Shown piece by piece: positions 1-64,000 of a DNA stretch of 64,000 nucleotides. Numbering within the stretch: the stretch's first letter is position 1; the number at the start of each line of letters is the position of its first letter. The stretch lies in contig DBJE01000003.1 of the NCBI GenBank assembly GCA_002297045.1, positions 65,537 through 129,536 on the forward strand. Direction: 5' to 3'. The position numbers and the translations under genes are program-made. Source of the stretch: Bacillales bacterium UBA784 (lineage in GTDB: Bacteria; Bacillota_I; Bacilli_A; RFN20; CAG-288). The notes below the pieces were generated by a model that was given only the letters and a program-made list of their open reading frames with translations, had not been told where the DNA came from and searched no databases.

Positions 1-48
1 ATCCATATTTTGCCTTACTTTCTATCCGACTAATGTCGGGTGTTTCTT

Positions 49-558
49 CTACTTCCTGGAGATGACGACCCAGCGATCATTATCCAGACCGGAAAGATTA
101 TCGTAGATCCGGATGAAAAGTTCCTTCCTTCCGCTTTCCCCTTTGTAGTAAAGGGAAGAGTCCTTATTGATGTAGACATAAATCTGATCATCCCTTTTTT
201 CCCCTAAAGCGACAAGGGCGTGTTTTGCTTCGAAGTTGTTCTTTGCGATTCCAATCAGGGTATATCCGCAGTTGGAATTTCCCGGAACCGGAATCCGTCT
301 TCCGTCCTTATGGGCAAAACGGATTTCTTCCCCTTTCGTGAGATTTCCGTGGAAGACCCATTCATCCACTCCGTAAAGGGGAGATTTCTGACTGTAGAGT
401 TGATACATCTTGTTGCCTTGGACTAGATAAATGTCACCGCCTATTTTGTCCGAAGGAACAATCTTGGAACTTTCCCTCCTAGGCTTCGCCTTGAATCCGC
501 CGCTCTTCCCCCGCCTTGTCTCTAATTTCTTAACTACTCTCTTTTTCTGGCTAATCAT
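49..558 (-). CDS. hypothetical protein (169 aa)
   Basis: Long ORF. Track ORF 49..588 trimmed to the ATG at 558 (MISQKK...), 7 nt downstream of AGGAGG. No family recognised by eye. Confidence 0.5.
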   Translation of the reverse strand: MISQKKRVVKKLETRRGKSGGFKAKPRRESSKIVPSDKIGGDIYLVQGNKMYQLYSQKSPLYGVDEWVFHGNLTKGEEIRFAHKDGRRIPVPGNSNCGYTLIGIAKNNFEAKHALVALGEKRDDQIYVYINKDSSLYYKGESGRKELFIRIYDNLSGLDNDRWVVISRK

Positions 559-607
559 ATTTCTTCCTCCTTGCTGGAAACGGCTCAACTTATTATATAG
601 TATTTTT

Positions 608-1912
608 ATGATAAAATCTTCTTTGATGAAGAATATTGACAGGAAAGAGAACAGGGATTTTGACTTTGCCTCCCTTAGGAAAGACTACGCCAATAAGGGG
701 CAGAGGGAGCAATTCCGCCTTGGAAGGAAGGAGGATCCTGTTTCCTGCGCAAGGAGGAATCCTTCTTATAGGACAAGTGAAAAAAGGAAGCAGGTATTTC
801 CTTATCTTGAAGAGGATAAAAACGATCCTCTTCTTTTCCGTTTCGACAAGAAGAAGCATGCTTTAGGGAAAAGCATGGAACAGGCTATCGGTGCTTTCTA
901 TATTCTTGACCCCTCTAGTGCCTACCCATCCTATTTCCTGGGGAAACTTCTTCCCCCTTCTTTTGTGTCTATGGACTTATGTGCAGCTCCCGGAGGCAAA
1001 TCCATCGCCCTGTCCTTCAGAAGAAAGGACGGACTCTTTTTGGCTAACGATATTTCCTATACCCGTGCCATCGAAATACAGAAGAACGCAGATAAATTAG
1101 GCAGGGATAATCTTCTCTCCCTGTCAAGGGATCCAAGGAAGAGGAACCTTTCATCCTGTTTTGACTTAGTCATCCTTGATGCTCCCTGCTCGGGTTCCGG
1201 AAGGATCCGGAAAGAGAAGAAAAGGAGGGATGACTTCTCCTTGGAGAAGGTCTCCCGTCTTCTTCCTATTCAGGAATCCCTTCTGGAAAAAGCTGTTTCT
1301 TTAGTAAAGAAAGGCGGCTATCTTTGCTATTCCACCTGTTCCCTTTCTATAGAGGAAGATGAAGAACAGGTTAGGAAAAGGATGAAGAGACATAAGGAAA
1401 TGGAATTAGTCGAGCTACCTGTAGATAGAAACGTTCTTATAGGAAAAAACAAGATTGGCTACCATATGGTTCCAGGGATTTATCAAGGGGAGGGGATTTA
1501 CTTTGCCGTATTAAGAAAAAACGACGGGGAAAGGAACAGTCTGACTCCTTTATCCTTACAGAACCATGTTTTCCCCTTCCGTAAAAGGGAATACTACGTT
1601 CAGAGAATGTTCAAGGAGATTTCTTCCCTTGGCTATATTTCACCAGGCCTGAAAATCAAGGATAGTTCTCCCTATCCAAAGTGTGAATTCGATTATGCCT
1701 ATAGTAAGGCAGTGACCACTCTTCCCTTCCTTCCTCTTTCCCGCAAAGAGGCTAGGGACTATCTTCTTGGCAATCAGCTATCGATTCATAGTGAAAGGAA
1801 GGACGGACTTGTCGTTCTCTCCTATCAGGGAATCCCTCTTGGGTTTGGAAAGAAAATAAAAAACCAGGTGAAGAACTATCTTCCCAAAGGACTCCGCGTC
1901 AAAACCGAATGA
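608..1912 (+). CDS. NOL1/NOP2/Sun-family RNA cytosine-C5 methyltransferase (RsmB/RsmF-like)
   Basis: Motifs DLCAAPGGKS, ILDAPCSGSG and YSTCS (catalytic Cys). Track start 431 overlaps the divergent gene; the first ATG beyond it is 608 (626 also possible, no strong RBS). Confidence 0.8.
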   Translation: MIKSSLMKNIDRKENRDFDFASLRKDYANKGQREQFRLGRKEDPVSCARRNPSYRTSEKRKQVFPYLEEDKNDPLLFRFDKKKHALGKSMEQAIGAFYILDPSSAYPSYFLGKLLPPSFVSMDLCAAPGGKSIALSFRRKDGLFLANDISYTRAIEIQKNADKLGRDNLLSLSRDPRKRNLSSCFDLVILDAPCSGSGRIRKEKKRRDDFSLEKVSRLLPIQESLLEKAVSLVKKGGYLCYSTCSLSIEEDEEQVRKRMKRHKEMELVELPVDRNVLIGKNKIGYHMVPGIYQGEGIYFAVLRKNDGERNSLTPLSLQNHVFPFRKREYYVQRMFKEISSLGYISPGLKIKDSSPYPKCEFDYAYSKAVTTLPFLPLSRKEARDYLLGNQLSIHSERKDGLVVLSYQGIPLGFGKKIKNQVKNYLPKGLRVKTE

Positions 1913-2556
1913 AGTTTTTTCAGTACGGAAAGAAGGAGACCGAGTATCTTTCTAGGAAGGACCATCGCCTAGATAGGATAATTCAGAAGAAACCGTTTAT
2001 CGCCCGTGAGAGGGATGAAGATATTTTTTCCTGCCTATGCCATTATATTATCGGACAGCAGATTTCTTCCTCTGCCCAGGCTTCCGTATATACCAAAAGG
2101 AAAAAGAGGGTAGGAAAAGTCAGCCCCGAATCCGTAATCCTTCTTTCTTCCTCTTCACTTTGTTCCTGTGGAAGGAATAAACGGAAGGCAGAAAATATTC
2201 TCTCTCTTGCCGCAAAAATTGTCTGTCATCAGCTCGATTTGGATCTTCTAAAAAAGAAAGATGACGAAGAGGTTATAAAGGAACTGACGTCTTTATCTGG
2301 GGTAGGAACCTGGACGGCCGAAAGGGTCCTTCTTTTTTCCAGGAACCGAAGGGATGTTTTCAGTCCATTCGACTATGGAATTATCCGTGGAATGAAAATG
2401 GTCTATCACCATCGGAAAATCACTCAGCAGATGTTCAATCGTTATAAGAAACGCTTCTCTCCTTATGGAAGCGTTGCTTCTCTTTATTTTTGGGCTGTTT
2501 CCTCCGGTGACATCTCTCTAGACGATAACGCTATTGCTAATAACGGAAACGCTTAG
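1909..2556 (+). CDS. HhH-GPD DNA glycosylase (3-methyladenine glycosylase II, AlkA-like)
   Basis: LSGVGTWTAE-AGG-VLLFS helix-hairpin-helix motif (WTAEM if AGG=Met). ATGA start/stop overlap with the upstream gene. Confidence 0.75.
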   Translation: MKFFQYGKKETEYLSRKDHRLDRIIQKKPFIARERDEDIFSCLCHYIIGQQISSSAQASVYTKRKKRVGKVSPESVILLSSSSLCSCGRNKRKAENILSLAAKIVCHQLDLDLLKKKDDEEVIKELTSLSGVGTWTAERVLLFSRNRRDVFSPFDYGIIRGMKMVYHHRKITQQMFNRYKKRFSPYGSVASLYFWAVSSGDISLDDNAIANNGNA

Positions 2557-2560
2557 TCTA

Positions 2561-2590
2561 AAAAAGGGGCGGCAGATGCCGCCCCTTTCT
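2561..2590. terminator. bidirectional rho-independent terminator
   Basis: AAAAA-GGGGCGGC-agat-GCCGCCCC-TTTCT between the convergent glycosylase and oleate hydratase genes. Confidence 0.6.
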
Positions 2591-2647
2591 ATTGCTCCTC
2601 TTCTGCCTGAAAAGGGGATACAGGCAGAAAAGATGACAATCTGGTGA

Positions 2648-4441
2648 TTATTTAATCAGTCCGCTTTCTTTAAGCAGAAGCTCGACATCCGTCCCTTTCA
2701 CCTTCTTGGTGACGATCTTAAGCAGTTCCTTCTCCTTGAAGGATAGTTTAATATCGCAAAGAGGCTTCTTGTCGATGGCATAGTAGCAGGCACGGAGAAG
2801 CTCGCGGACATCGTACTTGCTTCCCCAGACTTCCGGTACTCCACGGTCGATATTGAGCAGAGTATAGACGGCTTCCCTTCCTGTGCGCCTAGAATATTCT
2901 GTCGTGAAGATCGTGTCCCGGGGCGTCTCGGCAAACTGACCGATGAAGGCAAAGTTGACGGAGCCTTTCGGAACGACGAGAGGACGGTCGGATCCTTTCC
3001 GCGGCTGGAAGAAGGCGTTGATGTATGGCCTAAAGCAGGTCGTGGTGTTGCAGGCATTCTTGGCCAAGGACTCAATGTCCTCTTCCGGAACTCCGATGTG
3101 ATAGAGCCACTCTTTGCAGACTTCTTCGCCGGTGCATTCCTTCCTAGGCTTCTTGACAAAGTTTCCTTCTTTGTCGGTGCTAAGGGCATAGAGCCAGACA
3201 AGAATCCTGTTTTTGTCCTGGGATTTAAACTGCGGCTGACGGTTGATGGTCCAGGAAAGATACCAGTTGTCCCTGCTATCCTTCACGGTGACAATACCGC
3301 CGGTCGTGACCTTTCCGGAGCGCGGATCACGCTTGCAGATTTTCCTGATGTGGTCGATGATTTCCTGATTGGAAGTGGCGACTGTCGCACTCCTCCAGTT
3401 CGTGGCCTTGATGTCGCTACAGAAGGCATCCGGGTTTCCGTATTCCCCGTTCTTCGCCTGACTGGCGATTGCCTTCCACCTGTCCCAGGATTCTCCTTTT
3501 CCGTTCTCTAGATGGGAGAGATCCGGGGCATGGCTTTGATCCCCGTAGCAGGAGGAATCGGTGCAGCAGCCGTTGGTGATGAAGACAAGATCATCCTCAA
3601 TCAGGTCGATTGTCGCTTCCTTTCCGTCCTTGACATAGACAATCTTCTTGGCAACTTTCTTTCCGTTCACATCTTCGATGATGACGTTCTTGACGTCCCT
3701 GCCATATTCGATCTTTACTCCGTGGCTTTCGAGATATTTGACAAGGGGAAGAATCCTGCTCTCATATTGGTTATATTTGGTGAACCGAAGGGCCGAAAAA
3801 TCCGGAAGTCCGTCGATGTGATGGACATAACGGCAGAGATAACGCTTCCTTTCTAATGCACTTGACCAGCGCTGGAAGGCAAACCTAGTCTGCCAGTAAA
3901 GCCAGAAGTTCGTTGACCAGAAGGATTCCGGAAGGACGTCGGAAATCTTCTTGTCTTCCAGATCCTCTTCCGGAGTAAGGAAGAGTTTGGAAAGGGCGAG
4001 TGCAGATTCCTTGTCTAATTTGAACCTTTTGTCGGTGTGGGCATCCTCTCCGCATTTCACGGTTGCGCGGCAGAGAGAGTAGTTCGGATCATGCTTGTTC
4101 AGCCAATAGTACTCATCCAGTACGGAGTTATCCGGATTGTCTAGGCTAGGGACGGAACGGAAGGTGTCCCACCTGACTTCGAAATGATTGTCCCTTTCCC
4201 GTCCTCCGCGCCTAAAGAATCCTTTGGTCACATCCTTGCGTCCGTCGCAGCTTCCTCCGGCGAGTTCAAGCTTCTCGAGAAGATGGATATGTTCGCCTTT
4301 CCTCTGTCCGTCACGGACAAGATAGAAGGCTGCGGTAAGTCCGGCTAAGCCGGTTCCGATAATATAGGCAGACTTGCTGTCGACTCCCTGAGGCTTCTCC
4401 GGACGGGCGAATGCCTCATAATTTCCTGCGGAATAGTACAT
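2648..4441 (-). CDS. ohyA: oleate hydratase (MCRA family, FAD-dependent)
   Basis: Full-length similarity to recalled oleate hydratases: MYYSxGNYEAFARP, IIGxGLAGLxAA FAD fold, GGRE(M)xNHFE, KFTKYNQYES, FTTEYSxRTxxEAVY. No internal ATG in 597 codons. Confidence 0.95.
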   Translation of the reverse strand: MYYSAGNYEAFARPEKPQGVDSKSAYIIGTGLAGLTAAFYLVRDGQRKGEHIHLLEKLELAGGSCDGRKDVTKGFFRRGGRERDNHFEVRWDTFRSVPSLDNPDNSVLDEYYWLNKHDPNYSLCRATVKCGEDAHTDKRFKLDKESALALSKLFLTPEEDLEDKKISDVLPESFWSTNFWLYWQTRFAFQRWSSALERKRYLCRYVHHIDGLPDFSALRFTKYNQYESRILPLVKYLESHGVKIEYGRDVKNVIIEDVNGKKVAKKIVYVKDGKEATIDLIEDDLVFITNGCCTDSSCYGDQSHAPDLSHLENGKGESWDRWKAIASQAKNGEYGNPDAFCSDIKATNWRSATVATSNQEIIDHIRKICKRDPRSGKVTTGGIVTVKDSRDNWYLSWTINRQPQFKSQDKNRILVWLYALSTDKEGNFVKKPRKECTGEEVCKEWLYHIGVPEEDIESLAKNACNTTTCFRPYINAFFQPRKGSDRPLVVPKGSVNFAFIGQFAETPRDTIFTTEYSRRTGREAVYTLLNIDRGVPEVWGSKYDVRELLRACYYAIDKKPLCDIKLSFKEKELLKIVTKKVKGTDVELLLKESGLIK

Positions 4442-4507
4442 GTTTAAGACCTCCCTGTTTTTGTCTTCGTGGATATTCTAGAGAAAAGAAAAAAGTTTCC
4501 TATAGAC

Positions 4508-4543
4508 AATAAAAGCCCGGTGATTAGTTTTTTATCACCGGGC
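4508..4543 (-). terminator. rho-independent terminator after the TetR gene
   Basis: Minus strand: GCCCGGTGAT-loop-ATCACCGGGC followed by TTTTATT. Confidence 0.6.
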
Positions 4544-4586
4544 GGAAAACTGTAAAAAGATTTATCAGAACAGGGAAAGTGATAAA

Positions 4587-5141
4587 TCAGAGAGCGAATT
4601 TCTTTAAAGCGTCTTTTATTGTCCCTTTGATCAGTCTGGCAAATTTCCCGACAATCCTTTTTGGATCGTCACGCCTATTGTTTTTGATCCAGTCGAGCCT
4701 GATTCCGATGAAGGTATAGGAGAATACCCGGGCGATGAAAGCCTTGTCTTCCTCCCGGACTACCCTTCCTTTTGCCTCCTCGTTGATGACGTTAAGAAGA
4801 AGCCGGTCGACAAGAGGAGTAAGGTATCGCTCGACCTGTTCCTGGTGGACGCTTTTATAGACGTTCCTGATAAAGGGTTTGTTCTTTTCCACGGCCTCGA
4901 AAATCTGGAGGAAGCCTTGCTGCCAGGTATCATAGGTCTTTTTTTCTTCTAATGCCTGCTTGGCATCTTCCCTGCAGGACCATTCCACTAAGTCATAAAT
5001 GTCCTGAAAATGATAATAAAAGGTCCTGCGGTTGATTCCGCAGTCCTGGGCTATTTCACTGACTGTGATATCGGAAAGAGGTTTTTTCCTAAGAAGTTTT
5101 TTCAAAGACTGTTCAAGCGCTTTTTTGGTTACCTCGGACAT
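4587..5141 (-). CDS. TetR/AcrR-family transcriptional regulator
   Basis: N-terminal HTH (PLSDITVSEIAQDCGINRRTFYYHF). Start moved to the ATG at 5141 (MSEVTKK), 8 nt after AAGGAGGAG. Directly upstream of ohyA. Confidence 0.85.
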   Translation of the reverse strand: MSEVTKKALEQSLKKLLRKKPLSDITVSEIAQDCGINRRTFYYHFQDIYDLVEWSCREDAKQALEEKKTYDTWQQGFLQIFEAVEKNKPFIRNVYKSVHQEQVERYLTPLVDRLLLNVINEEAKGRVVREEDKAFIARVFSYTFIGIRLDWIKNNRRDDPKRIVGKFARLIKGTIKDALKKFAL

Positions 5142-5360
5142 GGTTTCTTCTCCTCCTTTATCTGGTAAATAATTTACTTTCCAAAGCAAAAAATAGCAAG
5201 GTCTTTGCCGAGGGAAGCTCCTAATGAAACGATGGAAAGAAAAGCCATGATTACTATTTAGGCTAAAGCAGGGGAGTTTTCCTGTAAAGGATAATTAATC
5301 CTTTCCTTTCCCGCTTCCTTCTTGAATGCAAAAATAACCCGTATATAATAAACATTGCAC

Positions 5361-6371
5361 ATGATAAAGGGTAAATTTATCGTACCGGACTATTATCCGG
5401 AATTCTCCTGCAAAGGCAAAGAATGCAGACAATGCTGCTGTGACGGATGGACCATCACCATCAGTCAGGATGAATATTTCCGATTAAGGAGTCTTCCTCT
5501 TAGTAAAGACAGGAAAGAGAGAAGAGATGCCTATGTCGGCATCCTTCTTCATCCTACCGAAGAGAGATACGCACGGATCAATCTAAACTTCTTTGGGGAA
5601 TGCCCAAGGCGCTTGGAGAACGGATACTGCGGCCTTCAGGTTCAGGTCGGAGAGGAAAATATTCCTTCCGTCTGTCGCTACTATCCCCGGGCACCACGCC
5701 TTTATCCCTATAAGGTTTCCTGCCTAAGCAATTCCTGTGAATGGGTGCTGGAAAAAAGGAGGGAAAGCGATGCTCCTCTTTCCTTTCAGGAAGAAGAGCT
5801 TACCTTCTACTTTAATGAAAAAGAGGTGGTGAAAGATGTTCCAAAAGATTATCTTCCCTTGCATCGCAAATCTCTCGAACTTCTTAAGGACAGAAGCAGG
5901 ACGTTTAATGAACGTCTTCTTTCTCTTGGTAAAATGCTTCATATAGATGTATCCTTCTTTAACGATAAGATAGAGGAACAAATTCTTCGTTCCCTTTGTG
6001 AGAAATTCAAACGTTCTCTAAGTATCGGAGACTATATTTCCTCTCTTCCTTCCTCCTTTCTTTCTAGGAAGGAAAGAGAAGAAAGCAGGAGAAAAAAGAG
6101 GAATAAATTTGATCTTTATAGGGAAAAGTTCTTTTCCAATCATCTTCTGTTCACCTGCTTTCCCTATGTCGATTTAATCCATCGTAAGGATGAATCTTTC
6201 TATGGACTTTATTTTATCTATGACTTCTATCTCCTCCTTCTGGACGGTAATCTTAAGGATGGGGAGAAGACTCCCTTTGTTGACTTATCTTCCTGTGCGT
6301 TCCGTGTGATTGAACATAGCAATAGGTATAGTCTGATTCCTGCCCTTATCCATCAGGAAAACGAGGAATAA
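5361..6371 (+). CDS. Cys-rich FliB-family protein (annotated in databases as flagellin lysine-N-methylase-like)
   Basis: N-terminal PDYYPEFSCKGKECRQCCCDGWTI motif. Track start 5355 is TTG; the ATG at 5361 lies 11 nt after a TATAAT (5344..5349) with no RBS. Confidence 0.5.
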   Translation: MIKGKFIVPDYYPEFSCKGKECRQCCCDGWTITISQDEYFRLRSLPLSKDRKERRDAYVGILLHPTEERYARINLNFFGECPRRLENGYCGLQVQVGEENIPSVCRYYPRAPRLYPYKVSCLSNSCEWVLEKRRESDAPLSFQEEELTFYFNEKEVVKDVPKDYLPLHRKSLELLKDRSRTFNERLLSLGKMLHIDVSFFNDKIEEQILRSLCEKFKRSLSIGDYISSLPSSFLSRKEREESRRKKRNKFDLYREKFFSNHLLFTCFPYVDLIHRKDESFYGLYFIYDFYLLLLDGNLKDGEKTPFVDLSSCAFRVIEHSNRYSLIPALIHQENEE

Positions 6372-6417
6372 TTCTTTTCTTTCTGTTATTCTATTCATTA
6401 AAAGGAGAACATATAAA

Positions 6418-7083
6418 ATGAGACAGGAAATCGACAGGACAAAATACAAGAAACGGAATCTCTTCGACTGGTTTGTTCAGTATGGGGAGAGCGAATATGG
6501 CTTCGATGTCGACAGGGATGTAACAGAAATCGTGAATCTGTCCAAGGAAAGAAAGCAGTCTTTCTTCGAGTATTTCTTCTTTGCCGTAAGGAAAGGAGTC
6601 AACTCTGTTAAGGAGAGGAGAAGGCGGCTTGTTTCCAATAAGGCTTATCTCTATGACGTCATTCATCCGACAAGGACAGTGAGGGGAGAGGAAGGCGTTT
6701 ATCAGAATTCCGGCTTTGAAAGGAAGGACGACTTCTCTTCTTTCCAAAAGGAATGCCGGAAGACGATAGAGGAGGCAAAGCATAGGCCGATTAACGGAGA
6801 TCTTAACCGCTTTCCTATCTGTAACGAGCCGAATGTCGTCTATGCAACCTGCATTCCCATGCTGAACTTCAAGGGGATGACCCATCCGACTCCTACCGGA
6901 AACCAGGAGGCACTCTCCGTCCCTCGCATCTGCTGGGGAAAATACTATCTTGGACTAGACAAACGATACCATGTGACCCTGAACATCACTGTCAGCCACC
7001 TCTTTGTCGACGGCTACCCCTTGGCTGCCTGCTTTGGAAACATCCAAAAATTCCTAGACAATAAGGAAAGCTTCCTTCAATAA
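6418..7083 (+). CDS. chloramphenicol-acetyltransferase (CAT) family acetyltransferase
   Basis: CAT-like length and layout. C-terminal LNITVSHLFVDGYPLA corresponds to the LQVHHxVCDGYH catalytic-His motif. RBS AAAGGAGA. Substrate not inferable. Confidence 0.6.
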   Translation: MRQEIDRTKYKKRNLFDWFVQYGESEYGFDVDRDVTEIVNLSKERKQSFFEYFFFAVRKGVNSVKERRRRLVSNKAYLYDVIHPTRTVRGEEGVYQNSGFERKDDFSSFQKECRKTIEEAKHRPINGDLNRFPICNEPNVVYATCIPMLNFKGMTHPTPTGNQEALSVPRICWGKYYLGLDKRYHVTLNITVSHLFVDGYPLAACFGNIQKFLDNKESFLQ

Positions 7084-7148
7084 AAGTACTTTGATTTGTC
7101 TTTTCCATTTTTATCCGCTATGATGAATTGAATAAGGAGAGAATAATT

Positions 7149-8036
7149 ATGGCTGAATTTATCCTTAGCTGTGAGTCGACATGTGACCTTAGTCACGAAC
7201 ACCTCGTCTCCCGGAAGATTCAATACATCAGGTTCCATTTCTCCCTCGGTGGGAAAGATTATCAGGATGATTTAGGACAGTCGATATCCTATCCGGAATT
7301 TTATTCCCGCAGGGCAAAAGGGGAAATGACCCACACGTCCCAGATTTCCGTCGGTGAATATGTCGGTTATTTCGAGCCCTTCCTCAAGGATGGGAAAGAC
7401 ATCCTTCACGTTTCTCTTTCTTCCGGCCTTAGCGGAACCTATAACTCCGCCTGCGTTGCCGCAAATAGGCTGAAAAGCAAATACCCGGACCGGAAAATCT
7501 ACATTGTCGACTCCCTTGGCGCTTCCTCCGGATATGGCTTAATCAGGGAAACCCTTGCCGATAGGCGGGATGAAGGCAGGGATATTGATGCTCTCCATAG
7601 GTGGATTGAGGAACATAAACTGAACAGGGAACATTGGTTCTTCTCTACGGATCTTCAATACTATGTCCGGGGTGGCCGTATCTCTAAGACTTCCGGTTTC
7701 TTTGGCACCCTTCTTCGCATCTGCCCGTTACTGAATAGGGATGAGGATGGAAAACTCCGGCCCCGTGAAAAGATTCGGACCATCAAGAAAGTGGAAGAAG
7801 CCATCTTTGAAAAAAGGAAAGGCGATGTCCAAGATGGGAAAGACTATGGCGGAAAGGTCTTTATGTCACAGAGTAACTGCAGGGACATGGCTCTTCCGGT
7901 CAAAAACGAAGTCGAGTCCTATTTTCCTAAGAGGAACGGAAAGGTCCTGGTCAATTGGATAGGAACCACCATCGGTTCCCATACCGGACCTGGAACGGTC
8001 GCCCTCTTCTATTGGGGAAAGAAGCGGACAAGTTAG
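7149..8036 (+). CDS. DegV-family fatty-acid-binding protein
   Basis: DegV/EDD-fold layout (ILSCESTCDL..., DSLGASSGYG, GTTIGSHTGPG). Start set to the ATG at 7149 after AAGGAGA (track start 7128 is TTG). Confidence 0.85.
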   Translation: MAEFILSCESTCDLSHEHLVSRKIQYIRFHFSLGGKDYQDDLGQSISYPEFYSRRAKGEMTHTSQISVGEYVGYFEPFLKDGKDILHVSLSSGLSGTYNSACVAANRLKSKYPDRKIYIVDSLGASSGYGLIRETLADRRDEGRDIDALHRWIEEHKLNREHWFFSTDLQYYVRGGRISKTSGFFGTLLRICPLLNRDEDGKLRPREKIRTIKKVEEAIFEKRKGDVQDGKDYGGKVFMSQSNCRDMALPVKNEVESYFPKRNGKVLVNWIGTTIGSHTGPGTVALFYWGKKRTS

Positions 8037-8066
8037 TCGGAAAAAGAAACAGATTGCTGGGGAGAT

Positions 8067-8095
8067 GCCGGAAATCCGGTGTCTCTTTTTTATTT
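8067..8095 (+). terminator. weak terminator after degV-like gene
   Basis: GCCGG-aaat-CCGGT hairpin followed by a CTCTTTTTTATTTT run. Confidence 0.4.
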
Positions 8096-8207
8096 TCTTC
8101 TGACTTGAAATCTTTTTCCGTTTTTCAAAGAAGAAGGAGAAAATAAATAGTCCGGTTAAGAATAGAGGAAAAGAGACAGGAAGACACTTCTGAAAGAAAC
8201 AGACAAC

Positions 8208-8232
8208 AAAAAAAGGAGACCTTTCGGTCTCC
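8208..8232 (-). terminator. rho-independent terminator downstream of tRNA-fMet
   Basis: Minus strand: GGAGACC-gaaa-GGTCTCC followed by TTTTTTT. Confidence 0.65.
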
Positions 8233-8241
8233 CTGATTTTC

Positions 8242-8316
8242 TGGTAGCGGGGGAAGGATTTGAACCTCCGGCCTTCAGGTTATGAGCCTGACGAGCTACC
8301 ACTGCTCTACCCCGCG
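8242..8316 (-). tRNA. initiator tRNA-fMet (anticodon CAU), CCA encoded
   Basis: 75-nt cloverleaf read on the minus strand: CGCGGGG-TA-GAGC-AGTGGTA-GCTC-G-TCAGG-CTCATAA-CCTGA-AGGCC-GGAGG-TTCAAAT-CCTTC-CCCCGCT-A-CCA. The C1xU72 mismatch and an acceptor/anticodon arm close to E. coli tRNA-fMet indicate the initiator. Confidence 0.9.
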
Positions 8317-8346
8317 ATGTATGCTTACTTTCTTTCAGCGAAGGAT

Positions 8347-8375
8347 ATTATAGAGGAAGCAGGGCCGTATTTCAA
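8347..8375 (-). promoter_or_regulatory. sigma-70-type promoter for tRNA-fMet
   Basis: Minus strand: TTGAAA, 17-nt spacer, TATAAT, about 30 nt upstream of the mature tRNA 5' end. Confidence 0.6.
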
Positions 8376-8390
8376 GGGAGAGAAATAAGA

Positions 8391-8418
8391 AAAGGAAAAG
8401 GCGGCGCATGGCCGCCTT
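8391..8418 (-). terminator. terminator after potD-like gene
   Basis: Minus strand: AAGGCGGC-loop-GCCGCCTT followed by TTTTCCTTTT. Confidence 0.6.
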
Positions 8419-8422
8419 CCTT

Positions 8423-10294
8423 TTAAGCCTTCTTTTCGGCTTCCTTCCTCTTCTTTGTCTGCAGCTTCTCTTCCTTCCTTGCTTTTTCGGCTTCCTTGAT
8501 TTTCTGCTTCTGAATCAGCTGACGCTGTTTCTTCCGCTCATGACGTTCCTTTTCCTTGGTGTGACGATAGACAAGGGTGAAAATCCAACCTCCAAGTCCG
8601 CCGACGATAAGAAGAAGGACGATGACATAGACCCAGGTAGGAAGGAATTTGTTCTTTACTCTCCTCCACCTCTGGGTAATCTTATCGTTCTGGCTTCCGT
8701 AGTCGTTCCTGATGGAAAGGGACGGAAGGAGGGATTCCTCCGGGTAGGAGGCATCAAAGCGACGGTTATGTTCCGTGGCAGGGATGTAGAAGACGGTATC
8801 TTCATCCGTATATTCATCTAGCGTGCCTTTGAAGAAGTAATCGATGTTCCGTTTATAGACGGAGTTTTCTTTTTCTTCCTCGGTCAGGGAGGCGATGTCT
8901 TTCTGGTCGACGACGGTGTATTCGTCAAGAAGATCCGGATTGTACACCCTCTCGCCATCATCGTTTTCTTCATAACGGACGTCACCGAAGTTCTCCTTGA
9001 CATAATCGAGGATGGTATCAGAGCCGATGACCGGGGTGTAACCGATCCAGTCCCTGTTTTCTTCGGCAATTTCCGGCTTCGAGATGTAGTCGACGAAAGC
9101 CTCTGCGATTTCCTTGTTTCCCCGCTTCTCGACAGCCTTAGGAAGGGCCCAGCAGTCGACCCAGATGTTTCCGCCTTCATCCGGAATCGTATACTTCAGC
9201 GTAACCGGTTCAAAGGATTTGTCATCCGGATAGGCTTCCCTATGTTCCTCGTTGAACTCGTCTGCCCTGTCCATGGCCCATACGGCATCGCCGGACCAGG
9301 CAAGGTTGATGGCGAAGTATTGTCCTTTTGCCCTGTCGGACTTTCCAGAGTCGACTTCAAAACCGTAGGCATTGTCCCGTAGAGTCTTCAGGTTTGCTTC
9401 GACTTTGGCGATAGTGTCATCGTCACAGAAATTGAACAGGCGGGTGAATTTGTTATTGTATTCTTCGGCAGTATAGACTCCTTCTTCGTATTTTTTCTTA
9501 AGGGTGTTAAACCCTTCTTCCTGCTTTCCATCCAGGGTAAAGTCATTGGCGTAGGTGTAAAGGATTCCTGCGGCGTAGGTGTCACGCCTTGAATCCTTGA
9601 TGGATACCCTGTTTTCGTACTTCTTATCCCATAAGGAAGCCCAGTCTTTCCTGTCCTCGTCCCTTTGTTCGGGAGAGATGCCACGCTGGGAAAGCTTTTT
9701 GAATTCGGTATTGTAGAGGATGCCTAAGGTCCCCCACCTGTAGCCTCTTGCATATTGGTTGAAGTTTCCTTTTCCCTCGTCCCTATGGATCTTCGAGAGC
9801 TTATCCTTGATGTAAGGAGAACAATACTGACCATAGGTAGGAGTAGTAGAGTAGGCATCAGAGGCAAATTCTTCGTTTGTTTCAAAAGGAATGATTAAGT
9901 CATCCTTGATCCTTTTTTCGATGATATAGTCAGAGGCACAGACAAGGTCGTATTCCGATCCCATCTTCAATTGGGAAAGCCTGTTTTCCCTGGTGTCGAA
10001 ACAGGAATAGGAGACACGGACATTCCTTCCTTTTTCCTCTTTCCTATAGTCTTCGAATTCCTGGATGACGCCCTTGGAAATGACATTTCCGTCATCATCG
10101 ACGTCTTCTTCGGCAATATAATCCTGGGAATTATAGACGTTAAGGACAATCTCATCGCTATTAGCGGCTTTGATCCGGTTCGCCCTTTTTATGGCATCCT
10201 GGTTTGCACTATAGAAAACACCAGTGGAATTGATGGCAATGAACGAAAGGGAGCCGAGGAACAAAAGACCAGAGACAATCTTTTTAGATTTCAT
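8423..10294 (-). CDS. potD: spermidine/putrescine ABC transporter substrate-binding protein with C-terminal TM anchor and Lys/Glu-rich tail
   Basis: Last gene of the potABCD-like operon. N-terminal signal/TM (MKSKKIVSGLLFLGSLSFIA), large periplasmic-binding-type body, C-terminal TM (WVYVIVLLLIVGGLGGWIF) plus KE-rich tail. Start at the ATG at 10294 after GGAGAG, overlapping the potC stop. Confidence 0.75.
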   Translation of the reverse strand: MKSKKIVSGLLFLGSLSFIAINSTGVFYSANQDAIKRANRIKAANSDEIVLNVYNSQDYIAEEDVDDDGNVISKGVIQEFEDYRKEEKGRNVRVSYSCFDTRENRLSQLKMGSEYDLVCASDYIIEKRIKDDLIIPFETNEEFASDAYSTTPTYGQYCSPYIKDKLSKIHRDEGKGNFNQYARGYRWGTLGILYNTEFKKLSQRGISPEQRDEDRKDWASLWDKKYENRVSIKDSRRDTYAAGILYTYANDFTLDGKQEEGFNTLKKKYEEGVYTAEEYNNKFTRLFNFCDDDTIAKVEANLKTLRDNAYGFEVDSGKSDRAKGQYFAINLAWSGDAVWAMDRADEFNEEHREAYPDDKSFEPVTLKYTIPDEGGNIWVDCWALPKAVEKRGNKEIAEAFVDYISKPEIAEENRDWIGYTPVIGSDTILDYVKENFGDVRYEENDDGERVYNPDLLDEYTVVDQKDIASLTEEEKENSVYKRNIDYFFKGTLDEYTDEDTVFYIPATEHNRRFDASYPEESLLPSLSIRNDYGSQNDKITQRWRRVKNKFLPTWVYVIVLLLIVGGLGGWIFTLVYRHTKEKERHERKKQRQLIQKQKIKEAEKARKEEKLQTKKRKEAEKKA

Positions 10295-11159
10295 GCTTTT
10301 CTCTCCACTTCTGATGGTTCTTTCCTTTGGTCGAACCATTCTTCTTTGCCTTATAGGAATCGACAAGAGTCTTTACAACAATGATGATGACGACGGTAAG
10401 GAAGAGCAGGGTGCAATAGGCACGCCTTTCCGGAGGAACATCTCCCCGTTTGATCTTCTCTTCGACCAGGGTAGAGACGGTCTCGATGGTATCCTTTCCG
10501 TTCAATAGTCCGCTTCCGCGGGTAAAGAAGGTGACGATGAAGTCGTCCAAGGAAAGAGAGAAGGCGAGGGAGAATCCGGCAAAGATGCCAGGCCTGATTT
10601 CCGGAATGATGACACGGTGAAGGGCTTTTGTCGGAGTATAGCCAAGATCAAGGGCAGCTTCATAAAGGGCGGGATCCCTCTGAATGAGCTTTGGTTTGAC
10701 GTTAAGATAGACAAAAGGAACGGCAAGGCAGCAATGGCCAATCAAAAGTGTCCAGAATCCTTTGATGTCATTTCCACCCCTTAGATGTTGTCCGATGAAG
10801 ACAAAGGTGACGGCGAGAGAAATGGCCATCACAATTTCGGCATTGACTACCGGAATCTGGTTGACCTTTTCCCAAAGACCGCGCCACCGCTTTTTGGAGT
10901 AGAAAAGACCGATTGCGCCTAGAGTTCCGACAACCACGGAAACGACAGATGCAATAAGGGCAAGAAGAAGGGTGTTTCCGATGGCTCTCAGGGATTCGGC
11001 AGACTTGAAGAGTTTGACGTAAAGCTGGAAGGAGAACCCGTTCCACTGTCCGACCATTTCCGTATTGGTGAAGGAAGAGGCGATTAAATAGATGATAGGA
11101 AGATACCTTAGGGCAAGAATCAGATAGACAAAAGAGGACTTCAGAATCTTTTTTACCAT
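10284..11159 (-). CDS. potC: spermidine/putrescine ABC transporter permease
   Basis: Six-TM BPD-type permease with an EAAxDLG loop (YEAALDLGYTPTKAL). Operon position matches. Confidence 0.85.
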   Translation of the reverse strand: MVKKILKSSFVYLILALRYLPIIYLIASSFTNTEMVGQWNGFSFQLYVKLFKSAESLRAIGNTLLLALIASVVSVVVGTLGAIGLFYSKKRWRGLWEKVNQIPVVNAEIVMAISLAVTFVFIGQHLRGGNDIKGFWTLLIGHCCLAVPFVYLNVKPKLIQRDPALYEAALDLGYTPTKALHRVIIPEIRPGIFAGFSLAFSLSLDDFIVTFFTRGSGLLNGKDTIETVSTLVEEKIKRGDVPPERRAYCTLLFLTVVIIIVVKTLVDSYKAKKNGSTKGKNHQKWREKHEI

Positions 11160-11962
11160 GATGCGCTGCCCTCCTTTTCACTGCTGTCATTAAACTTCTT
11201 CGTGACAATCCTGGCGACAAAGATGATGACGAGCCTGATTAGGGCCATGAAGGAACCGCCTTCCCAGTCTGAATTGGAGAAGCTGGTTTCAATGGAATTA
11301 CCAAAGAGCCTTAATTGACGCTCAGACCTGACATCGGTGATGACGTAGGAAGAAATCGTCGGCCTAAAGACCATCCTGCAGGCCGAGATGATGCCAGGCC
11401 TGGACTGAGGGAGGATAGAGCGGGTGAAGGTGTGGAAAGGATTACAGCCAAGATCCTTGGCTGCCTCAATCTGAGAGTGGTCCAATTTAAGAAGAGTGGA
11501 ATGAAGCGGGATGATGGTGAAAGGAAGATAGTCGGCAACTAGACCGATGATTGCAGAGAGATAAGGAAGCTCTCCTGTCGACTTACCGAACCATCCATAG
11601 ACGACATTGAGTAAGTCACGGAGTGCGCCGGTGCGGAGAACGAAGTTAATCCACCTAGGGATAACGAAGAGCATGACGAAGACAGAAGAGGACTTGAAGC
11701 TGCTTCCGGCAAGAATCCAGGCAATCGGGAATCCGATCAACCTGCAGACAATCGTGGTGACAAGTCCGATAAGGAGGGAGACAAAGAGGACGTTCAGCTT
11801 CGTCCTGTTCGAGAAGAAGTCGACAAAGGCCTGAAAAGTGAAATATCCCTGGGAATCGGTGAAGGCATAGTAGACGATGAAGAGCCTAGGCCTGATGACA
11901 AAGAGGATTTCAAACAGGACAAAAGGGATGCAAAGTCCCTTCCGATATGTTTTATAAAACAT
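11153..11962 (-). CDS. potB: spermidine/putrescine ABC transporter permease
   Basis: BPD-type permease with EAAKDLGCNPFHTF. Overlaps potA and potC ends. Confidence 0.85.
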   Translation of the reverse strand: MFYKTYRKGLCIPFVLFEILFVIRPRLFIVYYAFTDSQGYFTFQAFVDFFSNRTKLNVLFVSLLIGLVTTIVCRLIGFPIAWILAGSSFKSSSVFVMLFVIPRWINFVLRTGALRDLLNVVYGWFGKSTGELPYLSAIIGLVADYLPFTIIPLHSTLLKLDHSQIEAAKDLGCNPFHTFTRSILPQSRPGIISACRMVFRPTISSYVITDVRSERQLRLFGNSIETSFSNSDWEGGSFMALIRLVIIFVARIVTKKFNDSSEKEGSASW

Positions 11963-13649
11963 AGTCTTCCAGGTTTCCTTTGAGTTTTAAGGCAATATTC
12001 TTTTTATCGACGCGTAGGCCGACGACATCGCCGACATTGAAGGTGTAGGGAGTGAAAACATAGAAGTCTTCTTCTTCCTCGCTACGGACAAGCAGTTCAT
12101 AGTGGTCGCCGACATAGACGGAAGAGATGACTTCCCCGCTTTCCTCGGCTTCCGACGTATCATCGGAAATAATGAAATTCTCCGGTGCGATGGAAGCCAC
12201 GACATCGGCATCGTTGAAGTCATACTTCTTTTTGTCCGGGCCGACCAGGTAGCCTTCCTCATCCCTTGTGGACTTGGCGACTAACTGGGTGAGGTCGCAG
12301 TCGAACGGATGTTCGTCGATATAGACCTTATTGTCCTTGCCGATATAGGCATCACGATAGACGTTGCTCGTATCACTCTTCTTCCTGAGATGGATTCCGT
12401 CCGGACGGATCTGGATGTAGATAGGCTTAGACCTGTCAAAGTCCTTGATGGACTGAGCAGTGACTTCATTGCGTCCGACCATGATGGTGTACTGGTAATG
12501 AATGCCTTTAAAGACCTTTTGGGTAATCTTTCCTTCCACATACCCCTCTTTCGGCTCTAAGGAATAGTGGATATCCTCAGGACGGACAACGACGTCTACA
12601 CGTTCATTGAGCTTGAACTGGTCTTCGCATTCCCAGTTTGCACCAAGGAAGTGCACTTTGTTTCCTTCCCTCCTCGTGCCAGAGTAGATGTTGGAAGATC
12701 CGATGAAGTCGGCAACGAAGGCGTTCTTCGGCTCGTTGTAGATATCTTCCGGCGTTCCAATCTGCTGAATGACTCCGTCATTCCTGACGATGATGGTATC
12801 GGACCTGGTCAGAGCCTCTTCCTGGTCATGGGTGACATAGATAAAGGTGATGCCAAGCTTCTTGTGCCTTTCCTTTAATTCAAGCTGCCTGTCCTTCCGC
12901 CTCTTTAAGTCAAGGGCGCCGAGAGGCTCATCAAGCAGAAGAATCTCAGGCTCGTTGATGATGGCGCGGGCGATGGCAACACGCTGCTGTTGCCCACCGG
13001 AGAGAGTGGAAATATCACGGTCTTCTAGCTCATCAAGGTCGACGATGCTTAAGGCATGGACGACGGCATCATCGATTTCCTTGTCTGTGAGATGACGGAA
13101 CTTCCTTGCGGGGCGGGGATTGGCGAGAACTTCCTCAAGCTGCGAAGAGAAGGCATCGATTCGCTTCTCTTTTTCCTCTTCCGCCCTGATTTTATCCTTT
13201 TTCCTTCGCTTTATCTGGCTCTTAAGATATTTAACCTGGGCCTTATCGACCTTTAGGACAGGATTTCCCTCCTTATCCTTTAATTCCCTAGGAATCTTCT
13301 TGTTGCGAAGACCGAAGGCGACGTTGTCGTAGACATCTAGGTTAGGGAAGAGAGCATAATGCTGGAAGACGGTGTTGATCGGACGCTTATAAGGCGGAAC
13401 CGGAGTAATATCCTTTCCGTTAAGAAGGATATCGCCGGAATCCGGATTCTCAAAACCGGCAATCCTGCGTAAAGTGGTGGACTTTCCGCATCCTGACGGT
13501 CCCAAAATGGTGACGAACTCACCTTTTCGGATGTTCAGATTCCTTTTGTCAATAACCGTAACGCCATCGTAGATTTTCGTCAGATTCTGAAGCTGAATGA
13601 TGTACTGGCTCTGTTTCGAGTCCAGTGACGTCTCATCGAAACGATTCAT
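11952..13649 (-). CDS. potA: spermidine/putrescine ABC transporter ATPase with large internal insertion
   Basis: Walker A GPSGCGKST, signature LSGGQQQRVAIARA, Walker B LLLDEPLGALD, C-terminal TOBE-like region. An insert of about 80 aa rich in K/E lies between the Q-loop and the signature. Start at the ATG at 13649 (MNRFDE) after AGGGGGG. Confidence 0.9.
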   Translation of the reverse strand: MNRFDETSLDSKQSQYIIQLQNLTKIYDGVTVIDKRNLNIRKGEFVTILGPSGCGKSTTLRRIAGFENPDSGDILLNGKDITPVPPYKRPINTVFQHYALFPNLDVYDNVAFGLRNKKIPRELKDKEGNPVLKVDKAQVKYLKSQIKRRKKDKIRAEEEKEKRIDAFSSQLEEVLANPRPARKFRHLTDKEIDDAVVHALSIVDLDELEDRDISTLSGGQQQRVAIARAIINEPEILLLDEPLGALDLKRRKDRQLELKERHKKLGITFIYVTHDQEEALTRSDTIIVRNDGVIQQIGTPEDIYNEPKNAFVADFIGSSNIYSGTRREGNKVHFLGANWECEDQFKLNERVDVVVRPEDIHYSLEPKEGYVEGKITQKVFKGIHYQYTIMVGRNEVTAQSIKDFDRSKPIYIQIRPDGIHLRKKSDTSNVYRDAYIGKDNKVYIDEHPFDCDLTQLVAKSTRDEEGYLVGPDKKKYDFNDADVVASIAPENFIISDDTSEAEESGEVISSVYVGDHYELLVRSEEEEDFYVFTPYTFNVGDVVGLRVDKKNIALKLKGNLEDYVL

Positions 13650-13777
13650 GGAAAGGACCCCCCTTTTTTTACGCTGAAAGTTATATAGAAAACGAAAGGA
13701 AAAATCAATCATTTTTTTAAAAAATTTTTTAGCGAAAAACCGAAATCAAAAAAGCAGAAACTAAAATCAAAGTTCAT

Positions 13778-13797
13778 TGTCTAGAAAATATAGACAA
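13778..13797. promoter_or_regulatory. perfect 7-bp inverted repeat (TTGTCTA-n6-TAGACAA), candidate operator in the divergent potA/HAD promoter region
   Basis: Seen in the AT-rich 360-bp intergenic region. No cognate regulator identified. Confidence 0.3.
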
Positions 13798-14008
13798 AAT
13801 ATTGTCGTTTACTAGTTTTTAATAATACAAACAATCGATGAACAGAATAAAAAGATTTTGAACAAAAAACAAAGTAGGGAATTTTAAAAAATTCTTTACT
13901 TTTTTTGCTTAAAAACAAGGTGACTTTTCCCGCTTGGCATCCCCCCTCTTTTTCTAGCCCGTTTTTTTGCTTCTTTCTGTGCTATAGTAATGCCTGAGGT
14001 GAGGTGAA

Positions 14009-14677
14009 ATGAACAGCAAATATCAGTCCTTTATTTTCGATAGGGATGGCACGATTGTCGCAACGAGGGAAGACATTGCCGATAGTGTCAATCTTTCCTT
14101 GGAACATCATCATCTTCCTACCCATCCGCTGAACGAGAGGATGACCTTTATCGGAAACGGATCAGTCAAACTGATTCAGCGTGCGTTGGGGGAAGGACAC
14201 CTTGATCAGTACGAATCCGTTTTCGATGAGTACTACCGAATCTATGCTAAGCACTATAAAGATAAGACTCATCCTTTCCCGGGGATCATTGAATCCCTTG
14301 AATATGCCAAAAGCAGTGGCATTCTTCTCTTTATTTATACGAATAAGCCACAGAATATTGCTCTGGATGTCAGGAAAACCTACTTTGGAGACTTGTTCAC
14401 CAAGATGGTCGGAATCCCTCTTGGAGGAGTGGTTAAACCTGATCCCAAGGCTTTCCTCGAGCAGACTAAGCCTTATCATCTTGACTTTGCCAAGGCTGCC
14501 TATTTCGGTGATTCCGTCACTGATCTTCAGACTGCCTTTAATCTTCATATCGAAAACCGCTATTCTGTCCTCTGGGGATACCAAAGCAAGGAAAAACTTC
14601 TTTCCTATCCTATCCAGCCCAAGGCGTTCCTTGCATCCCCACTCCAGATTAAAGATGTAGTTGACGGGAAAATTTAG
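14009..14677 (+). CDS. HAD-superfamily phosphatase (phosphoglycolate phosphatase-like)
   Basis: Motif I FIFD-AGG-DGT (DMDGT if AGG=Met), motif III/IV K...YFGDSVTD. RBS GAGGTGAGGTG. TGCTATAGT extended -10 upstream. Confidence 0.8.
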   Translation: MNSKYQSFIFDRDGTIVATREDIADSVNLSLEHHHLPTHPLNERMTFIGNGSVKLIQRALGEGHLDQYESVFDEYYRIYAKHYKDKTHPFPGIIESLEYAKSSGILLFIYTNKPQNIALDVRKTYFGDLFTKMVGIPLGGVVKPDPKAFLEQTKPYHLDFAKAAYFGDSVTDLQTAFNLHIENRYSVLWGYQSKEKLLSYPIQPKAFLASPLQIKDVVDGKI

Positions 14678-14762
14678 GAAAAACATCGTTTTTCTTCCTT
14701 TTTTCCGTTGCAACTGAAAGAAAAAGAGATTAGAATATCTAACCAAATCGAGGAGGCATCAG

Positions 14763-15335
14763 ATGATTGTTCTAACCGGACCTTCTGCCAGCGGCAAGAC
14801 TGCCACGTGTCTTTATCTTCAGGAACACTACGGGATCAAGAAAGTCATCACGCATACGACCCGTCAGAGGCGTAAGGGCGAAGTCAACAACGTTGACTAT
14901 CATTTCGTTTCTGTGGAAGAGTTCAGGAAGAGGAAGGCGAACGATGAATTCATCGAGACTACCTTCTATAACGGAAACTACTACGGAACAAGCCGCAAGG
15001 AAGTCTCCATCGATAAATGCAGGGCTGTGGAAGGGGCAGGGGCAAAGACCTATAAATCCTTCCATGATCCGAAAATCGTCCTCTTCTATAGGCTTCTTGA
15101 CGAGAAAACAAGACGGGAGAGAAGGGAAAGCCGGGGAGATGACCCGGAAAAAATCAAGGCCCGTCTTCTCAATGATGAAAAGGCCTTCTGCCTCGATGAG
15201 GAAAGGAAGAAGATCGTCGATGTCTATGTCGATACGAAAAAATACGATATCCCTTCCGTTGCCGAGTACATTTATTCGCAGTATCTTGAGGTCCTAAAGA
15301 AAAACGGGGTGGATACTTCCTCCTTGATAAAGTAA
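14763..15335 (+). CDS. gmk: guanylate kinase
   Basis: P-loop GPSASGKT, then THTTRQ-AGG-RKGEVNNVDYHFVS (the TTRxMRxGE...DYxF motif). RBS GAGGAGG. Confidence 0.9.
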   Translation: MIVLTGPSASGKTATCLYLQEHYGIKKVITHTTRQRRKGEVNNVDYHFVSVEEFRKRKANDEFIETTFYNGNYYGTSRKEVSIDKCRAVEGAGAKTYKSFHDPKIVLFYRLLDEKTRRERRESRGDDPEKIKARLLNDEKAFCLDEERKKIVDVYVDTKKYDIPSVAEYIYSQYLEVLKKNGVDTSSLIK

Positions 15336-15340
15336 AACTA

Positions 15341-15368
15341 AGTCTCCTGCGGTCAGGGAGACTTTTTC
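15341..15368 (+). terminator. rho-independent terminator after gmk
   Basis: AGTCTCC-loop-GGAGACT followed by TTTTTC. Confidence 0.65.
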
Positions 15369-15384
15369 TGCTGCATAGGAAAAG

Positions 15385-15415
15385 AAAAACGCTCCGGCAG
15401 GGCCGGGGCGGTTTT
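15385..15415 (-). terminator. terminator after the 5-FTHF cyclo-ligase-like gene
   Basis: Minus strand: CGCCCCGG-loop-CCGGAGCG followed by TTTTTC. Confidence 0.6.
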
Positions 15416-15417
15416 TC

Positions 15418-15906
15418 TTAATAGAGTCTTAGTTGGTGGAAGATCGGAAGGTGTTTTTCTTTCTCTATGTTGTTCCTGTCGTTTTGGTATCCTACGGCAA
15501 TGGTATAAAGGTTCTTTCGGTTGGAAAGATAGTTTTCGTAATAATGGATGCCGTTTCTGTCTTCTTCGGCAATCTTTTCCCTAGGGACGATCCTCAGCCC
15601 TGGCTTATCGATGACAAGCTTTGTCTGATAGAGAGGTTCAAGGCTGTTTCTTCTTCCCCTGCGGAAGCCTGGGTTTCCGTCGATTCTGGCAAATACCCTG
15701 TCCTGGGAACTGATGAAGATAGGGGAAGCAATGATTTTTCCGTCTTGCAGTGCCTTGACGATGAGATACTGGGTGTCGATTTCGTTCTCTGCTCCGTCCG
15801 GAAGATAAATATAAAGGACTTCGGAGCTTTTATAATGGGAATCCTGTACGATTTCCCTCGCCCTTTTCCTTGATTTATCTTTTATCTGTTCGCTTGTCAA
15901 ACCCAT
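15418..15906 (-). CDS. 5-formyltetrahydrofolate cyclo-ligase family protein
   Basis: Size and layout typical of the MTHFS family (EIDTxxLI..., C-terminal G..YYExYL). Recognition by eye only. Confidence 0.55.
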   Translation of the reverse strand: MGLTSEQIKDKSRKRAREIVQDSHYKSSEVLYIYLPDGAENEIDTQYLIVKALQDGKIIASPIFISSQDRVFARIDGNPGFRRGRRNSLEPLYQTKLVIDKPGLRIVPREKIAEEDRNGIHYYENYLSNRKNLYTIAVGYQNDRNNIEKEKHLPIFHQLRLY

Positions 15907-16386
15907 GTTCTCTCCTCTCAGCGAAAACTAAACGTATAATTGCAATTCTCAATATAATAGGAAAGGAAACAAAGTTCAATTTGAAATCGCTTACGGAAAA
16001 GAAAAGGCAAGAAAAAAAGGATAAAATGTTTCTTTCTTTCAAAGGTATATAGGCTGGAGTCTAGAAAAATCTGATAAATAAAGGCAAAGGTTGGCAATAT
16101 GGTAAATAATCTAAACCATAATATGAAGTATATTTAAATTTACTTTGTAACTAAGACGAACGAAAAATGTCCAATCTATTTTCCCTGCTTCCGGAGGCGG
16201 CTTCTTTCCCGCCACTGTCTCTGTCAAGGGATTGCTTCTTTTTCTTTTCTATTGTGCAGCAGACCGGAAGAAAAAAAGGAAACCTTTCGTTTCCGACAGA
16301 ACTCAGACTTAATGGATAGACTTCTGCTGGTAAAGTTGTTTGCTTCTTCATCCGAGTCTCTCCCTTGGCCCCTATAATGGGAAACG

Positions 16387-17649
16387 ATGAAACGCATTGA
16401 CCGGAATATCCTAGCCATCGATTTGAAGTCGTTCTACGCTTCCGTAGAATGTCTGGACCGGAACAGGGATCCCTTCTCTACTCCTCTTGTCGTGGCCGAC
16501 GAGGAAAGAGGGGACGGAACCATTGTTTTGGCTGCCTCCCCGTTCATTAAGGCAAAATACGGAGTCAAGAGCCGCTGCCGGCTCTATGACGTCCCGAAAG
16601 ACATACCGGGACTAATCATCGCCAAGCCGAAAAGGAGCCGGTATCTTAAGGTCTCTGCCGGAATAAACCGGATTTACCGGGAATACGTCAGCAAGGAGGA
16701 CAGGCTCGTCTACTCCATTGATGAATCGTTTCTCGATGTCACTGATTATCTTTCCATCCACCACGACACTCCGGAATCCTATGCAAGAAAGATCATCCGG
16801 GAGATTAAGGACACGACGGGACTGACGGTGACGGCGGGAATCGGACTGAATCTTTTTATGGCTAAGGCGGCCATGGACATTGAGGCAAAACACAGAAAAG
16901 ACTGTCTTGCATCCTGGACCTATGATGATATCCCTTTGCATCTTTGGCCGATTGCGCCTTTGTCGAAGAGGTGGGGGATAGGCTCAAGAAGGGAAAAGCG
17001 TCTGAACCAGAGGGGATTCTATTCTGTCGGTGATATTGCCGTGTCCGATCCTCTCTTCCTGAAAAGAGAGCTTGGGGTCATCGGCGAGGAAATCTATTAT
17101 CATAGCCGCGGATATGATGATGCACTACTTAAGGACAGCTATGTCTCTAACCATCATTCCCTTTCTGTCGGGCAGGTTCTTCTCCGTGACTTTTCGGACA
17201 CGGAAAGGGTGACTTTGATCCGGGATAGGTCCATCGAGCTTTCTGACCGAAGGTACGAGGAGGGAGTAAAGGCAAACTCGTTTTTCCTTTACCTCGGATA
17301 TAAGGACCACTCGGGATACGGAAGGAAGGCGAGGTTCCTCTCTCCGACGGATTCGGCGGAAACGATAGGAAAAGAATTCACCCGTCAGTATAGGGGGCTA
17401 GCTCAGGATATCCGCTGCCATCTCTATCGTCAGATTTCCCTTGTGGCGGATAATGTCGCCTCTAAGGAAGAAGAACAGCTCTCTCTGTTTGAGGACTATC
17501 AGGAGAAGAAACGGATCGGATGCCTGGAAAAGGCTTTACTATCCATCCGGAAGCGGTACGGGCCGAGAAAAGCAAGGCCCTGTTCGGCAAGGACAAGGTC
17601 AAGTACGTTTCTGGCGAGAAGCAATCAGATAGGAGGACACCATGCATGA
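16387..17649 (+). CDS. Y-family translesion DNA polymerase (UmuC/YqjW/UvrX-like)
   Basis: N-terminal ILAIDLKSFYASVEC, SIDESFLDVT catalytic motifs, little-finger region. TATAAT 8 nt upstream of the ATG, no RBS. Confidence 0.85.
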   Translation: MKRIDRNILAIDLKSFYASVECLDRNRDPFSTPLVVADEERGDGTIVLAASPFIKAKYGVKSRCRLYDVPKDIPGLIIAKPKRSRYLKVSAGINRIYREYVSKEDRLVYSIDESFLDVTDYLSIHHDTPESYARKIIREIKDTTGLTVTAGIGLNLFMAKAAMDIEAKHRKDCLASWTYDDIPLHLWPIAPLSKRWGIGSRREKRLNQRGFYSVGDIAVSDPLFLKRELGVIGEEIYYHSRGYDDALLKDSYVSNHHSLSVGQVLLRDFSDTERVTLIRDRSIELSDRRYEEGVKANSFFLYLGYKDHSGYGRKARFLSPTDSAETIGKEFTRQYRGLAQDIRCHLYRQISLVADNVASKEEEQLSLFEDYQEKKRIGCLEKALLSIRKRYGPRKARPCSARTRSSTFLARSNQIGGHHA

Positions 17650-17951
17650 GAGGTAGGAAGAAATGGCTGCCGTTTAAGTCTCTGATTGGACAGTACGAAA
17701 GGCTGGATGAAAGGGATAAGGAGAGGGAGAAAGTCCCCCGCCCTGAGATTTCCCTTGATGAAAGGGAAGACATTAATAATACTTTGACAAGCCTTCGGAA
17801 GAAGGACAGAGTCAAGGTCACCTATTATGAAGACGGAAAAGTCCTTACGGAAAGGAAGACGTTCCTTTTCTGTGACCTTGTGCAGCTGAAAATCCGTTTC
17901 AAAGAAGGCTGGCTTCTTTTCGACAACCTTCTTGCCCTTTCCCGTGCATAG
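17646..17951 (+). CDS. YolD-like protein (accessory partner of UmuC-like polymerases)
   Basis: ATGA overlap with the polymerase stop. Begins MRG-AGG-KKWLPFKSL (the RGMxKWxPF motif if AGG=Met). Same gene order as yqjW-yqjX and uvrX-yolD in B. subtilis. Confidence 0.7.
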   Translation: MRGRKKWLPFKSLIGQYERLDERDKEREKVPRPEISLDEREDINNTLTSLRKKDRVKVTYYEDGKVLTERKTFLFCDLVQLKIRFKEGWLLFDNLLALSRA

Positions 17952-17977
17952 GACAATTGGGTGATAGGATGATCGGA

Positions 17978-18005
17978 TTAAGTGCTGCCCTAAGTCTTCT
18001 GCAGG
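17978..18005 (+). repeat. direct repeat copy 1 (TTAAGTGCTGCCCTAAGTCTTCTGCAGG) flanking the TA cassette
   Basis: 27/28 identical to 18755..18782. Weaker similarity extends over 17969..18024. Confidence 0.85.
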
Positions 18006-18072
18006 AAATGATCGAGAACGGATGAAATGGAAGGTGCCTACGAAATAAGATAGGCGTTTTTAATAGTAGGAT

Positions 18073-18355
18073 TTATTTTCTGAATAATTCCGAGTGCGTA
18101 TCAATTCGATAGAGCATTAAAACTAGTACGTTGTTTTGAATCTCATAAATTAGCAACCAGTCCGGTTCGATGCGGCACTCGCGCACTCCTCTATAGTTTC
18201 CCTTAAGATCGTGGTCACTATATCTAGAATTCAAGGTGCCACCATTTGCAAGGATATTAATGACTTCAAACAGCTTATCGAGATTCTTATTCTGCTTTTT
18301 TTGCGAGTTTCAAATCCTTTTTAAACTGACTAGTAAACAATACGTCATATTTCAC
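18073..18355 (-). pseudogene. yafQ: YafQ-family type II toxin (RelE/ParE superfamily), disrupted by a +1 frameshift in an A7 run
   Basis: GTG start overlaps the antitoxin stop (GTGA). Frame 1 reads VKYDVLFTSQFKKDLKLAKK then a stop. Shifting at the A7 run (18296..18302) gives KKQNKNLDKLFEVINILANGGTLNSRYSDHDLKGNYRGVRECRIEPDWLLIYEIQNNVLVLMLYRIDTHSELFRK. Total length is 283 nt (3n+1). Confidence 0.8.
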
Positions 18356-18624
18356 GAATTTAGGGCTGACTTTAGTTCGTCCATGGTGGAATATCGCTTA
18401 GCAGAAGGGTCGGCAACAAGTTTTTTTCCTTCTTCGATTGCCGCAATGGTCGCACTATTGGGATTTTCCACTCTTAAATCGAAGGGAATCCCATGTTCGC
18501 GTATTGACGCTCTTAAAAATATATTGATAGCCGCTGTCCTATTCAGTCCGAGTTCATTGAAAATTGCTTCTGCTTGTTTTTTAGTTTCCTTACCAATTCG
18601 AATATTTAAAGATGTTGTTGCCAT
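18352..18624 (-). CDS. relB: RelB/DinJ-family type II antitoxin
   Basis: MATTSLNIRIGKETKKQAEAIFNELGLNRTAAINIFLRASIREHGIPF, a ribbon-helix-helix DinJ signature. RBS AGGAGG. Confidence 0.85.
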   Translation of the reverse strand: MATTSLNIRIGKETKKQAEAIFNELGLNRTAAINIFLRASIREHGIPFDLRVENPNSATIAAIEEGKKLVADPSAKRYSTMDELKSALNS

Positions 18625-18644
18625 AGAGAATACCTCCTAGTTAA

Positions 18645-18679
18645 TTTATTATATATTTAAAAATGATGATGATGTCAAT
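18645..18679 (-). promoter_or_regulatory. promoter of the relB-yafQ cassette
   Basis: Minus strand: TTGACA then an AT-rich spacer and TATATAAT, then AGGAGG. Two ATTGTA direct repeats lie just upstream (candidate operator). Confidence 0.5.
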
Positions 18680-18754
18680 ATATTGTTATTACAATGTGTG
18701 TACAATAAGAACAACACTACCAAAAAGTAATCTCTTGCTTCGAAATGATCCAAG

Positions 18755-18782
18755 TTAAGTGCTGCCCTAACTCTTCTGCAGG
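18755..18782 (+). repeat. direct repeat copy 2 (TTAAGTGCTGCCCTAACTCTTCTGCAGG)
   Basis: See copy 1; 777 bp apart, bracketing relB-yafQ. Confidence 0.85.
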
Positions 18783-19288
18783 CATTCATCGAAGACCATG
18801 CCTAAAACCTCTAAAGGGGATTCCAGTCGGTCTTATCGGTATATTTCGGAAGTCGATACAATCCTTATTGTAAGGGACAGCATTTCCAGAATTTTGACTC
18901 CATATGGCCGCTCTTGACGGTCGAAAGATTGCTTGACGATAAGGCAATCCTGCTGGTGTGCATCATAAACGGAGGAAAGGCCTTTGCTTCTGTCTGCATT
19001 GTGATTGTATTTGCTAAGTGCAGAAAAAACATTAGATGGCTTTGCACCGTGAAGCAATGCTGCGAGCGTCTTCTATATGATGGCAAAATTAGGCCATGCA
19101 AGCCGGTTGCTGACGCTGAACTAAGGTTGTCCTTTTGGCTGAAAAAGAAAGAAGATTGGAAATCCGGTGCGTTTCTGTCCCATATAAGGTGAGTAGAGGA
19201 AAAGAGAGGAAATATTTCTTTACTTTAATCGCCCTAAAGGATAAAATGACAAGTGGCCTTTCTCATCAAAGGCCATATACTTTCTTGC

Positions 19289-19312
19289 CGGCTCCTGATG
19301 TAGAGTCGGCCG
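19289..19312 (+). promoter_or_regulatory. hairpin in the rpsF 5' leader (possible S6:S18 autoregulatory leader)
   Basis: GCCGGCTC-ctgatgta-GAGTCGGC (8 bp, one G-U) about 15 nt before the GGGAGG RBS of rpsF. Assignment to the known rpsF leader family is untested. Confidence 0.3.
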
Positions 19313-19337
19313 AAAGACCACAGGGAGGTATAAACAC

Positions 19338-19622
19338 ATGAAGAAATACGAACTCATGTACATCCTTATGCCCACTCTTAGCGATGAGGAACTCGAGAAG
19401 GAAAACGAAAAACTTCAGAAGCTTCTCACGGACAATGGTGCCCAGATCACCGGCGTCAATAAGTGGGGAAGGAGAGACCTGGCCTATGAAATCAAGAAGC
19501 AGACCAAAGGCTACTATGTCGTCGTCGATTTCACCGCTGAAGGTAAGATCGTCGAACAGGCAAACAAAGTCAGGCTTCTTGACGAAAAGGTCATGCGTTT
19601 CCTTTTCACTCTTGCTCATTAA
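19338..19622 (+). CDS. rpsF: 30S ribosomal protein S6
   Basis: MKKYELMYIL...WG.RDLAYEI signature. Conserved rpsF-ssb-rpsR order. Confidence 0.95.
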   Translation: MKKYELMYILMPTLSDEELEKENEKLQKLLTDNGAQITGVNKWGRRDLAYEIKKQTKGYYVVVDFTAEGKIVEQANKVRLLDEKVMRFLFTLAH

Positions 19623-19647
19623 TAGCAATAGGTAAAGGAGATTAGCT

Positions 19648-20097
19648 ATGGCTGGAATGAATCGTGTCGTCTTAGTCGGAAGAATGGTCCGTGACCCGGA
19701 AAGGAAACGGACAAACAGCGGTGCGTCGGTGACTTCGTTCACCATCGCAGTGGATAACCCTGCGAAGACCGGGGGAGAGCGTTCGACAAGCTTCATCCCA
19801 TGCACCTGCTGGAGCAAGACTGCTGAAAATGTCGCCAAATACTGTTCCAAGGGTTCCTTGGTCGGTGTCGACGGCAGACTGAATCAGCGCAGCTACGAAG
19901 ACCGGAACAAGCAGAAACGTTCGGTCATCGAAGTGATTGCCGAGTCGGTTCAGTTCCTTGAGCGGAAAGGTGCCTCCGAAGGTGCCTCTCAGACGGACTT
20001 AGCCGGCGCTCCGAGTGCTTCTAATGAAGCTCCGGACACCAACAGCAATGCTGCCCATGAAGGAATCGATTCTTCGGACGACGATCTTCCGTTCTAG
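19648..20097 (+). CDS. ssb: single-stranded DNA-binding protein
   Basis: OB fold (MNRVVLVGRMVRDPE), acidic C-terminal tip DDDLPF. Confidence 0.95.
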   Translation: MAGMNRVVLVGRMVRDPERKRTNSGASVTSFTIAVDNPAKTGGERSTSFIPCTCWSKTAENVAKYCSKGSLVGVDGRLNQRSYEDRNKQKRSVIEVIAESVQFLERKGASEGASQTDLAGAPSASNEAPDTNSNAAHEGIDSSDDDLPF

Positions 20098-20130
20098 CTT
20101 CGGCTCAAATGAAAGGATGGAAAAACAAAT

Positions 20131-20358
20131 ATGTTCAAAAGAATGAAACCTCGCAAAAAGGTTTGCTACTTCACTAAGAACCATATCAAGTACATCGATT
20201 ACAAAGATGTCGATCTGTTAAAGAAGTACATCTCGCCTAGCGGCAAGATCACTCCTAAGCGGATCACCGGCACTTCGGCAAAGTACCAGCGCAGGCTGGC
20301 CGATGCCATCAAGCGTGCCCGTTTCATGGCTCTGTTACCGTTCGTTTCCGATAACTAA
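20131..20358 (+). CDS. rpsR: 30S ribosomal protein S18
   Basis: KKVCYFT...[46 protein letters not shown]. Confidence 0.95.
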
Positions 20359-20370
20359 ACAAACCAAGGA

Positions 20371-20399
20371 AAAGCCCGGATGCATCACCGGGCTTTTTT
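20371..20399 (+). terminator. rho-independent terminator after rpsR
   Basis: AGCCCGG-atgcatca-CCGGGCT followed by TTTTTC. Confidence 0.75.
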
Positions 20400-20428
20400 C
20401 TTTCTCAGGAAACGGATAAAATAAAGCC

Positions 20429-21142
20429 ATGATCAAAAATTACCAGAAAGACTTCGATTATTCCTATACGGAAGGCTTCTTTCCCACCTTTGAACTGATA
20501 GAGAATAGGAATGACCGATTGCGTCTTGTCTATGTTTCCCCGGATGCCCTTGACACTCCCGGCTATAGGAAACTGAAGGGCAGGGTAGAGGAGAAGAAAA
20601 TCGTTGTCTCCGCAAAGGCCTTCGCCATAACGAAGAGCAAGGAAAATGCCCACGTTCTTGGTGTATTCGGCAAGTTCCAAAGCAAGCTTGATCCTTCTCT
20701 CTGCCATCTTGTCAGGGTGAATCCATCGGACAGGGGAAATCTAGGAAACGCAAGGCGGACCCTTCTCGCCTTCGGCTTCCACGACCTTGCCTTAATTACC
20801 CCCTGTGCAGACTATTTCTCCCCGAAGGCCGTCCGGGCCTCAAGGGGTGCTCTTTTCCATCTCCGGATTGAGGCCTTTCCTTCGTTCCAGGATTATTTGA
20901 AATCCTATCCACGGCCTTATTATCCCTTTGTCCTTCGACAGAGCAGACCGCTTAAGGAAGTCTCTTTTGCTAACCCCTGTTCCCTTGTCTTTGGAAACGA
21001 GGCGAGCGGCCTTCCGGAAAGCATCTACAACGAAAACAATGTCCGGATCGAGCAGAGCGATGAAGTCGATAGTCTGAATCTGACGACTTCGATTGCCATC
21101 GGACTATATGAACTGAAAAGGCAGCTTAGCCTATTTCAATAG
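20429..21142 (+). CDS. TrmH/SpoU-family RNA 2'-O-methyltransferase
   Basis: NPSD.GNLGN..RT, VRAS-AGG-GALFHL (RASMG motif if AGG=Met), LVFGNEASGL, SLNLTTSIAIGLYE. Confidence 0.85.
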   Translation: MIKNYQKDFDYSYTEGFFPTFELIENRNDRLRLVYVSPDALDTPGYRKLKGRVEEKKIVVSAKAFAITKSKENAHVLGVFGKFQSKLDPSLCHLVRVNPSDRGNLGNARRTLLAFGFHDLALITPCADYFSPKAVRASRGALFHLRIEAFPSFQDYLKSYPRPYYPFVLRQSRPLKEVSFANPCSLVFGNEASGLPESIYNENNVRIEQSDEVDSLNLTTSIAIGLYELKRQLSLFQ

Positions 21143-21682
21143 GCTAAGCTGCTCCTGATTATGGTCGACTAGGGTGACTTTCTCTCGGCCTAGCCAGTCT
21201 TCTTTGTTCTTTGTGAGAGACAGGAAAAGATCTTTGTCCTTTTTTGCAAAGCACCTTGGCCTTCTTGGATGGCAGGCATAGACAAGAAGGGAAGGCTTTT
21301 CGGTAAGAATGACAAAGTTGTTATTGTGGTAGATACCTGCTAGATAGAATAGTTTATTCTTTTCCTCAGTGAAATAATGTAGTTTCTTTTCTTTGTCGTA
21401 CTCAAAAAATCCGCTCACAGGGACAAGAAGGCGTCTGTTTCTATAGTCGTCGCGGAACAGGGACTTCTCCTCTATGGTCTCTATCCGGGCATTGACGACT
21501 TCCTTTTCAAAGAGCGGATAGCCGAAACTCGGATAGAAGATAGAATAGGATCCTTCTTCCTTTCTTAGGCAGAGCGCTCTCCTTTTCGGAACGATTGTCT
21601 CTTCACAAAAACCGCCCTCGTACCCTTTTAGGGCAGAGAAGGCGGTTTTCCTTTGCGTGGTCAAAGTGAAACGGCGGCACAT
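21131..21682 (-). CDS. SOS-response-associated peptidase (SRAP/YedK-like abasic-site processing protein)
   Basis: N-terminal MC(R)RF with catalytic Cys2, NARIETI, LVPVSGFFEY, HP-R-AGG-P (HxRMP motif). Confidence 0.85.
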   Translation of the reverse strand: MCRRFTLTTQRKTAFSALKGYEGGFCEETIVPKRRALCLRKEEGSYSIFYPSFGYPLFEKEVVNARIETIEEKSLFRDDYRNRRLLVPVSGFFEYDKEKKLHYFTEEKNKLFYLAGIYHNNNFVILTEKPSLLVYACHPRRPRCFAKKDKDLFLSLTKNKEDWLGREKVTLVDHNQEQLSLLK

Positions 21683-21690
21683 GGAAGAAG

Positions 21691-23184
21691 CTAGATCCCC
21701 TTAAGGATCAGTGCAGTGAAGACAAAGAAGCAGACAATGGACATGATATCCCTGATTGTAGAAAGAAGAGGCTGAGACCTTACGGCCGGATCGAGATGAA
21801 GCTTCTTTGCCACCCTAGGCAAAGAGCAGGCAAGGACCTTGGCGATGATGATGGAGAAAAAGTAGGTTGCGGCAGAGGCAAGAGAGAGAAGAACGTAGAC
21901 AAGCCTCTCGTTTCCGCCATATTGGTTCTGGATGTAATTGATCGACTCCTGGCTCTTTGTCAGAAGAGGAGTGGAGATTTCAAGCCTTGTCCAGCCAAAG
22001 GCGACGACGGCCAAGATGGCCCCGGTTACCCTTGCCGCTCTTGCCTCCTTCCACAGAGCCTTACCGAAATTCTTATCCGTAATGTTTCCTAGCGCCCTCT
22101 CTCGGATTGTGACGGCAGAGGTCTGGTCGGTAGCGTTTCCGTTGGCGGCCATGATGCTCGGAAGCAAGGTGATTAGGAGCGGAAAGACGGCCAAAGGCGC
22201 CTGTAGGTTCGCCATGACGATGGAAGTGAAGGTGTCTAAGGCGAGAAGTCCGATCAGCCAGACCGCATAGTTCTTCACCCTCTTCCTGATGTTCAGCTTC
22301 CTATAGGGAGTTTCGCTAGGAAGGACGGCGGCGGAAAGGGCGATATCCTCGGTGATTTCGTCGCTGGCGACATCCATGGCATCATCGAAGGTGATGATGC
22401 CTAGCCTTCTTTGGTCATTGTTGACGACCGGAATGACGGAAACATCATACTTCCGGAAGGCCTTGATGACCACTTCCTGGTCGGTGTTGACGTTGGCGGA
22501 GATGATTTCGGTATTCCTGATAGCTTTCCTGGTGTCATTTCCATCTGCCTCGATCAGTTTGTCGAGAGTGACGGTCCCGACAAGCCGGCGGGTGTTATCG
22601 GTGACGAAAAGCTCCCAGATCGTTTCCTTGTCTTCTCCGTTCTCCCGTATCTTCTTGATGGCATGTTCGACACTGTCCGTGTCTTTCAGCTCAAGATATT
22701 CCGGTGTCCTTATTGTGCCGGCTGAGTCGTCCTTGAAATTTAAATAGGTGGAAACAAGCTGTCTGTCTTCCGGAGAAGTTGCCTTTAGTACCTTAGTGAT
22801 TAGATTGGAGGGTAAATCATCCACGAAGTCGACAAGGTCATCCTTTGCCCTAGGTTCGACAAGGTCGTGGAGTTCGGCGGAAGAAAAGGCGGAGACGACT
22901 TCCTCCTTCGATTCCTGGCTAAGGTGGGTGAAGACTTCGGCGGAATAATCGCTTTTGACGCTCTTAAAGAAGAAGAGCCTCTCTTCCGGATCGAGGGTCT
23001 CGACCGCCTTAGCGACGTTGATGGGGTCATAGGTCTCTACCCTGATATTGAGGATGTTGGTGTTCTTGTTGTGGATAATGGCTTTTAAGGCATCACTGGA
23101 AAGAGGATGGTTGACTCTTCCCTTGATGCTTTCGTCTGCCTTGATTTCCTCGACCTTTTTCTGGTCGTTTTTTTCTTTTTTCAT
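21691..23184 (-). CDS. mgtE: magnesium transporter MgtE (paralog 1)
   Basis: MgtE N-domain, CBS pair (VIPVVNNDQRRLGIITFDD), C-terminal five-TM channel domain. Confidence 0.9.
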   Translation of the reverse strand: MKKEKNDQKKVEEIKADESIKGRVNHPLSSDALKAIIHNKNTNILNIRVETYDPINVAKAVETLDPEERLFFFKSVKSDYSAEVFTHLSQESKEEVVSAFSSAELHDLVEPRAKDDLVDFVDDLPSNLITKVLKATSPEDRQLVSTYLNFKDDSAGTIRTPEYLELKDTDSVEHAIKKIRENGEDKETIWELFVTDNTRRLVGTVTLDKLIEADGNDTRKAIRNTEIISANVNTDQEVVIKAFRKYDVSVIPVVNNDQRRLGIITFDDAMDVASDEITEDIALSAAVLPSETPYRKLNIRKRVKNYAVWLIGLLALDTFTSIVMANLQAPLAVFPLLITLLPSIMAANGNATDQTSAVTIRERALGNITDKNFGKALWKEARAARVTGAILAVVAFGWTRLEISTPLLTKSQESINYIQNQYGGNERLVYVLLSLASAATYFFSIIIAKVLACSLPRVAKKLHLDPAVRSQPLLSTIRDIMSIVCFFVFTALILKGI

Positions 23185-23197
23185 CTCTCTTCCCTCC

Positions 23198-24772
23198 TTA
23201 ATGGACGACGGACTGAATTGTGGCTATGGCCAGAGGAATTTCGCCTGGATCAATGGAATTGATGATTAGCGTGGCAATTCCAAAGTATAGAAGCAGGGTG
23301 ACGATATCCCTTAAGGAAGTCCTAAGCGGCCCTGACCTTACGGCCGGATCGATATGTAGGGCCTTGGCAAGAAGAGGAAGCCTTGAGGCAAAGAACTTCG
23401 AGAAAGTGATGCCGACAAAGAGGGCAGTCGAGGTGATGGCCGCAATGACGAGATACACCATCTGCTTATTGTTTCCAAAGGCAGCCATGAAGGCCTGATT
23501 GGTAGTAAAGCTCTGGGCATCGGAGCCAAGAAGGCCAGGGATGTTTAACTCCGCGATGACCCATCCGAAGTTGAAGACGGCCGAGAGAAGTCCGGTGATG
23601 GCTCCGACATAGAGTTCACGCCTAGAGGCTTTAAAATAATCTTTCTTGTTCAGCTCCCCTGTGGCCATGGCACGGATGACCATGGAGGCGGTCTGACTTG
23701 AGGAATTGCCGACCGAGTCGTTTAAGGCAGGAATGAAGGCGGTGAGGACAGGAAGGGTCGTCAAGGCTAGCTCGAACCGGTTTAGGACGATGCTAGAGAA
23801 GGTATTGATAATCAAAAGGATGACAAGCCAGATGACATAGGAGAAGGCAATCTTGTAGACCTTGTTCTGCCTATAGGGAGTCTTGCTTGGAGCGACGGCG
23901 CCCTGATGAAGGATATCTTCGGATGCCTCTTCCTCAAGGACGTCCATCACATCGTCGAAGGTGACGATTCCAAGCCTTTCCCCGTTTTTGCTGACAACAG
24001 GAAGGACAGGAAGATCGTACTCTTTACAAATCGGAACGGCACTTTCCTTATCCGCGACAGGCGAGATGAAGGAGAAGTCCTTCGACCTGACCTGGTCGAT
24101 TTTTTCCTCCGGTTTTTCAAACCTCAGCGATTCAAGGCGCTCGGTGCCAAGCAGCTTGTTCTTTTCGTCAACGACGAAAATCGTCCGGACGGTCTCAAGC
24201 TGGTTTCCGATGGCTTTGATCTTGTTCCTGACGTCTTTCACTGTCGTTCCGGAGAGGACGGAGAGATATTCCGTCGTCCTGATGGAACCGACGGTATCGT
24301 CGGAGAAGCGGGCGAGTTCTTCGATGACCTGTCGCCGTTTACTCGGAAGATAGGAAAGAATTTTGCTTCTTAGTGTCTTCGTGATATCTTCGAAGAAGTC
24401 GGCAAGGTCGTCGTTTGAGACGTTGGCCAGAACGGCCTGCACGGTTTTCTTGGGCAGGGAAGAGACAAGTGTCCTTCTTTCTTCGACGGACAGGTAGGAG
24501 AACCTCTCACCTAGTTTATCGTAGTCGAAATTGATGATGGAATAGAAAAGGACTATCTGATCATCATCGAGGGGAAGAAGGGAATCGGCAAGCTGAACCG
24601 CCGAATGGCTCTTGAACAGAGTGAGGAGCGTCCCATTGTCATCATGGATCAGGGCTTCGTGAAGCTCACTGCTTAAGGAAGAACTATCATCAAGGAGAAG
24701 ACTGCCCGATGCCTGTTCTTTCTGGTCAGTCCCGTTTTCTTCCGGTAATGTGTTTTTTTCTTTGTTTTCCAT
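23198..24772 (-). CDS. mgtE: magnesium transporter MgtE (paralog 2)
   Basis: Same architecture (LPVLPVVSKNGERLGIVTFDD, TM domain), clearly diverged from paralog 1. 13-nt gap between the two genes. Confidence 0.9.
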   Translation of the reverse strand: MENKEKNTLPEENGTDQKEQASGSLLLDDSSSLSSELHEALIHDDNGTLLTLFKSHSAVQLADSLLPLDDDQIVLFYSIINFDYDKLGERFSYLSVEERRTLVSSLPKKTVQAVLANVSNDDLADFFEDITKTLRSKILSYLPSKRRQVIEELARFSDDTVGSIRTTEYLSVLSGTTVKDVRNKIKAIGNQLETVRTIFVVDEKNKLLGTERLESLRFEKPEEKIDQVRSKDFSFISPVADKESAVPICKEYDLPVLPVVSKNGERLGIVTFDDVMDVLEEEASEDILHQGAVAPSKTPYRQNKVYKIAFSYVIWLVILLIINTFSSIVLNRFELALTTLPVLTAFIPALNDSVGNSSSQTASMVIRAMATGELNKKDYFKASRRELYVGAITGLLSAVFNFGWVIAELNIPGLLGSDAQSFTTNQAFMAAFGNNKQMVYLVIAAITSTALFVGITFSKFFASRLPLLAKALHIDPAVRSGPLRTSLRDIVTLLLYFGIATLIINSIDPGEIPLAIATIQSVVH

Positions 24773-24811
24773 AAAGTGTCCCGTTCTTTCGTCGCTTTAT
24801 TATAACAACGG

Positions 24812-24848
24812 AAAAAAGCAAGTGGTATCGCACGCACTTGCTTTTTTT
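24812..24848 (-). terminator. terminator after addA (hairpin flanked by A and T runs, potentially bidirectional)
   Basis: AAAAAA-GCAAGTG-loop-CACTTGC-TTTTTTT. A TATAAT for mgtE lies just downstream. Confidence 0.7.
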
Positions 24849-24878
24849 CTGATAGTGCTTCCTTATAGGAAGCAGGAC

Positions 24879-27800
24879 TTATTCGACTTGGATTTCTTTC
24901 TCCTTGGCCCTGAGAAGAGAGAGTAGGAAAAGACGGATGTTCTCTTTTTTTGTGCCAAAGAGCTTTTCGACGACATGCTGGTAGACATGGAGCTGGTCTT
25001 CATAGGCGGGATCATCGATTTCCTTTGTCTTATAGTCAACGATGTAATAGGTCCCTTCATAGAGGAAGAGAAGATCGATAGAGCCCTGCCTTTCTTCCTC
25101 TTCGCTTAGGTCATAGCTTAGCTCCTGCCGATAGGAAGAAGCCTTTTTTGCCTTCTGCCTTAACGGAGTAGAGAAGACTTTATTGATGGCATCCTTCCTC
25201 TTTTTGTCGCTAAGGAAGGATAAGTCCGGATTTTTCAGATTGATGCCCTGCCTGATTTCATGGAGTCTTGTTCCAAAGTCAAGCAGACGGTTTTCCCTTC
25301 TTTCGTCTTGGGTCAGTTTCTTGGAAGCACGGATTCTCTTCTTTTCCTCAAAGCCGAGGTCATCGTCGTTTAAGGTTCCGCTTTCCTTGCCGGGGATAGG
25401 ATAGAGGAATTCGTCTTGTTTCCCTTTCCCAGAACACTTGTTGTCTTTTACTGAGTCATAGATGGCATAGGGGATCTCCTCATCATCGAGATAATAGTGG
25501 CTTCTTGTCACATATTCGATTCTATTTGACGGATTGTTTTCAGTCCTGATGTTGACAAGGGAAAGAAGGAAGGCTTTATTGATTCTTTTCAGTCTATCTT
25601 TTTTATTCTTGATGTTCTTCCTTCCTAGCTTAAGGCAGTCACCTTCCTTTAGTCCATCGAGAATGTCACGGAGGAAAGCTTCTCTGCCATCCTTGTTCCT
25701 CTTTTTCCTTTGTTCCTCAAAGGATGCGGATGCGGAATCCTCGTCTTCATCGCTGCCCTGATCTTCATCGCTTTCCTCCTCATCCTCATCCCTTGTAGGG
25801 GTAAGAGAATCAAGATAATCGTTCAGCTGATTGAAGGTGGTTAAGTCTTTCTTCAGATAATGGAAGGCAAACAGGGCACTGATTTGGTCAAGAGTAGGGT
25901 TCGATTCAAGGAATCTGTTCCGGTATTGGTTACCTAAGACCTCCCTGATTCCCTCCCTTTGTTCTTCATAGAGACTGCTATAGTACGGAAGAAGAACCTC
26001 GTTTTTAAAGCGGTCATATAATGCCTGATTTTCCCCTTTTAGATTGCTGATAGGGAAGGAGAGAGAGGCAAGGTCTTTTTTCCGCTCTTCCAGTGCATCC
26101 TTCCTCTCTTTGTTGATCAGAAGAGGGTTCCTTTCTTTGATGTGTGGGAGCCTATTCCTCCTATATTGGGCGTTTTCCTTTTTCTTATCCGTGGAATCCT
26201 TTTCCCCGTCTCCGACAAAGATGAGATTGTTCTCGGCACGGGTTAAGGCGACATAGAAGAGACGGACGTGTTCGTCTCTCTCTTCTTTCTTTAAATCTTC
26301 CCTCTTATACCTTTTATAGTTGAAGGGATAGATATCCTTATCCGGGAAGGAGAGAAGATCCCCGTCTCGATTGTACTTTGGATTAATCCGGTAATCGGGA
26401 AGGAGAATTCCGTATTTCAGGGAGAAGTCATAGTCCGGCTTTGTCCTCTGATTTACTTTTGTCCTCTTGTTTTGGTAAATCGGCCTATAGAGGATATTCC
26501 TTTCAAGACCCTTAGAACCATGGATAGTCCTTAAATTGACGGCATCCTCGTTCCTAACGGAAGACTTATCGAGAAGCTCGACTTTGTACTTGTTCCTGTT
26601 CTGCCTTAAGGAGAGGAAGCCATCCCTTCCTTCTCCCCTCTCTTCCTGGTTTTTAATCCTTGCCTGCCTGGATTCAAGTTTTGCCAAGGAAACGGAGACA
26701 TTGCCGAGCGTATAGAGCTTATCGATGATGGAGAAGGAGGAGAGCCTATTGGTGAAGATCAGGGAGAAAGGATTATCTTGGTTATCCTGGATGAACTGTT
26801 TCCTCTTTGAAAAAAGAGGATCCTTTAGGACTAAGTCAAGAGTCCCCTGCGGCTTATCGTTGCTCTTGCCATAGGCAAGAATCGGGAAGAGCGTATCATC
26901 GGAATAGTTCCTGATATAACTTCTTGCCACAGAGGCAAAAAGATGTTTGACCTGGCAGGTTGGGTTCTTTCCCCTAAGATAGGCCATTAAAGAGACAAGC
27001 GACTGAACGACAATCACCGGTTCGACCTTGGAAAGAGCATCCTCGGAGATGGAATTCAGCGGAATGTTTCTTTTCTGGAAAACTTCCTGGAAAGAGGAAA
27101 AACTGGATTTCGTTCGGCAGAGGATTCCAAAGTCGGAGTATCTTACCTTGCGGAAAGAGGCCCTGTCCCGGTCATAGATCTGGTAGCCTTCCTTCCTTTT
27201 CTTCTCGATATCGTCAGCGATGGCATTGATTTCCCATTCTCTGCAGTTTTTAGAGTTCTTTGCCCCGTCATAGTCTTCCCGGATAGAAATAATCCGGGAA
27301 ATTCCAAAGGACTTATTCTTCCTCTCCTTGTCCTTGTAAAGGTCGACACCATTATCATAGCTTAACTGCTCACTTTCATCCCTGTAGTCGATTCCGCCAT
27401 GGTCGAGAGTCCTGTACTTTTCAAAGATGGCGTTAATCTGATGGAGAAGGCGGGGCTGGGAACGGTAGTTCTTGTTCCTGGCAATGACTTCTCCGTTCTC
27501 CGGATGGTCGAGATAGTCCTTCTGACGTTTACGGAAGAGCTCGACCTTGGAATTACGGAACCCATAGATGGACTGCTTGGCATCGCCGACACAAAAGAGG
27601 TGCGATCTTGTTCCGTCATCCTTCTTCTGCCTAAGGGAAGAGAGGAACAGTTCCTGGGCATCGTTGGTATCCTGGTATTCATCCACCCTGATGTAGGTGA
27701 AACGGTTACGGATTTCTTTTGCCGCCTTTTCGTATTTTTTATCGGTCCTTAGCCTAAGAGAGAGTCTTCCGATGTCGGCAAAGGTGAAGACGTTGCTTGT

Positions 27801-28922
27801 CTTTTTGTAGTCCGAGATCCGTTTTTCAAGATCCTGGAGCCTAAAAAGGAGGAAATGGATTGCTTTAGACTGTTCCTTGGCGTTTTTCCTGTCTGTATCG
27901 ACATCTCCATAATAGGGAACCAGCCTAGGATCTGAGCCTCCTAGAATTTGTTTCCTTCGTTCAAATCCCCTTCCTTCCTTTTTGATGGCAAATAGGTCTT
28001 CATGGTCTTTGGTAAAGCTTGAAAGAGCGGAAAGAAAGTCATCCCCTTCCTTCTTCCTTAGCTTTAGGTAGGCCTCATACCTTTCCTGCTCTTTCTCATT
28101 TTTAAACGGAAGCTGGTCATAAGGAAGAGTAAAATAGCCTGGATTCTTCCTCCTTGCATTGGCAAGTCGGACGGGGACTAGTCCCTTGTCTTCGTTAAAG
28201 CCACTATAGAAATCGGAGAGAAGGAAAGCGAACTTCAGTTCATCGGCAATCTTCTTCTTCGTCTTCCGGATGTACTCCTTTTTAAAGCCGTTGAGGACTT
28301 TGTCGGAGAGAAAACTATCTTCATAGTCCGAAAAGAATCTTTTTTTCTCCTCTTCGGTAAGGGATGCCCTTTGATCGTCTAAATCGAGAAGAATGGCTCT
28401 TAGGGCTGAGTCGTTCTGCCTAGTCAGGGAATGGATGAGGAAGAAGAGGGAATCCTTTTTCCTCCTGTCCTGATAGTATTCCGTTAGCCTCTCGTCCAAG
28501 ATGACCTGCTTTTTTGTTTCCCTCACGACATCATCGGCAATAGTGATCTTCGGAGAGATGCCAAGCCTTGAGGAATAGGTGGAGACAAGGTACTGGGAGA
28601 AGGAATCGAAGGTCTGAACATGGCAGGAGAGCCTCTCGTCACTTAGTTTTTTGTAGCGTGTTCTTTCTTTTTCATTCAGATTTGGATCATTTTCCGCTTT
28701 CTTAAAGCGGGCAACGATTCTTTCCTTCCTTTCATGGGCGGCATTGTTGGTAAACGTCCTGACAAGCAATTCACTCGGCTTGACTTCTCCTTTGTCAATT
28801 AAGGAGAAGACACGCTCCGTGAGAGTCTTCGTTTTTCCTGATCCCGCACCGGCGGAGATTAGGATATTTTTATTGGATGGAGCAGAGACAGCCTTTGCCT
28901 GTTCGGTATTGAAACTAGCCAT
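24879..28922 (-). CDS. addA: AddA/RexA helicase-nuclease subunit (UvrD-like SF1 helicase plus RecB-type nuclease)
   Basis: Walker A SAGAGSGKTKTL, I-AGG-VDEYQDTN, NYRS, TIHGSKGLE, C-terminal GSIDLLF...YIVDYKT nuclease motif. Start at the ATG at 28922 (MASFNTEQ), 9 nt after AAGGAG. Only one internal ATG in about 1350 codons. Confidence 0.85.
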   Translation of the reverse strand: MASFNTEQAKAVSAPSNKNILISAGAGSGKTKTLTERVFSLIDKGEVKPSELLVRTFTNNAAHERKERIVARFKKAENDPNLNEKERTRYKKLSDERLSCHVQTFDSFSQYLVSTYSSRLGISPKITIADDVVRETKKQVILDERLTEYYQDRRKKDSLFFLIHSLTRQNDSALRAILLDLDDQRASLTEEEKKRFFSDYEDSFLSDKVLNGFKKEYIRKTKKKIADELKFAFLLSDFYSGFNEDKGLVPVRLANARRKNPGYFTLPYDQLPFKNEKEQERYEAYLKLRKKEGDDFLSALSSFTKDHEDLFAIKKEGRGFERRKQILGGSDPRLVPYYGDVDTDRKNAKEQSKAIHFLLFRLQDLEKRISDYKKTSNVFTFADIGRLSLRLRTDKKYEKAAKEIRNRFTYIRVDEYQDTNDAQELFLSSLRQKKDDGTRSHLFCVGDAKQSIYGFRNSKVELFRKRQKDYLDHPENGEVIARNKNYRSQPRLLHQINAIFEKYRTLDHGGIDYRDESEQLSYDNGVDLYKDKERKNKSFGISRIISIREDYDGAKNSKNCREWEINAIADDIEKKRKEGYQIYDRDRASFRKVRYSDFGILCRTKSSFSSFQEVFQKRNIPLNSISEDALSKVEPVIVVQSLVSLMAYLRGKNPTCQVKHLFASVARSYIRNYSDDTLFPILAYGKSNDKPQGTLDLVLKDPLFSKRKQFIQDNQDNPFSLIFTNRLSSFSIIDKLYTLGNVSVSLAKLESRQARIKNQEERGEGRDGFLSLRQNRNKYKVELLDKSSVRNEDAVNLRTIHGSKGLERNILYRPIYQNKRTKVNQRTKPDYDFSLKYGILLPDYRINPKYNRDGDLLSFPDKDIYPFNYKRYKREDLKKEERDEHVRLFYVALTRAENNLIFVGDGEKDSTDKKKENAQYRRNRLPHIKERNPLLINKERKDALEERKKDLASLSFPISNLKGENQALYDRFKNEVLLPYYSSLYEEQREGIREVLGNQYRNRFLESNPTLDQISALFAFHYLKKDLTTFNQLNDYLDSLTPTRDEDEEESDEDQGSDEDEDSASASFEEQRKKRNKDGREAFLRDILDGLKEGDCLKLGRKNIKNKKDRLKRINKAFLLSLVNIRTENNPSNRIEYVTRSHYYLDDEEIPYAIYDSVKDNKCSGKGKQDEFLYPIPGKESGTLNDDDLGFEEKKRIRASKKLTQDERRENRLLDFGTRLHEIRQGINLKNPDLSFLSDKKRKDAINKVFSTPLRQKAKKASSYRQELSYDLSEEEERQGSIDLLFLYEGTYYIVDYKTKEIDDPAYEDQLHVYQHVVEKLFGTKKENIRLFLLSLLRAKEKEIQVE

Positions 28923-31554
28923 TCTTCTTTTCTCCTTTTCCTTCCTTATTTTCTTTTTTCTTCTTCCTCTTTTTCCGCTCGGTTTCGACATTGTCTATTT
29001 TCTTCTTATAGTCTAGGGCATCGTTGATTTTGTGGAAACAGACATCCTTGTAATTGCAGAGACGGCAAATGAGATTGTCCGTAGTGAAGGAAGTGAGAGG
29101 ACTAGAGGTCGGCTGGATAGGGAATTCCCCTTTCTCAAGGTGATGGATGATTGATAGGGCAGAGTTTACCGAATCCTGCCTTACCTGCTTCCTACTTATC
29201 TTCCTGTTCGTTCTGTCTTTCCTTAAGGTCGGATCAGCCTCTTTCTCATCCTTAGCGAAAGTGGCGACAGGGGCAAACATCAGGCTCTGGTTAAAGCGGA
29301 TGTCCCCTTTCTTATTCTTGTACTGAATGGCATCAGTCCTTGTTCCTTCCGTGTCGAAGAACTTTGTCCTGGATTTAAGATAGTCCTCATCCTCAAGGAC
29401 TAGTCCCTCTAGCTTGACCTTTGTACTAAGATCTGCCTCTGTCCTTGTCTTTTCTTTTTTCTTCGAAAGGGCGAACCTGCCTTTCGGGGACTTATCGTAG
29501 ATATGCTCAATCGCAAATCCGCCGAAGGTCGCCTTAAGATTCGGCCTATAGGGAATAGAGTCCTGCTTTTTTGCTACGGCCTCTTCCTTCTTCTGCTCGA
29601 TGGCATAGGCATAAAGAGGAAGCTGGATAGACCGTCCGAAATAGGTTTCCTTCGGAATAAAGGATTCTGCCCCTGTCTTATAATCGACAATCGTATAGAA
29701 ATGACGTCCTTCCCTTTCACTGAAGATCCTCTTATCGATATAACCGGAAAAGGGATAGGTCTTGCCATGATCGCTTAAGGTAAATTCAATCTTCCTTTCG
29801 GCATCGTTGTCGTTGACCCTTAAGGAAATATTTTCTTTTACCCTCTTACGGACTTCGCCGGCTATCGGCTTAAGCCACTCTTTGATGTTCTCCCTCGTCC
29901 TCTCCCTCTGCTTATCGAATTTCTGTCCGCGTTTCTCCCTGTCTTCCCTAAGGGACTTCTTTCCCCGTTCAAAAGCCTCATCGAAGGAATAGTCCTTATG
30001 GTTGATGGTCTCAAATACACTGTGGATCCTCGTTCCGCGGAAACGGCTGAAGTAGTCCTGAATCTGATCGGGAATCCTAGCCTCCCTATAATACTTGAAC
30101 GGACAGAGAATATAGGATTCAAGATTGGTGACGGAGAACTTCTCTGGGAGTGGGAAGATATTCTCTTTTAGTCCCTTAAAGGAGTGATCATATCCGTTAA
30201 AGACGATACTTTCTCCCTCTTTTGTGTTAAGTCTGTACTTTCCAAAACGGAACTGACTATCTCTCTGCCTTGCAAGATAAGCCTTCCTGCTTTCACTGGT
30301 ATAGACCCCTTCCTTGTTGTAGTCTTCTGTTTCACAAAGCTGAGGTAAGAGGACATCCTTATGTGCCTTCATATACTTCTTCTCTTCTTCCTTCCTTTCG
30401 TTGAAGAACTGGGAAGAGAAAAGGTTATCGTTTAGATGCTGCTTGACCCGGGAAAGAAGAACGATGTTCCTATAGGAGAGATAGTTCTTTTTCTTCCGGC
30501 GGTCAAGATTGGTTGTCACATAGCTTGGATTGAAGGAAATCTTGACCAGTTCGTCATCGGTAAGGACATTGTTGTCCTTACTCTCAAGATAGAAACGTCC
30601 AAAGAGGAAGTCGGTCACATAGACAATCTGACCAGGCCGGAAAAGGAACTTATCGCTTGCCCTTACCCCTCTTTTTGAAGTAAAACCTTTCCTTTTATAG
30701 GAAGAGATGATCTCTAGTAGACAGGAGAAGGCAAAAGAGAATCCCTGCTTCTCTTCTACCTCTTTAAGGGAATATTTCTCAATCCTTTGATTCAGGCTCT
30801 TCCTGTTAGGTTTGACCCTTTCTTCCTCAGTGAAGGAAAAGTCTTTCGTTTTATAGATACTATCAAGTTTGTCCTTCACTCCCTCTTCGGCAAGGAAAGA
30901 GGAGCTTGTTTCTTTAATGACCGGTATCGAGAAAAGATTTCCGATTCCGGAAAGATAAAAGACGTCCTCATCCCCTTTCACATGGATAAGGATATCCGAT
31001 TTCCTTTTCCCTGTCTTATCTTCCAGGATTCTTTTCCGGATATCGGAAAAGACATACCTGAACTGATGGAACTTGTCAGAGAAGAGAATGGTCTTTGGAT
31101 GATTAAGAAGGGTATACCGGTTTTCAAGATGGAAGGACTCGATATCTAAATCCTTGAAAGGGATGTTAAGCCGCTTAAGAAAGCCATGGACGACAAGGTC
31201 TTCCTGCCTTTCAAAGAGATTGACCTGATAAGAGGATATCCTTGCCTTGCCAAACGGTTTCTCTCTTATCCTTCCTTGCTGCTGAAGTTCATCATGCCTT
31301 TTTTTCAGTTTTTCGTTTTTCCGGTAGTCAGAGTGGATAAGTAGATCAAGATAGTCGTTTGCTTTCTGGTAGCTGATGCCCTGTTTCCTAAGATAGGGGA
31401 CTGCATTAGAAGAGATTTCATCGGCTACATGATTAAACAAATCATCAATCGACCAGATTGTAATTTGCTTGTTCCTATCCTTGCCTAAGTGCTCAAAGAG
31501 AAAAGGAAGATAATCCTTATCAGCAATTACAAGCCTGCCTTTGTTATTATCCAT
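28915..31554 (-). CDS. addB: AddB/RexB subunit (inactive helicase-like plus PD-(D/E)xK nuclease with Cys cluster)
   Basis: Upstream partner of addA with overlapping ends. GYIDKRIF...YTIVDYKTG nuclease motif. Cys at LCPFKYY and CRLCNYKDVC (Fe-S-type cluster). Start chosen at the ATG at 31554, 7 nt after GGAGA (31560 possible). Confidence 0.8.
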   Translation of the reverse strand: MDNNKGRLVIADKDYLPFLFEHLGKDRNKQITIWSIDDLFNHVADEISSNAVPYLRKQGISYQKANDYLDLLIHSDYRKNEKLKKRHDELQQQGRIREKPFGKARISSYQVNLFERQEDLVVHGFLKRLNIPFKDLDIESFHLENRYTLLNHPKTILFSDKFHQFRYVFSDIRKRILEDKTGKRKSDILIHVKGDEDVFYLSGIGNLFSIPVIKETSSSFLAEEGVKDKLDSIYKTKDFSFTEEERVKPNRKSLNQRIEKYSLKEVEEKQGFSFAFSCLLEIISSYKRKGFTSKRGVRASDKFLFRPGQIVYVTDFLFGRFYLESKDNNVLTDDELVKISFNPSYVTTNLDRRKKKNYLSYRNIVLLSRVKQHLNDNLFSSQFFNERKEEEKKYMKAHKDVLLPQLCETEDYNKEGVYTSESRKAYLARQRDSQFRFGKYRLNTKEGESIVFNGYDHSFKGLKENIFPLPEKFSVTNLESYILCPFKYYREARIPDQIQDYFSRFRGTRIHSVFETINHKDYSFDEAFERGKKSLREDREKRGQKFDKQRERTRENIKEWLKPIAGEVRKRVKENISLRVNDNDAERKIEFTLSDHGKTYPFSGYIDKRIFSEREGRHFYTIVDYKTGAESFIPKETYFGRSIQLPLYAYAIEQKKEEAVAKKQDSIPYRPNLKATFGGFAIEHIYDKSPKGRFALSKKKEKTRTEADLSTKVKLEGLVLEDEDYLKSRTKFFDTEGTRTDAIQYKNKKGDIRFNQSLMFAPVATFAKDEKEADPTLRKDRTNRKISRKQVRQDSVNSALSIIHHLEKGEFPIQPTSSPLTSFTTDNLICRLCNYKDVCFHKINDALDYKKKIDNVETERKKRKKKKENKEGKGEKKNG

Positions 31555-31740
31555 ATTCATTCTCCTTTCAGAATTATAACATTTAGGAGAGGAACTTTTA
31601 GCTTGCCATAACCTGAACGGCAATACATGAATACCAAAACTTGACTGGGACTATCCTTTTTTGACTATTGCTTTCCTGGTTCCCTGTGAAATTACAGGAG
31701 TTTTTCGGTTATGGGTGTGTTGATATGAATTTTGCGACTT

Positions 31741-32658
31741 CTAAGCATTCTTCTTTGAATTCTGACTCAGTTGCATAATCGTCAGTGAAGTCTGATTAAA
31801 CATATCCTCAAGTTCCTTAAGGAGCGTATTTCGTCGGTTGGCGTTCGAAAGCAGTCTGCTCAAATTGTTCTTTATGTAATACTGGAATGCATCTCTTATC
31901 TTGAAGCCATACTTATTCCTGATGTCGATAACCTCATCACTCAACTTATGAAGCTCTGGATAAGCGTTTATCCTTGCCGGAACTAATGTGCTTATAGGCT
32001 GATCATGGTCCAACGAAATTTGTTTCACATGTTTCACAAGCCTTGGGAAAAACCCAGTGGAGGAATGTGTGCTGTCAAAAGTCTCCGTATATACTTGTTC
32101 TAAAATTTCGGACTCGGATGTGGGTGCCGTCAGGATAAAAACATCACCATTGTCCATAATGTAGAGCTTTTTAATTTCTGACAGAGTCCGATAAGTTTTC
32201 GGACTTGGGCCGATTAGAAACTTAATTCTGTTCACCAAATCATCCATTGCCTTTTTAAAATTTTTGTCACCCTTAAAGGCTTTGAAGATTATTCTCATTG
32301 GCAAACAATAATTATTATTGGAATAGAGTCGATCTTGCGTTCTTAAACGAGAAGAAAATATTCTTTTCAGCTGTTTCTGGTCGAACACGGCTTTTATGGC
32401 AGATCCGCTAATCCTAGCACCGCCCACGGGCGAAGGAGAGGATGTGGTATTTGAAGACAGATAACGCAGATATCGTGCATAGCAGTTATATGCGGGAATC
32501 CAATGTCTTATGCCGCTTGGGGTCGGTGTGGCTGATAAGGAAGAGTTCAAATATGACAGATATGATTTGGCTGTGCCTACACTTAACCCTTCGACCTTGG
32601 TTACATAGTCTTCAAAACTCCTGTAGGAACTTGTTTTGCTCACCTTAATGTTTGGCAT
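31741..32658 (-). CDS. hypothetical protein (305 aa), island gene
   Basis: Long ORF with RBS AAAGGAGG 8 nt upstream. No family recognised. Confidence 0.5.
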   Translation of the reverse strand: MPNIKVSKTSSYRSFEDYVTKVEGLSVGTAKSYLSYLNSSLSATPTPSGIRHWIPAYNCYARYLRYLSSNTTSSPSPVGGARISGSAIKAVFDQKQLKRIFSSRLRTQDRLYSNNNYCLPMRIIFKAFKGDKNFKKAMDDLVNRIKFLIGPSPKTYRTLSEIKKLYIMDNGDVFILTAPTSESEILEQVYTETFDSTHSSTGFFPRLVKHVKQISLDHDQPISTLVPARINAYPELHKLSDEVIDIRNKYGFKIRDAFQYYIKNNLSRLLSNANRRNTLLKELEDMFNQTSLTIMQLSQNSKKNA

Positions 32659-32752
32659 GGTTTATTTGCCTCCTTTTCAATTTGTTTTCAAAAAATATCA
32701 AGAGAATTTCCTTTAGATTTCAACTTTTATTCGTTTTGATGATAAAAGGAAA

Positions 32753-33112
32753 TTAGAAAATGATGTTTTCAATACGATAGAGAGTGTTTCCGAGTCCGAC
32801 GGTTAACACTGCTTGGCGTCCATCTTTAAGTTTGATTAAATATTTTGTACCATAAAAACTAGTTGTAACATTATCTTTATGCTCAATATCAATAACTCCC
32901 ATGGCTAAAACACTAGCTGAATCAACCATGTCGTGAGTAATCTTAATTTCTTCTTTACTAGGAAGGGTGAAAATCATAGCCGATTCACCTTCATCGCTTC
33001 CAAAATTAATTGTTGTACCAACCGGAAAATCGTGACTGCTTACATAACCTGCACTTGTCATAGCTTTAAGGGCACCAGCCCCTGCCTGTTTTAATTTGTC
33101 AAGAAAACCCAT
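32753..33112 (-). CDS. hypothetical small protein (119 aa), island gene
   Basis: ORF with perfect RBS AGGAGG (MGFLDKLKQAGAG...). AT-rich. No family recognised. Confidence 0.55.
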   Translation of the reverse strand: MGFLDKLKQAGAGALKAMTSAGYVSSHDFPVGTTINFGSDEGESAMIFTLPSKEEIKITHDMVDSASVLAMGVIDIEHKDNVTTSFYGTKYLIKLKDGRQAVLTVGLGNTLYRIENIIF

Positions 33113-33144
33113 AATTACTTACCTCCTATTGGTTTGACTTCTCT

Positions 33145-33172
33145 GTTTTACCCCCCCCCCGCAAAAAGTCAA
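33145..33172 (-). promoter_or_regulatory. candidate phase-variable promoter: TTGACT, 16-nt spacer containing G10, TAAAAC
   Basis: Minus strand: TTGACT-TTTTGC-GGGGGGGGGG-TAAAAC, about 30 nt upstream of the AGGAGG RBS of the 119-aa gene. Confidence 0.45.
33151..33160. repeat. homopolymeric C10/G10 tract
   Basis: Ten consecutive C on the plus strand, counted directly. Confidence 0.95.
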
Positions 33173-33425
33173 GAAATGTCTTGAAATTAAATTTGCAAGC
33201 CAAAAATATCGAACAAAATTCGTAGAAAATGTTCATTTATATCCGTGCAACTAAAATTTATGGAAGAATAAAAAAACGAAGAAAAATATCAGACTATAAG
33301 ACTATCTTCTTTTTTCTTGCTGATTCAAAGTATCAACATTCCCATGTTTAGCTCAGGAACTTCCGAAAACAGTCATAGTCTTTTTTAACTGTCGTACGGA
33401 GAAAGATGAGTATACTCTTCATTCT

Positions 33426-33455
33426 CCTTGATGCAGGATTGCATCTGCATCAAGG
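33426..33455. repeat. perfect 11-bp inverted repeat (CCTTGATGCAG-n8-CTGCATCAAGG)
   Basis: Read directly. Lies in a 650-bp non-coding gap and is not followed by a T run. Confidence 0.8.
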
Positions 33456-33764
33456 AAAGCATGAAGATACTTGATAATGAATTACTTTGCGGCCATGTAT
33501 GGTCAGAGCACAAATGTATGAGGATGCAGCATGCTACCACCTACTGCTTTCGCTTCTGTCTATTCAACAAGTCTATTAGGACCCTCGGTGAGTCAACCAT
33601 AGAACATCTAGAAGTGTCCTGCCTTCCCCTTTAGAAATGGATACAGGATGAGTTATTGAAATCTAGTTGAAAATATTTTTTAAAGCGTTCACTTCAAAGA
33701 TGGTTCACTGATTATAACATCCAAGTGGTGCATTAACACTTCAGTTTCTTCTTTAGAGATACAT

Positions 33765-36629
33765 TTAGTCTTTAAACTTCAGTAAGCCCCTTGTAAATCC
33801 GTTTGGATTGGTGAACTTCTTCTCTCCGGCGGCAAAACGGACAGTTATATATTTGCCTTTCTTGTCTATATTTATGATTTCGCCGTCCCCAAACTTAGGA
33901 TTGACGACCTTGGCACCGACGACAATCTTAGAGAAGTCTATGTTCATGGCTTTGGCATAGTCGTTGACCTGTTTTAGAATGGGCTTGATTGTCTCTTTGG
34001 CTTTGTTATCGGCGGGGCCTGTCTTGTCTGCTTCGGTTGAAATAAGTTCCTCCGAGTTCTTCCTGGTTTCCTGCTGGTTATAGAAGAGTTTCTCGTATTC
34101 TTCTCTTCTGATTACTGTATCCCAGCCACCGACATCCTCGCCCTTATGCCTTTCCAGACCAGTATAAGAAAGAGAGGAATCCTCGTATCTCTTGAATTTG
34201 AAGATGGCGTCGTTCATCAAGGAAGCATTGAAAACACCCAAAGAGCAGAGAAGCTCGAAGTCTTTGACATCCAGTCCGGTAACCTTCTTAAACAGGTCAG
34301 GCTCAAGCTGGGTGATGACATCCTTAAGGCATCTTTCCCGGTAGTCGGTGAGGTACCTGAAGACAGGGATTCTGGTCGCGAACTTGATCAGCTTCTCCTG
34401 GATTTCCTTTCTCTTGGACTTGTATTCCTTCTCTTCTTCGGTAAGTTCTTTCTTCTGCTTCGGAGTGAGCTTGTCATCCCCGTCCTTCTTTGTGTTCTTG
34501 ACGTGTTCAGATTTGTTGATGATGGTCTCAATATCAGAGTTCAAAGAACGGAACCCTTCAATGTTCATCAAGGCATCCAAAGCCTCTTTGTTGGTCAGAA
34601 GCTTGTTTAATGTGTCATTGTCCACATTGACCAAAAGAGCCGATTCCCATCTTCTGGCAAGCAAAGTCGCAGAAGTCCCGGCCATTGCGATATCAAGGAC
34701 ATCCTGGGCATTAATCTGCTTCCTGGTCGAGCCATCATAGGCGAGAACCGGAAGGAAGCTGATGAATTCCGCAACCTTCTTTTCAGGATTGTTTCCGTCC
34801 TGATTAAGACGGCAGGAATAGTCCGAAATCTCTCTCAGGGCCCGGTCTAATGCAAAATCAAAGACATAGCATTCCTGCTTAAGAATCGTCTCCGTTCCGT
34901 CCGGATTCTTGATCGTCCAGGGGGACTGGACACGGAATGCAGACTGGAAATAGGTTTCCGGTGATTTCAGGTTCCGGAGCCTAAAGATGCCTGTCCAAGG
35001 CCGGATAGTGACGCCAGTGGTCAGCTTTCCGCAGGAGAGAGTAATCGTCTTAGTCTCCAAAGGAGACTTTCCGTCCTTCTCCCTAGAATCGATGACTGGC
35101 TTTACGGCATCAAGACCAATCCCCGCTTTCGGTCCTGCACAGAGGTTGATGGTGTAGTCATGATAGAACGTGTTCTGCCGTTCCCTGAGAAGGTTATACC
35201 TTGCTTCGCAGGAAGCGACATTCGGCAGGAACCAAAGAGTGTGGGAGAGAACATTTAAAAGACGGACATCCGAGAAGGGCATCGGAGGACGCTTGTCCTG
35301 CCCAAGTTTAAGATCGTCGATGCTGGCAGACAGGTACTGGCCTCTAATCAGATCGAGCCACTTCTGGACTTCGTTTTTGTACTTGAAAGTAGCATTCGCC
35401 CCTCTTCCTTCCGCAGAGAAGAAGACATTGAGGTCGAACTCGTTGAATTCGCCATCCATGGCGACCTGTTTGATGCTGTCTGGAATCTGATAGGTCATCA
35501 AGACCATTCTCGGCAAGGAGAGATAGGGATTGTTCGATCCCTTCCAGTTCGCCTTCGCTCTCTGTTCATCGGAATATGTCCAGTTATAAATCTGATCTTC
35601 GATGAACTCCCCGCTGTTGATTGCTCTAAAAGGAGTTCCGGAAAGGAAGAGATAATAATTCGTAGTGATAGGAAGGAATGTTTCGTTGTAGGCATTGCCC
35701 GCCTCTTCATCCTGGTATTTCTCGACGTCAAAGTCGGCATCTGCCTCTTCGTCTGGATTCTCGAAGAGCTTTTTTGCATTCTCACGCCAGGCACCAAAGT
35801 GGTATTCGTCAAAGATGACCCTGTCCCAGTTCTCTGTATGGATGAATTCGTTTTTCGCCTTTATTCCGCCGTTCTCGTTGGTCCCGAGAAGGTTCTGGAA
35901 GGAGCCGAAGACGACAATCGGCTTTGACTTGTCACACTCCGCAAATTCCTTATCCAGACGGGTACTAGAGCCCTTGGCGTCGTTGTCCGAGACAAACTGC
36001 CATCCATCGAAATCGATGTGGGTAAGCAGGTCCTCTTTCCAGGCCGATTCGACTGCAGGTTTGAAAGTGAGGATAAGGATTCTCTTCAGACCCATTCTCT
36101 TGGCAAGCTCATAGGAGGCGAAAGTCTTCCCAAAGCGCATCTTGCAGTTCCAAAGGAACTTCGGCGCCTTATTAGGCTCTTCCTCTTTGGCCTTCTTGAA
36201 GTATTCTTCCGTGTATTGGACTGCTCTGACCTGTTCAGGTCTCCTCTTGAATGTCTCTGTTCTTCCGCGTGATGTGATGATACCGTCTCTGACTTCCAAT
36301 ATGGCTTTCTTCACATCGTCCAAGGAGCATTTGAACCATTCGTTCTTGTCTTCCCCGTTGTAGAGCTGTTTGATTCCTTCTCTCTTTAAAACGGCATGGA
36401 TATCATGGTCCATGAAGCAGGTTCCGTCGGAACGCATGGCGGAAGTGACAAAGATTGTCTTATGCTTCAGACCGCTAGTATGTAACTGCTCGTTGATTCT
36501 GTCTTCATAATCCTCACGATCTGTGTATCCGATTTTCAGATAGCCATCATGAGATGGGACATCTGGAAGAGTGTAGACATATATGGTCGGTTTGACCTCT
36601 GGTCTTTGCTTAAAAAAATCCGTTGCCAT
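33765..36629 (-). CDS. restriction-type enzyme: N-terminal GIY-YIG/T5orf172 nuclease, SF2 (type III Res-like) helicase, C-terminal UvrD/PcrA-type Tudor-like tail
   Basis: IYVYTLPD...GYLKIGYT...R..EQ (GIY-YIG-like), motif I MRFGKTF, motif II VIFDEYHFG, motif III LSGTPF, QSAFRVQ. C-terminal VGAKVVNPKFGDGEIINID...VRF. Three nt downstream of the MTase gene. Confidence 0.8.
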   Translation of the reverse strand: MATDFFKQRPEVKPTIYVYTLPDVPSHDGYLKIGYTDREDYEDRINEQLHTSGLKHKTIFVTSAMRSDGTCFMDHDIHAVLKREGIKQLYNGEDKNEWFKCSLDDVKKAILEVRDGIITSRGRTETFKRRPEQVRAVQYTEEYFKKAKEEEPNKAPKFLWNCKMRFGKTFASYELAKRMGLKRILILTFKPAVESAWKEDLLTHIDFDGWQFVSDNDAKGSSTRLDKEFAECDKSKPIVVFGSFQNLLGTNENGGIKAKNEFIHTENWDRVIFDEYHFGAWRENAKKLFENPDEEADADFDVEKYQDEEAGNAYNETFLPITTNYYLFLSGTPFRAINSGEFIEDQIYNWTYSDEQRAKANWKGSNNPYLSLPRMVLMTYQIPDSIKQVAMDGEFNEFDLNVFFSAEGRGANATFKYKNEVQKWLDLIRGQYLSASIDDLKLGQDKRPPMPFSDVRLLNVLSHTLWFLPNVASCEARYNLLRERQNTFYHDYTINLCAGPKAGIGLDAVKPVIDSREKDGKSPLETKTITLSCGKLTTGVTIRPWTGIFRLRNLKSPETYFQSAFRVQSPWTIKNPDGTETILKQECYVFDFALDRALREISDYSCRLNQDGNNPEKKVAEFISFLPVLAYDGSTRKQINAQDVLDIAMAGTSATLLARRWESALLVNVDNDTLNKLLTNKEALDALMNIEGFRSLNSDIETIINKSEHVKNTKKDGDDKLTPKQKKELTEEEKEYKSKRKEIQEKLIKFATRIPVFRYLTDYRERCLKDVITQLEPDLFKKVTGLDVKDFELLCSLGVFNASLMNDAIFKFKRYEDSSLSYTGLERHKGEDVGGWDTVIRREEYEKLFYNQQETRKNSEELISTEADKTGPADNKAKETIKPILKQVNDYAKAMNIDFSKIVVGAKVVNPKFGDGEIINIDKKGKYITVRFAAGEKKFTNPNGFTRGLLKFKD

Positions 36630-36632
36630 CGA

Positions 36633-38177
36633 TTAGTTCTCCGAATGGGGCCAAACGGTTGATTCTATGTAATTAATCTCGTCATCTGTCAAGCCGAAAA
36701 AACTATACAACAGAGAATCATTCCATTCTTGGCTAAATGGAACTTTTGGAATAAAATCATAGCATCCTCGGACAGTGTCTTGAGAGACCTTTTTCAGAGA
36801 TAAGAGAAAATGGAAAAACTTTGTTTCAATATAACTTTTTACGTTTTTGGCTTCTTTTAAACTTTTAAATGGCCCACAAATTAAATATGTTCCGGAGCAG
36901 CAAGTATTAGGCTCAGCAATGATTGGTTTTACTTTATCTGTTTTGACATCTGCACTACCAACTGAGCGTGGCAAAAGAATTTTATATTTATCGATGTATT
37001 CAGCTCCTCTAGTAATTTCTGAACGTTTGATCCATCCTCTGTTTTTCATTACATATGCAAAGATGTCTGTACTAGAAGTTTTGTTTTCAGATAAAGAATT
37101 GAAAGTGGATTTGGTAGTGAAAGGCCATAGAGAACCAACAAGCTCAGAAAATGGGCTTAATCCTTTTGTACGGACCTGGTGTAATATGTCAATTGCTTCA
37201 TTATCTCTTATAATTGTGGTGCACCCAGATTCTAATAAATATCTTGATTCCTTTGATAATATTTTATTGCCAGAGTGGTTATAAAAAGTACATTTTCCTT
37301 TGTAGTTTTTATCCCATAAGAAGTAGCAAACGCCACCTTTAATTTCTACACCTGAAAAACAATCTTCAGCTTTCGGAAAATCATGAATTTCTTTTATATT
37401 ATTGGACGATGTCATATATTCTCTGAAAGTCTTTATGCATGGGAAGCCACCAGCATACCATCTAGCAGGAATAATCATGGCAACATAATTTGGTTGCAGT
37501 TTAAACGCTGCTTCAACGAATTTGTCATATAAAGGGGTTGCCTGGGCTTGCCCTCCTCCTGTACTTAATTGATATGGCGGATTACTTATTATGACGTCAA
37601 ACTTCATCTTAAATACCTCCTCCACGTTCATTCCGTGAATGAACTCATAAGCATGCGTTTCTAAATCGGATTCTCTGTCATATTCGTTTTTTGATGCGCC
37701 ACAATAAATACAAGAAGCGTGGCTTTTTCCTGATGAATCATAAACCTCTTTTTCCCAGGTGTGATTTGTTCTTTTAAACCGGATATTTCCATCCGTATTT
37801 TCGAAATGGGTAATGGAGAATTCGCTGCTTGCATTTTTGGAGCAGTAGACACTACGTCTGGAAAGAAGACTCGTGAGTTCCGTTATGGCAATTCCGAAAA
37901 GCTGCTTATGGAAGATATGGTCCACTCTCTCCTGAAGATCAGGAAACTGGTTCTCAAGTCCCTTTAAAAGTCTCTTGGCAATCTCCCGCAGGAAGACCCC
38001 TGTCTTGCAGGCTGGGTCAAGGAATGTGGTATCCGGATTCTCGAATAGTTCTTGTGGAAGCATATCGAGCATCTGATTGACGACATCCGGTGAGGTGAAG
38101 ACTTCATCGCTTGAAAGGTTGGCTAGACAGCTTAGCACATCCGGGTTATAGACCTTGTTGAATAAATCATCACTCAT
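36633..38177 (-). CDS. Eco57I-type (gamma-class) N6-adenine DNA methyltransferase
   Basis: NPDVLSCLANLSSDEVFTSPDVVNQMLDML (motif X), FLDPACKTGVFL (motif I), VIISNPPYQ (motif IV). AT-rich, and every Arg codon I spot-checked was AGA or CGN. Confidence 0.9.
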   Translation of the reverse strand: MSDDLFNKVYNPDVLSCLANLSSDEVFTSPDVVNQMLDMLPQELFENPDTTFLDPACKTGVFLREIAKRLLKGLENQFPDLQERVDHIFHKQLFGIAITELTSLLSRRSVYCSKNASSEFSITHFENTDGNIRFKRTNHTWEKEVYDSSGKSHASCIYCGASKNEYDRESDLETHAYEFIHGMNVEEVFKMKFDVIISNPPYQLSTGGGQAQATPLYDKFVEAAFKLQPNYVAMIIPARWYAGGFPCIKTFREYMTSSNNIKEIHDFPKAEDCFSGVEIKGGVCYFLWDKNYKGKCTFYNHSGNKILSKESRYLLESGCTTIIRDNEAIDILHQVRTKGLSPFSELVGSLWPFTTKSTFNSLSENKTSSTDIFAYVMKNRGWIKRSEITRGAEYIDKYKILLPRSVGSADVKTDKVKPIIAEPNTCCSGTYLICGPFKSLKEAKNVKSYIETKFFHFLLSLKKVSQDTVRGCYDFIPKVPFSQEWNDSLLYSFFGLTDDEINYIESTVWPHSEN

Positions 38178-38865
38178 AATCTTTTAACCTCTTGTAGTTC
38201 ATTACACACCGGTGGACAAACTTTCCTTCTCCGTTGTTGTTATTGTCGAAGAGGGATTCTTGCCCATTTAGGTCCCTCTCAGGATTTTCGTTCTGCTTAA
38301 GAATCTCATCGAACGTGTATTCGCTTCTGGATAGCTGAGGTCCGGTCACGAATCCCCATTCGCTGAAGACAATCGGTTTGTCTATGTCATTTCCTTTTTC
38401 GTCGACTTCATGCAACGTCAGAGCATTCCCGCAGACGATGTTTTTAGAAAGAATGAAACGGATGGAGTCCCGCCTATCCTCGCCGCATTCCTTTTTGCAG
38501 ACTGATTTGTATTGTTTGTCCCAGATTTTGAAAAGACGTTCCCGGCATGCAATCACGTTGTCCATCCTGATGTCTACGCCATATAGGCTGGATACGGCAA
38601 GAAGGGAATTCTTCTCGAAATCCATTACGCTTCGGCGGTATTTCTTCTTCACGACTGCCAGTTTTCTATCGAGAATCTCGGCAAGGAAGTTCCCGTCACC
38701 ACACGCAGGCTCCAAAAATCTTGAATCAATTCTCTGGGTTTCGTCGTTGACGAGGTCACACATCGCCTTGACTTCACGCTCATTGGTGAAGACCTCACCA
38801 TGGTCTACGACACGCTTTCTGGACTTGATCTGCCTGTTCGTTTTCTTTTTCGTTTCCTTAGGCAT
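38170..38865 (-). CDS. truncated methyltransferase-like protein (SAM-binding half only, no NPPY)
   Basis: GEVFTNEREVKAM (motif X) and FLEPACGDGNFL (motif I) and YGVDI are present, but the protein ends without a (D/N)PPY catalytic motif. Translationally coupled on both sides. Confidence 0.6.
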   Translation of the reverse strand: MPKETKKKTNRQIKSRKRVVDHGEVFTNEREVKAMCDLVNDETQRIDSRFLEPACGDGNFLAEILDRKLAVVKKKYRRSVMDFEKNSLLAVSSLYGVDIRMDNVIACRERLFKIWDKQYKSVCKKECGEDRRDSIRFILSKNIVCGNALTLHEVDEKGNDIDKPIVFSEWGFVTGPQLSRSEYTFDEILKQNENPERDLNGQESLFDNNNNGEGKFVHRCVMNYKRLKDYE

Positions 38866-39056
38866 CACTCGTCCACCTCGATCTTGTGTTTCTTGAAATA
38901 AGGAGCGAGCTTTCTCTTTGCTTTGATGGTCGGCTTATGGGAGCCTCTTTCCCAGCGGTTGACGGTCTGAAAGGAAACACCCAAAAGATCGGCTAGTTCC
39001 GTCTGCGACAATATCAAAGTGGTTCTCAGCTTCTTGACAGCTTCTGCATAGGTCAT
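38865..39056 (-). CDS. XRE-family helix-turn-helix protein (candidate controller of the R-M operon)
   Basis: LSQTELADLLGVSFQTVNRWERG HTH. Start at the ATG at 39056, 8 nt after AGGAG. Stop overlaps the next start (TGATG). Confidence 0.8.
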   Translation of the reverse strand: MTYAEAVKKLRTTLILSQTELADLLGVSFQTVNRWERGSHKPTIKAKRKLAPYFKKHKIEVDE

Positions 39057-39081
39057 AGGTCCGCTCCTGTTCTGTTTCAAA

Positions 39082-39110
39082 AGTATACCATTTTCATCCC
39101 ATTCTGTCGA
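39082..39110 (-). promoter_or_regulatory. promoter of the HTH/MTase/Res operon
   Basis: Minus strand: TCGACA, 17-nt spacer ending in TGG, then TATACT (extended -10). Confidence 0.5.
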
Positions 39111-39141
39111 TGAACCATAGAGAGGAATCTAGACTTCTCTA

Positions 39142-41019
39142 TTAGTTCTTGACCAACTGTTTAAGATATTCGCGCAGATTATCATCCTCCGCATAAATGA
39201 ATGTTCCTTTTACGCCGCGTGTAAGAAGGACTTTATAGGTGTTTCGGATCAGTCTCTCGGCTAAGGCATCATCGGCTGTTCTGATTCCGCTTGCGGAATC
39301 GCTATGGGCGTTCCTTTCCTTATGGAATTCGATTTTTCCTGTTCTCTTGTTGTAAGTAAGATCCTTTCCGATGATGACCCCCGCATATTCGACTTCCAGC
39401 CCTTGGATAGTATGAATACAGAATACGTTCCTCTTCTGCGTGTCATCCAAAATGGCCGCTCTATCCGCCTTCTTGATGTTCCAGCGTAGTTTTGTTCCGT
39501 CCTCGTATTCGAAATCGTATTTCTCGGAATCGTATTGGCTGACCCATTCATGGGTGTAGCCGGCCATCAGTCTCATCTGATGGTTGGAATTCCAAAGCTT
39601 ATTCCATTTCTCCATCCTGTCTTTCCTGGAACCCATGATTTCCACTTTGTATTTCATGCCTTTGAGGGATACGAAATCATTCGTATAACCTAGGAAATGA
39701 TTGACGAAGGCGATGTACTGCTCTCCGCCCACGCATCTGAACTGGGAGGAGAGAATCATTCTGCTATCTTCGATGACCTTCGAACCGTATTTTTCGGCAT
39801 ATTCCTTTATCTGCTTGATTGACAAATCATCGGAAGCGGTGACAACCTGATCCTCATCGATCAGAAACACGTTGACTCTTGACGCATTGAAGAGCTTGTC
39901 GATGACATCAACGCTTTTCTGCACGCCCCATCCGAACTTCCATTTCAGCCTTCGGTGGGCTTCATCGACGATAATGCAGTCAAAATCATAGGCCGCCGAC
40001 TTTGCAAAGGCGGCAGGAGTCTTGAAGAGTTCCTTGATTGCCTTCTTCGTGAAATCCTTGGTCAGGATATCGCTGAAATAAGTACGCGGAGTGAAGTTTG
40101 CGGTCACATAGCAGGCGTTGCGTCTTGGCCGTCCATCTTTTGGGTGGATGAGCTGGCCAAGCGCGTTGATGGCGACGATGGACTTGCCTGACCCCGGCCC
40201 TCCTTTTACGATGATGGTTCTTCTCTCTCCTTTTTCCAAAGCCTCCTGAACCTCGCTGACGATTTTGGAAACGGAATAGGACTGCTCGGCATCATAGGAG
40301 AAGAAGGGCTCGCCGTTGATGGCGTCTGCGACCATCTTGGAGAAGCCTTCGCTCGGTCTGATCTGGGAACTGTCGATTTCATAGAGCGTGTTGCGACTGT
40401 AGGGTTTCTTTATATATCTGGCGATGAATTCGCTGAGCTTCTTCTGATCGTCCTTTAAGAAAGCAGGTGCCTCACGCACTAAAGGATAGTCCTTTTCATT
40501 TTTCAGAAGGACTTCATATCCTTCCGGCATATTGTGGAGATACGAGCAGGCGTTCACTCCGACGTTGTTAGTATAGATATACTCGTTGAAATCCTTCCTG
40601 ATGTTGGCATAGTTCAGTGCCTGGTAGGAAGGATGCCAGTAATCGTCCACGCCATGTCCTCCATCGGTGACGACATAGTCTTTCAAGAAGGATCTTCTCA
40701 CCGAGCTCCATTGCTTGAGCTCGATAAGGATGACATTCTCTTTGTCTTTTTCGTCTCTTCCGAAAATGAGGAAGTCGACTCTCTGCTTTGTGTCGACAAG
40801 CTTATATTCGACACCGACGCCGGCTTCCTTTGGAATGGAACCATCCTCCAATGCTTCTGCCACTTTTGGAAGGGAGTGGATCCAGGAATTGTATTCGCTT
40901 ATTGATCCTCCACCGATATGGTGTGCCTTGAATCCATCCAAAAGCAACTTGCCGATGACAGGATTTGGTCCTTCACAGTTGCTTATGAAATTCCCTACAC
41001 TATCGCTATATAAAATCAT
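39142..41019 (-). CDS. DUF2075-family (Schlafen group-3-like) ATPase/helicase with N-terminal PD-(D/E)xK-like nuclease region
   Basis: N-terminal VDFLIFG...VILIELKQW nuclease-like core, Walker A KGGPGSGKS, Walker B CIIVDEAH, QFRC, C-terminal TIQGLEVEYAGVIIG and LLTRGVKG. RBS GGAGGGGG. Confidence 0.8.
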   Translation of the reverse strand: MILYSDSVGNFISNCEGPNPVIGKLLLDGFKAHHIGGGSISEYNSWIHSLPKVAEALEDGSIPKEAGVGVEYKLVDTKQRVDFLIFGRDEKDKENVILIELKQWSSVRRSFLKDYVVTDGGHGVDDYWHPSYQALNYANIRKDFNEYIYTNNVGVNACSYLHNMPEGYEVLLKNEKDYPLVREAPAFLKDDQKKLSEFIARYIKKPYSRNTLYEIDSSQIRPSEGFSKMVADAINGEPFFSYDAEQSYSVSKIVSEVQEALEKGERRTIIVKGGPGSGKSIVAINALGQLIHPKDGRPRRNACYVTANFTPRTYFSDILTKDFTKKAIKELFKTPAAFAKSAAYDFDCIIVDEAHRRLKWKFGWGVQKSVDVIDKLFNASRVNVFLIDEDQVVTASDDLSIKQIKEYAEKYGSKVIEDSRMILSSQFRCVGGEQYIAFVNHFLGYTNDFVSLKGMKYKVEIMGSRKDRMEKWNKLWNSNHQMRLMAGYTHEWVSQYDSEKYDFEYEDGTKLRWNIKKADRAAILDDTQKRNVFCIHTIQGLEVEYAGVIIGKDLTYNKRTGKIEFHKERNAHSDSASGIRTADDALAERLIRNTYKVLLTRGVKGTFIYAEDDNLREYLKQLVKN

Positions 41020-41103
41020 CAGGCCCCCTCCTATATCCTGAATAATAGTTTATAGCAGAGATATATCAGTTCGGTAATCTCTGTAGATAAAACGAAATAA
41101 GAG

Positions 41104-41536
41104 GATAAACAATAGTGTTCCTAATGGTCGTACCTCGTCTTCTGCGTTTTCCCGGAAAGGAAGATCTTTCCGTAGAACAGGAACATGTATTCGCTAAAGG
41201 ACAGTCCGCGTCCGTTCTCTTTAAGGAACGTCTTCTCCGACAGTTAGAGCTGCATACTCTTGTGGTGAATCTGGAGATGAACCGCAAAAACGCAGCATTA
41301 TTTGGGTGCACCGCCGGTTGACCGGACTGAGCAGCCTATGGGCCTATTTATCCTTCGAGAGACATTGCCACCTGCAGCAGCTGCCTGGAAAGTCTCCGGC
41401 TTTTCTTGCCTTTCCGGAGGTTCCGCGACCGGCCACAGGGGAAAGGACTATATCAACCTGCAACCGACCTCGGAACTTCAGCAATGTAGTACGGAAATTA
41501 AACCGTCTCCCATGGCCGGGAACACTATTGTTTATC
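41104..41536. other. 433-bp GC-rich non-coding element closed by perfect 18-bp inverted repeats (structured RNA, MITE or invertible segment)
   Basis: GATAAACAATAGTGTTCC (41104..41121) is the exact reverse complement of 41519..41536. The interior looks markedly GC-richer than the AT-rich flanks, with many internal stems and no credible ORF. Confidence 0.6.
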
Positions 41537-41617
41537 TTTTTTATTATTTTTTTGCTTTTTCAATCAAATCATCCACGCTTCCTATAGTGTCAACTAGCTT
41601 ACGCAATAATCAGCTTT

Positions 41618-41676
41618 TGATTGAACTATAAACGAACTTCTGATTGAACTAATCATTGAACTAATGATTGAACTAA
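41618..41676 (+). repeat. iteron-like repeats: T(G/C)ATTGAACTA four times, three in 12-bp tandem phase
   Basis: Copies start at 41618, 41641, 41653 and 41665, in the AT-rich region at the right edge of the island. Confidence 0.75.
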
Positions 41677-41918
41677 TTAGATACTATGCGAAGACAAATC
41701 AGCCTATAGTATGAACTTTAAGAGCTGTCAATAGTAAAACCATCGATGGTCTTAAAAAAGCTGTTTTTGATGCAGCCAAGAGTGGTAGTGACATTGTCAG
41801 TAGCTATAATAGCAAAAGAGTTGCTTTTAGCCTATTATTTCAGTTTTGCCGATTTACGATAGCTTCTATCAGAAATTAACAATTTATTAATTTTTACTAA
41901 ACTTAGGTCTACAGGATA

Positions 41919-41953
41919 TAAAAAAGGAACAGAGGAAAAACATCTTCTGTTCC
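41919..41953 (-). terminator. rho-independent terminator after the ABC exporter operon
   Basis: Minus strand: GGAACAGA-loop-TCTGTTCC followed by TTTTTTAT. Confidence 0.7.
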
Positions 41954-41960
41954 ATTCTGT

Positions 41961-43808
41961 TTAGCTTAGTTCCACCTTTCCGGTATAGAGGTCATAGTAC
42001 TTCTTGTGAAGGGCGAGAAGCTCATCCTGTGTTCCTCTTTCCTGAATGACGCCATGTTCAAGGACAATGATTTCATCGGCATCCCGGATGGTGCTAAGAC
42101 GGTGGGCAATCCTAATCGTTGATCTAGACCGCCTTAATTCGTTAAGGCTCTTCTGGATCAACAGCTCGCTTCTTGTATCGATGTTGCTTGTCGCCTCATC
42201 GAGGATGAGAACCGGAGGCTGGTTTAAGGTGGCACGGGTTAGGCCGAGAAGCTGACGCTGCCCTTCGGAAAGATTGGCTCCGTCATCATATAGCCTAGTC
42301 TCGTATCCCTTAGGAGTACGGCGGATAAAGGAATCGGCCTGCGTCTTCTCGGCGGCCTTGACGACTTCTTCCTTAGTTGAATGGCGCCGGACATACCGGA
42401 TGTTGTTCTCGATCGTATCGGTGAAAAGATGGGTATCCTGGGTGACCATGGAGAGGGCACGGCGGAGGGACTCTAGGGAGATGTCCCTGATATTGATTCC
42501 GTCATAGGTGATTTCCCCGGAGTCAATCGGATAGAATCTGGCAAGTAAGGAGATGATGGTTGTCTTTCCGGCGCCGGTGGCGCCGACAAAGGCGGTCTTC
42601 TTTCCTCTGTGGCATTCAAAGGAGATGTCCTTTAGGATGGGCTTTCCTTTGACGTAGGAGAAGTAGACATGCTTGAATTCAATCTTGCCTTCGACTGGAA
42701 TCAGACTTCCATCCTCTTTCTTCCAGGCATAGCGCTTAGAAAAGTCTTCATCATCGGAGACTTTCTCTAAGGTAATCTTTCCGGTCTCTTTCTCCTCCTG
42801 CTCGTCGAGGAAGCCAAAGACGCGCTCAGCTCCTGCCCTGGCGGCAAGGATGTTGTTTAAATGCCTGGTGAAGTAGTTGAACGGACGGCAGGCATTACGG
42901 ACTAAGACAAGATAAGACTGTAACTGACCGAAGTTGAAGCTTCCCCTAGTCCCCGTGCAGAGGGCGAAAACACCCATGACGGAAGAGACGGCAAAGTTAA
43001 GATAGGAGAGGGAGACAAAGAAAGGAGTATTCCTCTGCGTGTGGTAGAAAGCAAGTGAACTTGCACTTCTCCATTCCTCATTCGCCTTCTCGAACTTTTC
43101 GAAGCTTTCCTTTTCGTGGTTGAAGGCCTTGATGACTCTCGTTCCGGAGATATCCTCTTCCGCAACGGAATTGACATGGCTTAATGCCTGCTGGGTCTTA
43201 TCGAAATAGCGCCGTGAAATCTTTGCATTGATGACCATGAAGACCATCCTAACAAAGATGAAGAAGACGACAATCAGGGAGAGATAGACATTGAGAATGA
43301 ATAAGGAGACGATGGTTCCTATCCTGTTTGTCGCGGACATGACGATGTTGGCAAGGGAGTCGTTGAGACAGTTAAGGATGGAGTCGACGTCGTTGGTGAA
43401 GAAGGACCTAATCTCTCCGTGGGTATGGGTATCGAAATAGCCGATAGGGAGAGACTGCCTTTTCGCCCTTAACTGGCTGCGGAGTCTAAAGAGGATTTTC
43501 TGGGTCAGTACGACCCTGATTTCATTATGGATGAGGGCGCAGAGCACACCGGCTGAATAAAGGGCAATTAATTTGATTCCCCTGTTCCTGTACTCCTGCC
43601 AGCGAGTGGCCTTATCAAGAGTCTGGGAATTAAGAATATAGTTCGTCCTATCTCCGGCATACCTTGTCCCGACAAGGTTGGCTACCGCGGTAAACACGGT
43701 CCTAAGGAGAACGAGAAGGAAAAGGAACCAATAAGGTTTGAAATAGGACCTGAGACGGAAGAAGGTTCCCTTAAGGTTCTTCGGACGGGCACGATTAGTG
43801 AATTTCAT
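41961..43808 (-). CDS. ABC exporter, fused permease/ATPase (heterodimer subunit 2)
   Basis: Six-TM domain, Walker A GATGAGKTT, LSEGQRQLL, Walker B ILILDEATS, H-loop IAHRL. Confidence 0.9.
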   Translation of the reverse strand: MKFTNRARPKNLKGTFFRLRSYFKPYWFLFLLVLLRTVFTAVANLVGTRYAGDRTNYILNSQTLDKATRWQEYRNRGIKLIALYSAGVLCALIHNEIRVVLTQKILFRLRSQLRAKRQSLPIGYFDTHTHGEIRSFFTNDVDSILNCLNDSLANIVMSATNRIGTIVSLFILNVYLSLIVVFFIFVRMVFMVINAKISRRYFDKTQQALSHVNSVAEEDISGTRVIKAFNHEKESFEKFEKANEEWRSASSLAFYHTQRNTPFFVSLSYLNFAVSSVMGVFALCTGTRGSFNFGQLQSYLVLVRNACRPFNYFTRHLNNILAARAGAERVFGFLDEQEEKETGKITLEKVSDDEDFSKRYAWKKEDGSLIPVEGKIEFKHVYFSYVKGKPILKDISFECHRGKKTAFVGATGAGKTTIISLLARFYPIDSGEITYDGINIRDISLESLRRALSMVTQDTHLFTDTIENNIRYVRRHSTKEEVVKAAEKTQADSFIRRTPKGYETRLYDDGANLSEGQRQLLGLTRATLNQPPVLILDEATSNIDTRSELLIQKSLNELRRSRSTIRIAHRLSTIRDADEIIVLEHGVIQERGTQDELLALHKKYYDLYTGKVELS

Positions 43809-45610
43809 TTTGTAAGTCCCTCCTTCTGAATCGAATAAATGTCCTGATAAATCGGATCATGCTCCAAAAGCCAGGAAGATGTGCCGATATTGTTGATTCT
43901 GCCGTCCTTAAGGACGATGATGCGGTCACTGTCCTCGATTGTCGACGTCTTCTGGGAGATGACAATCTTCGTCCTTTCCGGATAGCAGTCCTTTAGGTTC
44001 TTCTTCAGCCGGCTTTCCGTTATCCGGTCTAGGGCAGAGAAGGAATCATCGAGAATCAGGATCTTAGGATGGCGGAGCAAGGCTCTTGCGATGCATAATC
44101 GCTGTCTCTGCCCACCCGAGACGTTGCTTCCTGACTGGCCGATCTGGGTGTCTAGCCCTTTCGGAAGGCTTTCCCTGATGAAATCATAGCAGCAGGCAAT
44201 CTTGCAGGCCTGGATGATTTCCTCTTCACTTGCCTTTGGATTCCCCCAGAGAAGGTTTTCTCTCACCGTTCCGGTGAAAAGAAGCGGAGACTGGAAGGCA
44301 ATGGCGGTCTCCTTCCGGATCTCTTCTAAGGAATAGTCTTTAATCGGGTGACCGCCTATTCTGATTTCCCCCTTGTTGATATCATAGAAACGCTCAATCA
44401 GATAAATCAGAGTCGACTTAGAGGCTCCTGTCTCTCCAAGGATACCGATGGTTTCCCCGCTGTTGATGGAGAAACTGACATCGCTAAGGACGTCTTCCTT
44501 TGCGCTTTTATCGTATTTGAAGAAGACATGGTCAAAGGATATTGAGCCATCTTCTAGTTTCAGGGAAGAAGTAGGATTATCTTTAATCTCACTTTCTGCC
44601 GAAAAGACTTCTTTCACCCGTTCCACTGACGCAGAGGAACGGGTGAAGAGCATGAAGACGGAGGAAATCCTCTCTAAGGATGCCCTCCTTTGCGTGGTGT
44701 AGCTAAGGAAGGAGGTGATATTGGTCACCTCGTTTTTGATATCTGCGGGGATGGTGAAGTTCTCAATGATGTTGTTTCCGCCGATGAGGAGGATTCCGCA
44801 GATGCAGGCATAGGTCATCAACTGGGTGATGGCCCTATTGGAACCGACAAGGGCCAAGGATTTCCTTGATACGCTCTTGACCTGCGTGTTGACTAGGTTG
44901 AATTTCTCTTCCTCATAGTCCTTCTTGGCGTTGGCACGGATGAGCTTCCTCGCCCGCAGGGATTCGTCGGTCGTCCGGTTGACTCTGTCCCTAGCCTTCT
45001 GTAAGGCATAGAAGTGGGGGCGGGAGCAGAGGACGACCACAGTTAAGGCAAGGGCCAGAAGAGGAATGGATATCGCATAGACGATGGTCAGCTTCGTCGA
45101 AATCCTTACAGCAAAGACGAGGGCAAAAAGAAGCTGGAAGGGTCCGCGCAGAAAAGGGCGAAGGGACTGGCAGAAGCTATCGGAAATCAATTGGACATCG
45201 TTGGTCCTTCTTGTGATCAGGGAATTGACCCGGAACTGATCAAGGTTGGAAAAGGAAAATGCCTGGATTTTCTTGTACTCTTCCTTTCTCAGTTCATAGC
45301 CGAACCCTCTTCCTGCCTTGGCGGTTTCCTTGGCGCTTACAAGGCCAAGGACGAAGGCAAGAAGGGCAAAGCCGATCCTTACTCCGGCAATCCTTAAGAC
45401 GAACCCACGGTCATAGGAATAGCTTCCGTCCTTATTTAGGTTCCTGCCGTTAAGAAGCCTGATGTTCCTTAAAAACGGAAGGGAAATCTCCAGTGCGTTT
45501 TCCAGCCTGATACAGGCGCAGGCAGGAATCAGATTGGCCTTATAAGGCTTCCTGTATGTCCAAAGAGAAACGGTTTCCTTTTTCTTCTTTGTATGGATTG
45601 TTTTATTCAT
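43805..45610 (-). CDS. ABC exporter, fused permease/ATPase (heterodimer subunit 1)
   Basis: TM domain, Walker A GETGASKST, VSGGQRQRLCIARA, ILILDDSFSALD. ATGA overlap with the partner gene. Confidence 0.9.
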   Translation of the reverse strand: MNKTIHTKKKKETVSLWTYRKPYKANLIPACACIRLENALEISLPFLRNIRLLNGRNLNKDGSYSYDRGFVLRIAGVRIGFALLAFVLGLVSAKETAKAGRGFGYELRKEEYKKIQAFSFSNLDQFRVNSLITRRTNDVQLISDSFCQSLRPFLRGPFQLLFALVFAVRISTKLTIVYAISIPLLALALTVVVLCSRPHFYALQKARDRVNRTTDESLRARKLIRANAKKDYEEEKFNLVNTQVKSVSRKSLALVGSNRAITQLMTYACICGILLIGGNNIIENFTIPADIKNEVTNITSFLSYTTQRRASLERISSVFMLFTRSSASVERVKEVFSAESEIKDNPTSSLKLEDGSISFDHVFFKYDKSAKEDVLSDVSFSINSGETIGILGETGASKSTLIYLIERFYDINKGEIRIGGHPIKDYSLEEIRKETAIAFQSPLLFTGTVRENLLWGNPKASEEEIIQACKIACCYDFIRESLPKGLDTQIGQSGSNVSGGQRQRLCIARALLRHPKILILDDSFSALDRITESRLKKNLKDCYPERTKIVISQKTSTIEDSDRIIVLKDGRINNIGTSSWLLEHDPIYQDIYSIQKEGLTK

Positions 45611-45804
45611 ATTTAGACACCCCTTAAAATCACGAATGATTAGTCTATATCTTACTTCAACAGAATACTAGATGGGATAATCCTGCTTTGGAATTTTTTG
45701 CTGCCCGGCCCTTAGTCTTTCCTTCTCCCTTAGCCGCCTGAGCGTTTTTCTTTTTGCCTCTTTTTCCTATGCTATAATAAGCCCGAACATTGGAGGTGTT
45801 CGAT

Positions 45805-46377
45805 ATGACAGAAAAAGATTTGAAACGTTTAGCAGGTACGCAGACAGAAAAGAACTTACAGGCTGCCTTTGCCGGCGAAAGCCAGGCACATACAAAGTAC
45901 GCCTATTATGCTTCCGTTGCCAAGAACGAGGGACATCAGGCCTTTGCCGACCTCTTCAGGGAGACCTCTTTAAACGAGAACGAGCATGCTAAGCTCTGGT
46001 TCAAGTACCTTCACGGCGGAAACATTCCGGCCACGGAAGCCAACCTTGAAGATGCCGCTAACGGCGAACATTATGAGCAGACCACAAGGTATCCTGAATT
46101 CGCCAAGGTAGCCAAGGAAGAAGGCTTCCCGGAAATCGCTGCCAAATTCGCCCTTGTCGGTGCCATCGAAGCCCGTCACGAAGCCCGCTATAAAGAGCTT
46201 CTTGCCCAGCTTAAATCCAATAAGGTCGTCATCAAAGAGAACGTCCTTGTTGTCTGGAAGTGCACAGTCTGCGGCCATATTGCCGTTGGTGCAAAGCCGA
46301 CTGTCTGCCCGGTCTGCGGCCATAAGGATTCCTTCGTTCCGGAAGCCTTAAACTACGGCTGGACTCCTTCTAAGTAA
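45805..46377 (+). CDS. rbr: rubrerythrin
   Basis: Ferritin-like ExxH di-iron motifs (GESQAHTKY, NENEHAKLW, EARHEARY) plus a C-terminal rubredoxin CxxC...CxxC (CTVCGH...CPVCGH). Start at the ATG at 45805, 6 nt after GGAGGTG. TGCTATAAT upstream. Confidence 0.9.
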   Translation: MTEKDLKRLAGTQTEKNLQAAFAGESQAHTKYAYYASVAKNEGHQAFADLFRETSLNENEHAKLWFKYLHGGNIPATEANLEDAANGEHYEQTTRYPEFAKVAKEEGFPEIAAKFALVGAIEARHEARYKELLAQLKSNKVVIKENVLVVWKCTVCGHIAVGAKPTVCPVCGHKDSFVPEALNYGWTPSK

Positions 46378-46398
46378 TCCCTAAGAGAGTTTGTTTAA

Positions 46399-46425
46399 GG
46401 AAAGGGGCGACCCTTTCCTTTTTTT
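46399..46425 (+). terminator. rho-independent terminator after rbr
   Basis: GGAAAGGG-gcga-CCCTTTCC followed by TTTTTTT. Confidence 0.8.
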
Positions 46426-46532
46426 GGTTCAGGATATCCTTTTCCTGTTTATGAAAAAATTTTCATAAACTCAACCATTGCTTTCTTTTTTCCTATATAA
46501 TAAAGAAGATTAGAGTCTGGAGGATTCATACA

Positions 46533-47555
46533 ATGGACGAAATTAATGTCGTGAAAGCAAATCGCAAGGAACGGCCGACGATTTACGAAGTCGCCAAAGT
46601 AGCCGGTGTCTCCCTTGCCACGGTCAGCCGTGTAATCAATAACCACACAAACGTTACGGAGAAGACAAGAAAGGCAGTCGAAGACGCCATTCAGCGTCTT
46701 GGCTACAAGCCTTCCGCCCTTGCCCAGGGCTTAGCCAATTCTTCTTCGACGAACATCGGCATCAGGATTCCTTCTACCGGATATTCCTATGTTTCCAATA
46801 GGTTGGACGGAAGGATCGATGTCGCCAAGATTTATCACTATCTCACTTCCATTTTCATCACTAAGCGGACGAAAATCGATGCCGGCAATGTCATCGACAG
46901 CCTAATCCAGAGCCATGTCGACGGTGCTGTCATCTACGACGATGAGTTAGGTACGGATGAAATCCGTTCGATTCAGAACTACCATATTCCGCTCATTGTC
47001 ATCGGACACGATAGGGAAGGAACGGAACTTGGGTCCATCAGGATCGAATATAAAGATCCGGTCAGGGATGTCGTCAAGGCCCACAGGAATTCCACTAAGG
47101 AAGATGATGTCTATCTTCTTGATATCGTCAATCAGGGAAAGAGGCTCGATGATATCCGTGACGGTCTTCTTGAGTATGCCCAGGCAAACGGCCGGAAGAT
47201 TAACCTTCTGAATTTCAACGATTCCTACGGCATCGTCTATTCCGGAAGGCAGGAGTTCTTCAAAACCCACAAGAAGGGCTATATTGTCTGCCCCCGTGAT
47301 TCTTTGGCTGCCGCGGTCAATAATGCTGCCATCGAGGCCGGACTGAAGATTCCTGAGGATGTCCAGGTCCTCGCTGAAATCGGGAGCAAGTATTCCTATA
47401 TCGTCCGTCCGGAGATTTCCTCTTTCTCCATTGATAGGTTCAAGGTCGGAGCCTTAGCCGTCCGTAGGCTGACTAAGCTTATTAAGAGCCAGCCTTTGTC
47501 CAAGAAGACTCTACGCATCCGTGCGACGTACAATAAGCGTAATACGACGATTTAG
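46533..47555 (+). CDS. LacI-family transcriptional regulator
   Basis: TIYEVAKVAGVSLATVSRVINN HTH followed by a periplasmic-binding-type sensor domain. Confidence 0.85.
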   Translation: MDEINVVKANRKERPTIYEVAKVAGVSLATVSRVINNHTNVTEKTRKAVEDAIQRLGYKPSALAQGLANSSSTNIGIRIPSTGYSYVSNRLDGRIDVAKIYHYLTSIFITKRTKIDAGNVIDSLIQSHVDGAVIYDDELGTDEIRSIQNYHIPLIVIGHDREGTELGSIRIEYKDPVRDVVKAHRNSTKEDDVYLLDIVNQGKRLDDIRDGLLEYAQANGRKINLLNFNDSYGIVYSGRQEFFKTHKKGYIVCPRDSLAAAVNNAAIEAGLKIPEDVQVLAEIGSKYSYIVRPEISSFSIDRFKVGALAVRRLTKLIKSQPLSKKTLRIRATYNKRNTTI

Positions 47556-47569
47556 AGGAAACTGTTTCT

Positions 47570-49297
47570 ATGCCGTTATTTCTAGTAAATGCCGGTGTAG
47601 TTGTTGGTATCGTTTTCGGAGCCCTTGCTGCCTTAGGCCTTCTTTTCCTTGCCCTATGGTTTACTGCCCGCAAGCGGCTTAAAAGCATTCCCAAACAGCT
47701 CCGGGAGACTTTTGATACCTACTATACCCAGCTGACGACAAGTTGCAGACAGTCGGTCGACCGCCTTGGCAAATTAGGAAAGTTTTCTCCTGATTATCAG
47801 CAGAAGTACCTTGCCAAGAAGGAACAGTACGACAAAATCCTTAATGAGCGCGGAAAAGATGTAAAAGACTCCCTTAATTCCATGGATGGCCTTATCAGCG
47901 ATAAAGACTGGCGGTCTTTGCGCAGCAATCTTCCTGATTTCCAGAAAGGCGTAGAAGACTTTCATGGTGCTGTCTCCCGTTTCTCCTTGGATCTTTCGTC
48001 TCTTCTTCAGGATGAAAACGATACGTTTTCCGGATCTGTCTCTGTCCAGGAGAAGAACCGTAAAGCCAGAGAATTCTATGAGGAAAACAAAGAGGCCCTA
48101 TCTCCGATCAGTGAAAGCTTTTCGGTAATCTTTGCCGAAGCGGACAACGACTTCAAGAAATTCAACGAGTTAGCCAACCAGGGAAAGTTCAAGGATGCCC
48201 AGGCCTCCTTAGAAGACATTAACGGCGCCTTGACTGCTCTTATTCAGATTGAGGATAAACTTCCTCTTCTTACCGCCTCTCTTTATTCTGTCCTTCCTCA
48301 GAAGAGGGATAGCCTCTTAGAAAAGAATGAGAACAGGATCAAGGATGGCTTTGTCATCGAGTACAGGGAAGTCCCGGACAAGGTCAGAGAGAGGCGTATT
48401 GAGGTCGCTACTCTCTGTGCCCGTCTGAAGAACCTTGATGTCGAGGGAATTGATAGTCGGATTCAGGTTATCTCCAAGGAAATCAATAATCTGGAAGCCC
48501 AGTTCTGCAATGAAGAGAAGGCAAAGCAGGAGTTCCTTAGCGGACAGGATATCCTCTCTTCTTCTTCCTATCAGCTTGAGAAACGGTTTAGCCGCTCTAT
48601 GGACAGGCTCGATGAATATAAGAAGTACTATTGCATCGACGAAAAATATATCCGCGACAGGAACGGTCTAAAGGGAGTTATCGAGAACATCAATCTATTG
48701 AAGACAAAGCTTGATTCCTATACCGGGACCGGAAGGAAAGAGTCCTATATCGTCATTGTCCGGATTAGGAACGAAAGGCGTAGGGGAAGGCAGAAAGCCG
48801 AAAAGACCAGGAATGCCTATGATGAGTACATCAAGTCCATCCGGCAGAAGACCGGAGACACCTTTAAGGAAATCAGGGACACCTACTATCGGCTGAAAGT
48901 CGGAGAGAAGACCCTGCGGGAAAGGAATGTCGCTTCCTCTCTCGCCCTTTATCTTCCCCGCTTTAGGAAAAGGGAGGCCTTGGCGAAAAAAGGAACCGAC
49001 ATCCTTTCCGTCGTTCCGATTGATTTGAATGCACTCGCCGAGACAAATGACGAACTGCAAAGCTCGACTTCTGCGCTGCTGAAAGAAGTGGAAGAGCGGA
49101 ATAAGGAAAGGGAACTATCCGAAGCGGCCATTGTCACGGGAAACCTTTATCGGCAGAACTTCACCGATGCCAACAGCTTGCTTGACCAGGCCGAGAAAAG
49201 CTTCCGTGAAGGCGACTTCGAGCGCGCCTTCAGCGAAGCCACCCGGGTCATCCAAAGGAGGAAGACGGACAACCGGAATCCATCGGCTATCCGTTAG
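47570..49297 (+). CDS. ezrA: septation ring formation regulator EzrA-like (N-terminal TM plus coiled coil)
   Basis: Single N-terminal TM, about 540 aa of coiled-coil-type sequence, size typical of EzrA. Sits upstream of a cysteine desulfurase and thiI, which I recall (from memory, not checked) as the arrangement in other Bacilli. Sequence identity not verifiable by eye. Confidence 0.6.
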   Translation: MPLFLVNAGVVVGIVFGALAALGLLFLALWFTARKRLKSIPKQLRETFDTYYTQLTTSCRQSVDRLGKLGKFSPDYQQKYLAKKEQYDKILNERGKDVKDSLNSMDGLISDKDWRSLRSNLPDFQKGVEDFHGAVSRFSLDLSSLLQDENDTFSGSVSVQEKNRKAREFYEENKEALSPISESFSVIFAEADNDFKKFNELANQGKFKDAQASLEDINGALTALIQIEDKLPLLTASLYSVLPQKRDSLLEKNENRIKDGFVIEYREVPDKVRERRIEVATLCARLKNLDVEGIDSRIQVISKEINNLEAQFCNEEKAKQEFLSGQDILSSSSYQLEKRFSRSMDRLDEYKKYYCIDEKYIRDRNGLKGVIENINLLKTKLDSYTGTGRKESYIVIVRIRNERRRGRQKAEKTRNAYDEYIKSIRQKTGDTFKEIRDTYYRLKVGEKTLRERNVASSLALYLPRFRKREALAKKGTDILSVVPIDLNALAETNDELQSSTSALLKEVEERNKERELSEAAIVTGNLYRQNFTDANSLLDQAEKSFREGDFERAFSEATRVIQRRKTDNRNPSAIR

Positions 49298-49302
49298 TCA
49301 CC

Positions 49303-50436
49303 ATGAAAGAAATCTATTTCGATAATGCCGCTACGACGAAACCTTATCCGGAGGTTCTTTCAATCTTCGATAAGGTCGCCAGGGATGATTTTGCTAACGC
49401 CAGCTCAAGGCATGCCTTAGGGCTTAAGGCCCATGACCTGTTAGAGAAGGCCAGACGGCAGATTGCCCGCTACCTAAAAGTGAAGGAGAACGAAATCGTC
49501 TTTACCTCCGGCGCAAGCGAAGGAAATAACCTTGCCATCAAGGGGGTCAGCTATCATAACCATGGCTGGGCGAACCGGATCATTACCACAAAGGCCGAAC
49601 ATCCCTCGGTGAGGAATGTCTTCATGAAGCTTGAGAAAGAAGGCTTTGATGTCGTCTACCTTGACTATGACAAAGAAGGCAGACTGAACCTTGAAGAGCT
49701 AAAGAACGCCCTGAACGAACACACTTCCTTAGTCTCCGTCATGGCTGTCAATAATGAACTCGGGGATGTCTTCCCTATCCATGAAGTCCATGAGCTTCTG
49801 AAAGGAAGCAAGGCTGTCCTCCATGTTGACGCCACGCAGGCAATCGGCAAGGAGGATGTGGACAGCAAGGACTATGACCTGATGACTTTCTCTGGACATA
49901 AAATCGGTGGAAGGAAGGGATCTGGTCTGCTGGTCAAGAAGGAAAAAGTCAGGCTCGACGGACAGATTCTAGGCGGAAGCCAGGAAGAGGGCCTTCGGGC
50001 AGGGACAAGTCCGCTTCCTCTTGACTGCTCTCTTGCCACTGCAATCCGTCTTACCCTCACTTCCCAAAAAGAGAGAAGAGAAAACGCCAGAAAGAGGAAC
50101 GGATTCCTAAGAGAGGAATTATCCAAGATTCCGGAAATCGTCATCACTTCCCCTAACAGTGGGACTCCCTTTATTCTTTCTTTCGCCTTGACTAAACATA
50201 AAGGCTCCGTCATTGCCCAGGCTCTTTCGGATAGAGGCATCTATGTATCGACGAAGTCAGCCTGCTCGGCAAGAGAAGCCGGTTTCTCTTCCGTGGTGAA
50301 AAACGCCGGCTATTCTTCCTTGGTTGCCTCTAACAATATCCGTCTTTCCTTTTCGGGAAGAGAGAGCCTAGAGGAAGGAAGCTACTTCAGGGAAGTGTTG
50401 AAGGATATCCTTGCCCATACAAGGATTAAGGAGTGA
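49303..50436 (+). CDS. class V aminotransferase-fold cysteine desulfurase (NifS/IscS/NifZ-like)
   Basis: FTSGASEGNN, PLP-Lys motif SGHKIGG, active-site STKSACS. Precedes thiI. Confidence 0.9.
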   Translation: MKEIYFDNAATTKPYPEVLSIFDKVARDDFANASSRHALGLKAHDLLEKARRQIARYLKVKENEIVFTSGASEGNNLAIKGVSYHNHGWANRIITTKAEHPSVRNVFMKLEKEGFDVVYLDYDKEGRLNLEELKNALNEHTSLVSVMAVNNELGDVFPIHEVHELLKGSKAVLHVDATQAIGKEDVDSKDYDLMTFSGHKIGGRKGSGLLVKKEKVRLDGQILGGSQEEGLRAGTSPLPLDCSLATAIRLTLTSQKERRENARKRNGFLREELSKIPEIVITSPNSGTPFILSFALTKHKGSVIAQALSDRGIYVSTKSACSAREAGFSSVVKNAGYSSLVASNNIRLSFSGRESLEEGSYFREVLKDILAHTRIKE

Positions 50437-50438
50437 AC

Positions 50439-51620
50439 ATGGACGGAAACAGCAATCTTATCGTCGTCTTTTTCGGTGAACTGACGACCAAAGGGAAGAA
50501 CATCAGGGATTTTATCAACCTGCTCGGGAAGAACATCCGTTTTGCCCTGAAAAAATATAAAAACCTGACCTATGATATCCGTAGGGATCATATTTATATC
50601 CATCTGAACGGGGAGGACTATGCATCCATCAAGGAAGACCTTTCTAAGGTTCCTGGCATTGGTTCCTTTGCTTTGGCAATCCGTGTCGACAAAGACCTTG
50701 CCGCCATCAAGGAACAGGCCTTAGAAAGGTATAAGGAAGTCAGTCCCTCCTCTTTCAAAATCGACACGAAGCGTGCCGACAAGACTTTTCCTTTGACCTC
50801 CGATGAGATAAGCCGGGAAGTCGGGGCCTATATTCTCACCCACAGCGAGAACGGACACGTCGATGTCCATCATCCGGAGCTTATGATCCATGTCTCCATC
50901 CGGAGGAAGGATGCCTATGTCTACGGAAAGAAGGATAAAGGCAGGGGCGGCTATCCTTTAGGAATTGCCGGAAAGTCTTTGTGTCTTCTCTCCGGCGGCA
51001 TCGATTCCCCGGTTGCAGCCTATCTTAGGAGGAAGCGTGGAGTCAAACTGGAGTGCATCCATTTTGCCGCCCCGCCTTATACCTCCCAGGCCGTCATCGA
51101 GAAAATCCATGATCTTCTCCATGTCCTTAATGTCTATCAGCCTGACATCAAGCTTTACGTCGTCCCCTTCACGAATCTAGAGCGGAAAATCTACGAAGTC
51201 GCCGGCCCTAGCTATTGTGTCACCGTCAGGAGACGGAGGATGCTCCGGATCAGCGAAGCCATCGCCTATAAACACAATGACCTAGTCATCTCAGGCGGAG
51301 AAAGCATCGGCCAGGTTGCCAGCCAGACCCTCTATTCAAGGAAGGTCATTGAGGAAGTGTCCACGCTTCCCTTTATCCGACCTCTTGCCACCTATGATAA
51401 AACCGAAATCATCGATATTGCACAGAAAATCGGGACGTTCGACATCTCCATCCGTCCATACGAGGACTGCTGCACGATTTTCACCCTGAAAGACCCGGTA
51501 ACGCATCCGAATCTAGACAAGGTCAAGGAAATCGAGAATAGTTTCGACTGGAAGAGCCTGAGGGTCGAATGCATTAAGAACACAACCGCTGAGCATATCA
51601 CCAGCGATGAGGAATTCTAA
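50439..51620 (+). CDS. thiI: tRNA 4-thiouridine synthase ThiI
   Basis: THUMP domain then PP-loop LLSGGIDSPVAAYL. ATG at 50439 lies 5 nt after AAGGAG (track start 50433 is GTG). Confidence 0.9.
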   Translation: MDGNSNLIVVFFGELTTKGKNIRDFINLLGKNIRFALKKYKNLTYDIRRDHIYIHLNGEDYASIKEDLSKVPGIGSFALAIRVDKDLAAIKEQALERYKEVSPSSFKIDTKRADKTFPLTSDEISREVGAYILTHSENGHVDVHHPELMIHVSIRRKDAYVYGKKDKGRGGYPLGIAGKSLCLLSGGIDSPVAAYLRRKRGVKLECIHFAAPPYTSQAVIEKIHDLLHVLNVYQPDIKLYVVPFTNLERKIYEVAGPSYCVTVRRRRMLRISEAIAYKHNDLVISGGESIGQVASQTLYSRKVIEEVSTLPFIRPLATYDKTEIIDIAQKIGTFDISIRPYEDCCTIFTLKDPVTHPNLDKVKEIENSFDWKSLRVECIKNTTAEHITSDEEF

Positions 51621-51631
51621 AACCGCGAAAG

Positions 51632-51666
51632 AAAAAAACCTGTCTGTCAGACCGGACAGGTTTTTC
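51632..51666. terminator. bidirectional terminator between thiI and rplT
   Basis: AAAAAAA-CCTGTC-loop-GACAGG-TTTTTC. Confidence 0.75.
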
Positions 51667-51684
51667 TCTTTTGATTTAAGTTGC

Positions 51685-52056
51685 TTAAGCAGCTTTCTTG
51701 CCGTTCTCGATGGCTTTCTTGGAAAGTTCGACGAACTGTTTGAACTGCTCTGCGTTGGTTCCGGCTAATTCGGATAACCTCTTACGGTTAAGCTGGACAT
51801 CAGCAAGCTTAAGTCCGTACCTGAACTGGGAATAAGAGATTCCGTTCAGCTTGCAGGCTGCGGAGATACGGCGGATCCAAAGCTTACGATAGTCACGTTT
51901 CCGTTCCTTACGGCCGACGAAGCTCTTGGCATCGGCTTTCCTGACCGCTTCCTTGGCAGTCTTGAAAAGCTTATGACGGGATCCGTAGAATCCCTCTGCG
52001 CGGTCTAAGATACGTTTCCGGCTATCATGCCGGACAGTTCCACGTTTAACTCTCAT
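51685..52056 (-). CDS. rplT: 50S ribosomal protein L20
   Basis: MRVKRGTV...KRDYRKLWI.RI.AA...G.SYS.F..GL....NRK-AGG-LSELA. Confidence 0.95.
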   Translation of the reverse strand: MRVKRGTVRHDSRKRILDRAEGFYGSRHKLFKTAKEAVRKADAKSFVGRKERKRDYRKLWIRRISAACKLNGISYSQFRYGLKLADVQLNRKRLSELAGTNAEQFKQFVELSKKAIENGKKAA

Positions 52057-52074
52057 TGTAGATTAGTCCTCTCT

Positions 52075-52269
52075 TTACTTGTTGATCAGCTGACGCCTCT
52101 TCTTCGTATTTAACGAAGTGAGGTAACGGGCCTTCCGGTTGTGACGGATCAGCTTATGGCTCTTGCTGTGCGAGAGGTGGCTTGTATTCTGGTTCCACTT
52201 CTTGATTTTGCCGGTTCCCGTAACTTTGAAACGTTTGACGGCAGTACGTTTACTCTTCCTCTTTGGCAT
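52075..52269 (-). CDS. rpmI: 50S ribosomal protein L35
   Basis: MPK-AGG-KSKRTAVKRFKVTGTGKIK; codon 4 is AGG where the family has Met. Confidence 0.95.
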   Translation of the reverse strand: MPKRKSKRTAVKRFKVTGTGKIKKWNQNTSHLSHSKSHKLIRHNRKARYLTSLNTKKRRQLINK

Positions 52270-52846
52270 TAGATTGCCCTCCTTGTTTTTTCCTGACGAC
52301 GTTCTTCGGATTCAGCCTGACGAAGTAATCCCGTCCTAACAGATCGGGAGCCTTCTCCCTCGTGCTATGGTCTTTGACGAGCTCAAGGAAGCTTGCCCTT
52401 GTCTCCTTGACGATGTCCCTTCTTTGCCTCCTACGGCCTTTGATGAAGACGGCGACTTTGACTTTCCTTCCATCATCAAGGAACTTGTTGGCGGCTTTTG
52501 CCTTCGTCTCAAGATCGTGCTTATCGGTCGTCGCAGTGAAGCGGATTTCCTTAATCACGGTCTTCTTCTGGTTCTTCTTTGCCTCTTTGGCTTTCTTTTC
52601 CCGGTCGAACTTGTATTTGCCGTAGTCGACAATCTTGCAGACCGGAGGATGGGCCATAGGAGAAATGCAGAGAAGATCCATCTGGGCATCATAGGACTTT
52701 GCCTGGGCGACACGGATCGGCACGATCCCGTAGTTTTCGCCCTGAGGTCCGATAAGAAGAACCTCTTTGAAGTGGATACGCTCATTGACGAGATCCGTAT
52801 TCTTCTTCGGACGGAAACGATTGTTCGGGTTATTACTGTTAAGTAT
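52250..52846 (-). CDS. infC: translation initiation factor IF-3 with non-canonical ATA (or ATT) start
   Basis: The track ORF starts at an internal GTG. The frame stays open upstream: ...NSNNPNNRFRPKKNTDLVNERIHFKEVLLIGPQGENYGIVPIRVAQ..., the IF-3 N-domain. There is no ATG/GTG/TTG between the GGAGGT RBS (52854..52859) and this region. ATA at 52844..52846 is well spaced; ATT at 52850..52852 is too close. Confidence 0.8.
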   Translation of the reverse strand: MLNSNNPNNRFRPKKNTDLVNERIHFKEVLLIGPQGENYGIVPIRVAQAKSYDAQMDLLCISPMAHPPVCKIVDYGKYKFDREKKAKEAKKNQKKTVIKEIRFTATTDKHDLETKAKAANKFLDDGRKVKVAVFIKGRRRQRRDIVKETRASFLELVKDHSTREKAPDLLGRDYFVRLNPKNVVRKKQGGQSNAKEEE

Positions 52847-52859
52847 AAGAATTACCTCC

Positions 52860-53055
52860 GTTAGTAGTGCGAAAAAGCGGGTACCGAGACAGAGTACCCG
52901 CTTTCGAAAAGACTATGATTTCTGTGCTAAATGACACATCAGTCAAGCTCTTTGCCGATCGAAACAGGATTCAATCCGGCGAGAAGTGGTGTTCTCTTTC
53001 TTGGTGCGAGAAATTTCGCATTAGTAATTGTAGTGGTTATTGCAAGGGATGTCAA
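52860..53055 (-). promoter_or_regulatory. infC leader with terminator/attenuator hairpin (candidate L20 leader)
   Basis: Minus strand: AGCGGGTAC-loop-GTACCCGCT followed by TTTTTCGC (52871..52902), only about 15 nt before the infC RBS. This matches transcription attenuation by L20 in Firmicutes; the anti-terminator/L20 site was not modelled. Confidence 0.4.
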
Positions 53056-53955
53056 CTATTTTTTCTGTCCGCCGCTTCCGGCCTCAAGACGGGCAAGAAT
53101 CTTCTTCAGTTCATCGACATCGTACTTATAAGTCTTTCCGCAGAAGTCACAGGTGGCTTCCACCGGTTTGTTTTCTTCAATCCTCTGTCTGAGGGCAGGG
53201 ATGCCAAGCGTTCCGATGACTTCCCTTCCTCTGTCTTTGGAACAATTGCAATGCCAGAAGACTTCTTTTTTACTGGTGACCTGATGGTCGAATCCATCTA
53301 GGACGATGTCGAGCCTCTCTTCCGGACTCTTCCCTGCTTTGAGAATCTCGGTGACGGAAGGAATCTTCTTTAAATTCTCCTCAAGCCTGTCGATGACCTT
53401 TGGGTCGGTGTTCGGCCTAAGCTGCACGATAAATCCGCCGGAGGCCGTCACCCGCTGCTTTTCAAGGAGAACCCCAAGTCCGACCGCCGTCGGAATCTGC
53501 TCCGACTGGGCAAAATAATAGGTCAGGTCATCGGCGATTTCTCCGGAATATAAATCGATGGTAGAGGAATACGGCTCTTTCCTGCCAAGATCGCGGATGA
53601 CGGTCAGGCTTCCCTTCCCGATTCCGCCTCCGACATCGAGGTGTCCGTTTTGCTTAAGAGGTAGTTCGGCACTAGGATTGGAAACATAGCCGCGCACTTC
53701 GCCTTTGTAATTGGAGGTGACGATGACATGCTTTAAAGGTCCGTCCCCGATCAGCTGAAGGGTAAGTTTGTCGCTATCGGATTTCCTCCTTGCACCCATC
53801 CTTAGTCCGGCGGACCTAAGCCGGCCAAGTGCTGCGGTAGCCAAAGAGGAATTGTGATGGATGGTTCTTGCATAGTCCACTAGTCCTCGGTCTGTGACGG
53901 CAAAGGCACGGACCTGCTCTTTGGCAGCTATTTCCCGGATCAGATAGTCTTCCAT
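53056..53955 (-). CDS. hslO: redox-regulated chaperone Hsp33
   Basis: Hsp33 fold, C-terminal zinc switch WHCNCS...CDFCGKTY. Confidence 0.9.
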   Translation of the reverse strand: MEDYLIREIAAKEQVRAFAVTDRGLVDYARTIHHNSSLATAALGRLRSAGLRMGARRKSDSDKLTLQLIGDGPLKHVIVTSNYKGEVRGYVSNPSAELPLKQNGHLDVGGGIGKGSLTVIRDLGRKEPYSSTIDLYSGEIADDLTYYFAQSEQIPTAVGLGVLLEKQRVTASGGFIVQLRPNTDPKVIDRLEENLKKIPSVTEILKAGKSPEERLDIVLDGFDHQVTSKKEVFWHCNCSKDRGREVIGTLGIPALRQRIEENKPVEATCDFCGKTYKYDVDELKKILARLEAGSGGQKK

Positions 53956-53963
53956 CGTATAGA

Positions 53964-55736
53964 TTACTCCTTTAAGAGCTTTTCTAATTCGTCAACGAGC
54001 TCTTTCCTTCTCTTTGTAACTGCGGAGAAGGCCTCTTTCTTTGTTAAGTCTACTCCTGCCCTTTTCACTTCGTCAATCGGATACCTGCTTCCGCCGGATT
54101 TGAGCATTTTGAGGTAGTTTTCAAAAGCGTCCTTCTCTCCGTTACGGAAGTTTTCGTAGATGAGCCTAGAGGCAGTGAAGCTGGTTGCATATTGATAGAC
54201 ATAGAAAGGGGTATAGAAAAGATGGGGGATATAAGCCCAGACAAGGGGCTTAAGCTCTTCTTTGGTAATATCGATTCCATAATAGGTCTTGTAGAGCTTG
54301 ACCCTTTCTTTGGAAAGGACTTCATAGTTGATTGGCTCTCCTTTTTCCGCCCTCTGGCTGATTTCCCATTCGTACTGGGCAAAAAGGGTCTGACGGTAGA
54401 AGGTGGAGACAATCTGGTCGATTGACTTCTGCAATAAGGCAATCTTGTCGTTTTTCGACAGGGATTTGCTCTTCCTGAAGTAGTCGAGCAGATTGTGTTC
54501 GTTGAAGGTGGATGCGATTTCGGCGACGAAGATGGTGTAGTCCTGCTTGACAAGGGGCTGGCTTTCCTCTGAGTACCTGGTATGGACACTATGCCCTGCT
54601 TCATGGGCAAGGGTGAAGACATCCTCGAGGTCTCCGTTGAAGTTTAGCAGGATATAGGGGTGGATATTCGCACTTCCCGAAGAATATCCTCCTGTCCGTT
54701 TCCCGCTTCTTGGATAGACATCCACGTATCCTTCCTTGAGGACATCATTGGCCTTTTCCTTATAATCGGTTGGGTAATCTTTTATGGAATCAAAGAAAAT
54801 GGATTTTGCTTCTTCATAGGTGTATTTCTTTTCGCTCTTAGCCAAAGAGAGAAAACGGTCAAAGGAATAATGATGGTCGAGATGGAAGAACTTCCGGCGG
54901 ATTTCATAGTACTTATGTAGCGGAGCGGCGTTTTCGCTTGCTTCCTTTATCAGATTCTGGAAGACGGACTCATCGATTTTATTGGAATAGAGATGTTCCT
55001 CAAGGACAGAAGAATATCCTCTTGCTTTCCTTTCACTGATTTCTGCCTGGATGACACTGTTATAGATTTCCCCATAGGTGTTTTTATGTTCGTCATACCA
55101 GGAATAGAGGCTGAGGAAGACTTTTCTCCGGTCTTCCTGTTTTTCCAAGGAACCTTCCAGGGAAGTCCAGTTGGACCTATTCACTTCGACTTCCTCTCCG
55201 CTTGAAAGTTTTACTTTCTTCGGGACATAGTCTCCGACGGAAAGCTGGGAATAGAGGGTGGCTCCCCTTCCCTGAAGAGGAGCAAAATAACTCCTAAGCT
55301 TTTCCTCTCTTACCGGGAGAGTGAATTTCCCTCCCCGGAAGACTTTCTCAATCTGGAAGTCAAAATCTTTGTATTCGGGGTTTTTGGCAAAAAACCCGTC
55401 CCTATGTTCCTTGCCTAACGCAAGGATTTCAGGTGTGGAATAGGAATCCTGGGATCCGTATTCGTTAAATAGGTTTTCGACCTTGGCCAAATCCGTCAGG
55501 TTTCTGACGTTCTTCTTATCTAAGTCAGAACGCCTGGAAGCATACCTTCCTAGATGATTGAGAACTTCGCTTGCTTTTCTTTCCCTGTCGAAATAGGCTT
55601 TCCTTTCCTTCTCGTCCTTCAGTTTCCCTTGGAAGGAGGAAATCCCCTTAAGAAGCACCTCCTGAGCATAGGAAAGGTCTTTTTCGAAGTCGTCCTGCGT
55701 TTTATAGATGTGGCTTAAATCCCAGATTTTGTCCAT
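53964..55736 (-). CDS. pepF: oligoendopeptidase F (M3B metallopeptidase)
   Basis: HEAGHSVH zinc motif, typical PepF length and C-terminal region. RBS AGGAGAG. Confidence 0.9.
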   Translation of the reverse strand: MDKIWDLSHIYKTQDDFEKDLSYAQEVLLKGISSFQGKLKDEKERKAYFDRERKASEVLNHLGRYASRRSDLDKKNVRNLTDLAKVENLFNEYGSQDSYSTPEILALGKEHRDGFFAKNPEYKDFDFQIEKVFRGGKFTLPVREEKLRSYFAPLQGRGATLYSQLSVGDYVPKKVKLSSGEEVEVNRSNWTSLEGSLEKQEDRRKVFLSLYSWYDEHKNTYGEIYNSVIQAEISERKARGYSSVLEEHLYSNKIDESVFQNLIKEASENAAPLHKYYEIRRKFFHLDHHYSFDRFLSLAKSEKKYTYEEAKSIFFDSIKDYPTDYKEKANDVLKEGYVDVYPRSGKRTGGYSSGSANIHPYILLNFNGDLEDVFTLAHEAGHSVHTRYSEESQPLVKQDYTIFVAEIASTFNEHNLLDYFRKSKSLSKNDKIALLQKSIDQIVSTFYRQTLFAQYEWEISQRAEKGEPINYEVLSKERVKLYKTYYGIDITKEELKPLVWAYIPHLFYTPFYVYQYATSFTASRLIYENFRNGEKDAFENYLKMLKSGGSRYPIDEVKRAGVDLTKKEAFSAVTKRRKELVDELEKLLKE

Positions 55737-55893
55737 GTCCGTACTCTCCTTTTCTGGCAGTAATTATTATACGAAGAAGAAACCTTTTTGTCTTGTTTAT
55801 GCCTAGGAAAAAAATCAAAGGAAAAAGAAAGGGGTTTCCTCTATCACTTTTGGGAAAAGCCATTAAAATACAGCCTGAGGAGAATATTTTGTT

Positions 55894-57264
55894 ATGCTTC
55901 AAATGAATTCGAGTCTGTTCCTTGCCGAAAGCGAACAGCCCTACAAGATTCTGATTGTCCTTGGCTTCATCCTGATTTTGGCAAAGACTTTTTCCCTTGT
56001 CCTGTCGAAACTTCATGTTCCCCAGGTCATCGGGTATCTGATTGCCGGCCTAGTCGTCGGACTTCTTACCTTCATTCCTAATGATCCTTTTGAAATTACT
56101 GTCGTTAACGGGACGAAATCCTATGTCGGGAACGGACTTGACTTCTTTGCCAAGGTCGGTGTCGTCCTAATCAGGTTCTCTGCCGGTCTTGAAACGGACC
56201 TAAAGAAAGTGAAATCAAGGGGTATCCAGTCTTCCATCATCACCGTCCTTGGTGTCATCGTCCCTCTTCTTTTTGGATTCCTTGCCGCTTTTGTCACGAA
56301 TAAAGTGACCGGTGGCATCTTGACCCCTGAAGGACAGCCGGAAATCTATTCCGAGCTTTACTATGGCGTCATTCTCTCTGCCACTTCTGTTTCGATTACT
56401 GTTGCTACACTGAAGGAACTAAAAAAGTTAGATACCCCTGTCGGAACAGCACTTGTTTCCGCTGCCATCCTTGATGATATTATCGGCATTGTTCTTCTCT
56501 CCCTGATTCTCTCCTTGGCTTCGAGCGGCACAGGAGGAGGGGACAGCTCAACCTTTGCCGGAAGGATTATCAATGCAGCAGACATCACCAATACTGCCGC
56601 TTCGATTTCCTTGATTGTCTTCTTCATGCTTCTCTTCTTTGCCATTACCGTTTTCCTTGGCTACATTAGGAAGCGATTCTTCAACTATCTAGGAAAGAAA
56701 TACCCTCATCATATCCGAATCACCATTCTAGCCTTAGGCTTCTGCTTCGTCTGGTCCTATCTTGCGGAATATTTCTCTATTGCCGATATTACCGGTGCAT
56801 ATAGGATCGGCCTTGTCCTCTCCTCCACCATCGTTCAACACTATGTCGACCATCGTACCGAGACGATTGCCGATAACATCTTTGCCCCGGTCTTCTTTGC
56901 CAATATCGCAAGGGCAAGGTACCAGGGGGAGAAGTTCACCTCAGAGTTCCTTGCCTTTGGCATAGTCTGGGTCATCTGCGGACTGCTTGGGAAAATCATC
57001 GGCGCAGGGACAGGTTCCCTTATCTGCAAGTTTAAGTTCAAGGATGCCCTTCGGGTCGGAATCGGAAGGATGGCTAGAGCAGAGGTCTTGATTGTCTGTG
57101 CCGATAAAGGCGTTGCCGGCGGGCTTGTCGATAATCAGATTATGGTCTATACCTTAGTTCTCATCCTTGTCAGTTCCTTCCTTACTCCTATTCTTCTTAA
57201 GGTTCTGTATAAAGGAGACGATTCCTCTAGCGTCGGACTGAAGAAAGAAGAAAAACAGGCCTAG
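55894..57264 (+). CDS. cation:proton antiporter (CPA2/Na+/H+ exchanger family)
   Basis: About 12 TM segments, N-terminal KLHVPQVIGYLIAGLVVG typical of Kef/NapA-type antiporters. RBS GAGGAGAA. Confidence 0.85.
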   Translation: MLQMNSSLFLAESEQPYKILIVLGFILILAKTFSLVLSKLHVPQVIGYLIAGLVVGLLTFIPNDPFEITVVNGTKSYVGNGLDFFAKVGVVLIRFSAGLETDLKKVKSRGIQSSIITVLGVIVPLLFGFLAAFVTNKVTGGILTPEGQPEIYSELYYGVILSATSVSITVATLKELKKLDTPVGTALVSAAILDDIIGIVLLSLILSLASSGTGGGDSSTFAGRIINAADITNTAASISLIVFFMLLFFAITVFLGYIRKRFFNYLGKKYPHHIRITILALGFCFVWSYLAEYFSIADITGAYRIGLVLSSTIVQHYVDHRTETIADNIFAPVFFANIARARYQGEKFTSEFLAFGIVWVICGLLGKIIGAGTGSLICKFKFKDALRVGIGRMARAEVLIVCADKGVAGGLVDNQIMVYTLVLILVSSFLTPILLKVLYKGDDSSSVGLKKEEKQA

Positions 57265-57274
57265 AGAAAAAAGA

Positions 57275-57300
57275 CCGCCCTAGGCAGGGCGGCCCTTTTT
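57275..57300. terminator. bidirectional terminator between the antiporter and lipoprotein genes
   Basis: AAAAAA-GA-CCGCCCT-aggc-AGGGCGG-CCCTTTTT. Confidence 0.65.
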
Positions 57301-58231
57301 AGTTTGTAAGCGGCTGGCTGACAACGGGAACGTACTTTTTGATGTAGTCGAACTTTTCCCCGAATCCGCCGTAGTAGTTTAGGTATTCTTCGTAACTACG
57401 GTAATGGTCGCCTGTGAAGAAAACATAGCGGTCAGATGAATCCTTGATGACTTTGTCGTCTCCGTATTTATAGGAGAAGACAAGACGTAGGGTATCCCGG
57501 GTAATCTTCTGCCCATCATTATACCCTTTCGCCCCGATATCCCTCTCCCTGTATTGGTATTCCCCCTCATGTCCGGTGCCACTTTTTGTCGGGAGCTTTG
57601 GCTCTTTGGCATAGCTTCCCGAAGCCGTGTTATAGAAGCGGGAGAAGTTCAGGCGGAGGTATTTTCCCCATGGGGAAGTCTTGACATTGACCCCGTTTTT
57701 CTTTGCCACATAATTGGCAGGTATGTTTCCAAAGGCCATGACATAGGCACACACATCTTCGATTGTGATATATGCCCCTCCTTTATAGATGGTTTTGACC
57801 GGTTTCCCCTCTCCGTCGTAGACGGTATAACTGTTGCCGTCTGCGGAATAGGAATATCCGCTGTTACGGATATAGGTGTCACCAAGCCTTGGCTGATAGG
57901 AAGCGTGCTGAGGGGAACTAAGCAGTGGGGTTAAATCCCCACTCCTGAAATAATGCTCGCTCCGGAAAAGGGCATCCTGATAGGAGGTAGCGGGGACGTA
58001 GTTAGCATAGAAGGTCTCTTCACTCCTATTGATGTAGGGATCTTTCTCTGAGGAAGTACTTTCCGTTTCCGAGTCTGATGATGAGGATGCTTCCTCCTCG
58101 CTTGGCTTTTCCGGGACCGAGGAGGAGTCTTCGGCAGTCGAAGAAGGATAGGATGTGCTTGGTGAGGATGGAACATTTGAGCAGCTACTGATTAGAAAAA
58201 ATAATACGAATAGAGACAGATACTTTTTCAT
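57299..58231 (-). CDS. lipoprotein with C-terminal barnase-type (N1/T1/Sa family) ribonuclease domain
   Basis: Lipobox LISSC after the signal peptide, a Ser/Glu-rich linker, then VCAYV.AFGNIPANYV.K, KLPTKSG...Y-x-E-x-DI, R..LRLVFS, FFTGDHYRSY. These align with barnase VADYLQTYHKLPDNYITK / GKLPGKSGRTWREADI / SDRILYS / KTTDHYQTF. Confidence 0.7.
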   Translation of the reverse strand: MKKYLSLFVLFFLISSCSNVPSSPSTSYPSSTAEDSSSVPEKPSEEEASSSSDSETESTSSEKDPYINRSEETFYANYVPATSYQDALFRSEHYFRSGDLTPLLSSPQHASYQPRLGDTYIRNSGYSYSADGNSYTVYDGEGKPVKTIYKGGAYITIEDVCAYVMAFGNIPANYVAKKNGVNVKTSPWGKYLRLNFSRFYNTASGSYAKEPKLPTKSGTGHEGEYQYRERDIGAKGYNDGQKITRDTLRLVFSYKYGDDKVIKDSSDRYVFFTGDHYRSYEEYLNYYGGFGEKFDYIKKYVPVVSQPLTN

Positions 58232-58258
58232 ACCTAAATAGCTTCTGTTTCAGGTTAA

Positions 58259-58618
58259 TTAGTCTTCTTTTTCCTTTTCCCGGTGAAGGGAGTCGTTGAC
58301 CGAGAAATGGCTTCCGTGGTATCGCTTATGGAGTTTATCAAGGTTATACTGGGCTACTTCCTCAAGGGAGAGAGAAAGCCCGCTTGCCGTTTCGGCGATG
58401 TACCAAAGGACGTCTCCAAGTTCTTCCCTCCTGTGTTCCTTGTTGAAGGGATGCCCCTGGAAGAGATTCTTTTTAACAATGTCGGCACATTCCCCGCTTT
58501 CTCCCGAGAGGCCCAAGACTCCGTTAAGGACAAGGTTCTTCTTCCCTTCCTCGCTGATAAGCTCATAGGCTTCCTTCTGGTACTGGTTGAAACTCAGCTT
58601 TTCTTTTTTGTCATCCAT
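58259..58618 (-). CDS. MazG-like nucleoside triphosphate pyrophosphohydrolase (small, YpjD-type)
   Basis: GLSGESGE...EELGDVLWYIAE motifs. Confidence 0.8.
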   Translation of the reverse strand: MDDKKEKLSFNQYQKEAYELISEEGKKNLVLNGVLGLSGESGECADIVKKNLFQGHPFNKEHRREELGDVLWYIAETASGLSLSLEEVAQYNLDKLHKRYHGSHFSVNDSLHREKEKED

Positions 58619-58635
58619 GATCTTCTTTCCTTTCT

Positions 58636-59130
58636 TTAATCGACTACGATAGTAAAGTCTTTCTTTTTGTATTTGATAATCGGCTCATAGCTTCCGACAA
58701 GGAATTCCTCTTTTCCTGGAAGACGGTCAAAAGGAAGAAAGGCAATCCTTGTGGATTCTTCGTCATGGGGACGGTTCAATAAGCATTCTTTCGAATCGAC
58801 CTTGAAGAGAAAAACGATGTTGGTGTAGGCGGTCACGTCTCCGTTTGGATAGGTGACCTTGTTCTTATTCGGGGAAATGATCCTAAACAGGTTTCCTCCT
58901 TTAAGGGAGAGACCGGTCTCTTCTTTTATTTCCCGCAGCACCCCTTCCCTGATTGTTTCATCCCTGTCAAGGCAGCCACCGGGAAGAGAATACTTTCCGT
59001 TGTCTCTTCTCTTTTCCAGCAGGATTTCGTCTTTTTCGTTGACCACTAGGGCACTGACCCCGGTCGCCCTGACTTCTCTGTGTCCGATCATTTTCCGGAT
59101 ATAAGGAATATATTCTCTGTTTCGGCTCAT
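58636..59130 (-). CDS. NUDIX hydrolase
   Basis: Nudix box GGCLDRDETIREGVLREIKEETGL. Start at the ATG at 59130, which lies 6 nt after a TATAAT (no RBS). Confidence 0.8.
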   Translation of the reverse strand: MSRNREYIPYIRKMIGHREVRATGVSALVVNEKDEILLEKRRDNGKYSLPGGCLDRDETIREGVLREIKEETGLSLKGGNLFRIISPNKNKVTYPNGDVTAYTNIVFLFKVDSKECLLNRPHDEESTRIAFLPFDRLPGKEEFLVGSYEPIIKYKKKDFTIVVD

Positions 59131-59153
59131 GGAAACATTATAATAGAAACGAT

Positions 59154-59423
59154 ATGGATAGGAGAAGAATCGAGGCAAAAACAGCGCTTTCCCTTAGGAA
59201 GGCGGGGTATCGTCTTTTTTCTCTTTCTTCCGGGGAGAAGACAGGTTTCTTCCTTGACGGAGAAGGTAATGTTTTCGTCTATGACGAAAAGAAGGAAAGG
59301 CGTCTTTCCCCCTATCTTTTCCTTTCTTTAGACGAGACTTCCCTCTTTGAAAGGGACGGGGAGCAGGAAGAGGAAACGGTCGACAGGAAAAAGGATGAGG
59401 AATATTATTCCTGGCGACAATAA
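59154..59423 (+). CDS. hypothetical protein (89 aa), weak
   Basis: ORF only; divergent from the NUDIX gene. No RBS or family support. Confidence 0.3.
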   Translation: MDRRRIEAKTALSLRKAGYRLFSLSSGEKTGFFLDGEGNVFVYDEKKERRLSPYLFLSLDETSLFERDGEQEEETVDRKKDEEYYSWRQ

Positions 59424-59481
59424 CTCTTGAAATATCTCTTCTTTTTGCTATAATGGTTTGCGTTATCTGAGGTGAATTATC

Positions 59482-59646
59482 ATGGGAAAGAAAAGATTCG
59501 AAGCACGTGGCTTTGCCGATGAATGGAGAGCACGTCGCGAGAAGAAAGTCGCCAAGGAAGCCAAGCGCGAAGCCTTAAAGAAGGCTCAGCATAAGGCCGA
59601 AAAGGCTGCCGCTGCCGCCAAGGCAGAGTCTGCAAAAGCAGAGTAG
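59482..59646 (+). CDS. small highly basic protein (54 aa), absent from the ORF track
   Basis: TGCTATAAT extended -10, GAGGTGA RBS 7 nt before the ATG, ORF MGKKRFEARGFADEWRARREKKVAKEAKREALKKAQHKAEKAAAAAKAESAKAE, strong terminator immediately after. Confidence 0.6.
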   Translation: MGKKRFEARGFADEWRARREKKVAKEAKREALKKAQHKAEKAAAAAKAESAKAE

Positions 59647-59659
59647 CGTTGGCTTTGGA

Positions 59660-59686
59660 AGTCCGGCATACCGCCGGACTTTTTTC
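59660..59686 (+). terminator. rho-independent terminator after the 54-aa gene
   Basis: AGTCCGGC-atacc-GCCGGACT followed by TTTTTC. Confidence 0.8.
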
Positions 59687-59690
59687 TTTC

Positions 59691-59718
59691 GAAAAAATCC
59701 TGCCGCACAGGGCAGGAT
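59691..59718 (-). terminator. terminator after the 125-aa membrane protein gene
   Basis: Minus strand: ATCCTGCC-loop-GGCAGGAT followed by TTTTTT. Confidence 0.65.
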
Positions 59719-59725
59719 TTCTTTT

Positions 59726-60103
59726 TTACTTATTTTCCTCAGCTTCCCTAAGGATACGTTTCCGCTCCTCGAGACGGCGCTTCTTGGCTTCCTCGTTCTT
59801 TGCCTTTGCGGTATAGGCATAGACGACGATGATGATGCCGATCCTAGCAAAGAGCATCACCAAGGTTCCGAAGATACGGAAGTCGATGACTCCGCTCCTC
59901 TTCCAGGCGCTAGCCCAGTTCTTCTGCCAGGTATAGAACACGTTATCGGAAGCATGGCCGACATTGAAGGCAATCCTTCCGAAGATGGCAAACACAAGAC
60001 CGGTAATCCAGACTAGACCGAAGATGGCATACCAGGCGATTTCGCTCTTGTACCTTTTCTTTCCTTCGTCCTTGGAAGCTTCCTTTATGATTTGGTTTTC
60101 CAT
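59726..60103 (-). CDS. small membrane protein (125 aa, 3 predicted TM, K/E-rich tail)
   Basis: Hydrophobic segments WYAIFGLVWITGLVFAIFG and FGTLVMLFARIGIIIVVYAY. No family recognised. Confidence 0.55.
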   Translation of the reverse strand: MENQIIKEASKDEGKKRYKSEIAWYAIFGLVWITGLVFAIFGRIAFNVGHASDNVFYTWQKNWASAWKRSGVIDFRIFGTLVMLFARIGIIIVVYAYTAKAKNEEAKKRRLEERKRILREAEENK

Positions 60104-60119
60104 GGTTTTTCTTCTCCTT

Positions 60120-61067
60120 TTAGTCTTTCTTCTCTTCGGCAGGCTCTGCAGCAGGGGCAGCCTTAGCAGCCGGGGCTGGGGCAGGTTTATTTTCTACTTT
60201 CTTATCCCTCTCCTCACCGGCCTTGATGAACCTGATGTTCAGCTTCGAGCGGGTCTCCTTGATGATGGTGTCGAAATAGGAAGTGAACCTGTCAAAGAAG
60301 ACACGAAGGTCACTGGTCTGTTTCTTTCCGGTGAAGATTTCCGCATCGGAATAGACCTGGCTTCTCGCAAAGGCAAAGTCAGGGTCTTTGTCTCCATAGG
60401 TGTTCAGGACATTTACCCTGTCCTGATTCAGCTCATGGAATTCGTTTTCGAGCCTGCGGAAGGATGGATCGTTATGGACATCGAATTCCGGATCCTTGTT
60501 CGGATCGATTCCGTTGTGGGACTTGGAATAACTTTCGGCATAGGTCTTGACGTTCTTATTTAGTTCCCTGAACTTATTGGCAATCAGAATACAGGAAATC
60601 TTTCCGGAAAAGGCGTGATAATAGCGGATGTCCGTCCTGATGAGGTCGTAGAAATCCTGATCCAGCTTATTTTGTTCCTTTAAGGCCTTTAAGGCAGAAG
60701 TAAGGAACCTCTCAAGGAAGCTTCGGAGGCTGACAATCGAGGAATAAAGTTCGAGAATTAGGGATTCCTCGACATGGACCTTTGAATTGATGTCGACGGT
60801 GACGATACGGCCAGGATTTCCGTAGACGTCCTCGATGAAATACTGCCTGTCCTCCTTCAGTTTCTTCCCTGCGTCTCCGTTGCGGTCGCAGTTGACCGCA
60901 AAAGGAGTTCCTTCCTGGGTTAAGGAAACCAAAGCCTTTCCCCGCTGGGTACGTTCCTCAAGGCTGAAGCCATTGGCCGAGGTTGCAGGGAGGCAGTACC
61001 AGAGAGAGGATTCGAGAATTCTTGCTATCGTAAGGATTGTCCTCACGTTCCGTTCTTCGTTATTCAT
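60120..61067 (-). CDS. hypothetical protein (315 aa) with Ala/Pro-rich C-terminal tail
   Basis: Long ORF immediately upstream of the membrane protein gene. No family recognised. Confidence 0.5.
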   Translation of the reverse strand: MNNEERNVRTILTIARILESSLWYCLPATSANGFSLEERTQRGKALVSLTQEGTPFAVNCDRNGDAGKKLKEDRQYFIEDVYGNPGRIVTVDINSKVHVEESLILELYSSIVSLRSFLERFLTSALKALKEQNKLDQDFYDLIRTDIRYYHAFSGKISCILIANKFRELNKNVKTYAESYSKSHNGIDPNKDPEFDVHNDPSFRRLENEFHELNQDRVNVLNTYGDKDPDFAFARSQVYSDAEIFTGKKQTSDLRVFFDRFTSYFDTIIKETRSKLNIRFIKAGEERDKKVENKPAPAPAAKAAPAAEPAEEKKD

Positions 61068-61148
61068 GTTTTCTGCTCCTATTGAATAAAATCACGCACA
61101 CTTTTCCATTATAGCCAAAAAGAGGAGGTTTTCCAAAGGGTTTAACGC

Positions 61149-62018
61149 TTAATCATGCACGACTTTGTCATTCTCCCTCAGGGAAGGATAGTCGAGATAT
61201 TTTTTAAGGTCGTAGACATGATGGATGACATGGTTTGCCTTTGCCTTGAACGTATCTTCGGAATGGGACCTGGCGAAGGAATGGGGGAAGCGGGCGAACC
61301 TTGTCAAATCGTTTCCGCTGTCTCCGCAGACTAGGACTTCGTCGGGAGAGATACCATGTTCCTGACAGTATTTCCTCAGCACATCCCCCTTGTTTGCCCC
61401 GGGGGCGGTGACTTCCACAGTCGGTCCGGAATCGGCGAAGGAAAAGAAGTCACCGTATTCTTTCTGCCTTTTCTCTTTGTATAAGGCTGCTTTCTTCTTG
61501 GCCTTCTTTCCTACTCCGAAAAGGAGCCTCCTTTTGTAGGAGTCGGAAGTCATCCTCTTTTTCTCGAAAAGGGCGTCTTCCCCAAGCCTGATTTCCCGGA
61601 ATGCCGGGCGGAGGTAGTTATAGAGATAATAAAGGACGACCGAAACCGTGCTCCTATGGGGCTTAGTGATATAGAGAAAATCGTACTGATCGAAAAGAAC
61701 CCAGCCAATCACGTTCTTGTCCGGAAGATATTTCTCATAGAATTCCTTCCTTTTCCTCTTATTGAGGGGCTTCCTGTCGTGGAAGCCTTTCCCGTCCTTG
61801 ATATATCCACCGTTGCAGCCGATGAAGTCACTCTCCCGTTTCAGTCCCTTCCTGATCCGGGGAAGGATTTTGACGTTCCGGCCGGAAACCCTGCAGAGTT
61901 TTCCGCCACGGTCGATGAAGTTTCTTAGAAAGATCCGGTTCTTCTTCGGCCTTGCATAAACCCTATTTTTGGGATAAAAAAGCGTTCCGTCCAAGTCTGT
62001 CGCGATGAGTTTTATCAT
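61149..62018 (-). CDS. Cof-type HAD-IIB phosphatase
   Basis: MIKLIATDLDGTLF motif I, CGDSGNDL motif IV, enlarged cap region. Confidence 0.8.
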   Translation of the reverse strand: MIKLIATDLDGTLFYPKNRVYARPKKNRIFLRNFIDRGGKLCRVSGRNVKILPRIRKGLKRESDFIGCNGGYIKDGKGFHDRKPLNKRKRKEFYEKYLPDKNVIGWVLFDQYDFLYITKPHRSTVSVVLYYLYNYLRPAFREIRLGEDALFEKKRMTSDSYKRRLLFGVGKKAKKKAALYKEKRQKEYGDFFSFADSGPTVEVTAPGANKGDVLRKYCQEHGISPDEVLVCGDSGNDLTRFARFPHSFARSHSEDTFKAKANHVIHHVYDLKKYLDYPSLRENDKVVHD

Positions 62019-62077
62019 ACATCATCATTATACAGGCTTTAAGGACGGAACGTATCGGCTAATTGGATAAAATCGGA

Positions 62078-62626
62078 TTATCTGTCTATTTCGATGTTGC
62101 CGTAAGAGTGGTCATCACGCTCATAGAGGACGTTGACAAGCCCTGTCGCGGAATCAAGATAGATGAAGAAGGAATGGCCAAGCGCATCCCTGCGGGCTAA
62201 GGCCTCATCCCTATCCCTTGGGGCCAGGGAGAGAGACTTCCGCTTGACGACTTCGAAGTCCTTTTCGTCTAGTTCGCTCTTGGAGATATCCTCCCTCTTG
62301 AAGGAATCGTTGAAGGATTTGTTTTTCTTTTTTGCCTTTTCGAGCTGCGTCTTCCTTTTCCGCCTCTGACCTTCTAGCTTTTCGACCACTAGGTCAATGG
62401 CATTGTAATAGTCGGAGTCAATGGCTTTTGCACGGAGAAACACACTTCCCGCCTGCCTGGACACTTCTACGGATACCTGTCTCTCTGAAAGCACTTTCAG
62501 AGTTACCGAAGTGTGGATGTTTTCCCTGTTGCGGAAGTAACGATTGAATTTTGATAGCTTATCTTCGGTACTTTTCTTCCTTGCCGGAGTAACGGATACA
62601 TCTTTGGATATATATTGGATTTCCAT
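62078..62626 (-). CDS. hpf: ribosome hibernation promoting factor (long HPF/YvyD type)
   Basis: N-terminal S30AE domain, K/E linker, C-terminal dimerisation domain (HSFFIYLDSATGLVNVLYERDDHSYGNIE). Confidence 0.9.
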   Translation of the reverse strand: MEIQYISKDVSVTPARKKSTEDKLSKFNRYFRNRENIHTSVTLKVLSERQVSVEVSRQAGSVFLRAKAIDSDYYNAIDLVVEKLEGQRRKRKTQLEKAKKKNKSFNDSFKREDISKSELDEKDFEVVKRKSLSLAPRDRDEALARRDALGHSFFIYLDSATGLVNVLYERDDHSYGNIEIDR

Positions 62627-62718
62627 ATTACTGTAACCCCTTTCGTACTTATATTATAGAGAAAGAAGCCGGCTTTTTAAAGGGGAAGGAAAAAGGCCGG
62701 CTTCCACCGGCCTTCCCC

Positions 62719-64000
62719 TTATTTTCTTTCGACTACTTTGATGGTGCTGTCTTTGGTGTCCTTGAGGATCTGTCCCTTCTCCTTCCTATAGAAGCTGATC
62801 CTCTTCAAGGTCTCTTTGTTTACCCTTTCCCCAGGGAGGATTATCGGAATTCCCGGAGGATAGGCCCTGATGGTCTCTTCCGAGATTTCACCGACGGCAT
62901 CCTTGAGGGAAACAACCTTGCAGGGTGCATCGTAGGCTGCTCTTGGTGCCCTTACCCTTGTCGGATAGGAGAATCGGTAGCGAAGGACGGATATCTTCTT
63001 TCCATCCCTGTAATGCTCCTTGGAAAGACGTTTAAAGGCATCGATCAGTCTATCCACGTGTTCTTTTGTGGTGCCAGGACCGACAATAGCCAGGACGACC
63101 GACACTTCCCCAAGCTCAAGCTGGATATTGGATTCTTTCCGGATTTCCTTGAAGACGTCATAGCCGAACCTGTTTAATCCCCGGACATCAATGACAAGCT
63201 TAGTCAGATCCACATCGTGTACGCCGGTGTTGTTCTTTTCCTTGACGTATTCCTTGCCAAAGACTTTGATTCCAGGAATTTGATTCAGTTCCTTCCGGGC
63301 ATATTTTGCAAGGGAAAGACAGTTTTCGATGATTTCCTCTCCGTGGAGGGCCCTTTCCTTTCTTGCGGCATCCAGACTACACAGGAAAGGATGGTAGGGG
63401 GAGGTGGAAGAAAGCCTGGCAAAGGCTCTCTTCACTTCCCTGAAGTCGACCATCTTCCCTTTTGTCAGGAGCAGGGAGGTCTGGGTCAGGGAGCCGGAGT
63501 TCTTATGCCTGCTCCTTGCCGTGATGTCGGCATTGCAGGCCATGGCCGAGCTAGGAAGCTTAGAGGAAAAGTAGAAGTTTGAACCATGGGCTTCGTCGCA
63601 CCTGACAATCCTATTCCGGCTATGGGCTTCCTTGACGATGTCCTTTAAATCGCTTACTACTCCAAAATAGGTCGGATTGATGACGAAAACGGCTTTGGCG
63701 TCTCTGTTCTCGTCCCTCGCCTTGATGACGTCTTCCTTTCTCCTTCCGCAGGCTATGCCAAGGTCTTCGTCGATATAAGGATTGACGAAAACAGGAACGG
63801 CCCCGGAAAGAATAAGGCCGTTCACGATGGATTTATGGATGTTCCGCGGCCTGATGATCTTGTCTTTTGCACAGAGGCAGGCAAGCATCCTTGTAAGGAT
63901 GGCACCTGTCGTACCATTCACGGAAAACAGACAATGATCCGCATGACAGGCTTTGGCAGCAAGCTCTTCAGCCTGTTTGATCACACCGGTGGAATGATAA
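62719..64000 (-). CDS. Orn/Lys/Arg decarboxylase family PLP enzyme (5' end outside the window)
   Basis: Fold-I decarboxylase. PLP-Lys motif S-AGG-HKNSGSLTQTS. The frame stays open through 64000 (the track M at 63984 is an internal GTG). Confidence 0.85.
   Translation of the reverse strand, partial: YHSTGVIKQAEELAAKACHADHCLFSVNGTTGAILTRMLACLCAKDKIIRPRNIHKSIVNGLILSGAVPVFVNPYIDEDLGIACGRRKEDVIKARDENRDAKAVFVINPTYFGVVSDLKDIVKEAHSRNRIVRCDEAHGSNFYFSSKLPSSAMACNADITARSRHKNSGSLTQTSLLLTKGKMVDFREVKRAFARLSSTSPYHPFLCSLDAARKERALHGEEIIENCLSLAKYARKELNQIPGIKVFGKEYVKEKNNTGVHDVDLTKLVIDVRGLNRFGYDVFKEIRKESNIQLELGEVSVVLAIVGPGTTKEHVDRLIDAFKRLSKEHYRDGKKISVLRYRFSYPTRVRAPRAAYDAPCKVVSLKDAVGEISEETIRAYPPGIPIILPGERVNKETLKRISFYRKEKGQILKDTKDSTIKVVERK

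Follow-up and report, generated by a model that had tools for sequence, protein, structure and literature searches.

The question raised by this locus is whether AGG, an arginine codon in the standard code, is read as methionine throughout the 64,000 nucleotides analysed here (1..64000, both strands; hereafter the window). Based on codon usage, Pfam scores, codon alignments and source identity, the window is a chromosomal segment of Enterosoma (UBA7642) sp002297045 in which, judging from sequence, AGG has almost certainly been reassigned from Arg to Met. AGG would thus be the main internal Met codon, with ATG serving as start codon and, inside genes, as a minor Met codon, AGA and CGN coding for Arg, and TGA, TAA and TAG acting as stops. 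The ThiI protein of the window is encoded exactly in GCA_002431755.1 (Bacillales bacterium UBA5914, GTDB UBA7642, now Enterosoma, sp002297045), where the DNA of the locus is 98.9% identical to the window, and both matches confirm membership in the recoded clade. This assembly is listed with AGG=Met and a GC content of 0.4615 (0.463 in the window) in the Figure 3 source data of the Codetta paper, which places the clade in the GTDB genus UBA7642 / Candidatus Enterosoma, family CAG-288, order RFN20 (Shulgina & Eddy 2021, eLife 10:e71402, PMC8629427). The clade is called Enterosoma in later papers, and the nearest non-recoded relatives bear the name Candidatus Enterosoma sp. The earlier note had attributed the code to the Enterosoma AGG-to-Met change of the Codetta screen and had considered it probably already described; both statements hold, as the change was published in 2021 for the same species. 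The AGG-to-Met change itself is therefore already known, and nothing is added to the published record in this respect.

A total of 567 AGG codons are found among the 18,343 codons of 48 ORFs (about 30.9 per 1000), which ranks AGG 9th among the 61 sense codons over all ORFs; an earlier count in 46 ORFs gave 121 internal ATG codons (6.7 per 1000). The native genes contain 347 AGG and 53 ATG codons per 10,000, compared with 308 and 67 in all ORFs together, and the same orthologues in 77 related standard-code genomes contain 18–42 ATG and 0–15 AGG codons per 1000. The ratio AGG/(AGG+ATG) in the native genes is 0.87, against a G/(G+T) ratio of 0.39 at four-fold sites. Native Arg codons are led narrowly by CGT (159 codons), followed by CGG (146), AGA (144) and CGC (100), and AGA is used 9.3 times per 1000 codons in native genes compared with 15–30 in most relatives. 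The pattern is pronounced in single genes. The ohyA gene (2648..4441, minus strand), encoding an oleate hydratase of the MCRA family, has 18 AGG codons and, as had been claimed, no internal ATG. The addB-addA pair (24879..31623, minus strand) contains 109 AGG codons (about 48 per 1000), 66 of them in addA, for which a single ATG had been reported: the count is two internal ATG codons, or one if the second ATG is taken as the start. Translation with table 11 places Arg for Met at all 567 AGG codons, about 3.1% of residues, in line with the warning that such annotation mistranslates very many codons; the public protein entries retrieved for the clade carry the same error, which lowers homology scores.

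The reading of AGG as Met, as put forward in the earlier note, agrees with three tests counted as independent: Pfam likelihood, the residues that homologues carry at the AGG positions of ThiI, OhyA and approximately 12 further genes, and the interchange of ATG and AGG between recoded sister species. For the Pfam comparison, AGG was substituted as Met, Leu or Arg, with a reporting cut-off of 1e-5, and the scores ranked in that order. The summed scores of 41 family hits were 4278.9, 4181.4 and 3970.9 bits, respectively, so that Met exceeded Arg by 308 bits (31 wins, 4 losses) and Leu by 97.5 bits (24 wins, 8 losses); in 19 further hits from native genes Met exceeded Arg by 207 bits (17 wins, 2 losses). 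Large differences were seen for MCRA (702.1 for Met, 677.9 for Leu and 657.3 for Arg) and for the UvrD_C domain (61.7 for Met, 33.9 for Arg), and some domains, such as the PD-(D/E)XK nuclease domain of AddA, IMS_HHH and ResIII, pass the cut-off only with AGG as Met. The infC gene (52250..52852, minus strand), encoding IF3 and containing eight AGG codons, also scores higher with Met (IF3_C, 86.2 versus 73.8). Its true start, an ATA or ATT near position 52846 or 52852, precedes the GTG ORF of the list; the in-frame translation there fits the N-terminus of IF3 and is preceded by a GGAGG motif.

Codon-level alignments were made with 80 GTDB loci, divided into a closer group (thiI match 64–75% identical) and a more distant group. 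ATG accounts for 41% (closer group) and 25% (more distant group) of the cells opposite AGG codons of the window; the values for window ATG codons are nearly equal (48% and 24%). Window AGA and CGN codons are opposite Arg in 54–72% of cells in the closer group, which bears out the claim that they remain ordinary Arg codons. Of the AGG sites, 100 had 20 or more aligned relatives; M was the majority residue at 47 of these, L at 19, K at two and R at one. Only three reference genomes (UBA4682, UMGS1247 and HGM10888) are ATG-poor and AGG-rich, and these exchange AGG and ATG with the window at aligned sites; the AGG codons of every other reference genome align with Arg or Lys codons of the window. 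The thiI gene (50433..51620, plus strand), the anchor of the comparisons, has 11 AGG codons. Among 110 standard-code Enterosoma homologues Met is the commonest residue at eight of these, is found in at least 106 homologues at seven, and occupies codons 25, 199, 266 and 269 in all 110; recoded sister species carry "R" (AGG) or M at the AGG sites. In OhyA, compared with 61 homologues of approximately 30–52% identity, Met leads the AGG columns with 21.8% and Arg falls outside the top eight residues (<3.6%), while Arg accounts for 47.5% in the CGN and AGA columns. Opposite the AGG codons of addB-addA, relatives with about 30–35% identity carry L, I, M, F or Y.

The eight motif coordinates listed in support of the code (rpmI, rplT, HAD, TrmH, ohyA, gmk, AlkA-like and potA) are all AGG codons in the frame and with the neighbours described, and the SRAP ORF, described as HPR-AGG-P, reads HPR-AGG-P-AGG. 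The further assertion that Met is near-invariant at these sites stands for two of the five that were compared with homologues. These are codon 93 (51778..51780) of rplT (51685..52056, minus strand), encoding ribosomal protein L20, where all 63 aligned relatives have Met at the NRK-M-L site (Pfam L20: 129.5 with Met, 120.1 with Arg), and codon 4 (52258..52260) of rpmI (52075..52269, minus strand), encoding L35, with Met in 49 of 52 (L35p: 53.9 versus 45.6). The assertion does not stand for the other three. The AGG of gmk (TTRQ-AGG-RKGE, 14868..14870, plus strand) is in frame but does not mark an invariant Met column, because yeast guanylate kinase structures have Pro at this position; the in-frame AGG of the TrmH/SpoU gene (RAS-AGG-GALF, 20843..20845, plus strand) is opposite L, Q or T in solved homologues, with a whole-domain score of 103.8 for Met and 94.6 for Arg; and homologues carry F, L or M at the GGRE-AGG site of ohyA. 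Several of the motif recollections were therefore overstated. The HAD, AlkA-like, potA and SRAP sites were assessed through whole-domain Pfam scores.

TGA had been described as a terminator, and six ORFs of the window end in it, with conserved genes intact under table 11. For two of these ORFs a comparison with orthologues was possible, and the ends coincide, with alignments reaching residue 377 of 377 and residues 597–601 of 601. A table 4 or table 25 reading, with TGA as Trp or Gly, was rejected on these grounds.

A single tRNA gene was identified in the 64-kb window by ARAGORN and Rfam, a tRNA(CAU) at 8242..8316 (minus strand) with a C1xU72 mismatch and an encoded CCA, and tRNA(CCU) is absent from this stretch. 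We take the tRNA(CAU) to be an initiator by its resemblance to E. coli tRNA-fMet. A search for tRNA(CCU) elsewhere, which the earlier note had suggested together with an inspection of its identity elements, recovered an identical gene on 12 contigs from metagenomes or sequencing runs. It has G2:C71, C3:G70, A73 and U20, carries identity elements of Met and not of Leu and lacks a long variable arm; it also lacks A20, has a 5-bp anticodon stem and lies directly (13 nt) upstream of tRNA-Arg(CCG), as in the published description. Its C35 departs from the Met identity element A35 (PMC8629427). The assignment to this species rests on the table of Shulgina & Eddy and on two samples in which the tRNA and the species occur together at matching coverage: the contig with tRNA(CCU) and the contig with the exact OhyA of the window are covered 19.6x and 19.8x (ERZ26858502) and 8.1x and 9.0x (ERZ26858451). 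In the proposed mechanism, a dedicated tRNA(CCU) encoded elsewhere in the genome would have lost the Arg identity element A20. Since it carries the Met elements A73, G2:C71 and C3:G70, it would presumably be charged by MetRS and insert Met at AGG, as its identity elements suggest, and AGA would be read by tRNA-Arg(UCU).

The unmodified standard code, with AGG as Arg in an Arg-rich and Met-poor proteome or as the product of an assembly or annotation artefact, has nothing in its favour beyond the default assumption of table 11 and can be set aside as having a negligible probability. Only approximately 1–5% of residues opposite AGG are Arg, compared with 54–72% opposite the other Arg codons in the closer relatives, and reading AGG as Arg costs 515 bits over all 60 Pfam hits; an assembly artefact is contradicted by the recurrence of the window sequence at 99.7–100% identity in independent ENA, Logan and NCBI assemblies. 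A second hydrophobic residue such as Leu or Ile deserves closer comparison, as distant homologues have L, I or V in many AGG columns, and Leu outscores Arg (4181 versus 3971 bits), trails Met by only about 2% in the summed Pfam scores and is slightly ahead of Met in 8 of 41 families. Met is nevertheless ahead overall, by 24 bits in MCRA alone, and is the commonest aligned residue. The choice of Met over Leu leans on the strongly Met-conserved columns, such as the L20 site and the four invariant ThiI codons, and on the ATG/AGG interchange between recoded sisters; together with the tRNA(CCU) elements, these leave Leu or Ile very improbable.

Somewhat more weight, although still little, can be given to an ambiguous AGG that is read mostly as Met through tRNA(CCU) and to a minor extent as Arg through wobble of tRNA-Arg(UCU), resulting in a statistically mixed proteome. 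A few AGG codons do occupy conserved Lys or Arg columns: ThiI codon 51 (K in 105 of 110 outgroups), codon 827 of a 954-aa protein in the cassette described below (K in 18 of 18 close and 99 of 102 more distant homologues) and, in ribosomal protein S6, the WG[K/R]R motif, which we assume to be the consensus. However, K- or R-majority columns make up just 3 of the 100 AGG sites, and K and R are no more frequent opposite AGG (2.9% and 5.1%, the latter too high because two recoded genomes were wrongly placed in this group) than opposite window ATG (3.5% and 3.6%). The low AGA usage of the native genes fits a reduced demand on tRNA(UCU). Ambiguity was raised by Shulgina & Eddy, since AGG could be read by the U34 of the Arg-type tRNA(UCU) that the clade retains (PMC8629427).

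Compared with the published Enterosoma code, AGG as Met in the window shows no difference in kind: the species is the same, ATG is used about 55–65 times per 10,000 codons (59–69 in the published clade), AGG is dominant, CGU is the preferred Arg codon in both, GC is approximately 0.46, and the identity elements of the tRNA(CCU)-tRNA-Arg(CCG) locus are those described (PMC8629427). The AGG frequency of 347 per 10,000 in whole native ORFs is higher than the 228–235 in the Pfam-aligned columns of the paper (209–235 across the clade), and the surplus is concentrated in proteins of low conservation, among them AddA and AddB. A convergent AGG-to-Met change is outlined for the mitochondria of the green algal Sphaeropleales (Noutahi et al. 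2019, PMC6551751; cited in PMC8629427), which, as summarized there, concerns an organelle genome, an unrelated lineage and a different tRNA history. The bacterial changes of CGG to Trp, CGG to Gln and CGA/CGG to Trp (Bacillota, Absconditabacteria) likewise involve an Arg codon and a dedicated C34 tRNA (PMC8629427), but took place in genomes of low GC content in which the affected codon had been depleted, whereas the window has 46% GC and 34.7 AGG codons per 1000 in native genes. Table 4 (Mycoplasmatales, UGA as Trp) and table 25 (UGA as Gly) are also non-standard bacterial codes, associated with reduced genomes, but are stop-to-sense changes, and TGA remains a terminator here. Five changes of Arg codons were the first reassignments of sense codons to be reported in bacteria. 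The Enterosoma change is one of them and the only one without low-GC codon loss, which makes it a reference case for a change in the meaning of a frequently used codon.

Codon amelioration of imported genes and the strong preference for AGG are side observations with room for development. A horizontally acquired restriction-modification/defence cassette (31741..41019, minus strand), recognized by codon usage, Pfam, alignments and a standard-code homologue, encodes an SLFN/DUF2075 helicase, an HTH protein, MmeI-like and Eco57I-like methyltransferases, a T5orf172+ResIII protein and two ORFs of unknown function. Even in this foreign-looking island AGG is mostly found at Met positions (in the 954-aa gene, at nine of its 11 AGG sites), which agrees with the claim that the whole window uses one non-standard code, as expected because the code belongs to the translation system of the organism. 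The cassette is rich in ATG and AGA and poor in AGG, and its conversion from ATG to AGG, toward the Met codon preference of the host, is thus incomplete. A version of the cassette with 81–82% nucleotide identity lies in a conjugative element of a standard-code host, on a contig that also carries conjugation genes, and there only ATG is used. A total of 15 out of 45 conserved Met codons have switched to AGG in the window, compared with 20 T-to-G changes at 200 four-fold sites (10%) in the same genes (Fisher p = 2e-4). The cassette might thus be a natural experiment showing that AGG is actively favoured over ATG beyond the expectation from base composition, a proposal to which we give slightly less than an even chance. 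Both the conversion and the preference are apparently undescribed in the literature on the Enterosoma code. If true, the new code would be no hard barrier to the import of genes from donors that rarely use AGG, and a directional force would be acting, for which tRNA supply, avoidance of internal ATG and biased repair are candidates.

Codon usage was tabulated over long non-overlapping ORFs of the window (46 at first, 48 later), and the AGG-rich, ATG-poor pattern from which the earlier note had started stands. Among the 46 ORFs, internal ATG occurs 6.7 and AGG 30.8 times per 1,000 codons, alongside AGA at 11.4 and the four CGN codons at a summed 26.3 per 1,000; over the 48 ORFs, AGG accounts for 567 of 18,343 codons. 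The window has a GC content of 0.463. The ohyA gene (2648..4441, minus strand) contains 18 AGG codons and, as had been stated, no internal ATG. The addA ORF contains 66 AGG codons and two internal ATG (one, as had been stated, if translation begins at the second ATG); addA and addB are both unusually AGG-rich (∼48 per 1,000). TGA had been described as still terminating genes, and the stop codons of the window ORFs (30 TAA, 12 TAG, and 6 TGA) agree: both of the TGA-terminated genes that could be checked against orthologues end where the orthologues end.

The native genes, as distinct from those of a restriction-modification/defence cassette, were translated three times, with AGG as Arg (table 11), Met or Leu, and the Pfam bit scores were compared. 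This scoring applies the principle behind Codetta to aggregated whole-domain scores. Summed over 41 family hits, the Met reading scored 4278.9 bits, the Leu reading 4181.4 bits, and the Arg reading 3970.9 bits. Per hit, Met won 31 times and lost four times against Arg, and won 24 times and lost eight times against Leu; examples are MCRA (702, 678, and 657 bits for Met, Leu, and Arg, respectively), IF3_C (86, 80, and 74 bits), and CBS (60, 54, and 46 bits). Another 19 native hits together gained 207 bits with Met over Arg (17 wins, 2 losses), the score of HSP33 rising from 283 to 311 and that of UvrD_C from 34 to 62. Some domains, among them the PD-(D/E)XK nuclease of AddA, IMS_HHH, and ResIII, passed the reporting cut-off with the Met reading only.

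The residues opposite AGG were then read from homologues. A search with ThiI returned 120 sequences in three identity tiers (99–100%, 90–92%, and 70–74%). Within the 110 homologues of the 70–74% tier, Met is the commonest residue at 8 out of 11 AGG codons, and at seven of these it is found in at least 106 of the 110; the 90–92% tier shows at the same sites "R," which is AGG under table 11, and sometimes M. For a wider comparison, GTDB species representatives were scanned with thiI as anchor, giving 80 loci with 10-kb flanks, and all window proteins, translated with X in place of AGG, were aligned to these loci by tblastn so that the subject codons could be read off. Window AGG stands opposite ATG in 41% of the aligned cells where the thiI match is 64–75% identical; for more distant loci the share is 25%. 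Window ATG has the same profile, standing opposite Met in 48% and 24% of cells in the closer and more distant relatives, respectively. The remaining cells opposite AGG hold chiefly Leu, Ile, and Val, with Arg at ∼1–5%. Each of 100 AGG sites had 20 or more aligned relatives; the majority residue is Met at 47 of them, Leu at 19, Val at 6, Ile at 5, Lys at 2, and Arg at 1. In the OhyA comparison set (61 cluster representatives, roughly 30–52% identity) Met leads the AGG columns at 21.8% and Arg is outside the eight commonest residues (<3.6%), and the AGG codons of AddA and AddB stand opposite L, I, M, F, or Y. The claim that AGA and CGN keep their Arg meaning is supported by the same material: Arg stands opposite the AGA, CGT, CGG, and CGC codons of the window in 54–72% of cells in the closer group, followed by Lys, and fills 47.5% of the CGN and AGA columns of OhyA.

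The correspondence between AGG and Met is thus a direct observation in the Pfam scores and in the ThiI, OhyA, and GTDB alignments, as the earlier note had proposed. All eight AGG codons for which it gave positions are in frame and have the neighbours it quoted, but the near-invariance of Met assumed for them varies in merit. It holds for L20 codon 93 (Met in 63 out of 63 relatives) and L35 codon 4 (49 out of 52) and fails for three others: yeast guanylate kinase has Pro opposite the gmk site, solved homologues of TrmH have L, Q, or T, and OhyA homologues have F, L, or M at the GGRE site.

A standard code, with AGG as Arg and an odd proteome, is contradicted by the residues opposite AGG in the alignments and is excluded. 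A reading as another hydrophobic residue has in its favor the frequent Leu, Ile, and Val opposite AGG and is disfavored by the 97 bits by which Met exceeds Leu in the Pfam sum, by the AGG codons at invariant Met columns, by the interchange of ATG and AGG among recoded species (those that read AGG as Met), and by the identity elements of the tRNA(CCU) described below.

A third alternative keeps Met as the main meaning and adds a low-level, ambiguous Arg reading of AGG through wobble of tRNA-Arg(UCU). It draws on AGG codons at conserved Lys/Arg columns, namely thiI codon 51 (50583–50585; Lys in 105 out of 110 relatives), codon 827 of a 954-aa gene in the cassette (34149–34151; Lys in 117 out of 120 relatives), and rpsF codon 45 (19470–19472) in the WG[K/R]R motif of S6. 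Lys/Arg columns are found no more often opposite AGG than opposite window ATG. An ambiguous reading has a low probability. These codons may be left over from the old meaning, tolerated Lys-to-Met changes (a single transition turns AAG into AGG), or traces of residual Arg reading.

The window contains a sole tRNA gene, an initiator-like tRNA(CAU) with a C1xU72 mismatch (8242..8316, minus strand), which we take to be an initiator from its close resemblance to E. coli tRNA-fMet; an Rfam search of the window gave nothing beyond this tRNA. ARAGORN found no tRNA(CCU) in the window or in the first 97 fetched loci, and the DNA fetched from the recoded clade, a small part of those genomes, showed no elongator tRNA-Met(CAU). 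The earlier note had expected the tRNA(CCU) elsewhere in the genome. As the AGG-reading tRNA adjoins tRNA-Arg(CCG) (Shulgina and Eddy 2021, PMC8629427), metagenomes were scanned for a pattern consisting of a CCU anticodon loop, a T-loop, G70-C71-N-A73, and a CCG anticodon loop 33–63 nt further on. Among the matches listed, most were unrelated ordinary Arg tRNAs, and one identical tRNA(CCU) was present in at least four contigs with AGG-rich and mostly ATG-poor flanking ORFs; it was chosen as the AGG reader because of this recurrence. The tRNA(CCU) (GGCCGGGTAGCTCAGCATGGTAGAGCAACCGTCTCCTAAGCGGTTTGTCACGAGTTCGATTCTCGTCTCGGCCACCA) precedes tRNA-Arg(CCG) by 13 nt and has G1-C72, G2-C71, C3-G70, A73, U20 rather than A20, a 5-bp anticodon stem, and an encoded CCA, features that match those described for the recoded clade (Shulgina and Eddy 2021, PMC8629427) and include Met identity elements.

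Look-ups via a conserved downstream 100-aa gene located the identical tRNA(CCU) in eight further contigs, two of them in ENA samples ERZ26858502 and ERZ26858451. The coverage of the tRNA contigs in these samples matches that of the contigs with the exact OhyA protein of the window (19.6x and 19.8x in ERZ26858502, 8.1x and 9.0x in ERZ26858451). The samples common to the tRNA(CCU) and the window's species came from one query with this gene (P0131). Another query (P0132) led to a different lineage with a GC content of ∼40%; the contigs around it (L217 and L218) may represent another recoded lineage. The existence of the tRNA(CCU) is directly observed; its charging by MetRS and an exclusive insertion of Met at AGG are inferred. 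An HTH_3 repressor and a Peptidase_M78 (ImmA/IrrE-type) gene are located just upstream of the tRNA pair (contigs L111, 3780–4678; L223, 1–656; and L224), and an AbiEii gene downstream of it in the same three contigs, suggesting the insertion of a mobile or defence element next to the tRNA(CCU) locus. The link to the window's species comes from shared samples for L223 and L224, with which L111 is grouped at 98.7% nucleotide identity.

The ATG-poor (5–6 per 1,000) and AGG-rich (25–32 per 1,000) signature was present in only three of the 80 genomes in the scan (Bacillales bacterium UBA4682, uncultured Mollicutes UMGS1247, and Bacilli bacterium HGM10888), each with only ∼75% DNA identity to the window. 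The other 77 have ATG at 18–42 and AGG at 0–15 per 1,000, and their AGG codons stand opposite Arg/Lys codons of the window. The exact ThiI protein of the window was found in NCBI assembly GCA_002431755.1, where the DNA is 98.9% identical to the window. This assembly is Bacillales bacterium UBA5914, GTDB s__UBA7642 sp002297045 (Shulgina and Eddy 2021, Figure 3 source data, PMC8629427), for which Codetta gave AGG as Met (GC 0.4615, AGG 234.5 and AUG 58.5 per 10,000; Shulgina and Eddy 2021, PMC8629427). The attribution to the published Enterosoma recoding was therefore right, and the literature already contains the reassignment for this very species. The clade is called Candidatus Enterosoma in two 2026 papers; one of them, a screen of ∼2.7 million assemblies, again found AGG-to-Met in an Enterosoma clade and lists no further case of it among its new candidates. 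Neither Shulgina and Eddy (2021) nor the 2026 papers report a proteomic or biochemical test of AGG as Met. The code of the window is rare, remarkable, and correctly called, but already known for its species. HGM10888 (L013, CAAGLY010000018.1; ATG 4.9 and AGG 32.5 per 1,000) is absent from the eight genomes of the 2021 paper and may be a further recoded lineage.

Only the observations on the cassette and on codon preference may go beyond the published account. The cassette (31741–41019, minus strand) encodes an SLFN/DUF2075 helicase, an HTH protein, MmeI-like and Eco57I-like methyltransferases, and a T5orf172+ResIII protein, and its codon usage looks foreign (ATG 14.9, AGG 9.8, and AGA 23.0 per 1,000 versus 5.3, 34.7, and 9.3 in native genes). 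Homologues of its 954-aa protein form a continuum from 91% down to 70% identity, whereas those of native genes fall off stepwise. The same cassette is present with 81–82% nucleotide identity on a human-gut contig (L229, 5605–12862) that also carries a TraG/VirD4 coupling protein and a MobL relaxase, and the orthologue of the 954-aa gene there uses ATG only (20 ATG, 0 AGG). In the window copy of this gene, 9 out of 11 AGG codons are at Met columns and two at Lys columns; together with a gain of 9 bits for the SLFN helicase under the Met reading, this led to rejection of the idea that the AGG codons are unadapted Arg codons. As most are at Met columns, the cassette is already adapted to the code of its host, whereas its shift to the host's codon preference is incomplete. 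In the four genes common to both copies, 15 out of 45 conserved Met codons changed from ATG to AGG, compared with T-to-G differences at 20 out of 200 four-fold sites (Fisher p = 2e-4). The cassette looks like a gene import across a code boundary in which ATG is still being converted to AGG. Native genes have an AGG/(AGG+ATG) of 0.87 versus a G/(G+T) of 0.39 at four-fold sites, a preference for AGG over ATG that far exceeds what base composition would give. Taken with the conversion in the cassette, this suggests a directional pressure towards AGG; tRNA supply, avoidance of internal ATG, and biased repair are candidate causes.

The recoded proteome also seems to have gained Met, judging from aligned orthologues, mostly at Leu, Ile, and Val positions. 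Met codons (ATG and AGG) amount to 35.3 per 1,000 in 41961–52723 versus 25.7 ATG in the same columns of standard-code orthologues (L014–L090), and a published table has the same trend (278–295 versus 204–262 per 10,000; Shulgina and Eddy 2021, PMC8629427).

Two further regions concern gene calling. The infC gene (52250–52852, minus strand) starts at ATA or ATT, ∼120–130 nt upstream of the first GTG and behind a GGAGG; such a start is usual for IF3. In the public annotation of two contigs from this species, infC is missing there and an opposite-strand ORF of 165 aa without Pfam hits is listed instead. A seemingly ORF-poor stretch (17650–20430) proved to contain short ordinary genes, namely rpsF (19338–19622), ssb (19648–20097), rpsR (20131–20358), and a DinJ/YafQ-like antitoxin–toxin pair (18352–18624 and 18073–18234, minus strand). 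The Met codons of rpsF-ssb-rpsR are seven ATG and four AGG, unlike those of rplT, rpmI, and infC.

Follow-up and report, generated by a model that had tools for sequence, protein, structure and literature searches.

An ATG-style defence island in an AGG-to-methionine bacterium and its conversion toward the host code

Horizontally transferred genes reportedly move toward the composition of their host, a concept that goes under the name of amelioration and is credited to Lawrence and Ochman. A foreign block starts donor-like in codon usage and drifts to host usage with residence. In the case described here, the island starts and drifts in the same way, although what drifts is a sense codon with a reassigned meaning, so that the host code alone makes the change synonymous, and under the standard code it is Met-to-Arg. 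Whether a changed codon meaning isolates a cell genetically is also the question behind engineered genetic firewalls, in which recoded E. coli blocks horizontal gene transfer and phage (PMC6207430; PMC13596443) and which are designed against transfer both ways (PMC13596443). Engineered sense-codon reassignments are under development as such firewalls (PMC13596443; PMC6207430), whereas isolation by natural reassignments is largely untested. AGG has been reassigned from Arg to Met in some Bacilli, where AGG reaches about 209–235 and ATG 58–69 per 10,000 codons (PMC8629427). The subjects of that study are the code, the tRNA and two phages, for which use of AGG as Met was inferred, and it raises partial insertion of Arg at AGG via wobble by tRNA-Arg(UCU). 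A mostly ATG-style chromosomal island with measurable conversion is absent there, and the study makes no mention of "horizontal" (PMC8629427).

The host of the present locus is a gut bacterium placed in these AGG-to-Met Bacilli (GTDB genus UBA7642). The window is the whole stretch of 64,000 nucleotides analysed, and its genes outside the island are called native. Like the published recoded genomes, among which is that of the relative UBA4682, the native genes show AGG-dominant Met, rare ATG and CGN-preferred Arg, with AGG at Met or hydrophobic columns. Pooled, they contain 34.7 AGG versus 5.2 ATG per 1000 codons, which makes AGG the dominant internal Met codon, and in their orthologs AGG is swapped mainly with ATG. 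None of the 18 AGG codons of ohyA aligns to Arg (six align to Met and eight to Val, Leu, Ile or Phe), and 16 of its 21 CGN codons do. The sole tRNA within the window is tRNA-Met(CAT) at 8242–8316; the CCU tRNA gene is outside it. As far as alignments indicate, the host code fits the published AGG-to-Met reassignment (PMC8629427).

In three related species (L001–L003), the ABC-transporter gene ABC1 abuts addB, with only about 5–6 nt from the ABC1 stop codon to the ribosome-binding site of addB. Two of them (L002 and L003) align to the window up to 31568 and resume at 41958, and a conspecific contig (L089) spans 31534–41933, nearly exactly the block. The block is a true insertion, and its extent (Table 1) is wider than the 31741–41019 first given. 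More than 570 genomes, from Clostridia, Bacteroidota, Fibrobacter and Treponema, share the i232–MTase–Res cassette of the block; gene by gene, homologous cassettes across phyla contain about 21–24 ATG and 4–9 AGG per 1000 codons. Because the site is empty in relatives and the homologs cross phyla, the island is of foreign origin, and its codon usage indicates arrival in ATG-for-Met style, in agreement with the initial annotation, which had assigned it to ATG-Met donors. The L005 copy has a MobL relaxase and a TraG/VirD4-type (T4SS) coupling protein as its flanking genes, and outside the species the nearest copy is carried as cargo by such a relaxase/coupling-protein mobile element; we infer that a conjugative vector brought the island. 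Other recoded genomes seem to have acquired related copies on separate occasions, UBA4682 that of Res and UMGS1247 that of DUF2075. The window contains no integrase, no relaxase and no clear target-site duplication, and no recombinase family was matched among the island proteins in Pfam, PADLOC and NCBIfam searches. A 6-bp terminal inverted match was noticed in the junction sequences, by eye only.

Table 1. Features of the inserted block, with internal Met-type codon counts of its genes (strand "." means none assigned).
Feature	Position	Strand	Internal ATG	AGG	Remarks
Whole inserted block	31569..41957	.			About 10.4 kb, from ABC-transporter stop codon to addB ribosome-binding site
TGTTATAAT, extended -10-like	31573..31581	-			Island edge, just upstream of addB ribosome-binding site (31552-31568); consensus match only
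i305, uncharacterised protein	31741..32658	-	5	5	addB-proximal island edge
i119, small uncharacterised protein	32753..33112	-	4	0	
Res, putative restriction subunit	33765..36629	-	12	11	T5orf172/GIY-YIG-like N-terminus and SF2 ResIII helicase (Pfam)
MT514 (MTase), Eco57I-type N6-adenine DNA methyltransferase	36633..38177	-	7	0	Pfam PF07669, E=4.7e-32
MTase specificity (target-recognition) half	36638..37446	-			GC 0.30-0.38; allele differs between conspecific strains
i232, small MTase-like protein	38170..38868	-	5 (4 if ATG start taken)	5	MmeI_Mtase N-terminal region (Pfam, PADLOC)
AAGAGG...ATG, MTase ribosome-binding site and start	38175..38193	-			Overlaps i232 end; AGG at 38188-38190
HTH controller-like protein, 63 aa	38865..39056	-		0	HTH_3 and PADLOC control-protein matches
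DUF2075/Schlafen group-3-like helicase	39142..41019	-	8	6	PF09848, E=7e-66
GC-rich element, 463 bp	41089..41551	.			Inside insertion; bounded by 33-nt imperfect inverted repeats (15-nt perfect core)
Four direct repeats GAACTAATSATT, 12-nt-spaced	41611..41677	.			Upstream of DUF2075
Terminator-like hairpin and T-run	41923..41956	-			Just past ABC1 stop, island edge; absent from relatives

Res and MT514 match positions 20–800 and 864–1322, respectively, of the PADLOC Type IIG model PDLC03626 (REase_MTase_IIG), and MT514 covers the full PF07669 profile (1–171 of 171). The presence of an Eco57I-type N6-adenine methyltransferase domain and of an adjoining HTH control-protein-like gene is a further likeness to Type IIG restriction-modification. 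On the other hand, nuclease/helicase and methyltransferase have an ORF each, as in about 65 homologous loci, and the cassette carries the extra small MTase-like protein i232, a conserved partner that about 60 genomes have next to MTase and Res. From these profile matches, the cassette is a putative Type IIG-like restriction-modification system; none of the solved structures shows relatedness in sequence. The start of the HTH gene is called at ATG in L089 and L092, and the apparent AGG codon in a longer, TTG-started ORF is the Shine-Dalgarno sequence AGGAG (39064–39068); a promoter-like site lies near this gene at 39110–39082. DUF2075, with weak PADLOC matches to PDC-S41, AbiO and Nhi, is a candidate stand-alone defence gene. 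Neither i305 nor i119 has a match in Pfam, PADLOC or NCBIfam. The former has 96 remote homologs with invariant R104, Q108, R110 and H218, and its confident AF2 model has no PDB or viral structural match, while the latter is limited to conspecific contigs (L088–L091). The 463-bp element folds (z=-5.2 on one strand and -4.4 on the other) and is partly homologous to L004, with no Rfam match.

The initial annotation held that island genes use internal ATG normally and the native flanks hardly at all. This is borne out by a recount, in which its numbers shifted only slightly (DUF2075, 8 instead of about 9; addA, 2 instead of 1; ohyA, 0), and its observations of AGG in Res (477, 550 and 758) and DUF2075 (357, 465 and 468) and of only AGA or CGN among the spot-checked MTase Arg codons (11 AGA, 7 CGN and no AGG in the gene) also hold. 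The pooled island contains 14.9 ATG and 10.0 AGG per 1000 codons (Fisher p=3.5e-17 versus native). When codons 1–30 of each gene are dropped, 39 ATG and 25 AGG in the island are opposed to 68 and 511 in native genes (OR 11.7, p=1e-17), and island genes with at least three such codons are each significant (p from 0.009 to 3e-7). In this comparison, ATG exceeds AGG in no native gene, and it equals or exceeds AGG in every island gene.

Seven AGG codons of Res (129, 477, 516, 550, 636, 758 and 856) are ATG in L004–L007, and the distant homologs have Met at these columns in 75/76, 76/76, 31/31, 76/76, 76/76, 76/76 and 56/67 cases, respectively; codon 270 lies at a Leu/Ile/Met column. Res has AGG in 6 of 14 conserved-Met columns and in none of 24 conserved-Arg columns (hypergeometric p=1.3e-9), so the earlier description of its AGG as Met-like stands, and no AGG anywhere in the island occupies a conserved Arg column (0 of 40 such columns in the cassette overall). 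In i232, codons 101 and 132 are ATG in L005. The i305 protein has no AGG at conserved Arg columns, and its AGG 206 falls at a Met/Leu column. In DUF2075, each of the four non-conspecific homologs has ATG at codons 141, 357, 465 and 468, and two have it at codon 569, the copies of UMGS237 and UMGS1247 having ATG at all five. Altogether 15 island AGG codons are ATG, at Met positions, in the approximately 90%-identical L005 copy. Another ten are at variable or Lys/Arg-type columns (Res 482, 827 and 947, at Lys/Arg/variable columns; i232 12 and 198 and DUF2075 530, at variable columns; i305 13, 82, 229 and 247), which do not inform on the decoded residue. The Met-type columns suggest that AGG in the island is decoded as Met, though some Arg might also be inserted there through wobble by tRNA-Arg(UCU). 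The only inherited AGG of the island is i232 codon 227, at a column where 57 of 62 distant homologs have Arg or Lys. This AGG would have been retained because it is also part of the ribosome-binding site from which the methyltransferase gene, overlapping i232, is read; the window, L089, L005 and L092 share one and the same sequence of this site and start, AAGAGGTTAAAAGATTATG.

Taken together, Res, DUF2075 and i232 now have AGG at about 38% of their ancestral Met codons (15/39). Polarised ATG-to-AGG changes (6/17) exceed T-to-G changes at 4-fold sites (1/31; p=0.005, with small numbers). The island conversions are identical in the conspecific L089 and thus predate the split of the two sampled strains. 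Arg-codon usage is slow to change, with AGA in 42 and then 38 of 71 columns; the Met-codon change is much faster, which is a further difference from amelioration.

A high ATG content might be a gene-specific codon choice in native genes, for instance from high expression or 5'-end effects, rather than a foreign trait. In the native rpsF-ssb-rpsR operon, ATG outnumbers AGG (7 versus 4), and the ATG fraction of native genes generally is 0.62 in codons 2–15 versus about 0.11 beyond codon 30, the 5'-end value being confounded by uncertain start codons. However, the ATG excess of the operon is within the first 13 codons and the native effect is limited to about the first 30, and the empty site and the cross-phylum homologs show foreign origin independently, which makes this explanation very unlikely. 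Presence and absence alone do not give direction, so the block might instead be ancestral to the lineage and have been precisely deleted in three relatives. This is barely credible in view of the same tight stop-spacer-RBS junction in three different species, the donor-like Met and Arg codon usage of the island (AGA, 23.5 versus 9.2 per 1000 codons in native genes) and the ancestral ATG at island AGG sites in 76 outgroup cassettes. It had also been suggested that the island is a mosaic in which AGG of some genes, DUF2075 in particular, means Arg and is mistranslated as Met in the host. The standard table reads the DUF2075 sites plausibly as Arg (DEAHR-R-L, GS-R-KD-R-MEKW), and i232 codon 227 is a genuine inherited AGG at an Arg/Lys column, but the homologs carry Met, not Arg, at the DUF2075 columns, conserved Arg columns of the cassette never use AGG, and the L005-type relative has one real AGG codon in about 2400. 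Both the Arg reading of DUF2075 and the mistranslation of some genes are highly improbable on this evidence, the one inherited AGG being part of the next gene's ribosome-binding site.

The mosaic claim fares better for the MTase, which is exempt from conversion: none of 7 Met codons is converted relative to L092, and none of 14 in the L089 allele relative to L005, compared with 15/39 in neighbour genes (0/14 versus 15/39, p=0.005). Its specificity half has no nucleotide homology to that of L089, which is 96–98% identical elsewhere, or of L005; the amino acid identity to L089 is 100% at codons 1–120 and then 20–46%. The allele has been swapped between conspecific strains, and the window allele also occurs in L092 with a uniform 81% nucleotide identity. 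Two points tell against different ages within the island, namely that the low GC is intrinsic to the allele and that the synonymous divergence from L005 is 0.42 for the MTase versus 0.42–0.56 for its neighbours. Although this is only slightly below the neighbours, recombination of the specificity half probably resets conversion. Alternatively, the MTase might not have been replaced recently and might owe its ATG codons to selection, for instance because ambiguous or slow decoding of AGG would be harmful in the enzyme that guards the host against its own restriction subunit. Two different alleles with zero conversions, and a synonymous divergence from standard-style copies resembling that of the converted neighbours, speak for such selection. 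On the other hand, replacement of the specificity half is seen directly between strains, nothing independent ties AGG to decoding error here, and the Met-codon counts are small, so that selection is an unlikely, though not negligible, account.

The locus is thus very probably a horizontally acquired defence island that was ATG-style on arrival in an AGG-to-Met host and is being rewritten to AGG. The HTH controller, the i232/MTase/Res cassette, the DUF2075/Schlafen-like helicase and two uncharacterised genes were inserted into the few-base spacer between the ABC-transporter gene and addB, with Met encoded by ATG and essentially no AGG, as in the standard code. The directional pressure that makes AGG dominant in native genes would convert ATG to AGG in the island as well, and the specificity half of the MTase has been exchanged between strains by recombination.

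Since this island was imported into an AGG-to-Met host, the code change is a weak barrier to its import. The idea that it provides a natural test of a barrier to horizontal transfer was valid, and this is the result here. Unlike engineered firewalls, the natural case reassigns one rare codon (AGG, 6.5 per 10,000 codons in the nearest standard-code sister species), and a 10-kb defence block crossed with one affected codon in about 2400, a codon that also serves as a ribosome-binding site. Re-export may become harder as AGG codons accumulate; of the 14 Met positions that are most conserved in Res, at least 6 are now AGG, and any standard-code recipient would read them as Arg. It is conceivable, with a chance somewhat short of even, that the reassignment acts as a one-way valve, through which AGG-poor genes enter nearly unimpaired and behind which a strong directional ATG-to-AGG drive alters conserved Met codons and makes acquired genes progressively unreadable to standard-code hosts. 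If so, the converted Met fraction would be a clock of time spent in the recoded lineage, and the MTase exemption (two alleles, 0/21) would mark either ongoing recombination with the pool of mobile genes in the standard code or selection that keeps decoding unambiguous in an enzyme needed for self-protection. The conversion offers a measurable marker of residence time, and the island suggests that the reassignment restricts export rather than import.

The host uses the AGG-to-Met code described for GTDB genus UBA7642 (PMC8629427); the recoded host presumed by the initial annotation thus holds, and is already in print. In an alignment of the native ohyA product with S. aureus OhyA, AGG falls on Arg at 0 of 18 positions, on Met at six and on Val, Leu, Ile or Phe at eight, while CGN codons fall on Arg at 16 of 21. 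In native orthologs across related genomes, AGG stands opposite AGG 226 times and opposite ATG 31 times; its commonest partners after these two are mostly codons for Leu, Ile or Phe, with Arg codons absent from the top twelve. Native AGG and ATG together reach ~40 per 1000 codons, far over typical Met content, and Met appears to have been spread onto other hydrophobic positions in the host lineage.

A search with AddB led to three related species, UBA4682 (listed among the recoded genomes in PMC8629427), HGM10888 and UMGS1247. In all three an ABC-transporter gene abuts addB, with ~5-6 nt between the ABC1 stop and the addB ribosome-binding site. Nucleotide alignment places the breakpoints of the island at 31568/31569 and 41957/41958 of the window; a terminator-like hairpin after ABC1 and TGTTATAAT before the addB ribosome-binding site both lie inside the insert. 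The island occupies the same site in four conspecific metagenome contigs at 96-99% nucleotide identity, and one of these (L089) has a span matching the insert almost exactly. The insert also carries a GC-rich element of 463 bp with 33-nt imperfect inverted repeats at its ends (15-nt perfect core). Each of its strands folds strongly (z=-5.2 and -4.4), and it may represent a MITE-like element or else a structured RNA. In Rfam, neither 40.9-42.0 kb nor the tail of L004, a UBA4682 locus with a copy of the island gene Res, has a credible match, which leaves the element unmatched, and a scan of genome contigs with the 15-nt core gave, among the matches listed, scattered single chance matches only. 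A longer version (~1.4 kb) without a long ORF is found in L004. Between the 463-bp element and the edge of the island, an AT-rich stretch contains four direct repeats, GAACTAATSATT, spaced by 12 nt. The 650 bp between Res and i119 contain no ORF of note and are kept in the conspecific contigs.

Coordinates and assignments of features in the window and in two related loci, with AGG codons of the island that are ATG in the UMGS237 copy (L005)
Feature	Position	Description
RelE-like/RelB-DinJ-like pair	18073-18624 (minus)	53 aa, possibly truncated; 90 aa
rpsF-ssb-rpsR operon	19338-20358	native
i305	31741-32658	no assignment from family searches
i119		no assignment from family searches
Res-i119 interval	33113-33764	
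Res		954 aa; T5orf172/GIY-YIG-like domain and SF2 helicase domain
MTase		Eco57I-type N6-adenine methyltransferase
MTase specificity half	36638-37446	
i232		small MTase-like protein
HTH gene		controller-like protein, 63 aa
DUF2075 gene		DUF2075/Schlafen group-3-like helicase
Inverted-repeat element	41089-41551	463 bp
Direct repeats	41611-41677	
L004 genes downstream of Res copy	3589-10582	836-aa, 623-aa repeat and 310-aa proteins
L004 longer inverted-repeat element	11892-13331	
L005 mobile element	676-4073 and 12886-22459	MobL relaxase, TraG/VirD4 coupling protein; also SMC-like ATPase, KAP NTPase, AAA_14/DUF4143 protein, GmrSD nuclease
AGG codons of Res	129, 270, 477, 516, 550, 636, 758, 856	ATG in L005
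AGG codons of DUF2075	141, 357, 465, 468, 569	ATG in L005
AGG codons of i232	101, 132	ATG in L005

Res and MTase map to the N-terminal and C-terminal parts, respectively, of one PADLOC Type IIG model, and on this basis they look like a split restriction-modification enzyme. The order i232-MTase-Res is conserved in ~60 of 80 loci inspected, which were drawn from >570 matching genomes of Clostridia, Bacteroidota, Fibrobacter, Treponema and others. Searches against sequences of solved structures with Res, MTase and DUF2075 gave zero matches. The family of i305 comprises ~96 remote homologs, in which R104, Q108, R110 and H218 are invariant; it has the motifs RLxTQDR, LSLDHDxP and NSSKNK, and some homologs are fused to integrase-type SAM-like domains or BspA leucine-rich repeats. 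The conserved motifs do not suit a recombinase, and the confident AF2 model of i305 (pLDDT 88) has no significant match among PDB or viral structures; assignments as a tyrosine recombinase and as an HNH nuclease were both dropped.

Codon counts, taken on a non-overlapping set of long ORFs, separate the island from its surroundings. Native genes use AGG at ~30-50 and internal ATG at 0-10 per 1000 codons, a pattern that is reversed in the genes at 31.7-41.0 kb; the pooled values per 1000 codons are 14.9 ATG and 10.0 AGG in the island versus 5.2 and 34.7 in native genes (Fisher p=3.5e-17). When core genes as rich in ATG as the island were sought, the rpsF-ssb-rpsR operon (7 ATG, 4 AGG) was encountered; its excess is confined to codons up to 13. 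The ATG fraction of native genes is 0.62 at codons 2-15, 0.25 at codons 16-30 and ~0.11 beyond codon 30, a 5'-end trend confounded by uncertain start codons: it could stem from mis-called starts, or from Shine-Dalgarno-like AGG strings being avoided close to the start. Past codon 30 the contrast is sharper (39 ATG and 25 AGG in the island versus 68 and 511 in native genes; OR 11.7, p=1e-17), each island gene with enough codons is significant on its own, and none of the native genes has more ATG than AGG. The pooled counts and those past codon 30 confirm the high density of ATG-Met originally noticed in the island and its low density in flanking native genes. A toxin-antitoxin pair recognized by eye from the translations, RelE-like and RelB/DinJ-like, adjoins the ribosomal-protein operon; it has GC3 of 0.45 and 0.32 and jointly 2 ATG and 1 AGG, and may be a further small foreign insert.

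Every island gene was aligned to homologs codon by codon. At the 14 columns of Res where distant homologs have at least 90% Met, the window has ATG at seven, AGG at six and GGA at one, while at its 24 conserved-Arg columns it has AGA or CGN at 23, AAG at one and never AGG (the placement of AGG on Met columns has hypergeometric p=1.3e-9). None of 40 conserved-Arg columns in the three cassette genes (i232, MTase and Res) carries AGG, and at 15 AGG codons of the island the ~90% identical copy of the block in UMGS237 (L005) has ATG. The suggestion that the island contains Arg codons mistranslated as Met is therefore wrong. In each of the four non-conspecific homologs, ATG stands at the AGG codons of DUF2075 that had been read as Arg (357, 465 and 468), which refutes that reading. 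Another ten AGG codons of the island fall on columns that are variable or of Lys/Arg type; the five in i305 all miss the conserved-Arg columns, and one of them coincides with a Met/Leu column. An apparent AGG codon in the long HTH ORF is actually the Shine-Dalgarno sequence of a gene starting at 39056. AGG at codon 227 of i232 sits in AAGAGGTTAAAAGATTATG, where the overlapping MTase gene has its ribosome-binding site and start; this sequence does not differ between the window, L089, L005 and L092 (another copy, with the MTase allele of the window). With the HTH case set aside, this codon with a second function is the only real AGG imported with the island in ~2400 codons. The foreign, standard-code-style origin proposed for the island is borne out by the empty site in three relatives, the >570 genomes with the cassette and the ATG codons of L005.

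At 4-fold sites of Res, the distances among the window/L089 lineage, L005, L092 and L004 are all similar (0.48-0.55), and of these four only the window/L089 lineage has AGG at the Met columns. Where the three outgroups agree, ATG has become AGG at 6 of 17 sites, versus 1 of 31 for T-to-G at 4-fold sites (p=0.005), which argues for a driven rather than a neutral change and agrees with the 87% share of AGG among native Met codons. The choice of Arg codons has been nearly static: of the 71 Arg columns in common, AGA filled 42 and then 38. The conversions are the same in L089 as in the window and are therefore older than the split of the two strains.

The MTase behaves differently from its neighbours: ATG-to-AGG conversion is found at 0 of 14 and 0 of 7 sites in its two alleles versus 15 of 39 in the adjoining genes (p=0.005). 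Over the island, L089 and the window share 96-98% identity except in the specificity half of MTase, where homology vanishes; the allele of L089 is of the L005 type (517 aa). Replacement of the whole gene might explain both the low GC and the missing AGG of the window's allele, but L092 has this allele at a uniform 81% nucleotide identity with equally low GC, so that low GC is a property of the allele, and this explanation was rejected. The demonstrable swap is limited to the specificity half. Synonymous divergence from L005 is similar for MTase (0.42) and its neighbours (0.42-0.56), and either recombinational reset or selection for ATG is possible for the gene without conversions. The proposed mosaic is upheld for the half-gene exchanged between strains and not for the supposed Arg codons of DUF2075.

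In L005, a block of DUF2075, HTH, i232, MTase and Res has relaxase and coupling-protein genes on one side and defence genes on the other, and is thus carried by an element that is conjugative or mobilisable. L005 was discarded as proof of the standard code in UMGS237, because the whole locus is a mobile element and its codon usage reflects the element and not the host. The Res copy of recoded UBA4682 lies at another locus and has 19 internal ATG and one AGG; the genes downstream of it, with high ATG and almost no AGG, suggest that this recoded genome harbours a second foreign defence locus here. UMGS1247, whose syntenic addB locus has recoded codon usage, probably matches one of the recoded species already published. 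Its DUF2075 copy contains 17 ATG and no AGG and lies on a 9-kb contig, where the neighbour gene has 2 ATG and 8 AGG; this copy and that of UMGS237 are 0.18 apart at 4-fold sites. The UBA4682 Res and the UMGS1247 DUF2075 look like separate, more recent arrivals, with the reservation that both genomes are metagenome bins.

Distant cassettes (61) have a median of six AGG codons apiece (range 2-18), and in the closest standard-code species of the genus the frequency of AGG is 6.5 per 10,000 codons (PMC8629427). A nearly AGG-free block became established here, which donor bias and filtering could each explain. The Codetta paper infers two phages with AGG as Met and does not discuss horizontal transfer (PMC8629427), and a 2026 preprint on genetic firewalls cites the AGG-to-Met Bacilli only as a possible natural reassignment route (PMC13596443); full-text literature searches found no report of horizontal gene transfer into them. 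The island is a defence island part-way converted to the Met codon of its host, in which the MTase recombines between strains and has stayed unconverted. Import into a recoded host is evidently possible, and re-export now would turn at least six of the most-conserved Met residues of Res into Arg.

Follow-up and report, generated by a model that had tools for sequence, protein, structure and literature searches.

Does the length of a G homopolymer determine whether the two genes that follow it are expressed? An earlier reading of this DNA, made from the sequence alone, had placed a run of ten Gs between the two boxes of a promoter and proposed slipped-strand phase variation of two island genes. 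The analysis presented here covers the whole 64-kb stretch of DNA (the window) and relatives of the locus found in public assemblies. Direct reading of the minus strand returned exactly the promoter layout that had been described, together with the two open reading frames (ORFs), of 119 aa and 305 aa and separated by a gap of 94 nt. The locus comprises the following features:

33172-33167, minus strand: -35 box TTGACT, by direct reading, matching TTGACA at five of six positions
33166-33161, minus strand: non-repeat part of the spacer, TTTTGC, by direct reading
33160-33151, minus strand: G10 homopolymer (C10 on the plus strand), the hypermutable part of the spacer, by direct reading
33150-33145, minus strand: -10 box TAAAAC, with four of six matches and without the final T
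33136..33140, minus strand: putative transcription start, about 7 nt past the -10 box, placed by standard sigma-70/sigma-A geometry only
33127-33122, minus strand: AGGAGG ribosome-binding site (RBS) of the 119-aa gene, separated from the -10 box by 17 nt and from the ATG by 9 nt
32753-33112, minus strand: 119-aa gene (ORF), of a conserved small-protein family without a Pfam family
32694..32723, minus strand: promoter-like TTGAAA-18-GATATT between the two genes, from which the 305-aa gene might be transcribed separately, by consensus scan match only
32669..32674, minus strand: AGGAGG RBS of the 305-aa gene, by direct reading
31741-32658, minus strand: 305-aa gene, with a helical N-terminal domain like integrase SAM-like domains and a conserved C-terminal domain (ORF, family search, and AF2 model)

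A G homopolymer between two putative promoter boxes

On the minus strand of the window, TTTTGC and G10 together make up a spacer of 16 nt between TTGACT and TAAAAC, and the ATG of the 119-aa ORF, at 33112, lies 32 nt past the -10 box. The gain of a single G was said to produce a 17-nt spacer, and this arithmetic is correct (16 + 1, that is, G11). The -10 box is the less canonical of the two, a weakness that the sequence-only reading had passed over, as TAAAAC does not have the conserved T at the last position, a trait common to all 12 of the 12 sequences carrying an identical 119-aa gene. Because of this missing T, a consensus promoter scan of the window made no call at the TTGACT-16-TAAAAC site, and the promoter may be weak here even at the best spacing. 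Terminator prediction on the minus strand found none in the 650-nt intergenic region between the gene of a 954-aa restriction-type enzyme and the tract, and some transcripts may read through from that upstream gene. The same intergenic region contains, upstream of the G-tract promoter, a perfect 11-bp inverted repeat (CCTTGATGCAG-8 nt-CTGCATCAAGG, 33426-33455, minus strand) without a T tail, which is overlapped by a sub-threshold Rfam match to psRNA2 (E = 0.016). Near the tract, no Rfam family reached its gathering score, and the intergenic region gave only two sub-threshold matches. Two other roles of the homopolymer were discarded: a single G10 run cannot supply the four G-tracts of a G-quadruplex, and the tract lies outside every ORF, which rules out a coding-frame switch.

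The tract is exceptional in its surroundings. It is the sole run of at least seven G or C in the 64-kb window, the runner-up having a length of 6, and chance would provide about 0.04-0.14 runs of at least ten. Since a first-order model predicts about 7 runs of at least seven in the window and the tract is the only one observed, long G/C runs are otherwise depleted in this genome. With ten residues (33151-33160), it exceeds the length of about 7-8 nt or more that characterizes homopolymers prone to slippage.

Tract length in close and distant relatives

The same 119-aa protein, without a single residue changed, was read on 23 contigs of public assemblies. We compared the window with eleven distinct contigs, derived from different samples and assemblers and all carrying the identical 119-aa gene, across 640 nt upstream plus the gene itself (about 1 kb). 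These 12 sequences differ at about ten single-nucleotide columns and at one indel site, the tract, which is both the sole indel and the sole multi-allelic site over that span. Four alleles were found:

G10, spacer 16 nt: the window, L001, L002, L003, and L010
G9, spacer 15 nt: L005, L008, and L009
G8, spacer 14 nt: L006 and L007
G4AG8 (13 positions), spacer 19 nt: L004 and L024

Tract length, which the sequence-only reading had suggested comparing in related genomes, therefore varies within near-invariant flanks. The contigs that have the same tract allele also have linked SNPs in common (the G8 pair, the G9 trio, and the G4AG8 pair), and this co-segregation indicates that the alleles are real, heritable variants rather than assembly noise. 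Their distribution points to at least three length changes among strains that differ by well under 1%. Given that the alleles track SNP haplotypes, switching is too slow to randomize the majority allele between related strains, and this allele is stable enough to be inherited between them. The spacers of the window lineage bracket the 17-nt optimum, with 14, 15, and 16 nt below it and 19 nt above it. A second lineage, that of the homologue P0003, offers a similar picture: its three contigs are alike in their flanks bar one SNP and carry tracts of G9, G7, and G8.

In a neighbour-joining tree, the window protein (P0001) forms one clade with P0002, P0003, P0004, and P0019; the truncated P0039 was placed in this clade by a sequence motif and not by the tree. 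These five further lineages share 62-82% identity with the window protein and come from hosts of 25-52% GC. Their promoter regions read as follows:

P0002, 82% identity (L011): contig beginning inside a run of at least G9, followed by TAATCT, spacer not readable
P0039, 80% identity (L031): TTGACA-AAGGTC-G7-T-TAAAAT, spacer 14 nt
P0003, 68% identity (L028, L029, and L030): TTGACT-TTTTTC-G9/G7/G8-TAAAAT, spacers 15, 13, and 14 nt
P0004, 68% identity (L032): TTGACA-AAATC-G3AG5-TAAAAT, spacer 14 nt
P0019, 62% identity (L033): TTGACA-GAC-G11-TAAATT, spacer 14 nt

A G tract is present in six of the six clade lineages, that of the window included, against none of the 11 loci outside the clade. Every clade locus readable on both sides (the window lineage and four others) has the same succession of -35 box, G tract, -10 box, short leader, and RBS. 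Outside the window lineage, the tract contains 7-11 G and is interrupted once (G3AG5), and a segment of 3-6 nt separates the -35 box from it. Four diverged lineages have CTTGAC[A/T] in the corresponding position, whereas the DNA that precedes it differs from lineage to lineage, as do the genomic contexts of the tract loci. At clade loci with both flanks, the top-scoring -35/-10 pair of the upstream 130 nt always encloses the tract (9-11 of 12 matches), and clade -10 boxes end 22-32 nt before the start codon, which leaves space only for a short leader and an RBS. In L028, TTGACT is preceded, at a distance of about 20 nt, by the end of a bidirectional terminator hairpin, and the upstream gene is divergent in L033; the promoter must therefore lie in the short segment containing the tract at both of them. 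In AT-rich hosts, a G9 run would be expected by chance only ~2e-4 to 9e-4 times per locus (25% and 30% GC loci). At none of the eleven outgroup loci does a run of five or more G or C precede the gene. Several of them (e.g., L013, L014, L017, and L020) have an ordinary spacer of 17 nt; TAAAAT is the -10 box in most of these, a TGn extension occurs in some, and the -10 box is about 60-85 nt from the start codon.

The repeat is hence retained at orthologous loci, including those of 25-30% GC hosts, as expected for selected mutability. The persistence of such an unstable run between conserved -35 and -10 boxes, through this degree of divergence, bears the signature of a selected contingency repeat. 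No assembly of any lineage has a 17-nt spacer, and the four other readable lineages stand at 13-15 nt; even the G11 tract of L033 is three Gs short of 17 nt. A -10 register located 3 nt further downstream, which gives 17 nt in L031 and L032, was rejected as inconsistent across lineages. The P0039 homologue of L031 (421-828) is a pseudogene with a TTG start and an in-frame TAA after about 58 codons; its G7 promoter with a 14-nt spacer would fit the decay of a silenced copy.

A probable promoter-spacer switch and its rivals

We consider it probable that the G tract is a contingency (simple-sequence-repeat) switch in the spacer of a sigma-A-type promoter. The length polymorphism and the conserved architecture both support the slipped-strand phase variation proposed initially. 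Slipped-strand mispairing at replication would add or remove Gs, as suggested by the alleles of 8, 9, 10, and 13 positions observed among near-identical strains, and each gain or loss would shift the distance between TTGACT and TAAAAC, arithmetically from 14 to 19 nt. RNA polymerase with sigma-A uses both boxes well only when they are about 16-18 nt apart, with an optimum at 17 nt, which in the window lineage would correspond to G11. The G8, G9, and G4AG8 alleles would then be off, the G10 allele of the window (16 nt) would have a low or intermediate ON state, and G11-G12, neither of which has been seen so far, would be high or fully ON. The state would be heritable yet reversible and would govern the 119-aa gene and probably also the 305-aa gene behind it. 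We infer these effects of length on transcription from established promoter biology and from precedent.

The closest precedent is the Treponema pallidum gene tp0126, encoding an OmpW homologue, which has a poly-G between the -35 and -10 boxes and, as relayed in a later article, is transcribed best at 17 nt (Giacani et al. 2015, via PMC7864442). According to the same article, the number of Gs in its tract (7-11) differs from strain to strain and also within strains (PMC7864442). In both cases a G homopolymer separates the two boxes and its length sets the spacer. They differ in that tp0126 is an experimentally verified outer-membrane protein gene of a spirochaete pathogen, whereas here we deal with uncultivated gut Firmicutes, cytoplasmic-looking proteins, comparative evidence only, and a weaker -10 box. 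Homopolymers in promoter spacers were reportedly also described in Neisseria meningitidis, a poly-G for porA by van der Ende in 1995 and a poly-C for opc by Sarkari in 1994. Expression of porA and opc is graded (high, medium, none) over three adjacent tract lengths. As in porA, the homopolymer at our locus occupies the -35/-10 spacer, and the spacers of 15, 16, and 17 nt for G9, G10, and G11 are numerically identical. In contrast with Neisseria, a Gram-negative pathogen with surface antigens and many such loci per genome, the tract studied here is the sole long G/C tract in 64 kb and travels with one gene family across hosts. The poly-A promoter tract of the Mycoplasma hyorhinis vlp genes is said to act as an on/off switch by its length (Citti and Wise, 1995); it likewise lies in a promoter region, but it is a poly-A and serves a multigene lipoprotein family, unlike the G tract of this single-copy locus. 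Defence genes are frequent targets of phase variation and, as in phasevarions, the tract shares its island with a restriction-modification (R-M) system. Nevertheless, we rejected a phasevarion since the R-M genes (33765-38868) contain no G/C run of at least seven and no tandem repeat, and the tract, which is downstream of them, would instead control the two genes that follow it.

Alternative explanations of the same data have to be weighed against a switch. Homopolymers are error-prone, and two contigs (L011 and L030) begin at or beside the tract, so that poly-G read tails or homopolymer miscalls might be suspected, an artefact that the sequence-only reading had itself named as fatal to its proposal. 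This is effectively refuted, and we grant it a negligible probability: the tract is internal, 12 sequences that stem from different samples and assemblers agree in its unique flanks, and its alleles are at most 2-5 nt apart and linked to SNPs. The tract might also be hypermutable but devoid of any regulatory role, drifting in a 5' leader or in untranscribed DNA while transcription comes from R-M read-through or from a promoter further upstream. The imperfect -10 box, a spacing that would be non-functional in most alleles, and the lack of a predicted minus-strand terminator between the 954-aa gene and the tract would agree with this. Yet unselected runs of G7-G11 should not survive across a 62-82% range of protein identity and in genomes of 25-30% GC, nor would one expect CTTGAC and TAA..T to hold fixed positions on either side of the tract when the sequence preceding the -35 box changes from lineage to lineage. 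The hairpin directly upstream in L028 and the divergent gene of L033 are also difficult to reconcile with transcription from outside, and we regard drift without function as unlikely.

Two further explanations accept a switch at this locus, past or present. It could be real but read by another sigma factor or regulator, with the last Gs and TAA forming a G-rich -10 box (GGGTAA or GGTAAAAT). The -10 boxes of the sigma-B type read GGGTAT, with spacers of 12-15 nt, and those of the sigma-F type GGHRARHT, a pattern that GGTAAAAT matches. The short distances (11-14 nt from CTTGAC) would then be functional instead of OFF, and spacers of 13-15 nt to TAAAAT dominate five lineages, an unexpected spacing if sigma-A ever made use of the promoter. 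By contrast, CTTGACA, the upstream box, comes close to a perfect sigma-A -35 and is unlike GTTTAA or GCATR, and it is mainly for this reason that we rate this possibility as low; the host range (25-52% GC, including Bacilli with a non-standard code) also makes a shared alternative sigma factor uncertain. Finally, an ancestral switch may have worked and its promoter may now be dead here, leaving a decaying, effectively locked-off remnant with genes heading for loss. The T to C change of the -10 box (TAAAAC), fixed in the lineage, is compatible with such a fate, as are the interrupted tracts G4AG8 (L004 and L024) and G3AG5 (L032) and the L031 homologue with its internal stop codon and 14-nt spacer. 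Against it, both ORFs of the window are intact and keep every invariant residue of their families, the 119-aa protein is identical in 23 contigs, and the uninterrupted G8-G10 alleles still vary in length, so that a dead promoter seems improbable too.

If the tract is indeed a sigma-A promoter-spacer switch, its usual state is probably OFF or low and not an even stochastic mix, because most of the assembled alleles across lineages give 13-15 nt, below the 16-18 nt range. Such a mostly-OFF pattern fits a costly product needed only rarely. The interrupted tract (G3AG5) of one lineage and the stop codon in the gene of another look like drift to permanent silence. This architecture is found with the gene clade in hosts ranging from 25% to 52% GC, and the promoter seems to move with its gene as a single unit. 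Extending this, it is possible, although we hold it doubtful, that the G-tract promoter represents a contingency cassette of old origin, which spreads horizontally and has been kept by selection through the history of the clade in commensal gut Firmicutes, across 25-52% GC and two genetic codes. It would gate an uncharacterized and probably costly module composed of the small beta-protein together with either zinc-ribbon/LRR_5 and SPFH (Band_7) proteins or, in the window, the 305-aa DNA-binding, nuclease-like protein in a defence island. In that case, non-pathogenic gut Firmicutes would possess a conserved contingency locus based on a simple repeat, and this locus would offer a way into a new envelope or defence system normally kept OFF.

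The locus very probably belongs with promoter-spacer simple-repeat phase variation, as it presents the sequence-level features of this class: the tract, its place between conserved boxes, its variation between strains, and its retention. The mechanism is already known and would not surprise a specialist; the interest of the locus lies in the lineage-wide conservation of the switch with the gene, its occurrence in commensal uncultivated Firmicutes, and the uncharacterized module that it would gate. Simple-repeat phase variation is textbook knowledge for host-adapted pathogens, and most of the attention given to gut commensals has concerned invertible promoters and methylation switches; a search of the literature brought up no survey of promoter-repeat switches in gut Firmicutes. 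In this locus we have a clean example from uncultivated Firmicutes, supported by comparison, in which the switch is conserved together with its gene. It would mark the small-protein family and its partners as needed by cells only occasionally, and relating tract length to expression in existing metagenome/metatranscriptome pairs would be a simple functional assay.

The downstream genes and their island

The first gene behind the tract belongs to a family of small proteins (~115 aa) with 46 members of 52-100% identity and 21 invariant columns. Its AF2 model (mean pLDDT 68) has an N-terminal amphipathic helix and an all-beta body. The 119-aa protein gave nothing significant in Pfam, PADLOC, or PHROGs, its model had no match in the PDB at E <= 0.001, a tblastn search against plasmids and phages returned no match, and a scan of viral contigs found no relative. 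At most of the loci examined (L011, L012, L014, L015, L017-L019, L021, L028, L031, and L033), the gene of this family comes first in an operon, ahead of that of a small zinc-ribbon/LRR_5 (BspA-type) protein, which is often followed by an SPFH (Band_7_1)/SHOCT protein or by a zinc-ribbon membrane protein with Listeria-Bacteroides repeats; at a few loci the next gene encodes a zinc-ribbon protein without LRR_5. In other lineages the next gene begins 0-45 nt after the 119-aa homologue, so that the operon is the rule there. The conserved association of the family with these partners points to an uncharacterized module.

In the window, the second gene is the one encoding the 305-aa protein. Terminator prediction found none in the 94-nt gap between the two genes, and co-transcription is plausible. 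The 305-aa protein has only two close relatives, but an exhaustive search retrieved 96 distant ones. An integrase SAM-like DNA-binding domain (Phage_int_SAM_5) was detected at the N-terminus of 7 of the 33 aligned family members, and in the C-terminal domain R104, R110, D217, and N300 are invariant and H218 nearly so. The 305-aa protein itself gave nothing significant in Pfam, PADLOC, or PHROGs. Its AF2 model (pLDDT 88.8) had no match at E <= 0.001 in fold searches against the PDB and BFVD, and a profile search of PDB sequences produced only a marginal XerC-like N-terminal match (E = 0.25). From the motifs SLDHD...LTIM....NSxKN, together with a beta-beta-alpha arrangement of the modelled structure, we guess, with no support from any search, that the C-terminal domain might be a His-Me finger (HNH-like) nuclease. 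A relative with 39% identity adjoins a gene for a 1094-aa LRR_5 protein and one family member is fused to LRR_5; as LRR_5 neighbours or fusions occur for both, this theme joins the 119-aa and 305-aa genes.

The 305-aa gene also varies among strains in other ways. In three of them (L005 from ~5300, L006 from ~4880, and L009 from ~4510, equivalent to 31741-31743 and downstream in the window) its stop codon is CAG instead of TAG, and the ORF reads through into a 39-nt tandem repeat, KQQNSQSQNSNAR, of up to three copies or more, inside which the contigs end. This repeat is a second variable-length element at the locus. In addition, the gene has two haplotype blocks (32230-32360 and ~32010-32050, residues 103-144 and 204-214), consisting of a substitution cluster and a 9-nt 'PMT' indel that are combined differently among strains, which suggests recombination between alleles.

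The two genes had been described as island genes, and an island is indeed delimited by codon use and, partly, by GC content:

31741..41019, minus strand: acquired defence island of six genes, including the 119-aa and 305-aa genes (codon use, partly GC, and domains)
28915-31623, minus strand: AddB, a core ORF of the AGG-coded host
24879-28991, minus strand: AddA, with 66 AGG and 3 ATG codons

It is inserted between ABC-transporter genes and addAB, and its other contents, according to Pfam, PADLOC, and PHROGs, are a Schlafen-like helicase, a methyltransferase fragment, an Eco57I-type methyltransferase, and a T5orf172/ResIII restriction-type helicase. Parts of it have a GC content of 38-42%. The ratio AGG/(AGG+ATG) is 0-0.5 in the island vs 0.67-1.0 in nearly all flanking or core ORFs, and in AddA AGG stands at classic or conserved Met positions. 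These data indicate that the host reads AGG as Met, which matches the AGG-to-Met clade of Bacilli, and standard translations of its core genes therefore show spurious Arg. This code has been described in uncultivated gut Bacilli from baboon and human faeces (Shulgina and Eddy 2021, PMC8629427). The window contains only one tRNA gene, a tRNA-Met(CAT).

Not all the island genes have been affected by this code to the same extent. Of 16 columns occupied by Met in standard-code homologues of the 954-aa restriction-type enzyme, 7 are AGG in the window; its gene has been partly recoded since its arrival. Five AGG codons occur in the 305-aa gene, none of them at an invariant Arg. The 119-aa gene has 0 AGG and 5 ATG, so that its reading is unaffected by the host code change, and the 514-aa methyltransferase gene has 0 AGG and 8 ATG; as neither contains AGG codons, a later arrival is suggested for these two un-recoded genes. 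The island is a natural case of genes passing horizontally from one genetic code into another, and the different degrees to which they have been recoded could serve as a residence-time clock.

Several other features of the island and the window deserve mention. The 232-aa ORF at 38170-38868 (minus strand), which corresponds to the N-terminal region of an MmeI-type methyltransferase, overlaps by 8 nt the start of the 514-aa Eco57I-type methyltransferase gene (36633-38177, minus strand), and the enzyme seems to be split into these two ORFs. At the left border of the island, an intergenic 12/24-nt tandem repeat, ATTGAACTAATC, is present in ~2.5-3 copies (41618-41677) and may be related to the insertion site. 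Elsewhere in the window, a low-GC stretch at 18000-19850 (38.8% at 18-19 kb), beside a 194-aa ORF (19266-19850) that has 0 AGG and 3 ATG, may be another foreign segment in this AGG-to-Met host.

Follow-up and report, generated by a model that had tools for sequence, protein, structure and literature searches.

The locus raises the question of what a 433-bp non-coding element, closed by perfect inverted repeats, is doing at the edge of a defence island. An earlier note had offered a structured RNA, a miniature transposable element or an invertible switch. In the window, by which we mean the whole 64-kb stretch of DNA analysed, the sequence GATAAACAATAGTGTTCC at 41104-41121 (+) recurs at 41519-41536 as its exact reverse complement, with 18 of 18 positions pairing. 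These are the only two matches to the 18-mer in the window even when up to three mismatches are allowed, compared with a shuffle expectation of 0.02, so the 18-bp repeats that the earlier note had placed at the element's edges are exact and hardly due to chance. The element was also described there as GC-richer than its flanks. This holds against the two flanking intergenic spacers (36.9% and 31.4% GC), as the element has a GC content of 50.3% and its interior 51.9%; however, the neighbouring genes reach 47-49% and the whole window 46.3%, so the excess over coding DNA is only slight. Thus, it is the spacers that are unusually AT-rich, and the contrast is one with the spacers and not with the genome.

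Two minus-strand genes, 940 bp apart, surround the element. On one side, a SLFN-group-3/DUF2075 helicase gene (39142-41019, -) starts at 41019, which confirms the distance of about 85 bp given earlier, while an ABC-transporter operon (41961-45610, -) is found on the other side. To the left of the helicase gene are an HTH gene, a split Eco57I/MmeI-type methyltransferase and a T5orf172-ResIII helicase, which together form a defence/restriction-modification island. At 36633-38868 (-), the Eco57I/N6-methylase ORF (514 aa) overlaps the preceding 232-aa MmeI_Mtase-like ORF by 8 nt, and the two look like one type IIG/IIL-like methyltransferase gene, either split or encoding two subunits. The spacer between the element and the ABC operon contains four tandem units of about 12 nt (TGATTGAACTAA) at 41611-41677. 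It also holds a hairpin, GGAACAGAAGATGTTTTTCCTCTGTTCC, followed by TTTTTTAT, at 41920-41953 (-), which probably acts as intrinsic terminator for the ABC-transporter operon; the scan listed this hairpin on the plus strand only.

We looked for relatives of the element through its ends. When one genome per species was scanned for exact matches to the 18-mer, 12 loci were obtained, roughly the chance expectation, but two of them showed further flanking and internal similarity: one in a Bacillales metagenome-assembled genome (MAG; L008) and one in a Candidatus Enteromonas MAG (L004). The same scan of metagenome contigs returned 21 loci, 13 of which were clearly homologous. Nine other genome loci and eight metagenome loci holding the 18-mer were discarded as chance or coding matches, since they had no further similarity. 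A mismatch-tolerant scan of public contigs revealed more than 10 related elements of 449-2116 nt within the same inverted repeats. The complete copies measured 449 (L022), 688 (L032), 745 (L016), 829 (L020), 832 (L026b), 835 (L023 and L026a, each), 847 (L024) and 2116 nt (L008), and every related copy terminates in the same 18-mer with zero to two mismatches. One metagenome supplied several copies, their contigs being similar in coverage, and two were present on a single 213-kb contig. The flanks of the copies are AT-rich and differ from copy to copy. The different flanks, the many copies and the variable interior deletions are those of a mobile repeat and are unlike a structured RNA. Blastn of the element against plasmids and phages gave no match, nor did the 847-nt copy against plasmids at the DNA level or the 18-mer scan of viral contigs.

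The longer copies connected this multi-copy family of variable length to a transposase. When read from the end corresponding to 41536 toward that corresponding to 41104, the 847-nt copy contains a 242-aa ORF, which matched the IS1/IS1595 zinc-binding domain NF050000 at 34.2 bits (cutoff 28) and, partially, an IS1595 transposase (E 1.4e-9). A protein search identified relatives of 286 aa in clusters of up to 175 member sequences, for which no name was found in the public sources searched. The contigs encoding the 286-aa protein carry an intact unit of 1028 bp, which starts with GAGAAGGATAAACAATAGTGTTGC and ends in its reverse complement with one mismatch. The intact element was found as a stand-alone contig of 1027-1031 nt in many assemblies, as is typical of collapsed repeats. 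Intact copies were present in SRR1747018 and SRR1747059, whose accession numbers neighbour those of the window's genome (SRR1747052 and SRR1747054).

In the intact relatives, NF050000 scored 44.2, 38.6 and 42.4 bits against the cutoff of 28. The IS1595 model NF033547 aligned to two clusters (P0004 and P0006) over positions 1-214/215 with an E of 1.8e-13 and 50.9 bits, which is below its curated cutoff of 75, and Pfam PF12762 (DDE_Tnp_IS1595) gave E values of 0.012-0.036, also below threshold. A tblastn search of plasmids matched 110 records, and the annotated ones among the matches listed were IS1595-family transposases with 22-35% identity (best E 9e-12). The 286-aa protein contains the blocks VWVD(121)HTY, VYHD(189)MGHF, NPVN(220)RLCAQVK and LWLSEKAF. 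This points to D121, D189 and N220 (D in P0006) as the predicted catalytic residues, spaced by 67 and 30 residues and with a K at +7, behind a predicted N-terminal zinc ribbon. An asparagine is accepted as the third catalytic residue in some IS1595 subgroups, and we take its presence here to fit those of the 'DDNK' type. The full-length matches, although below threshold, and the motifs together argue for the IS1595 assignment.

Comparison with intact copies also suggested where the insertion sequence (IS) begins and ends. Their terminal inverted repeat spans about 24 nt, GAGAAG-GATAAACAATAGTGTTGC, and GAGAAG/AAGAA precedes GGATAAAC at the start of both the intact copies and the stand-alone contigs of about 1028 nt. 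Thus, the true ends of the window element probably lie 5-6 nt outside the 18-mer. The putative outermost nucleotides would be TAAGAG at 41098-41103 (+), where intact copies have (G/A)AGAAG, and TTTTTT at 41537-41542 (-), where they have CTTCTC; both would be degenerate. By convention, the repeat on the transposase-upstream side (IRL) is the one at 41519-41536 (-), an 18-nt perfect match to the other end with the conserved transposase leader inward of it, and the one on the transposase-downstream side (IRR) is the 18 nt at 41104-41121 (+), which align to columns 1-18 of our MAFFT alignment A2.

What remains of the transposase gene lies between these ends. In A2, the window aligns with the copies of about 847 nt at columns 1-312 and 725-853 and is gapped at 313-724, and blastn against the 847-nt copy likewise aligned positions 1-295 and 720-847 of the copy. 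Both place the junction of an internal deletion of about 410 nt, specific to the window copy, at approximately 41398-41399. The retained transposase leader (promoter/5' UTR region) occupies 41399-41518 (-; A2 columns 725-835) and corresponds to the first 135 nt or so of intact copies. On the other side of the junction, tblastn and A2 revealed a transposase pseudogene remnant at 41133-41398 (-) with frameshift(s) and in-frame stops, equivalent to about aa 135-152 and 194-281 of the 286-aa protein. Intact transposases matched it with E values of 6e-16 (P0003) and 6e-13 (P0004), and the matching segments, about aa 130-152, 194-231 and 230-281, lie in different frames with stop codons between them. 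The search found no such remnants elsewhere in the window or on the plus strand, and no other IS fragments in the window. The order on the minus strand is thus IRL (41536-41519), the leader to about 41399, the deletion junction, the decayed C-terminal part (41398-41133) and IRR (41121-41104). With the deletion, the gene has lost its start codon and about 130 codons at its 5' end. Missing from the window copy are aa 1 to about 130, with the zinc ribbon and the first catalytic aspartate, and aa 153-193, with the second. Since both ends and the interior are homologous to the IS, we are highly confident that the 433-bp element is a defective, internally deleted single copy of an as yet unnamed IS1595-family insertion sequence (IS1/IS1595 superfamily).

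The leader contains a hairpin at about 41420-41476 (-; columns 59-134 of alignment A3) of the form GTTCCGAGGxCxG...CxGxCCCGGAAC. It is kept in all copies, including the intact ones, with compensatory changes at six pairs, and may regulate the transposase as a structure in its mRNA, or else serve as a subterminal binding site.

The copies of about 690-847 nt (L016, L020, L023, L024, both copies of L026, and L032) all share one in-frame loss of transposase aa ~153-193, the second catalytic aspartate included. They are a non-autonomous lineage that kept multiplying at many different sites, presumably mobilised in trans by the 1028-bp element.

Four ORFs had been noted inside the element as lacking credibility. 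All four exist and none has a meaningful Pfam match; they are by-products of the decayed transposase sequence. One of them, searched against the protein database, had no relative beyond itself. The ORF of 65-68 aa at 41115-41321 (+) is called as a gene in public assemblies (8488-8685 in L013) and forms its own protein cluster of 14 members (P0001), an annotation artefact. We considered it as a real small gene, as AGGA, 9 nt and GTG are conserved in L008 and a stretch FPGK(E/K)DLS is common to both, but the inverted repeat and the transposase C terminus encoded on the opposite strand account for this conservation. With the ORF itself as the sole database relative and no Pfam match, the small gene was rejected, and a type-I-toxin-like mRNA with a 5'-3' fold-back was dropped on the same grounds.

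Other derivatives carry a passenger. In L008 (1494-3621), an AAA_14/DUF4143 ATPase gene takes the place of the transposase between the IS ends, of which about 85 nt (IRL side) and about 106 nt (IRR side) persist. The complete 2116-nt unit sits between direct repeats of 8-9 bp, TTTTCATA(T), and thus looks like a mobile insertion cassette. The locus in L004 (3588-5395) has an ATPase about 90% identical and only the IRL side, and its homology to L008 extends about 255 nt outside IRL; in L037, an intact IS of 1028 nt (2357-3384) adjoins another AAA_14/DUF4143 gene (643-1983). From L008 and L004, the parent had been taken for a transposon with this ATPase as its sole gene, an idea that was dropped once the metagenome scan gave transposase-bearing copies. 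The ATPase element is a passenger-carrying derivative.

The earlier remark that the element lacks a target-site duplication was borne out, as a search for direct repeats of 7-10 nt at offsets of 0-12 nt found none flanking it. Duplications were detected in two relatives, an 8-bp ATTTTCAA around an intact copy (L046) and the 8-9-bp TTTTCATA of L008, and in none of the other related copies examined; some of the contigs without one may be chimeric across the repeat, or recombinant. The window's own case is illuminated by a contig from a close relative (L022) that covers the orthologous site. Its first 617 nt match window positions 42385-41770 with 98.7% identity, and the spacer abutting the IRL end, aaaagcaaaaaaataataaaaa, is common to both. 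The relic at this site is 449 nt long, differently deleted and about 88% identical to that of the window over the shared IRL-side end and the adjoining spacer, which indicates that the insertion is old. Within the spacer, 173 nt of the window (41597-41770) correspond to 39 nt in L022. Beyond the IRR end (1165-3287 of L022 versus 33765-41103 of the window), the DNA is wholly different: the relative has a 496-aa ORF and a fragment resembling, by eye, the C terminus of a C5-methyltransferase, while the SLFN-helicase island is absent. Because the different islands start exactly at the IRR terminus, the present left flank does not appear to be the original target, and the duplication is probably missing because the IRR-side flank was replaced. 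The difference between the two strains suggests a hotspot for defence islands that is anchored at the IS end.

These comparisons also bear on the other explanations for the element. It might be a large structured non-coding RNA with a closing helix of 18 bp, or up to 23 bp with G-U pairs, acting as a leader or an independent RNA of the defence island. The element as a whole does fold better than shuffled sequences (z -3.9 on the plus and -5.2 on the minus strand), a T-run follows the 3' arm on the plus strand, and one internal hairpin is conserved with some covariation. However, once the terminal arms were taken off, the 397-nt interior folded no better than shuffles (z -1.4 and -1.7, respectively). 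Thus, the fold signal stems entirely from the arms, and the interior is not packed with further stems as had been suggested. Rfam returned no match in the element at either the gathering threshold or E<=10; over the whole window at the gathering threshold and over 40900-42000 at E<=10, it gave only one tRNA and chance-level matches. Across eight copies, 15 of the 18 pairs of the closing helix are invariant and three vary by breaking only (four cells), with no compensatory change, and intact copies have one uncompensated mismatch between the arms. In addition, the relatives differ in their interiors by hundreds of nucleotides, with lengths between 433 and 2116 nt; the interior shows homology to a protein-coding gene in the form of the decayed transposase; and the conserved hairpin is part of the leader that precedes the transposase gene in the intact IS. 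We consider an RNA gene highly improbable and read the closing 'helix' as a pair of predicted protein-binding ends.

An inverton that switches expression of the adjacent SLFN-helicase/defence island would account for perfect inverted repeats around some 400 bp immediately upstream of the first island gene, and the transposase leader is indeed directed toward that gene. Nevertheless, the repeats form the termini of a transposon family whose members occur in many unrelated contexts, and a promoter-like site lies between the element and the first island gene. The eight neighbouring proteins scanned include no invertase or recombinase, in agreement with the earlier note. Only one orientation was seen: three loci (L013-L015) from the assemblies of two sequencing runs are 100% identical to the window and colinear with it across the element, and with respect to the ABC gene the relic at the orthologous site in L022 is oriented in the same way. 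A switch of this kind is therefore very unlikely. A bona fide MITE, amplified and inserted in its present 433-bp form, comes closer. The short, non-coding element has intact terminal inverted repeats, and the family has multiplied non-autonomous lineages, as shown by the copies of about 830-847 nt with one common deletion. The search for copies elsewhere that the earlier note had advised did uncover a multi-copy family, but none of about 25 loci shares the window's deletion junction. The absent target-site duplication also speaks against a MITE, and the differently deleted 449-nt relic at the orthologous site in the related strain argues for an old insertion followed by independent decay or recombination. 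What stands of the MITE proposal is an internally deleted, IS1595-like non-autonomous derivative; with no duplication, one copy in the window and an unshared junction, it is improbable that the element is a MITE in the strict sense.

For the decayed insertion sequence, we propose the following history, in which the order of events, the mechanism of transposition and the reason for the lost duplication are inferred. A copy would have entered the AT-rich spacer that follows the ABC-transporter operon by the usual route, with the transposase bound to the terminal repeats and 8 bp of the target duplicated on insertion. This copy may have been part of, or recombined with, the non-autonomous lineage of about 840 bp that had already lost aa 153-193. 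A further stretch of about 410 bp, which began shortly before the start codon and reached approximately codon 130, would then have been lost, leaving both ends, the transposase leader and the frame-shifted C-terminal remnant of the gene on the minus strand. The island of SLFN helicase, methyltransferase and T5orf172 protein at the IRR end would represent a replacement flank. The relic would now be inert, and movable only with an intact transposase supplied in trans.

As such, the element is ordinary genomic debris that will not surprise a specialist, and its unnamed parent IS is of minor value for annotation. It should be labelled as an IS relic, that is, a mobile-element pseudogene, rather than an RNA gene, and the four spurious ORFs should not be called. 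The relic marks the exact boundary between conserved core DNA, represented by the ABC transporter operon, and a strain-variable defence island, a position in keeping with the widespread view that islands turn over by breaking and joining at IS copies. The parent IS is abundant in gut metagenomes and stays below the thresholds of the curated transposase models; annotation would therefore benefit from a name for it. We tentatively raise the possibility that the parent represents a distinct unnamed clade of IS1595-like insertion sequences in gut Firmicutes, which spawns multiplying non-autonomous lineages, can carry an AAA_14/DUF4143 ATPase gene in place of the transposase, and whose relics serve as recombination anchors for the exchange of defence/restriction-modification islands between close strains.

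Among known systems, MITEs and other internally deleted IS derivatives resemble the relic in being short and non-coding, in having both terminal repeats of a parent IS and in originating by internal deletion. The relic departs from MITEs in that it has no duplication, no amplified 433-bp form was seen and recognisable pseudogene remnants are still present. The IS1 family shares with the parent an N-terminal zinc-binding domain, NF050000 covering both families; however, the IS1 transposase model matched the parent only partially (E 1.5e-11), over 82 of 199 positions at the N terminus, leaving the catalytic half unmatched, and the parent has one continuous ORF in contrast to the frameshifted InsA/InsB pair of IS1.

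The IS1595 family is defined in ISfinder and by Siguier, Gagnevin and Chandler (2009), as relayed in PMC8101967 and PMC12561309. According to PMC8101967, its members have a single transposase gene encoding an N-terminal zinc finger and a C-terminal DDE_Tnp_IS1595 domain, and the zinc ribbon is absent only in the IS1016 subgroup; 8-bp target-site duplications are given in both sources (PMC8101967; PMC12561309). The parent differs from the family in scoring below the NCBIfam and Pfam cutoffs, in being just 22-35% identical to annotated transposases and in having N (D in one cluster) rather than E at the third catalytic position. The window copy differs further in that the functional gene is altogether missing and there is no target-site duplication. 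Like the family, the parent is about 1 kb long, with a single transposase gene, short terminal inverted repeats and a zinc ribbon. Its catalytic domain can be aligned over the full model, 8-bp duplications are present in two clean cases, and it shares a preference for AT-rich intergenic sites and the occurrence of passenger-gene derivatives. Furthermore, the VWVDHTY, VYHDMGHF, NPVNRLCAQVK and LWLSEKAF blocks of the parent resemble, by eye, the catalytic blocks DESYFG, VYTD, NGIENFWSQAK and ECEFRFN of ISApl4 (PMC12561309).
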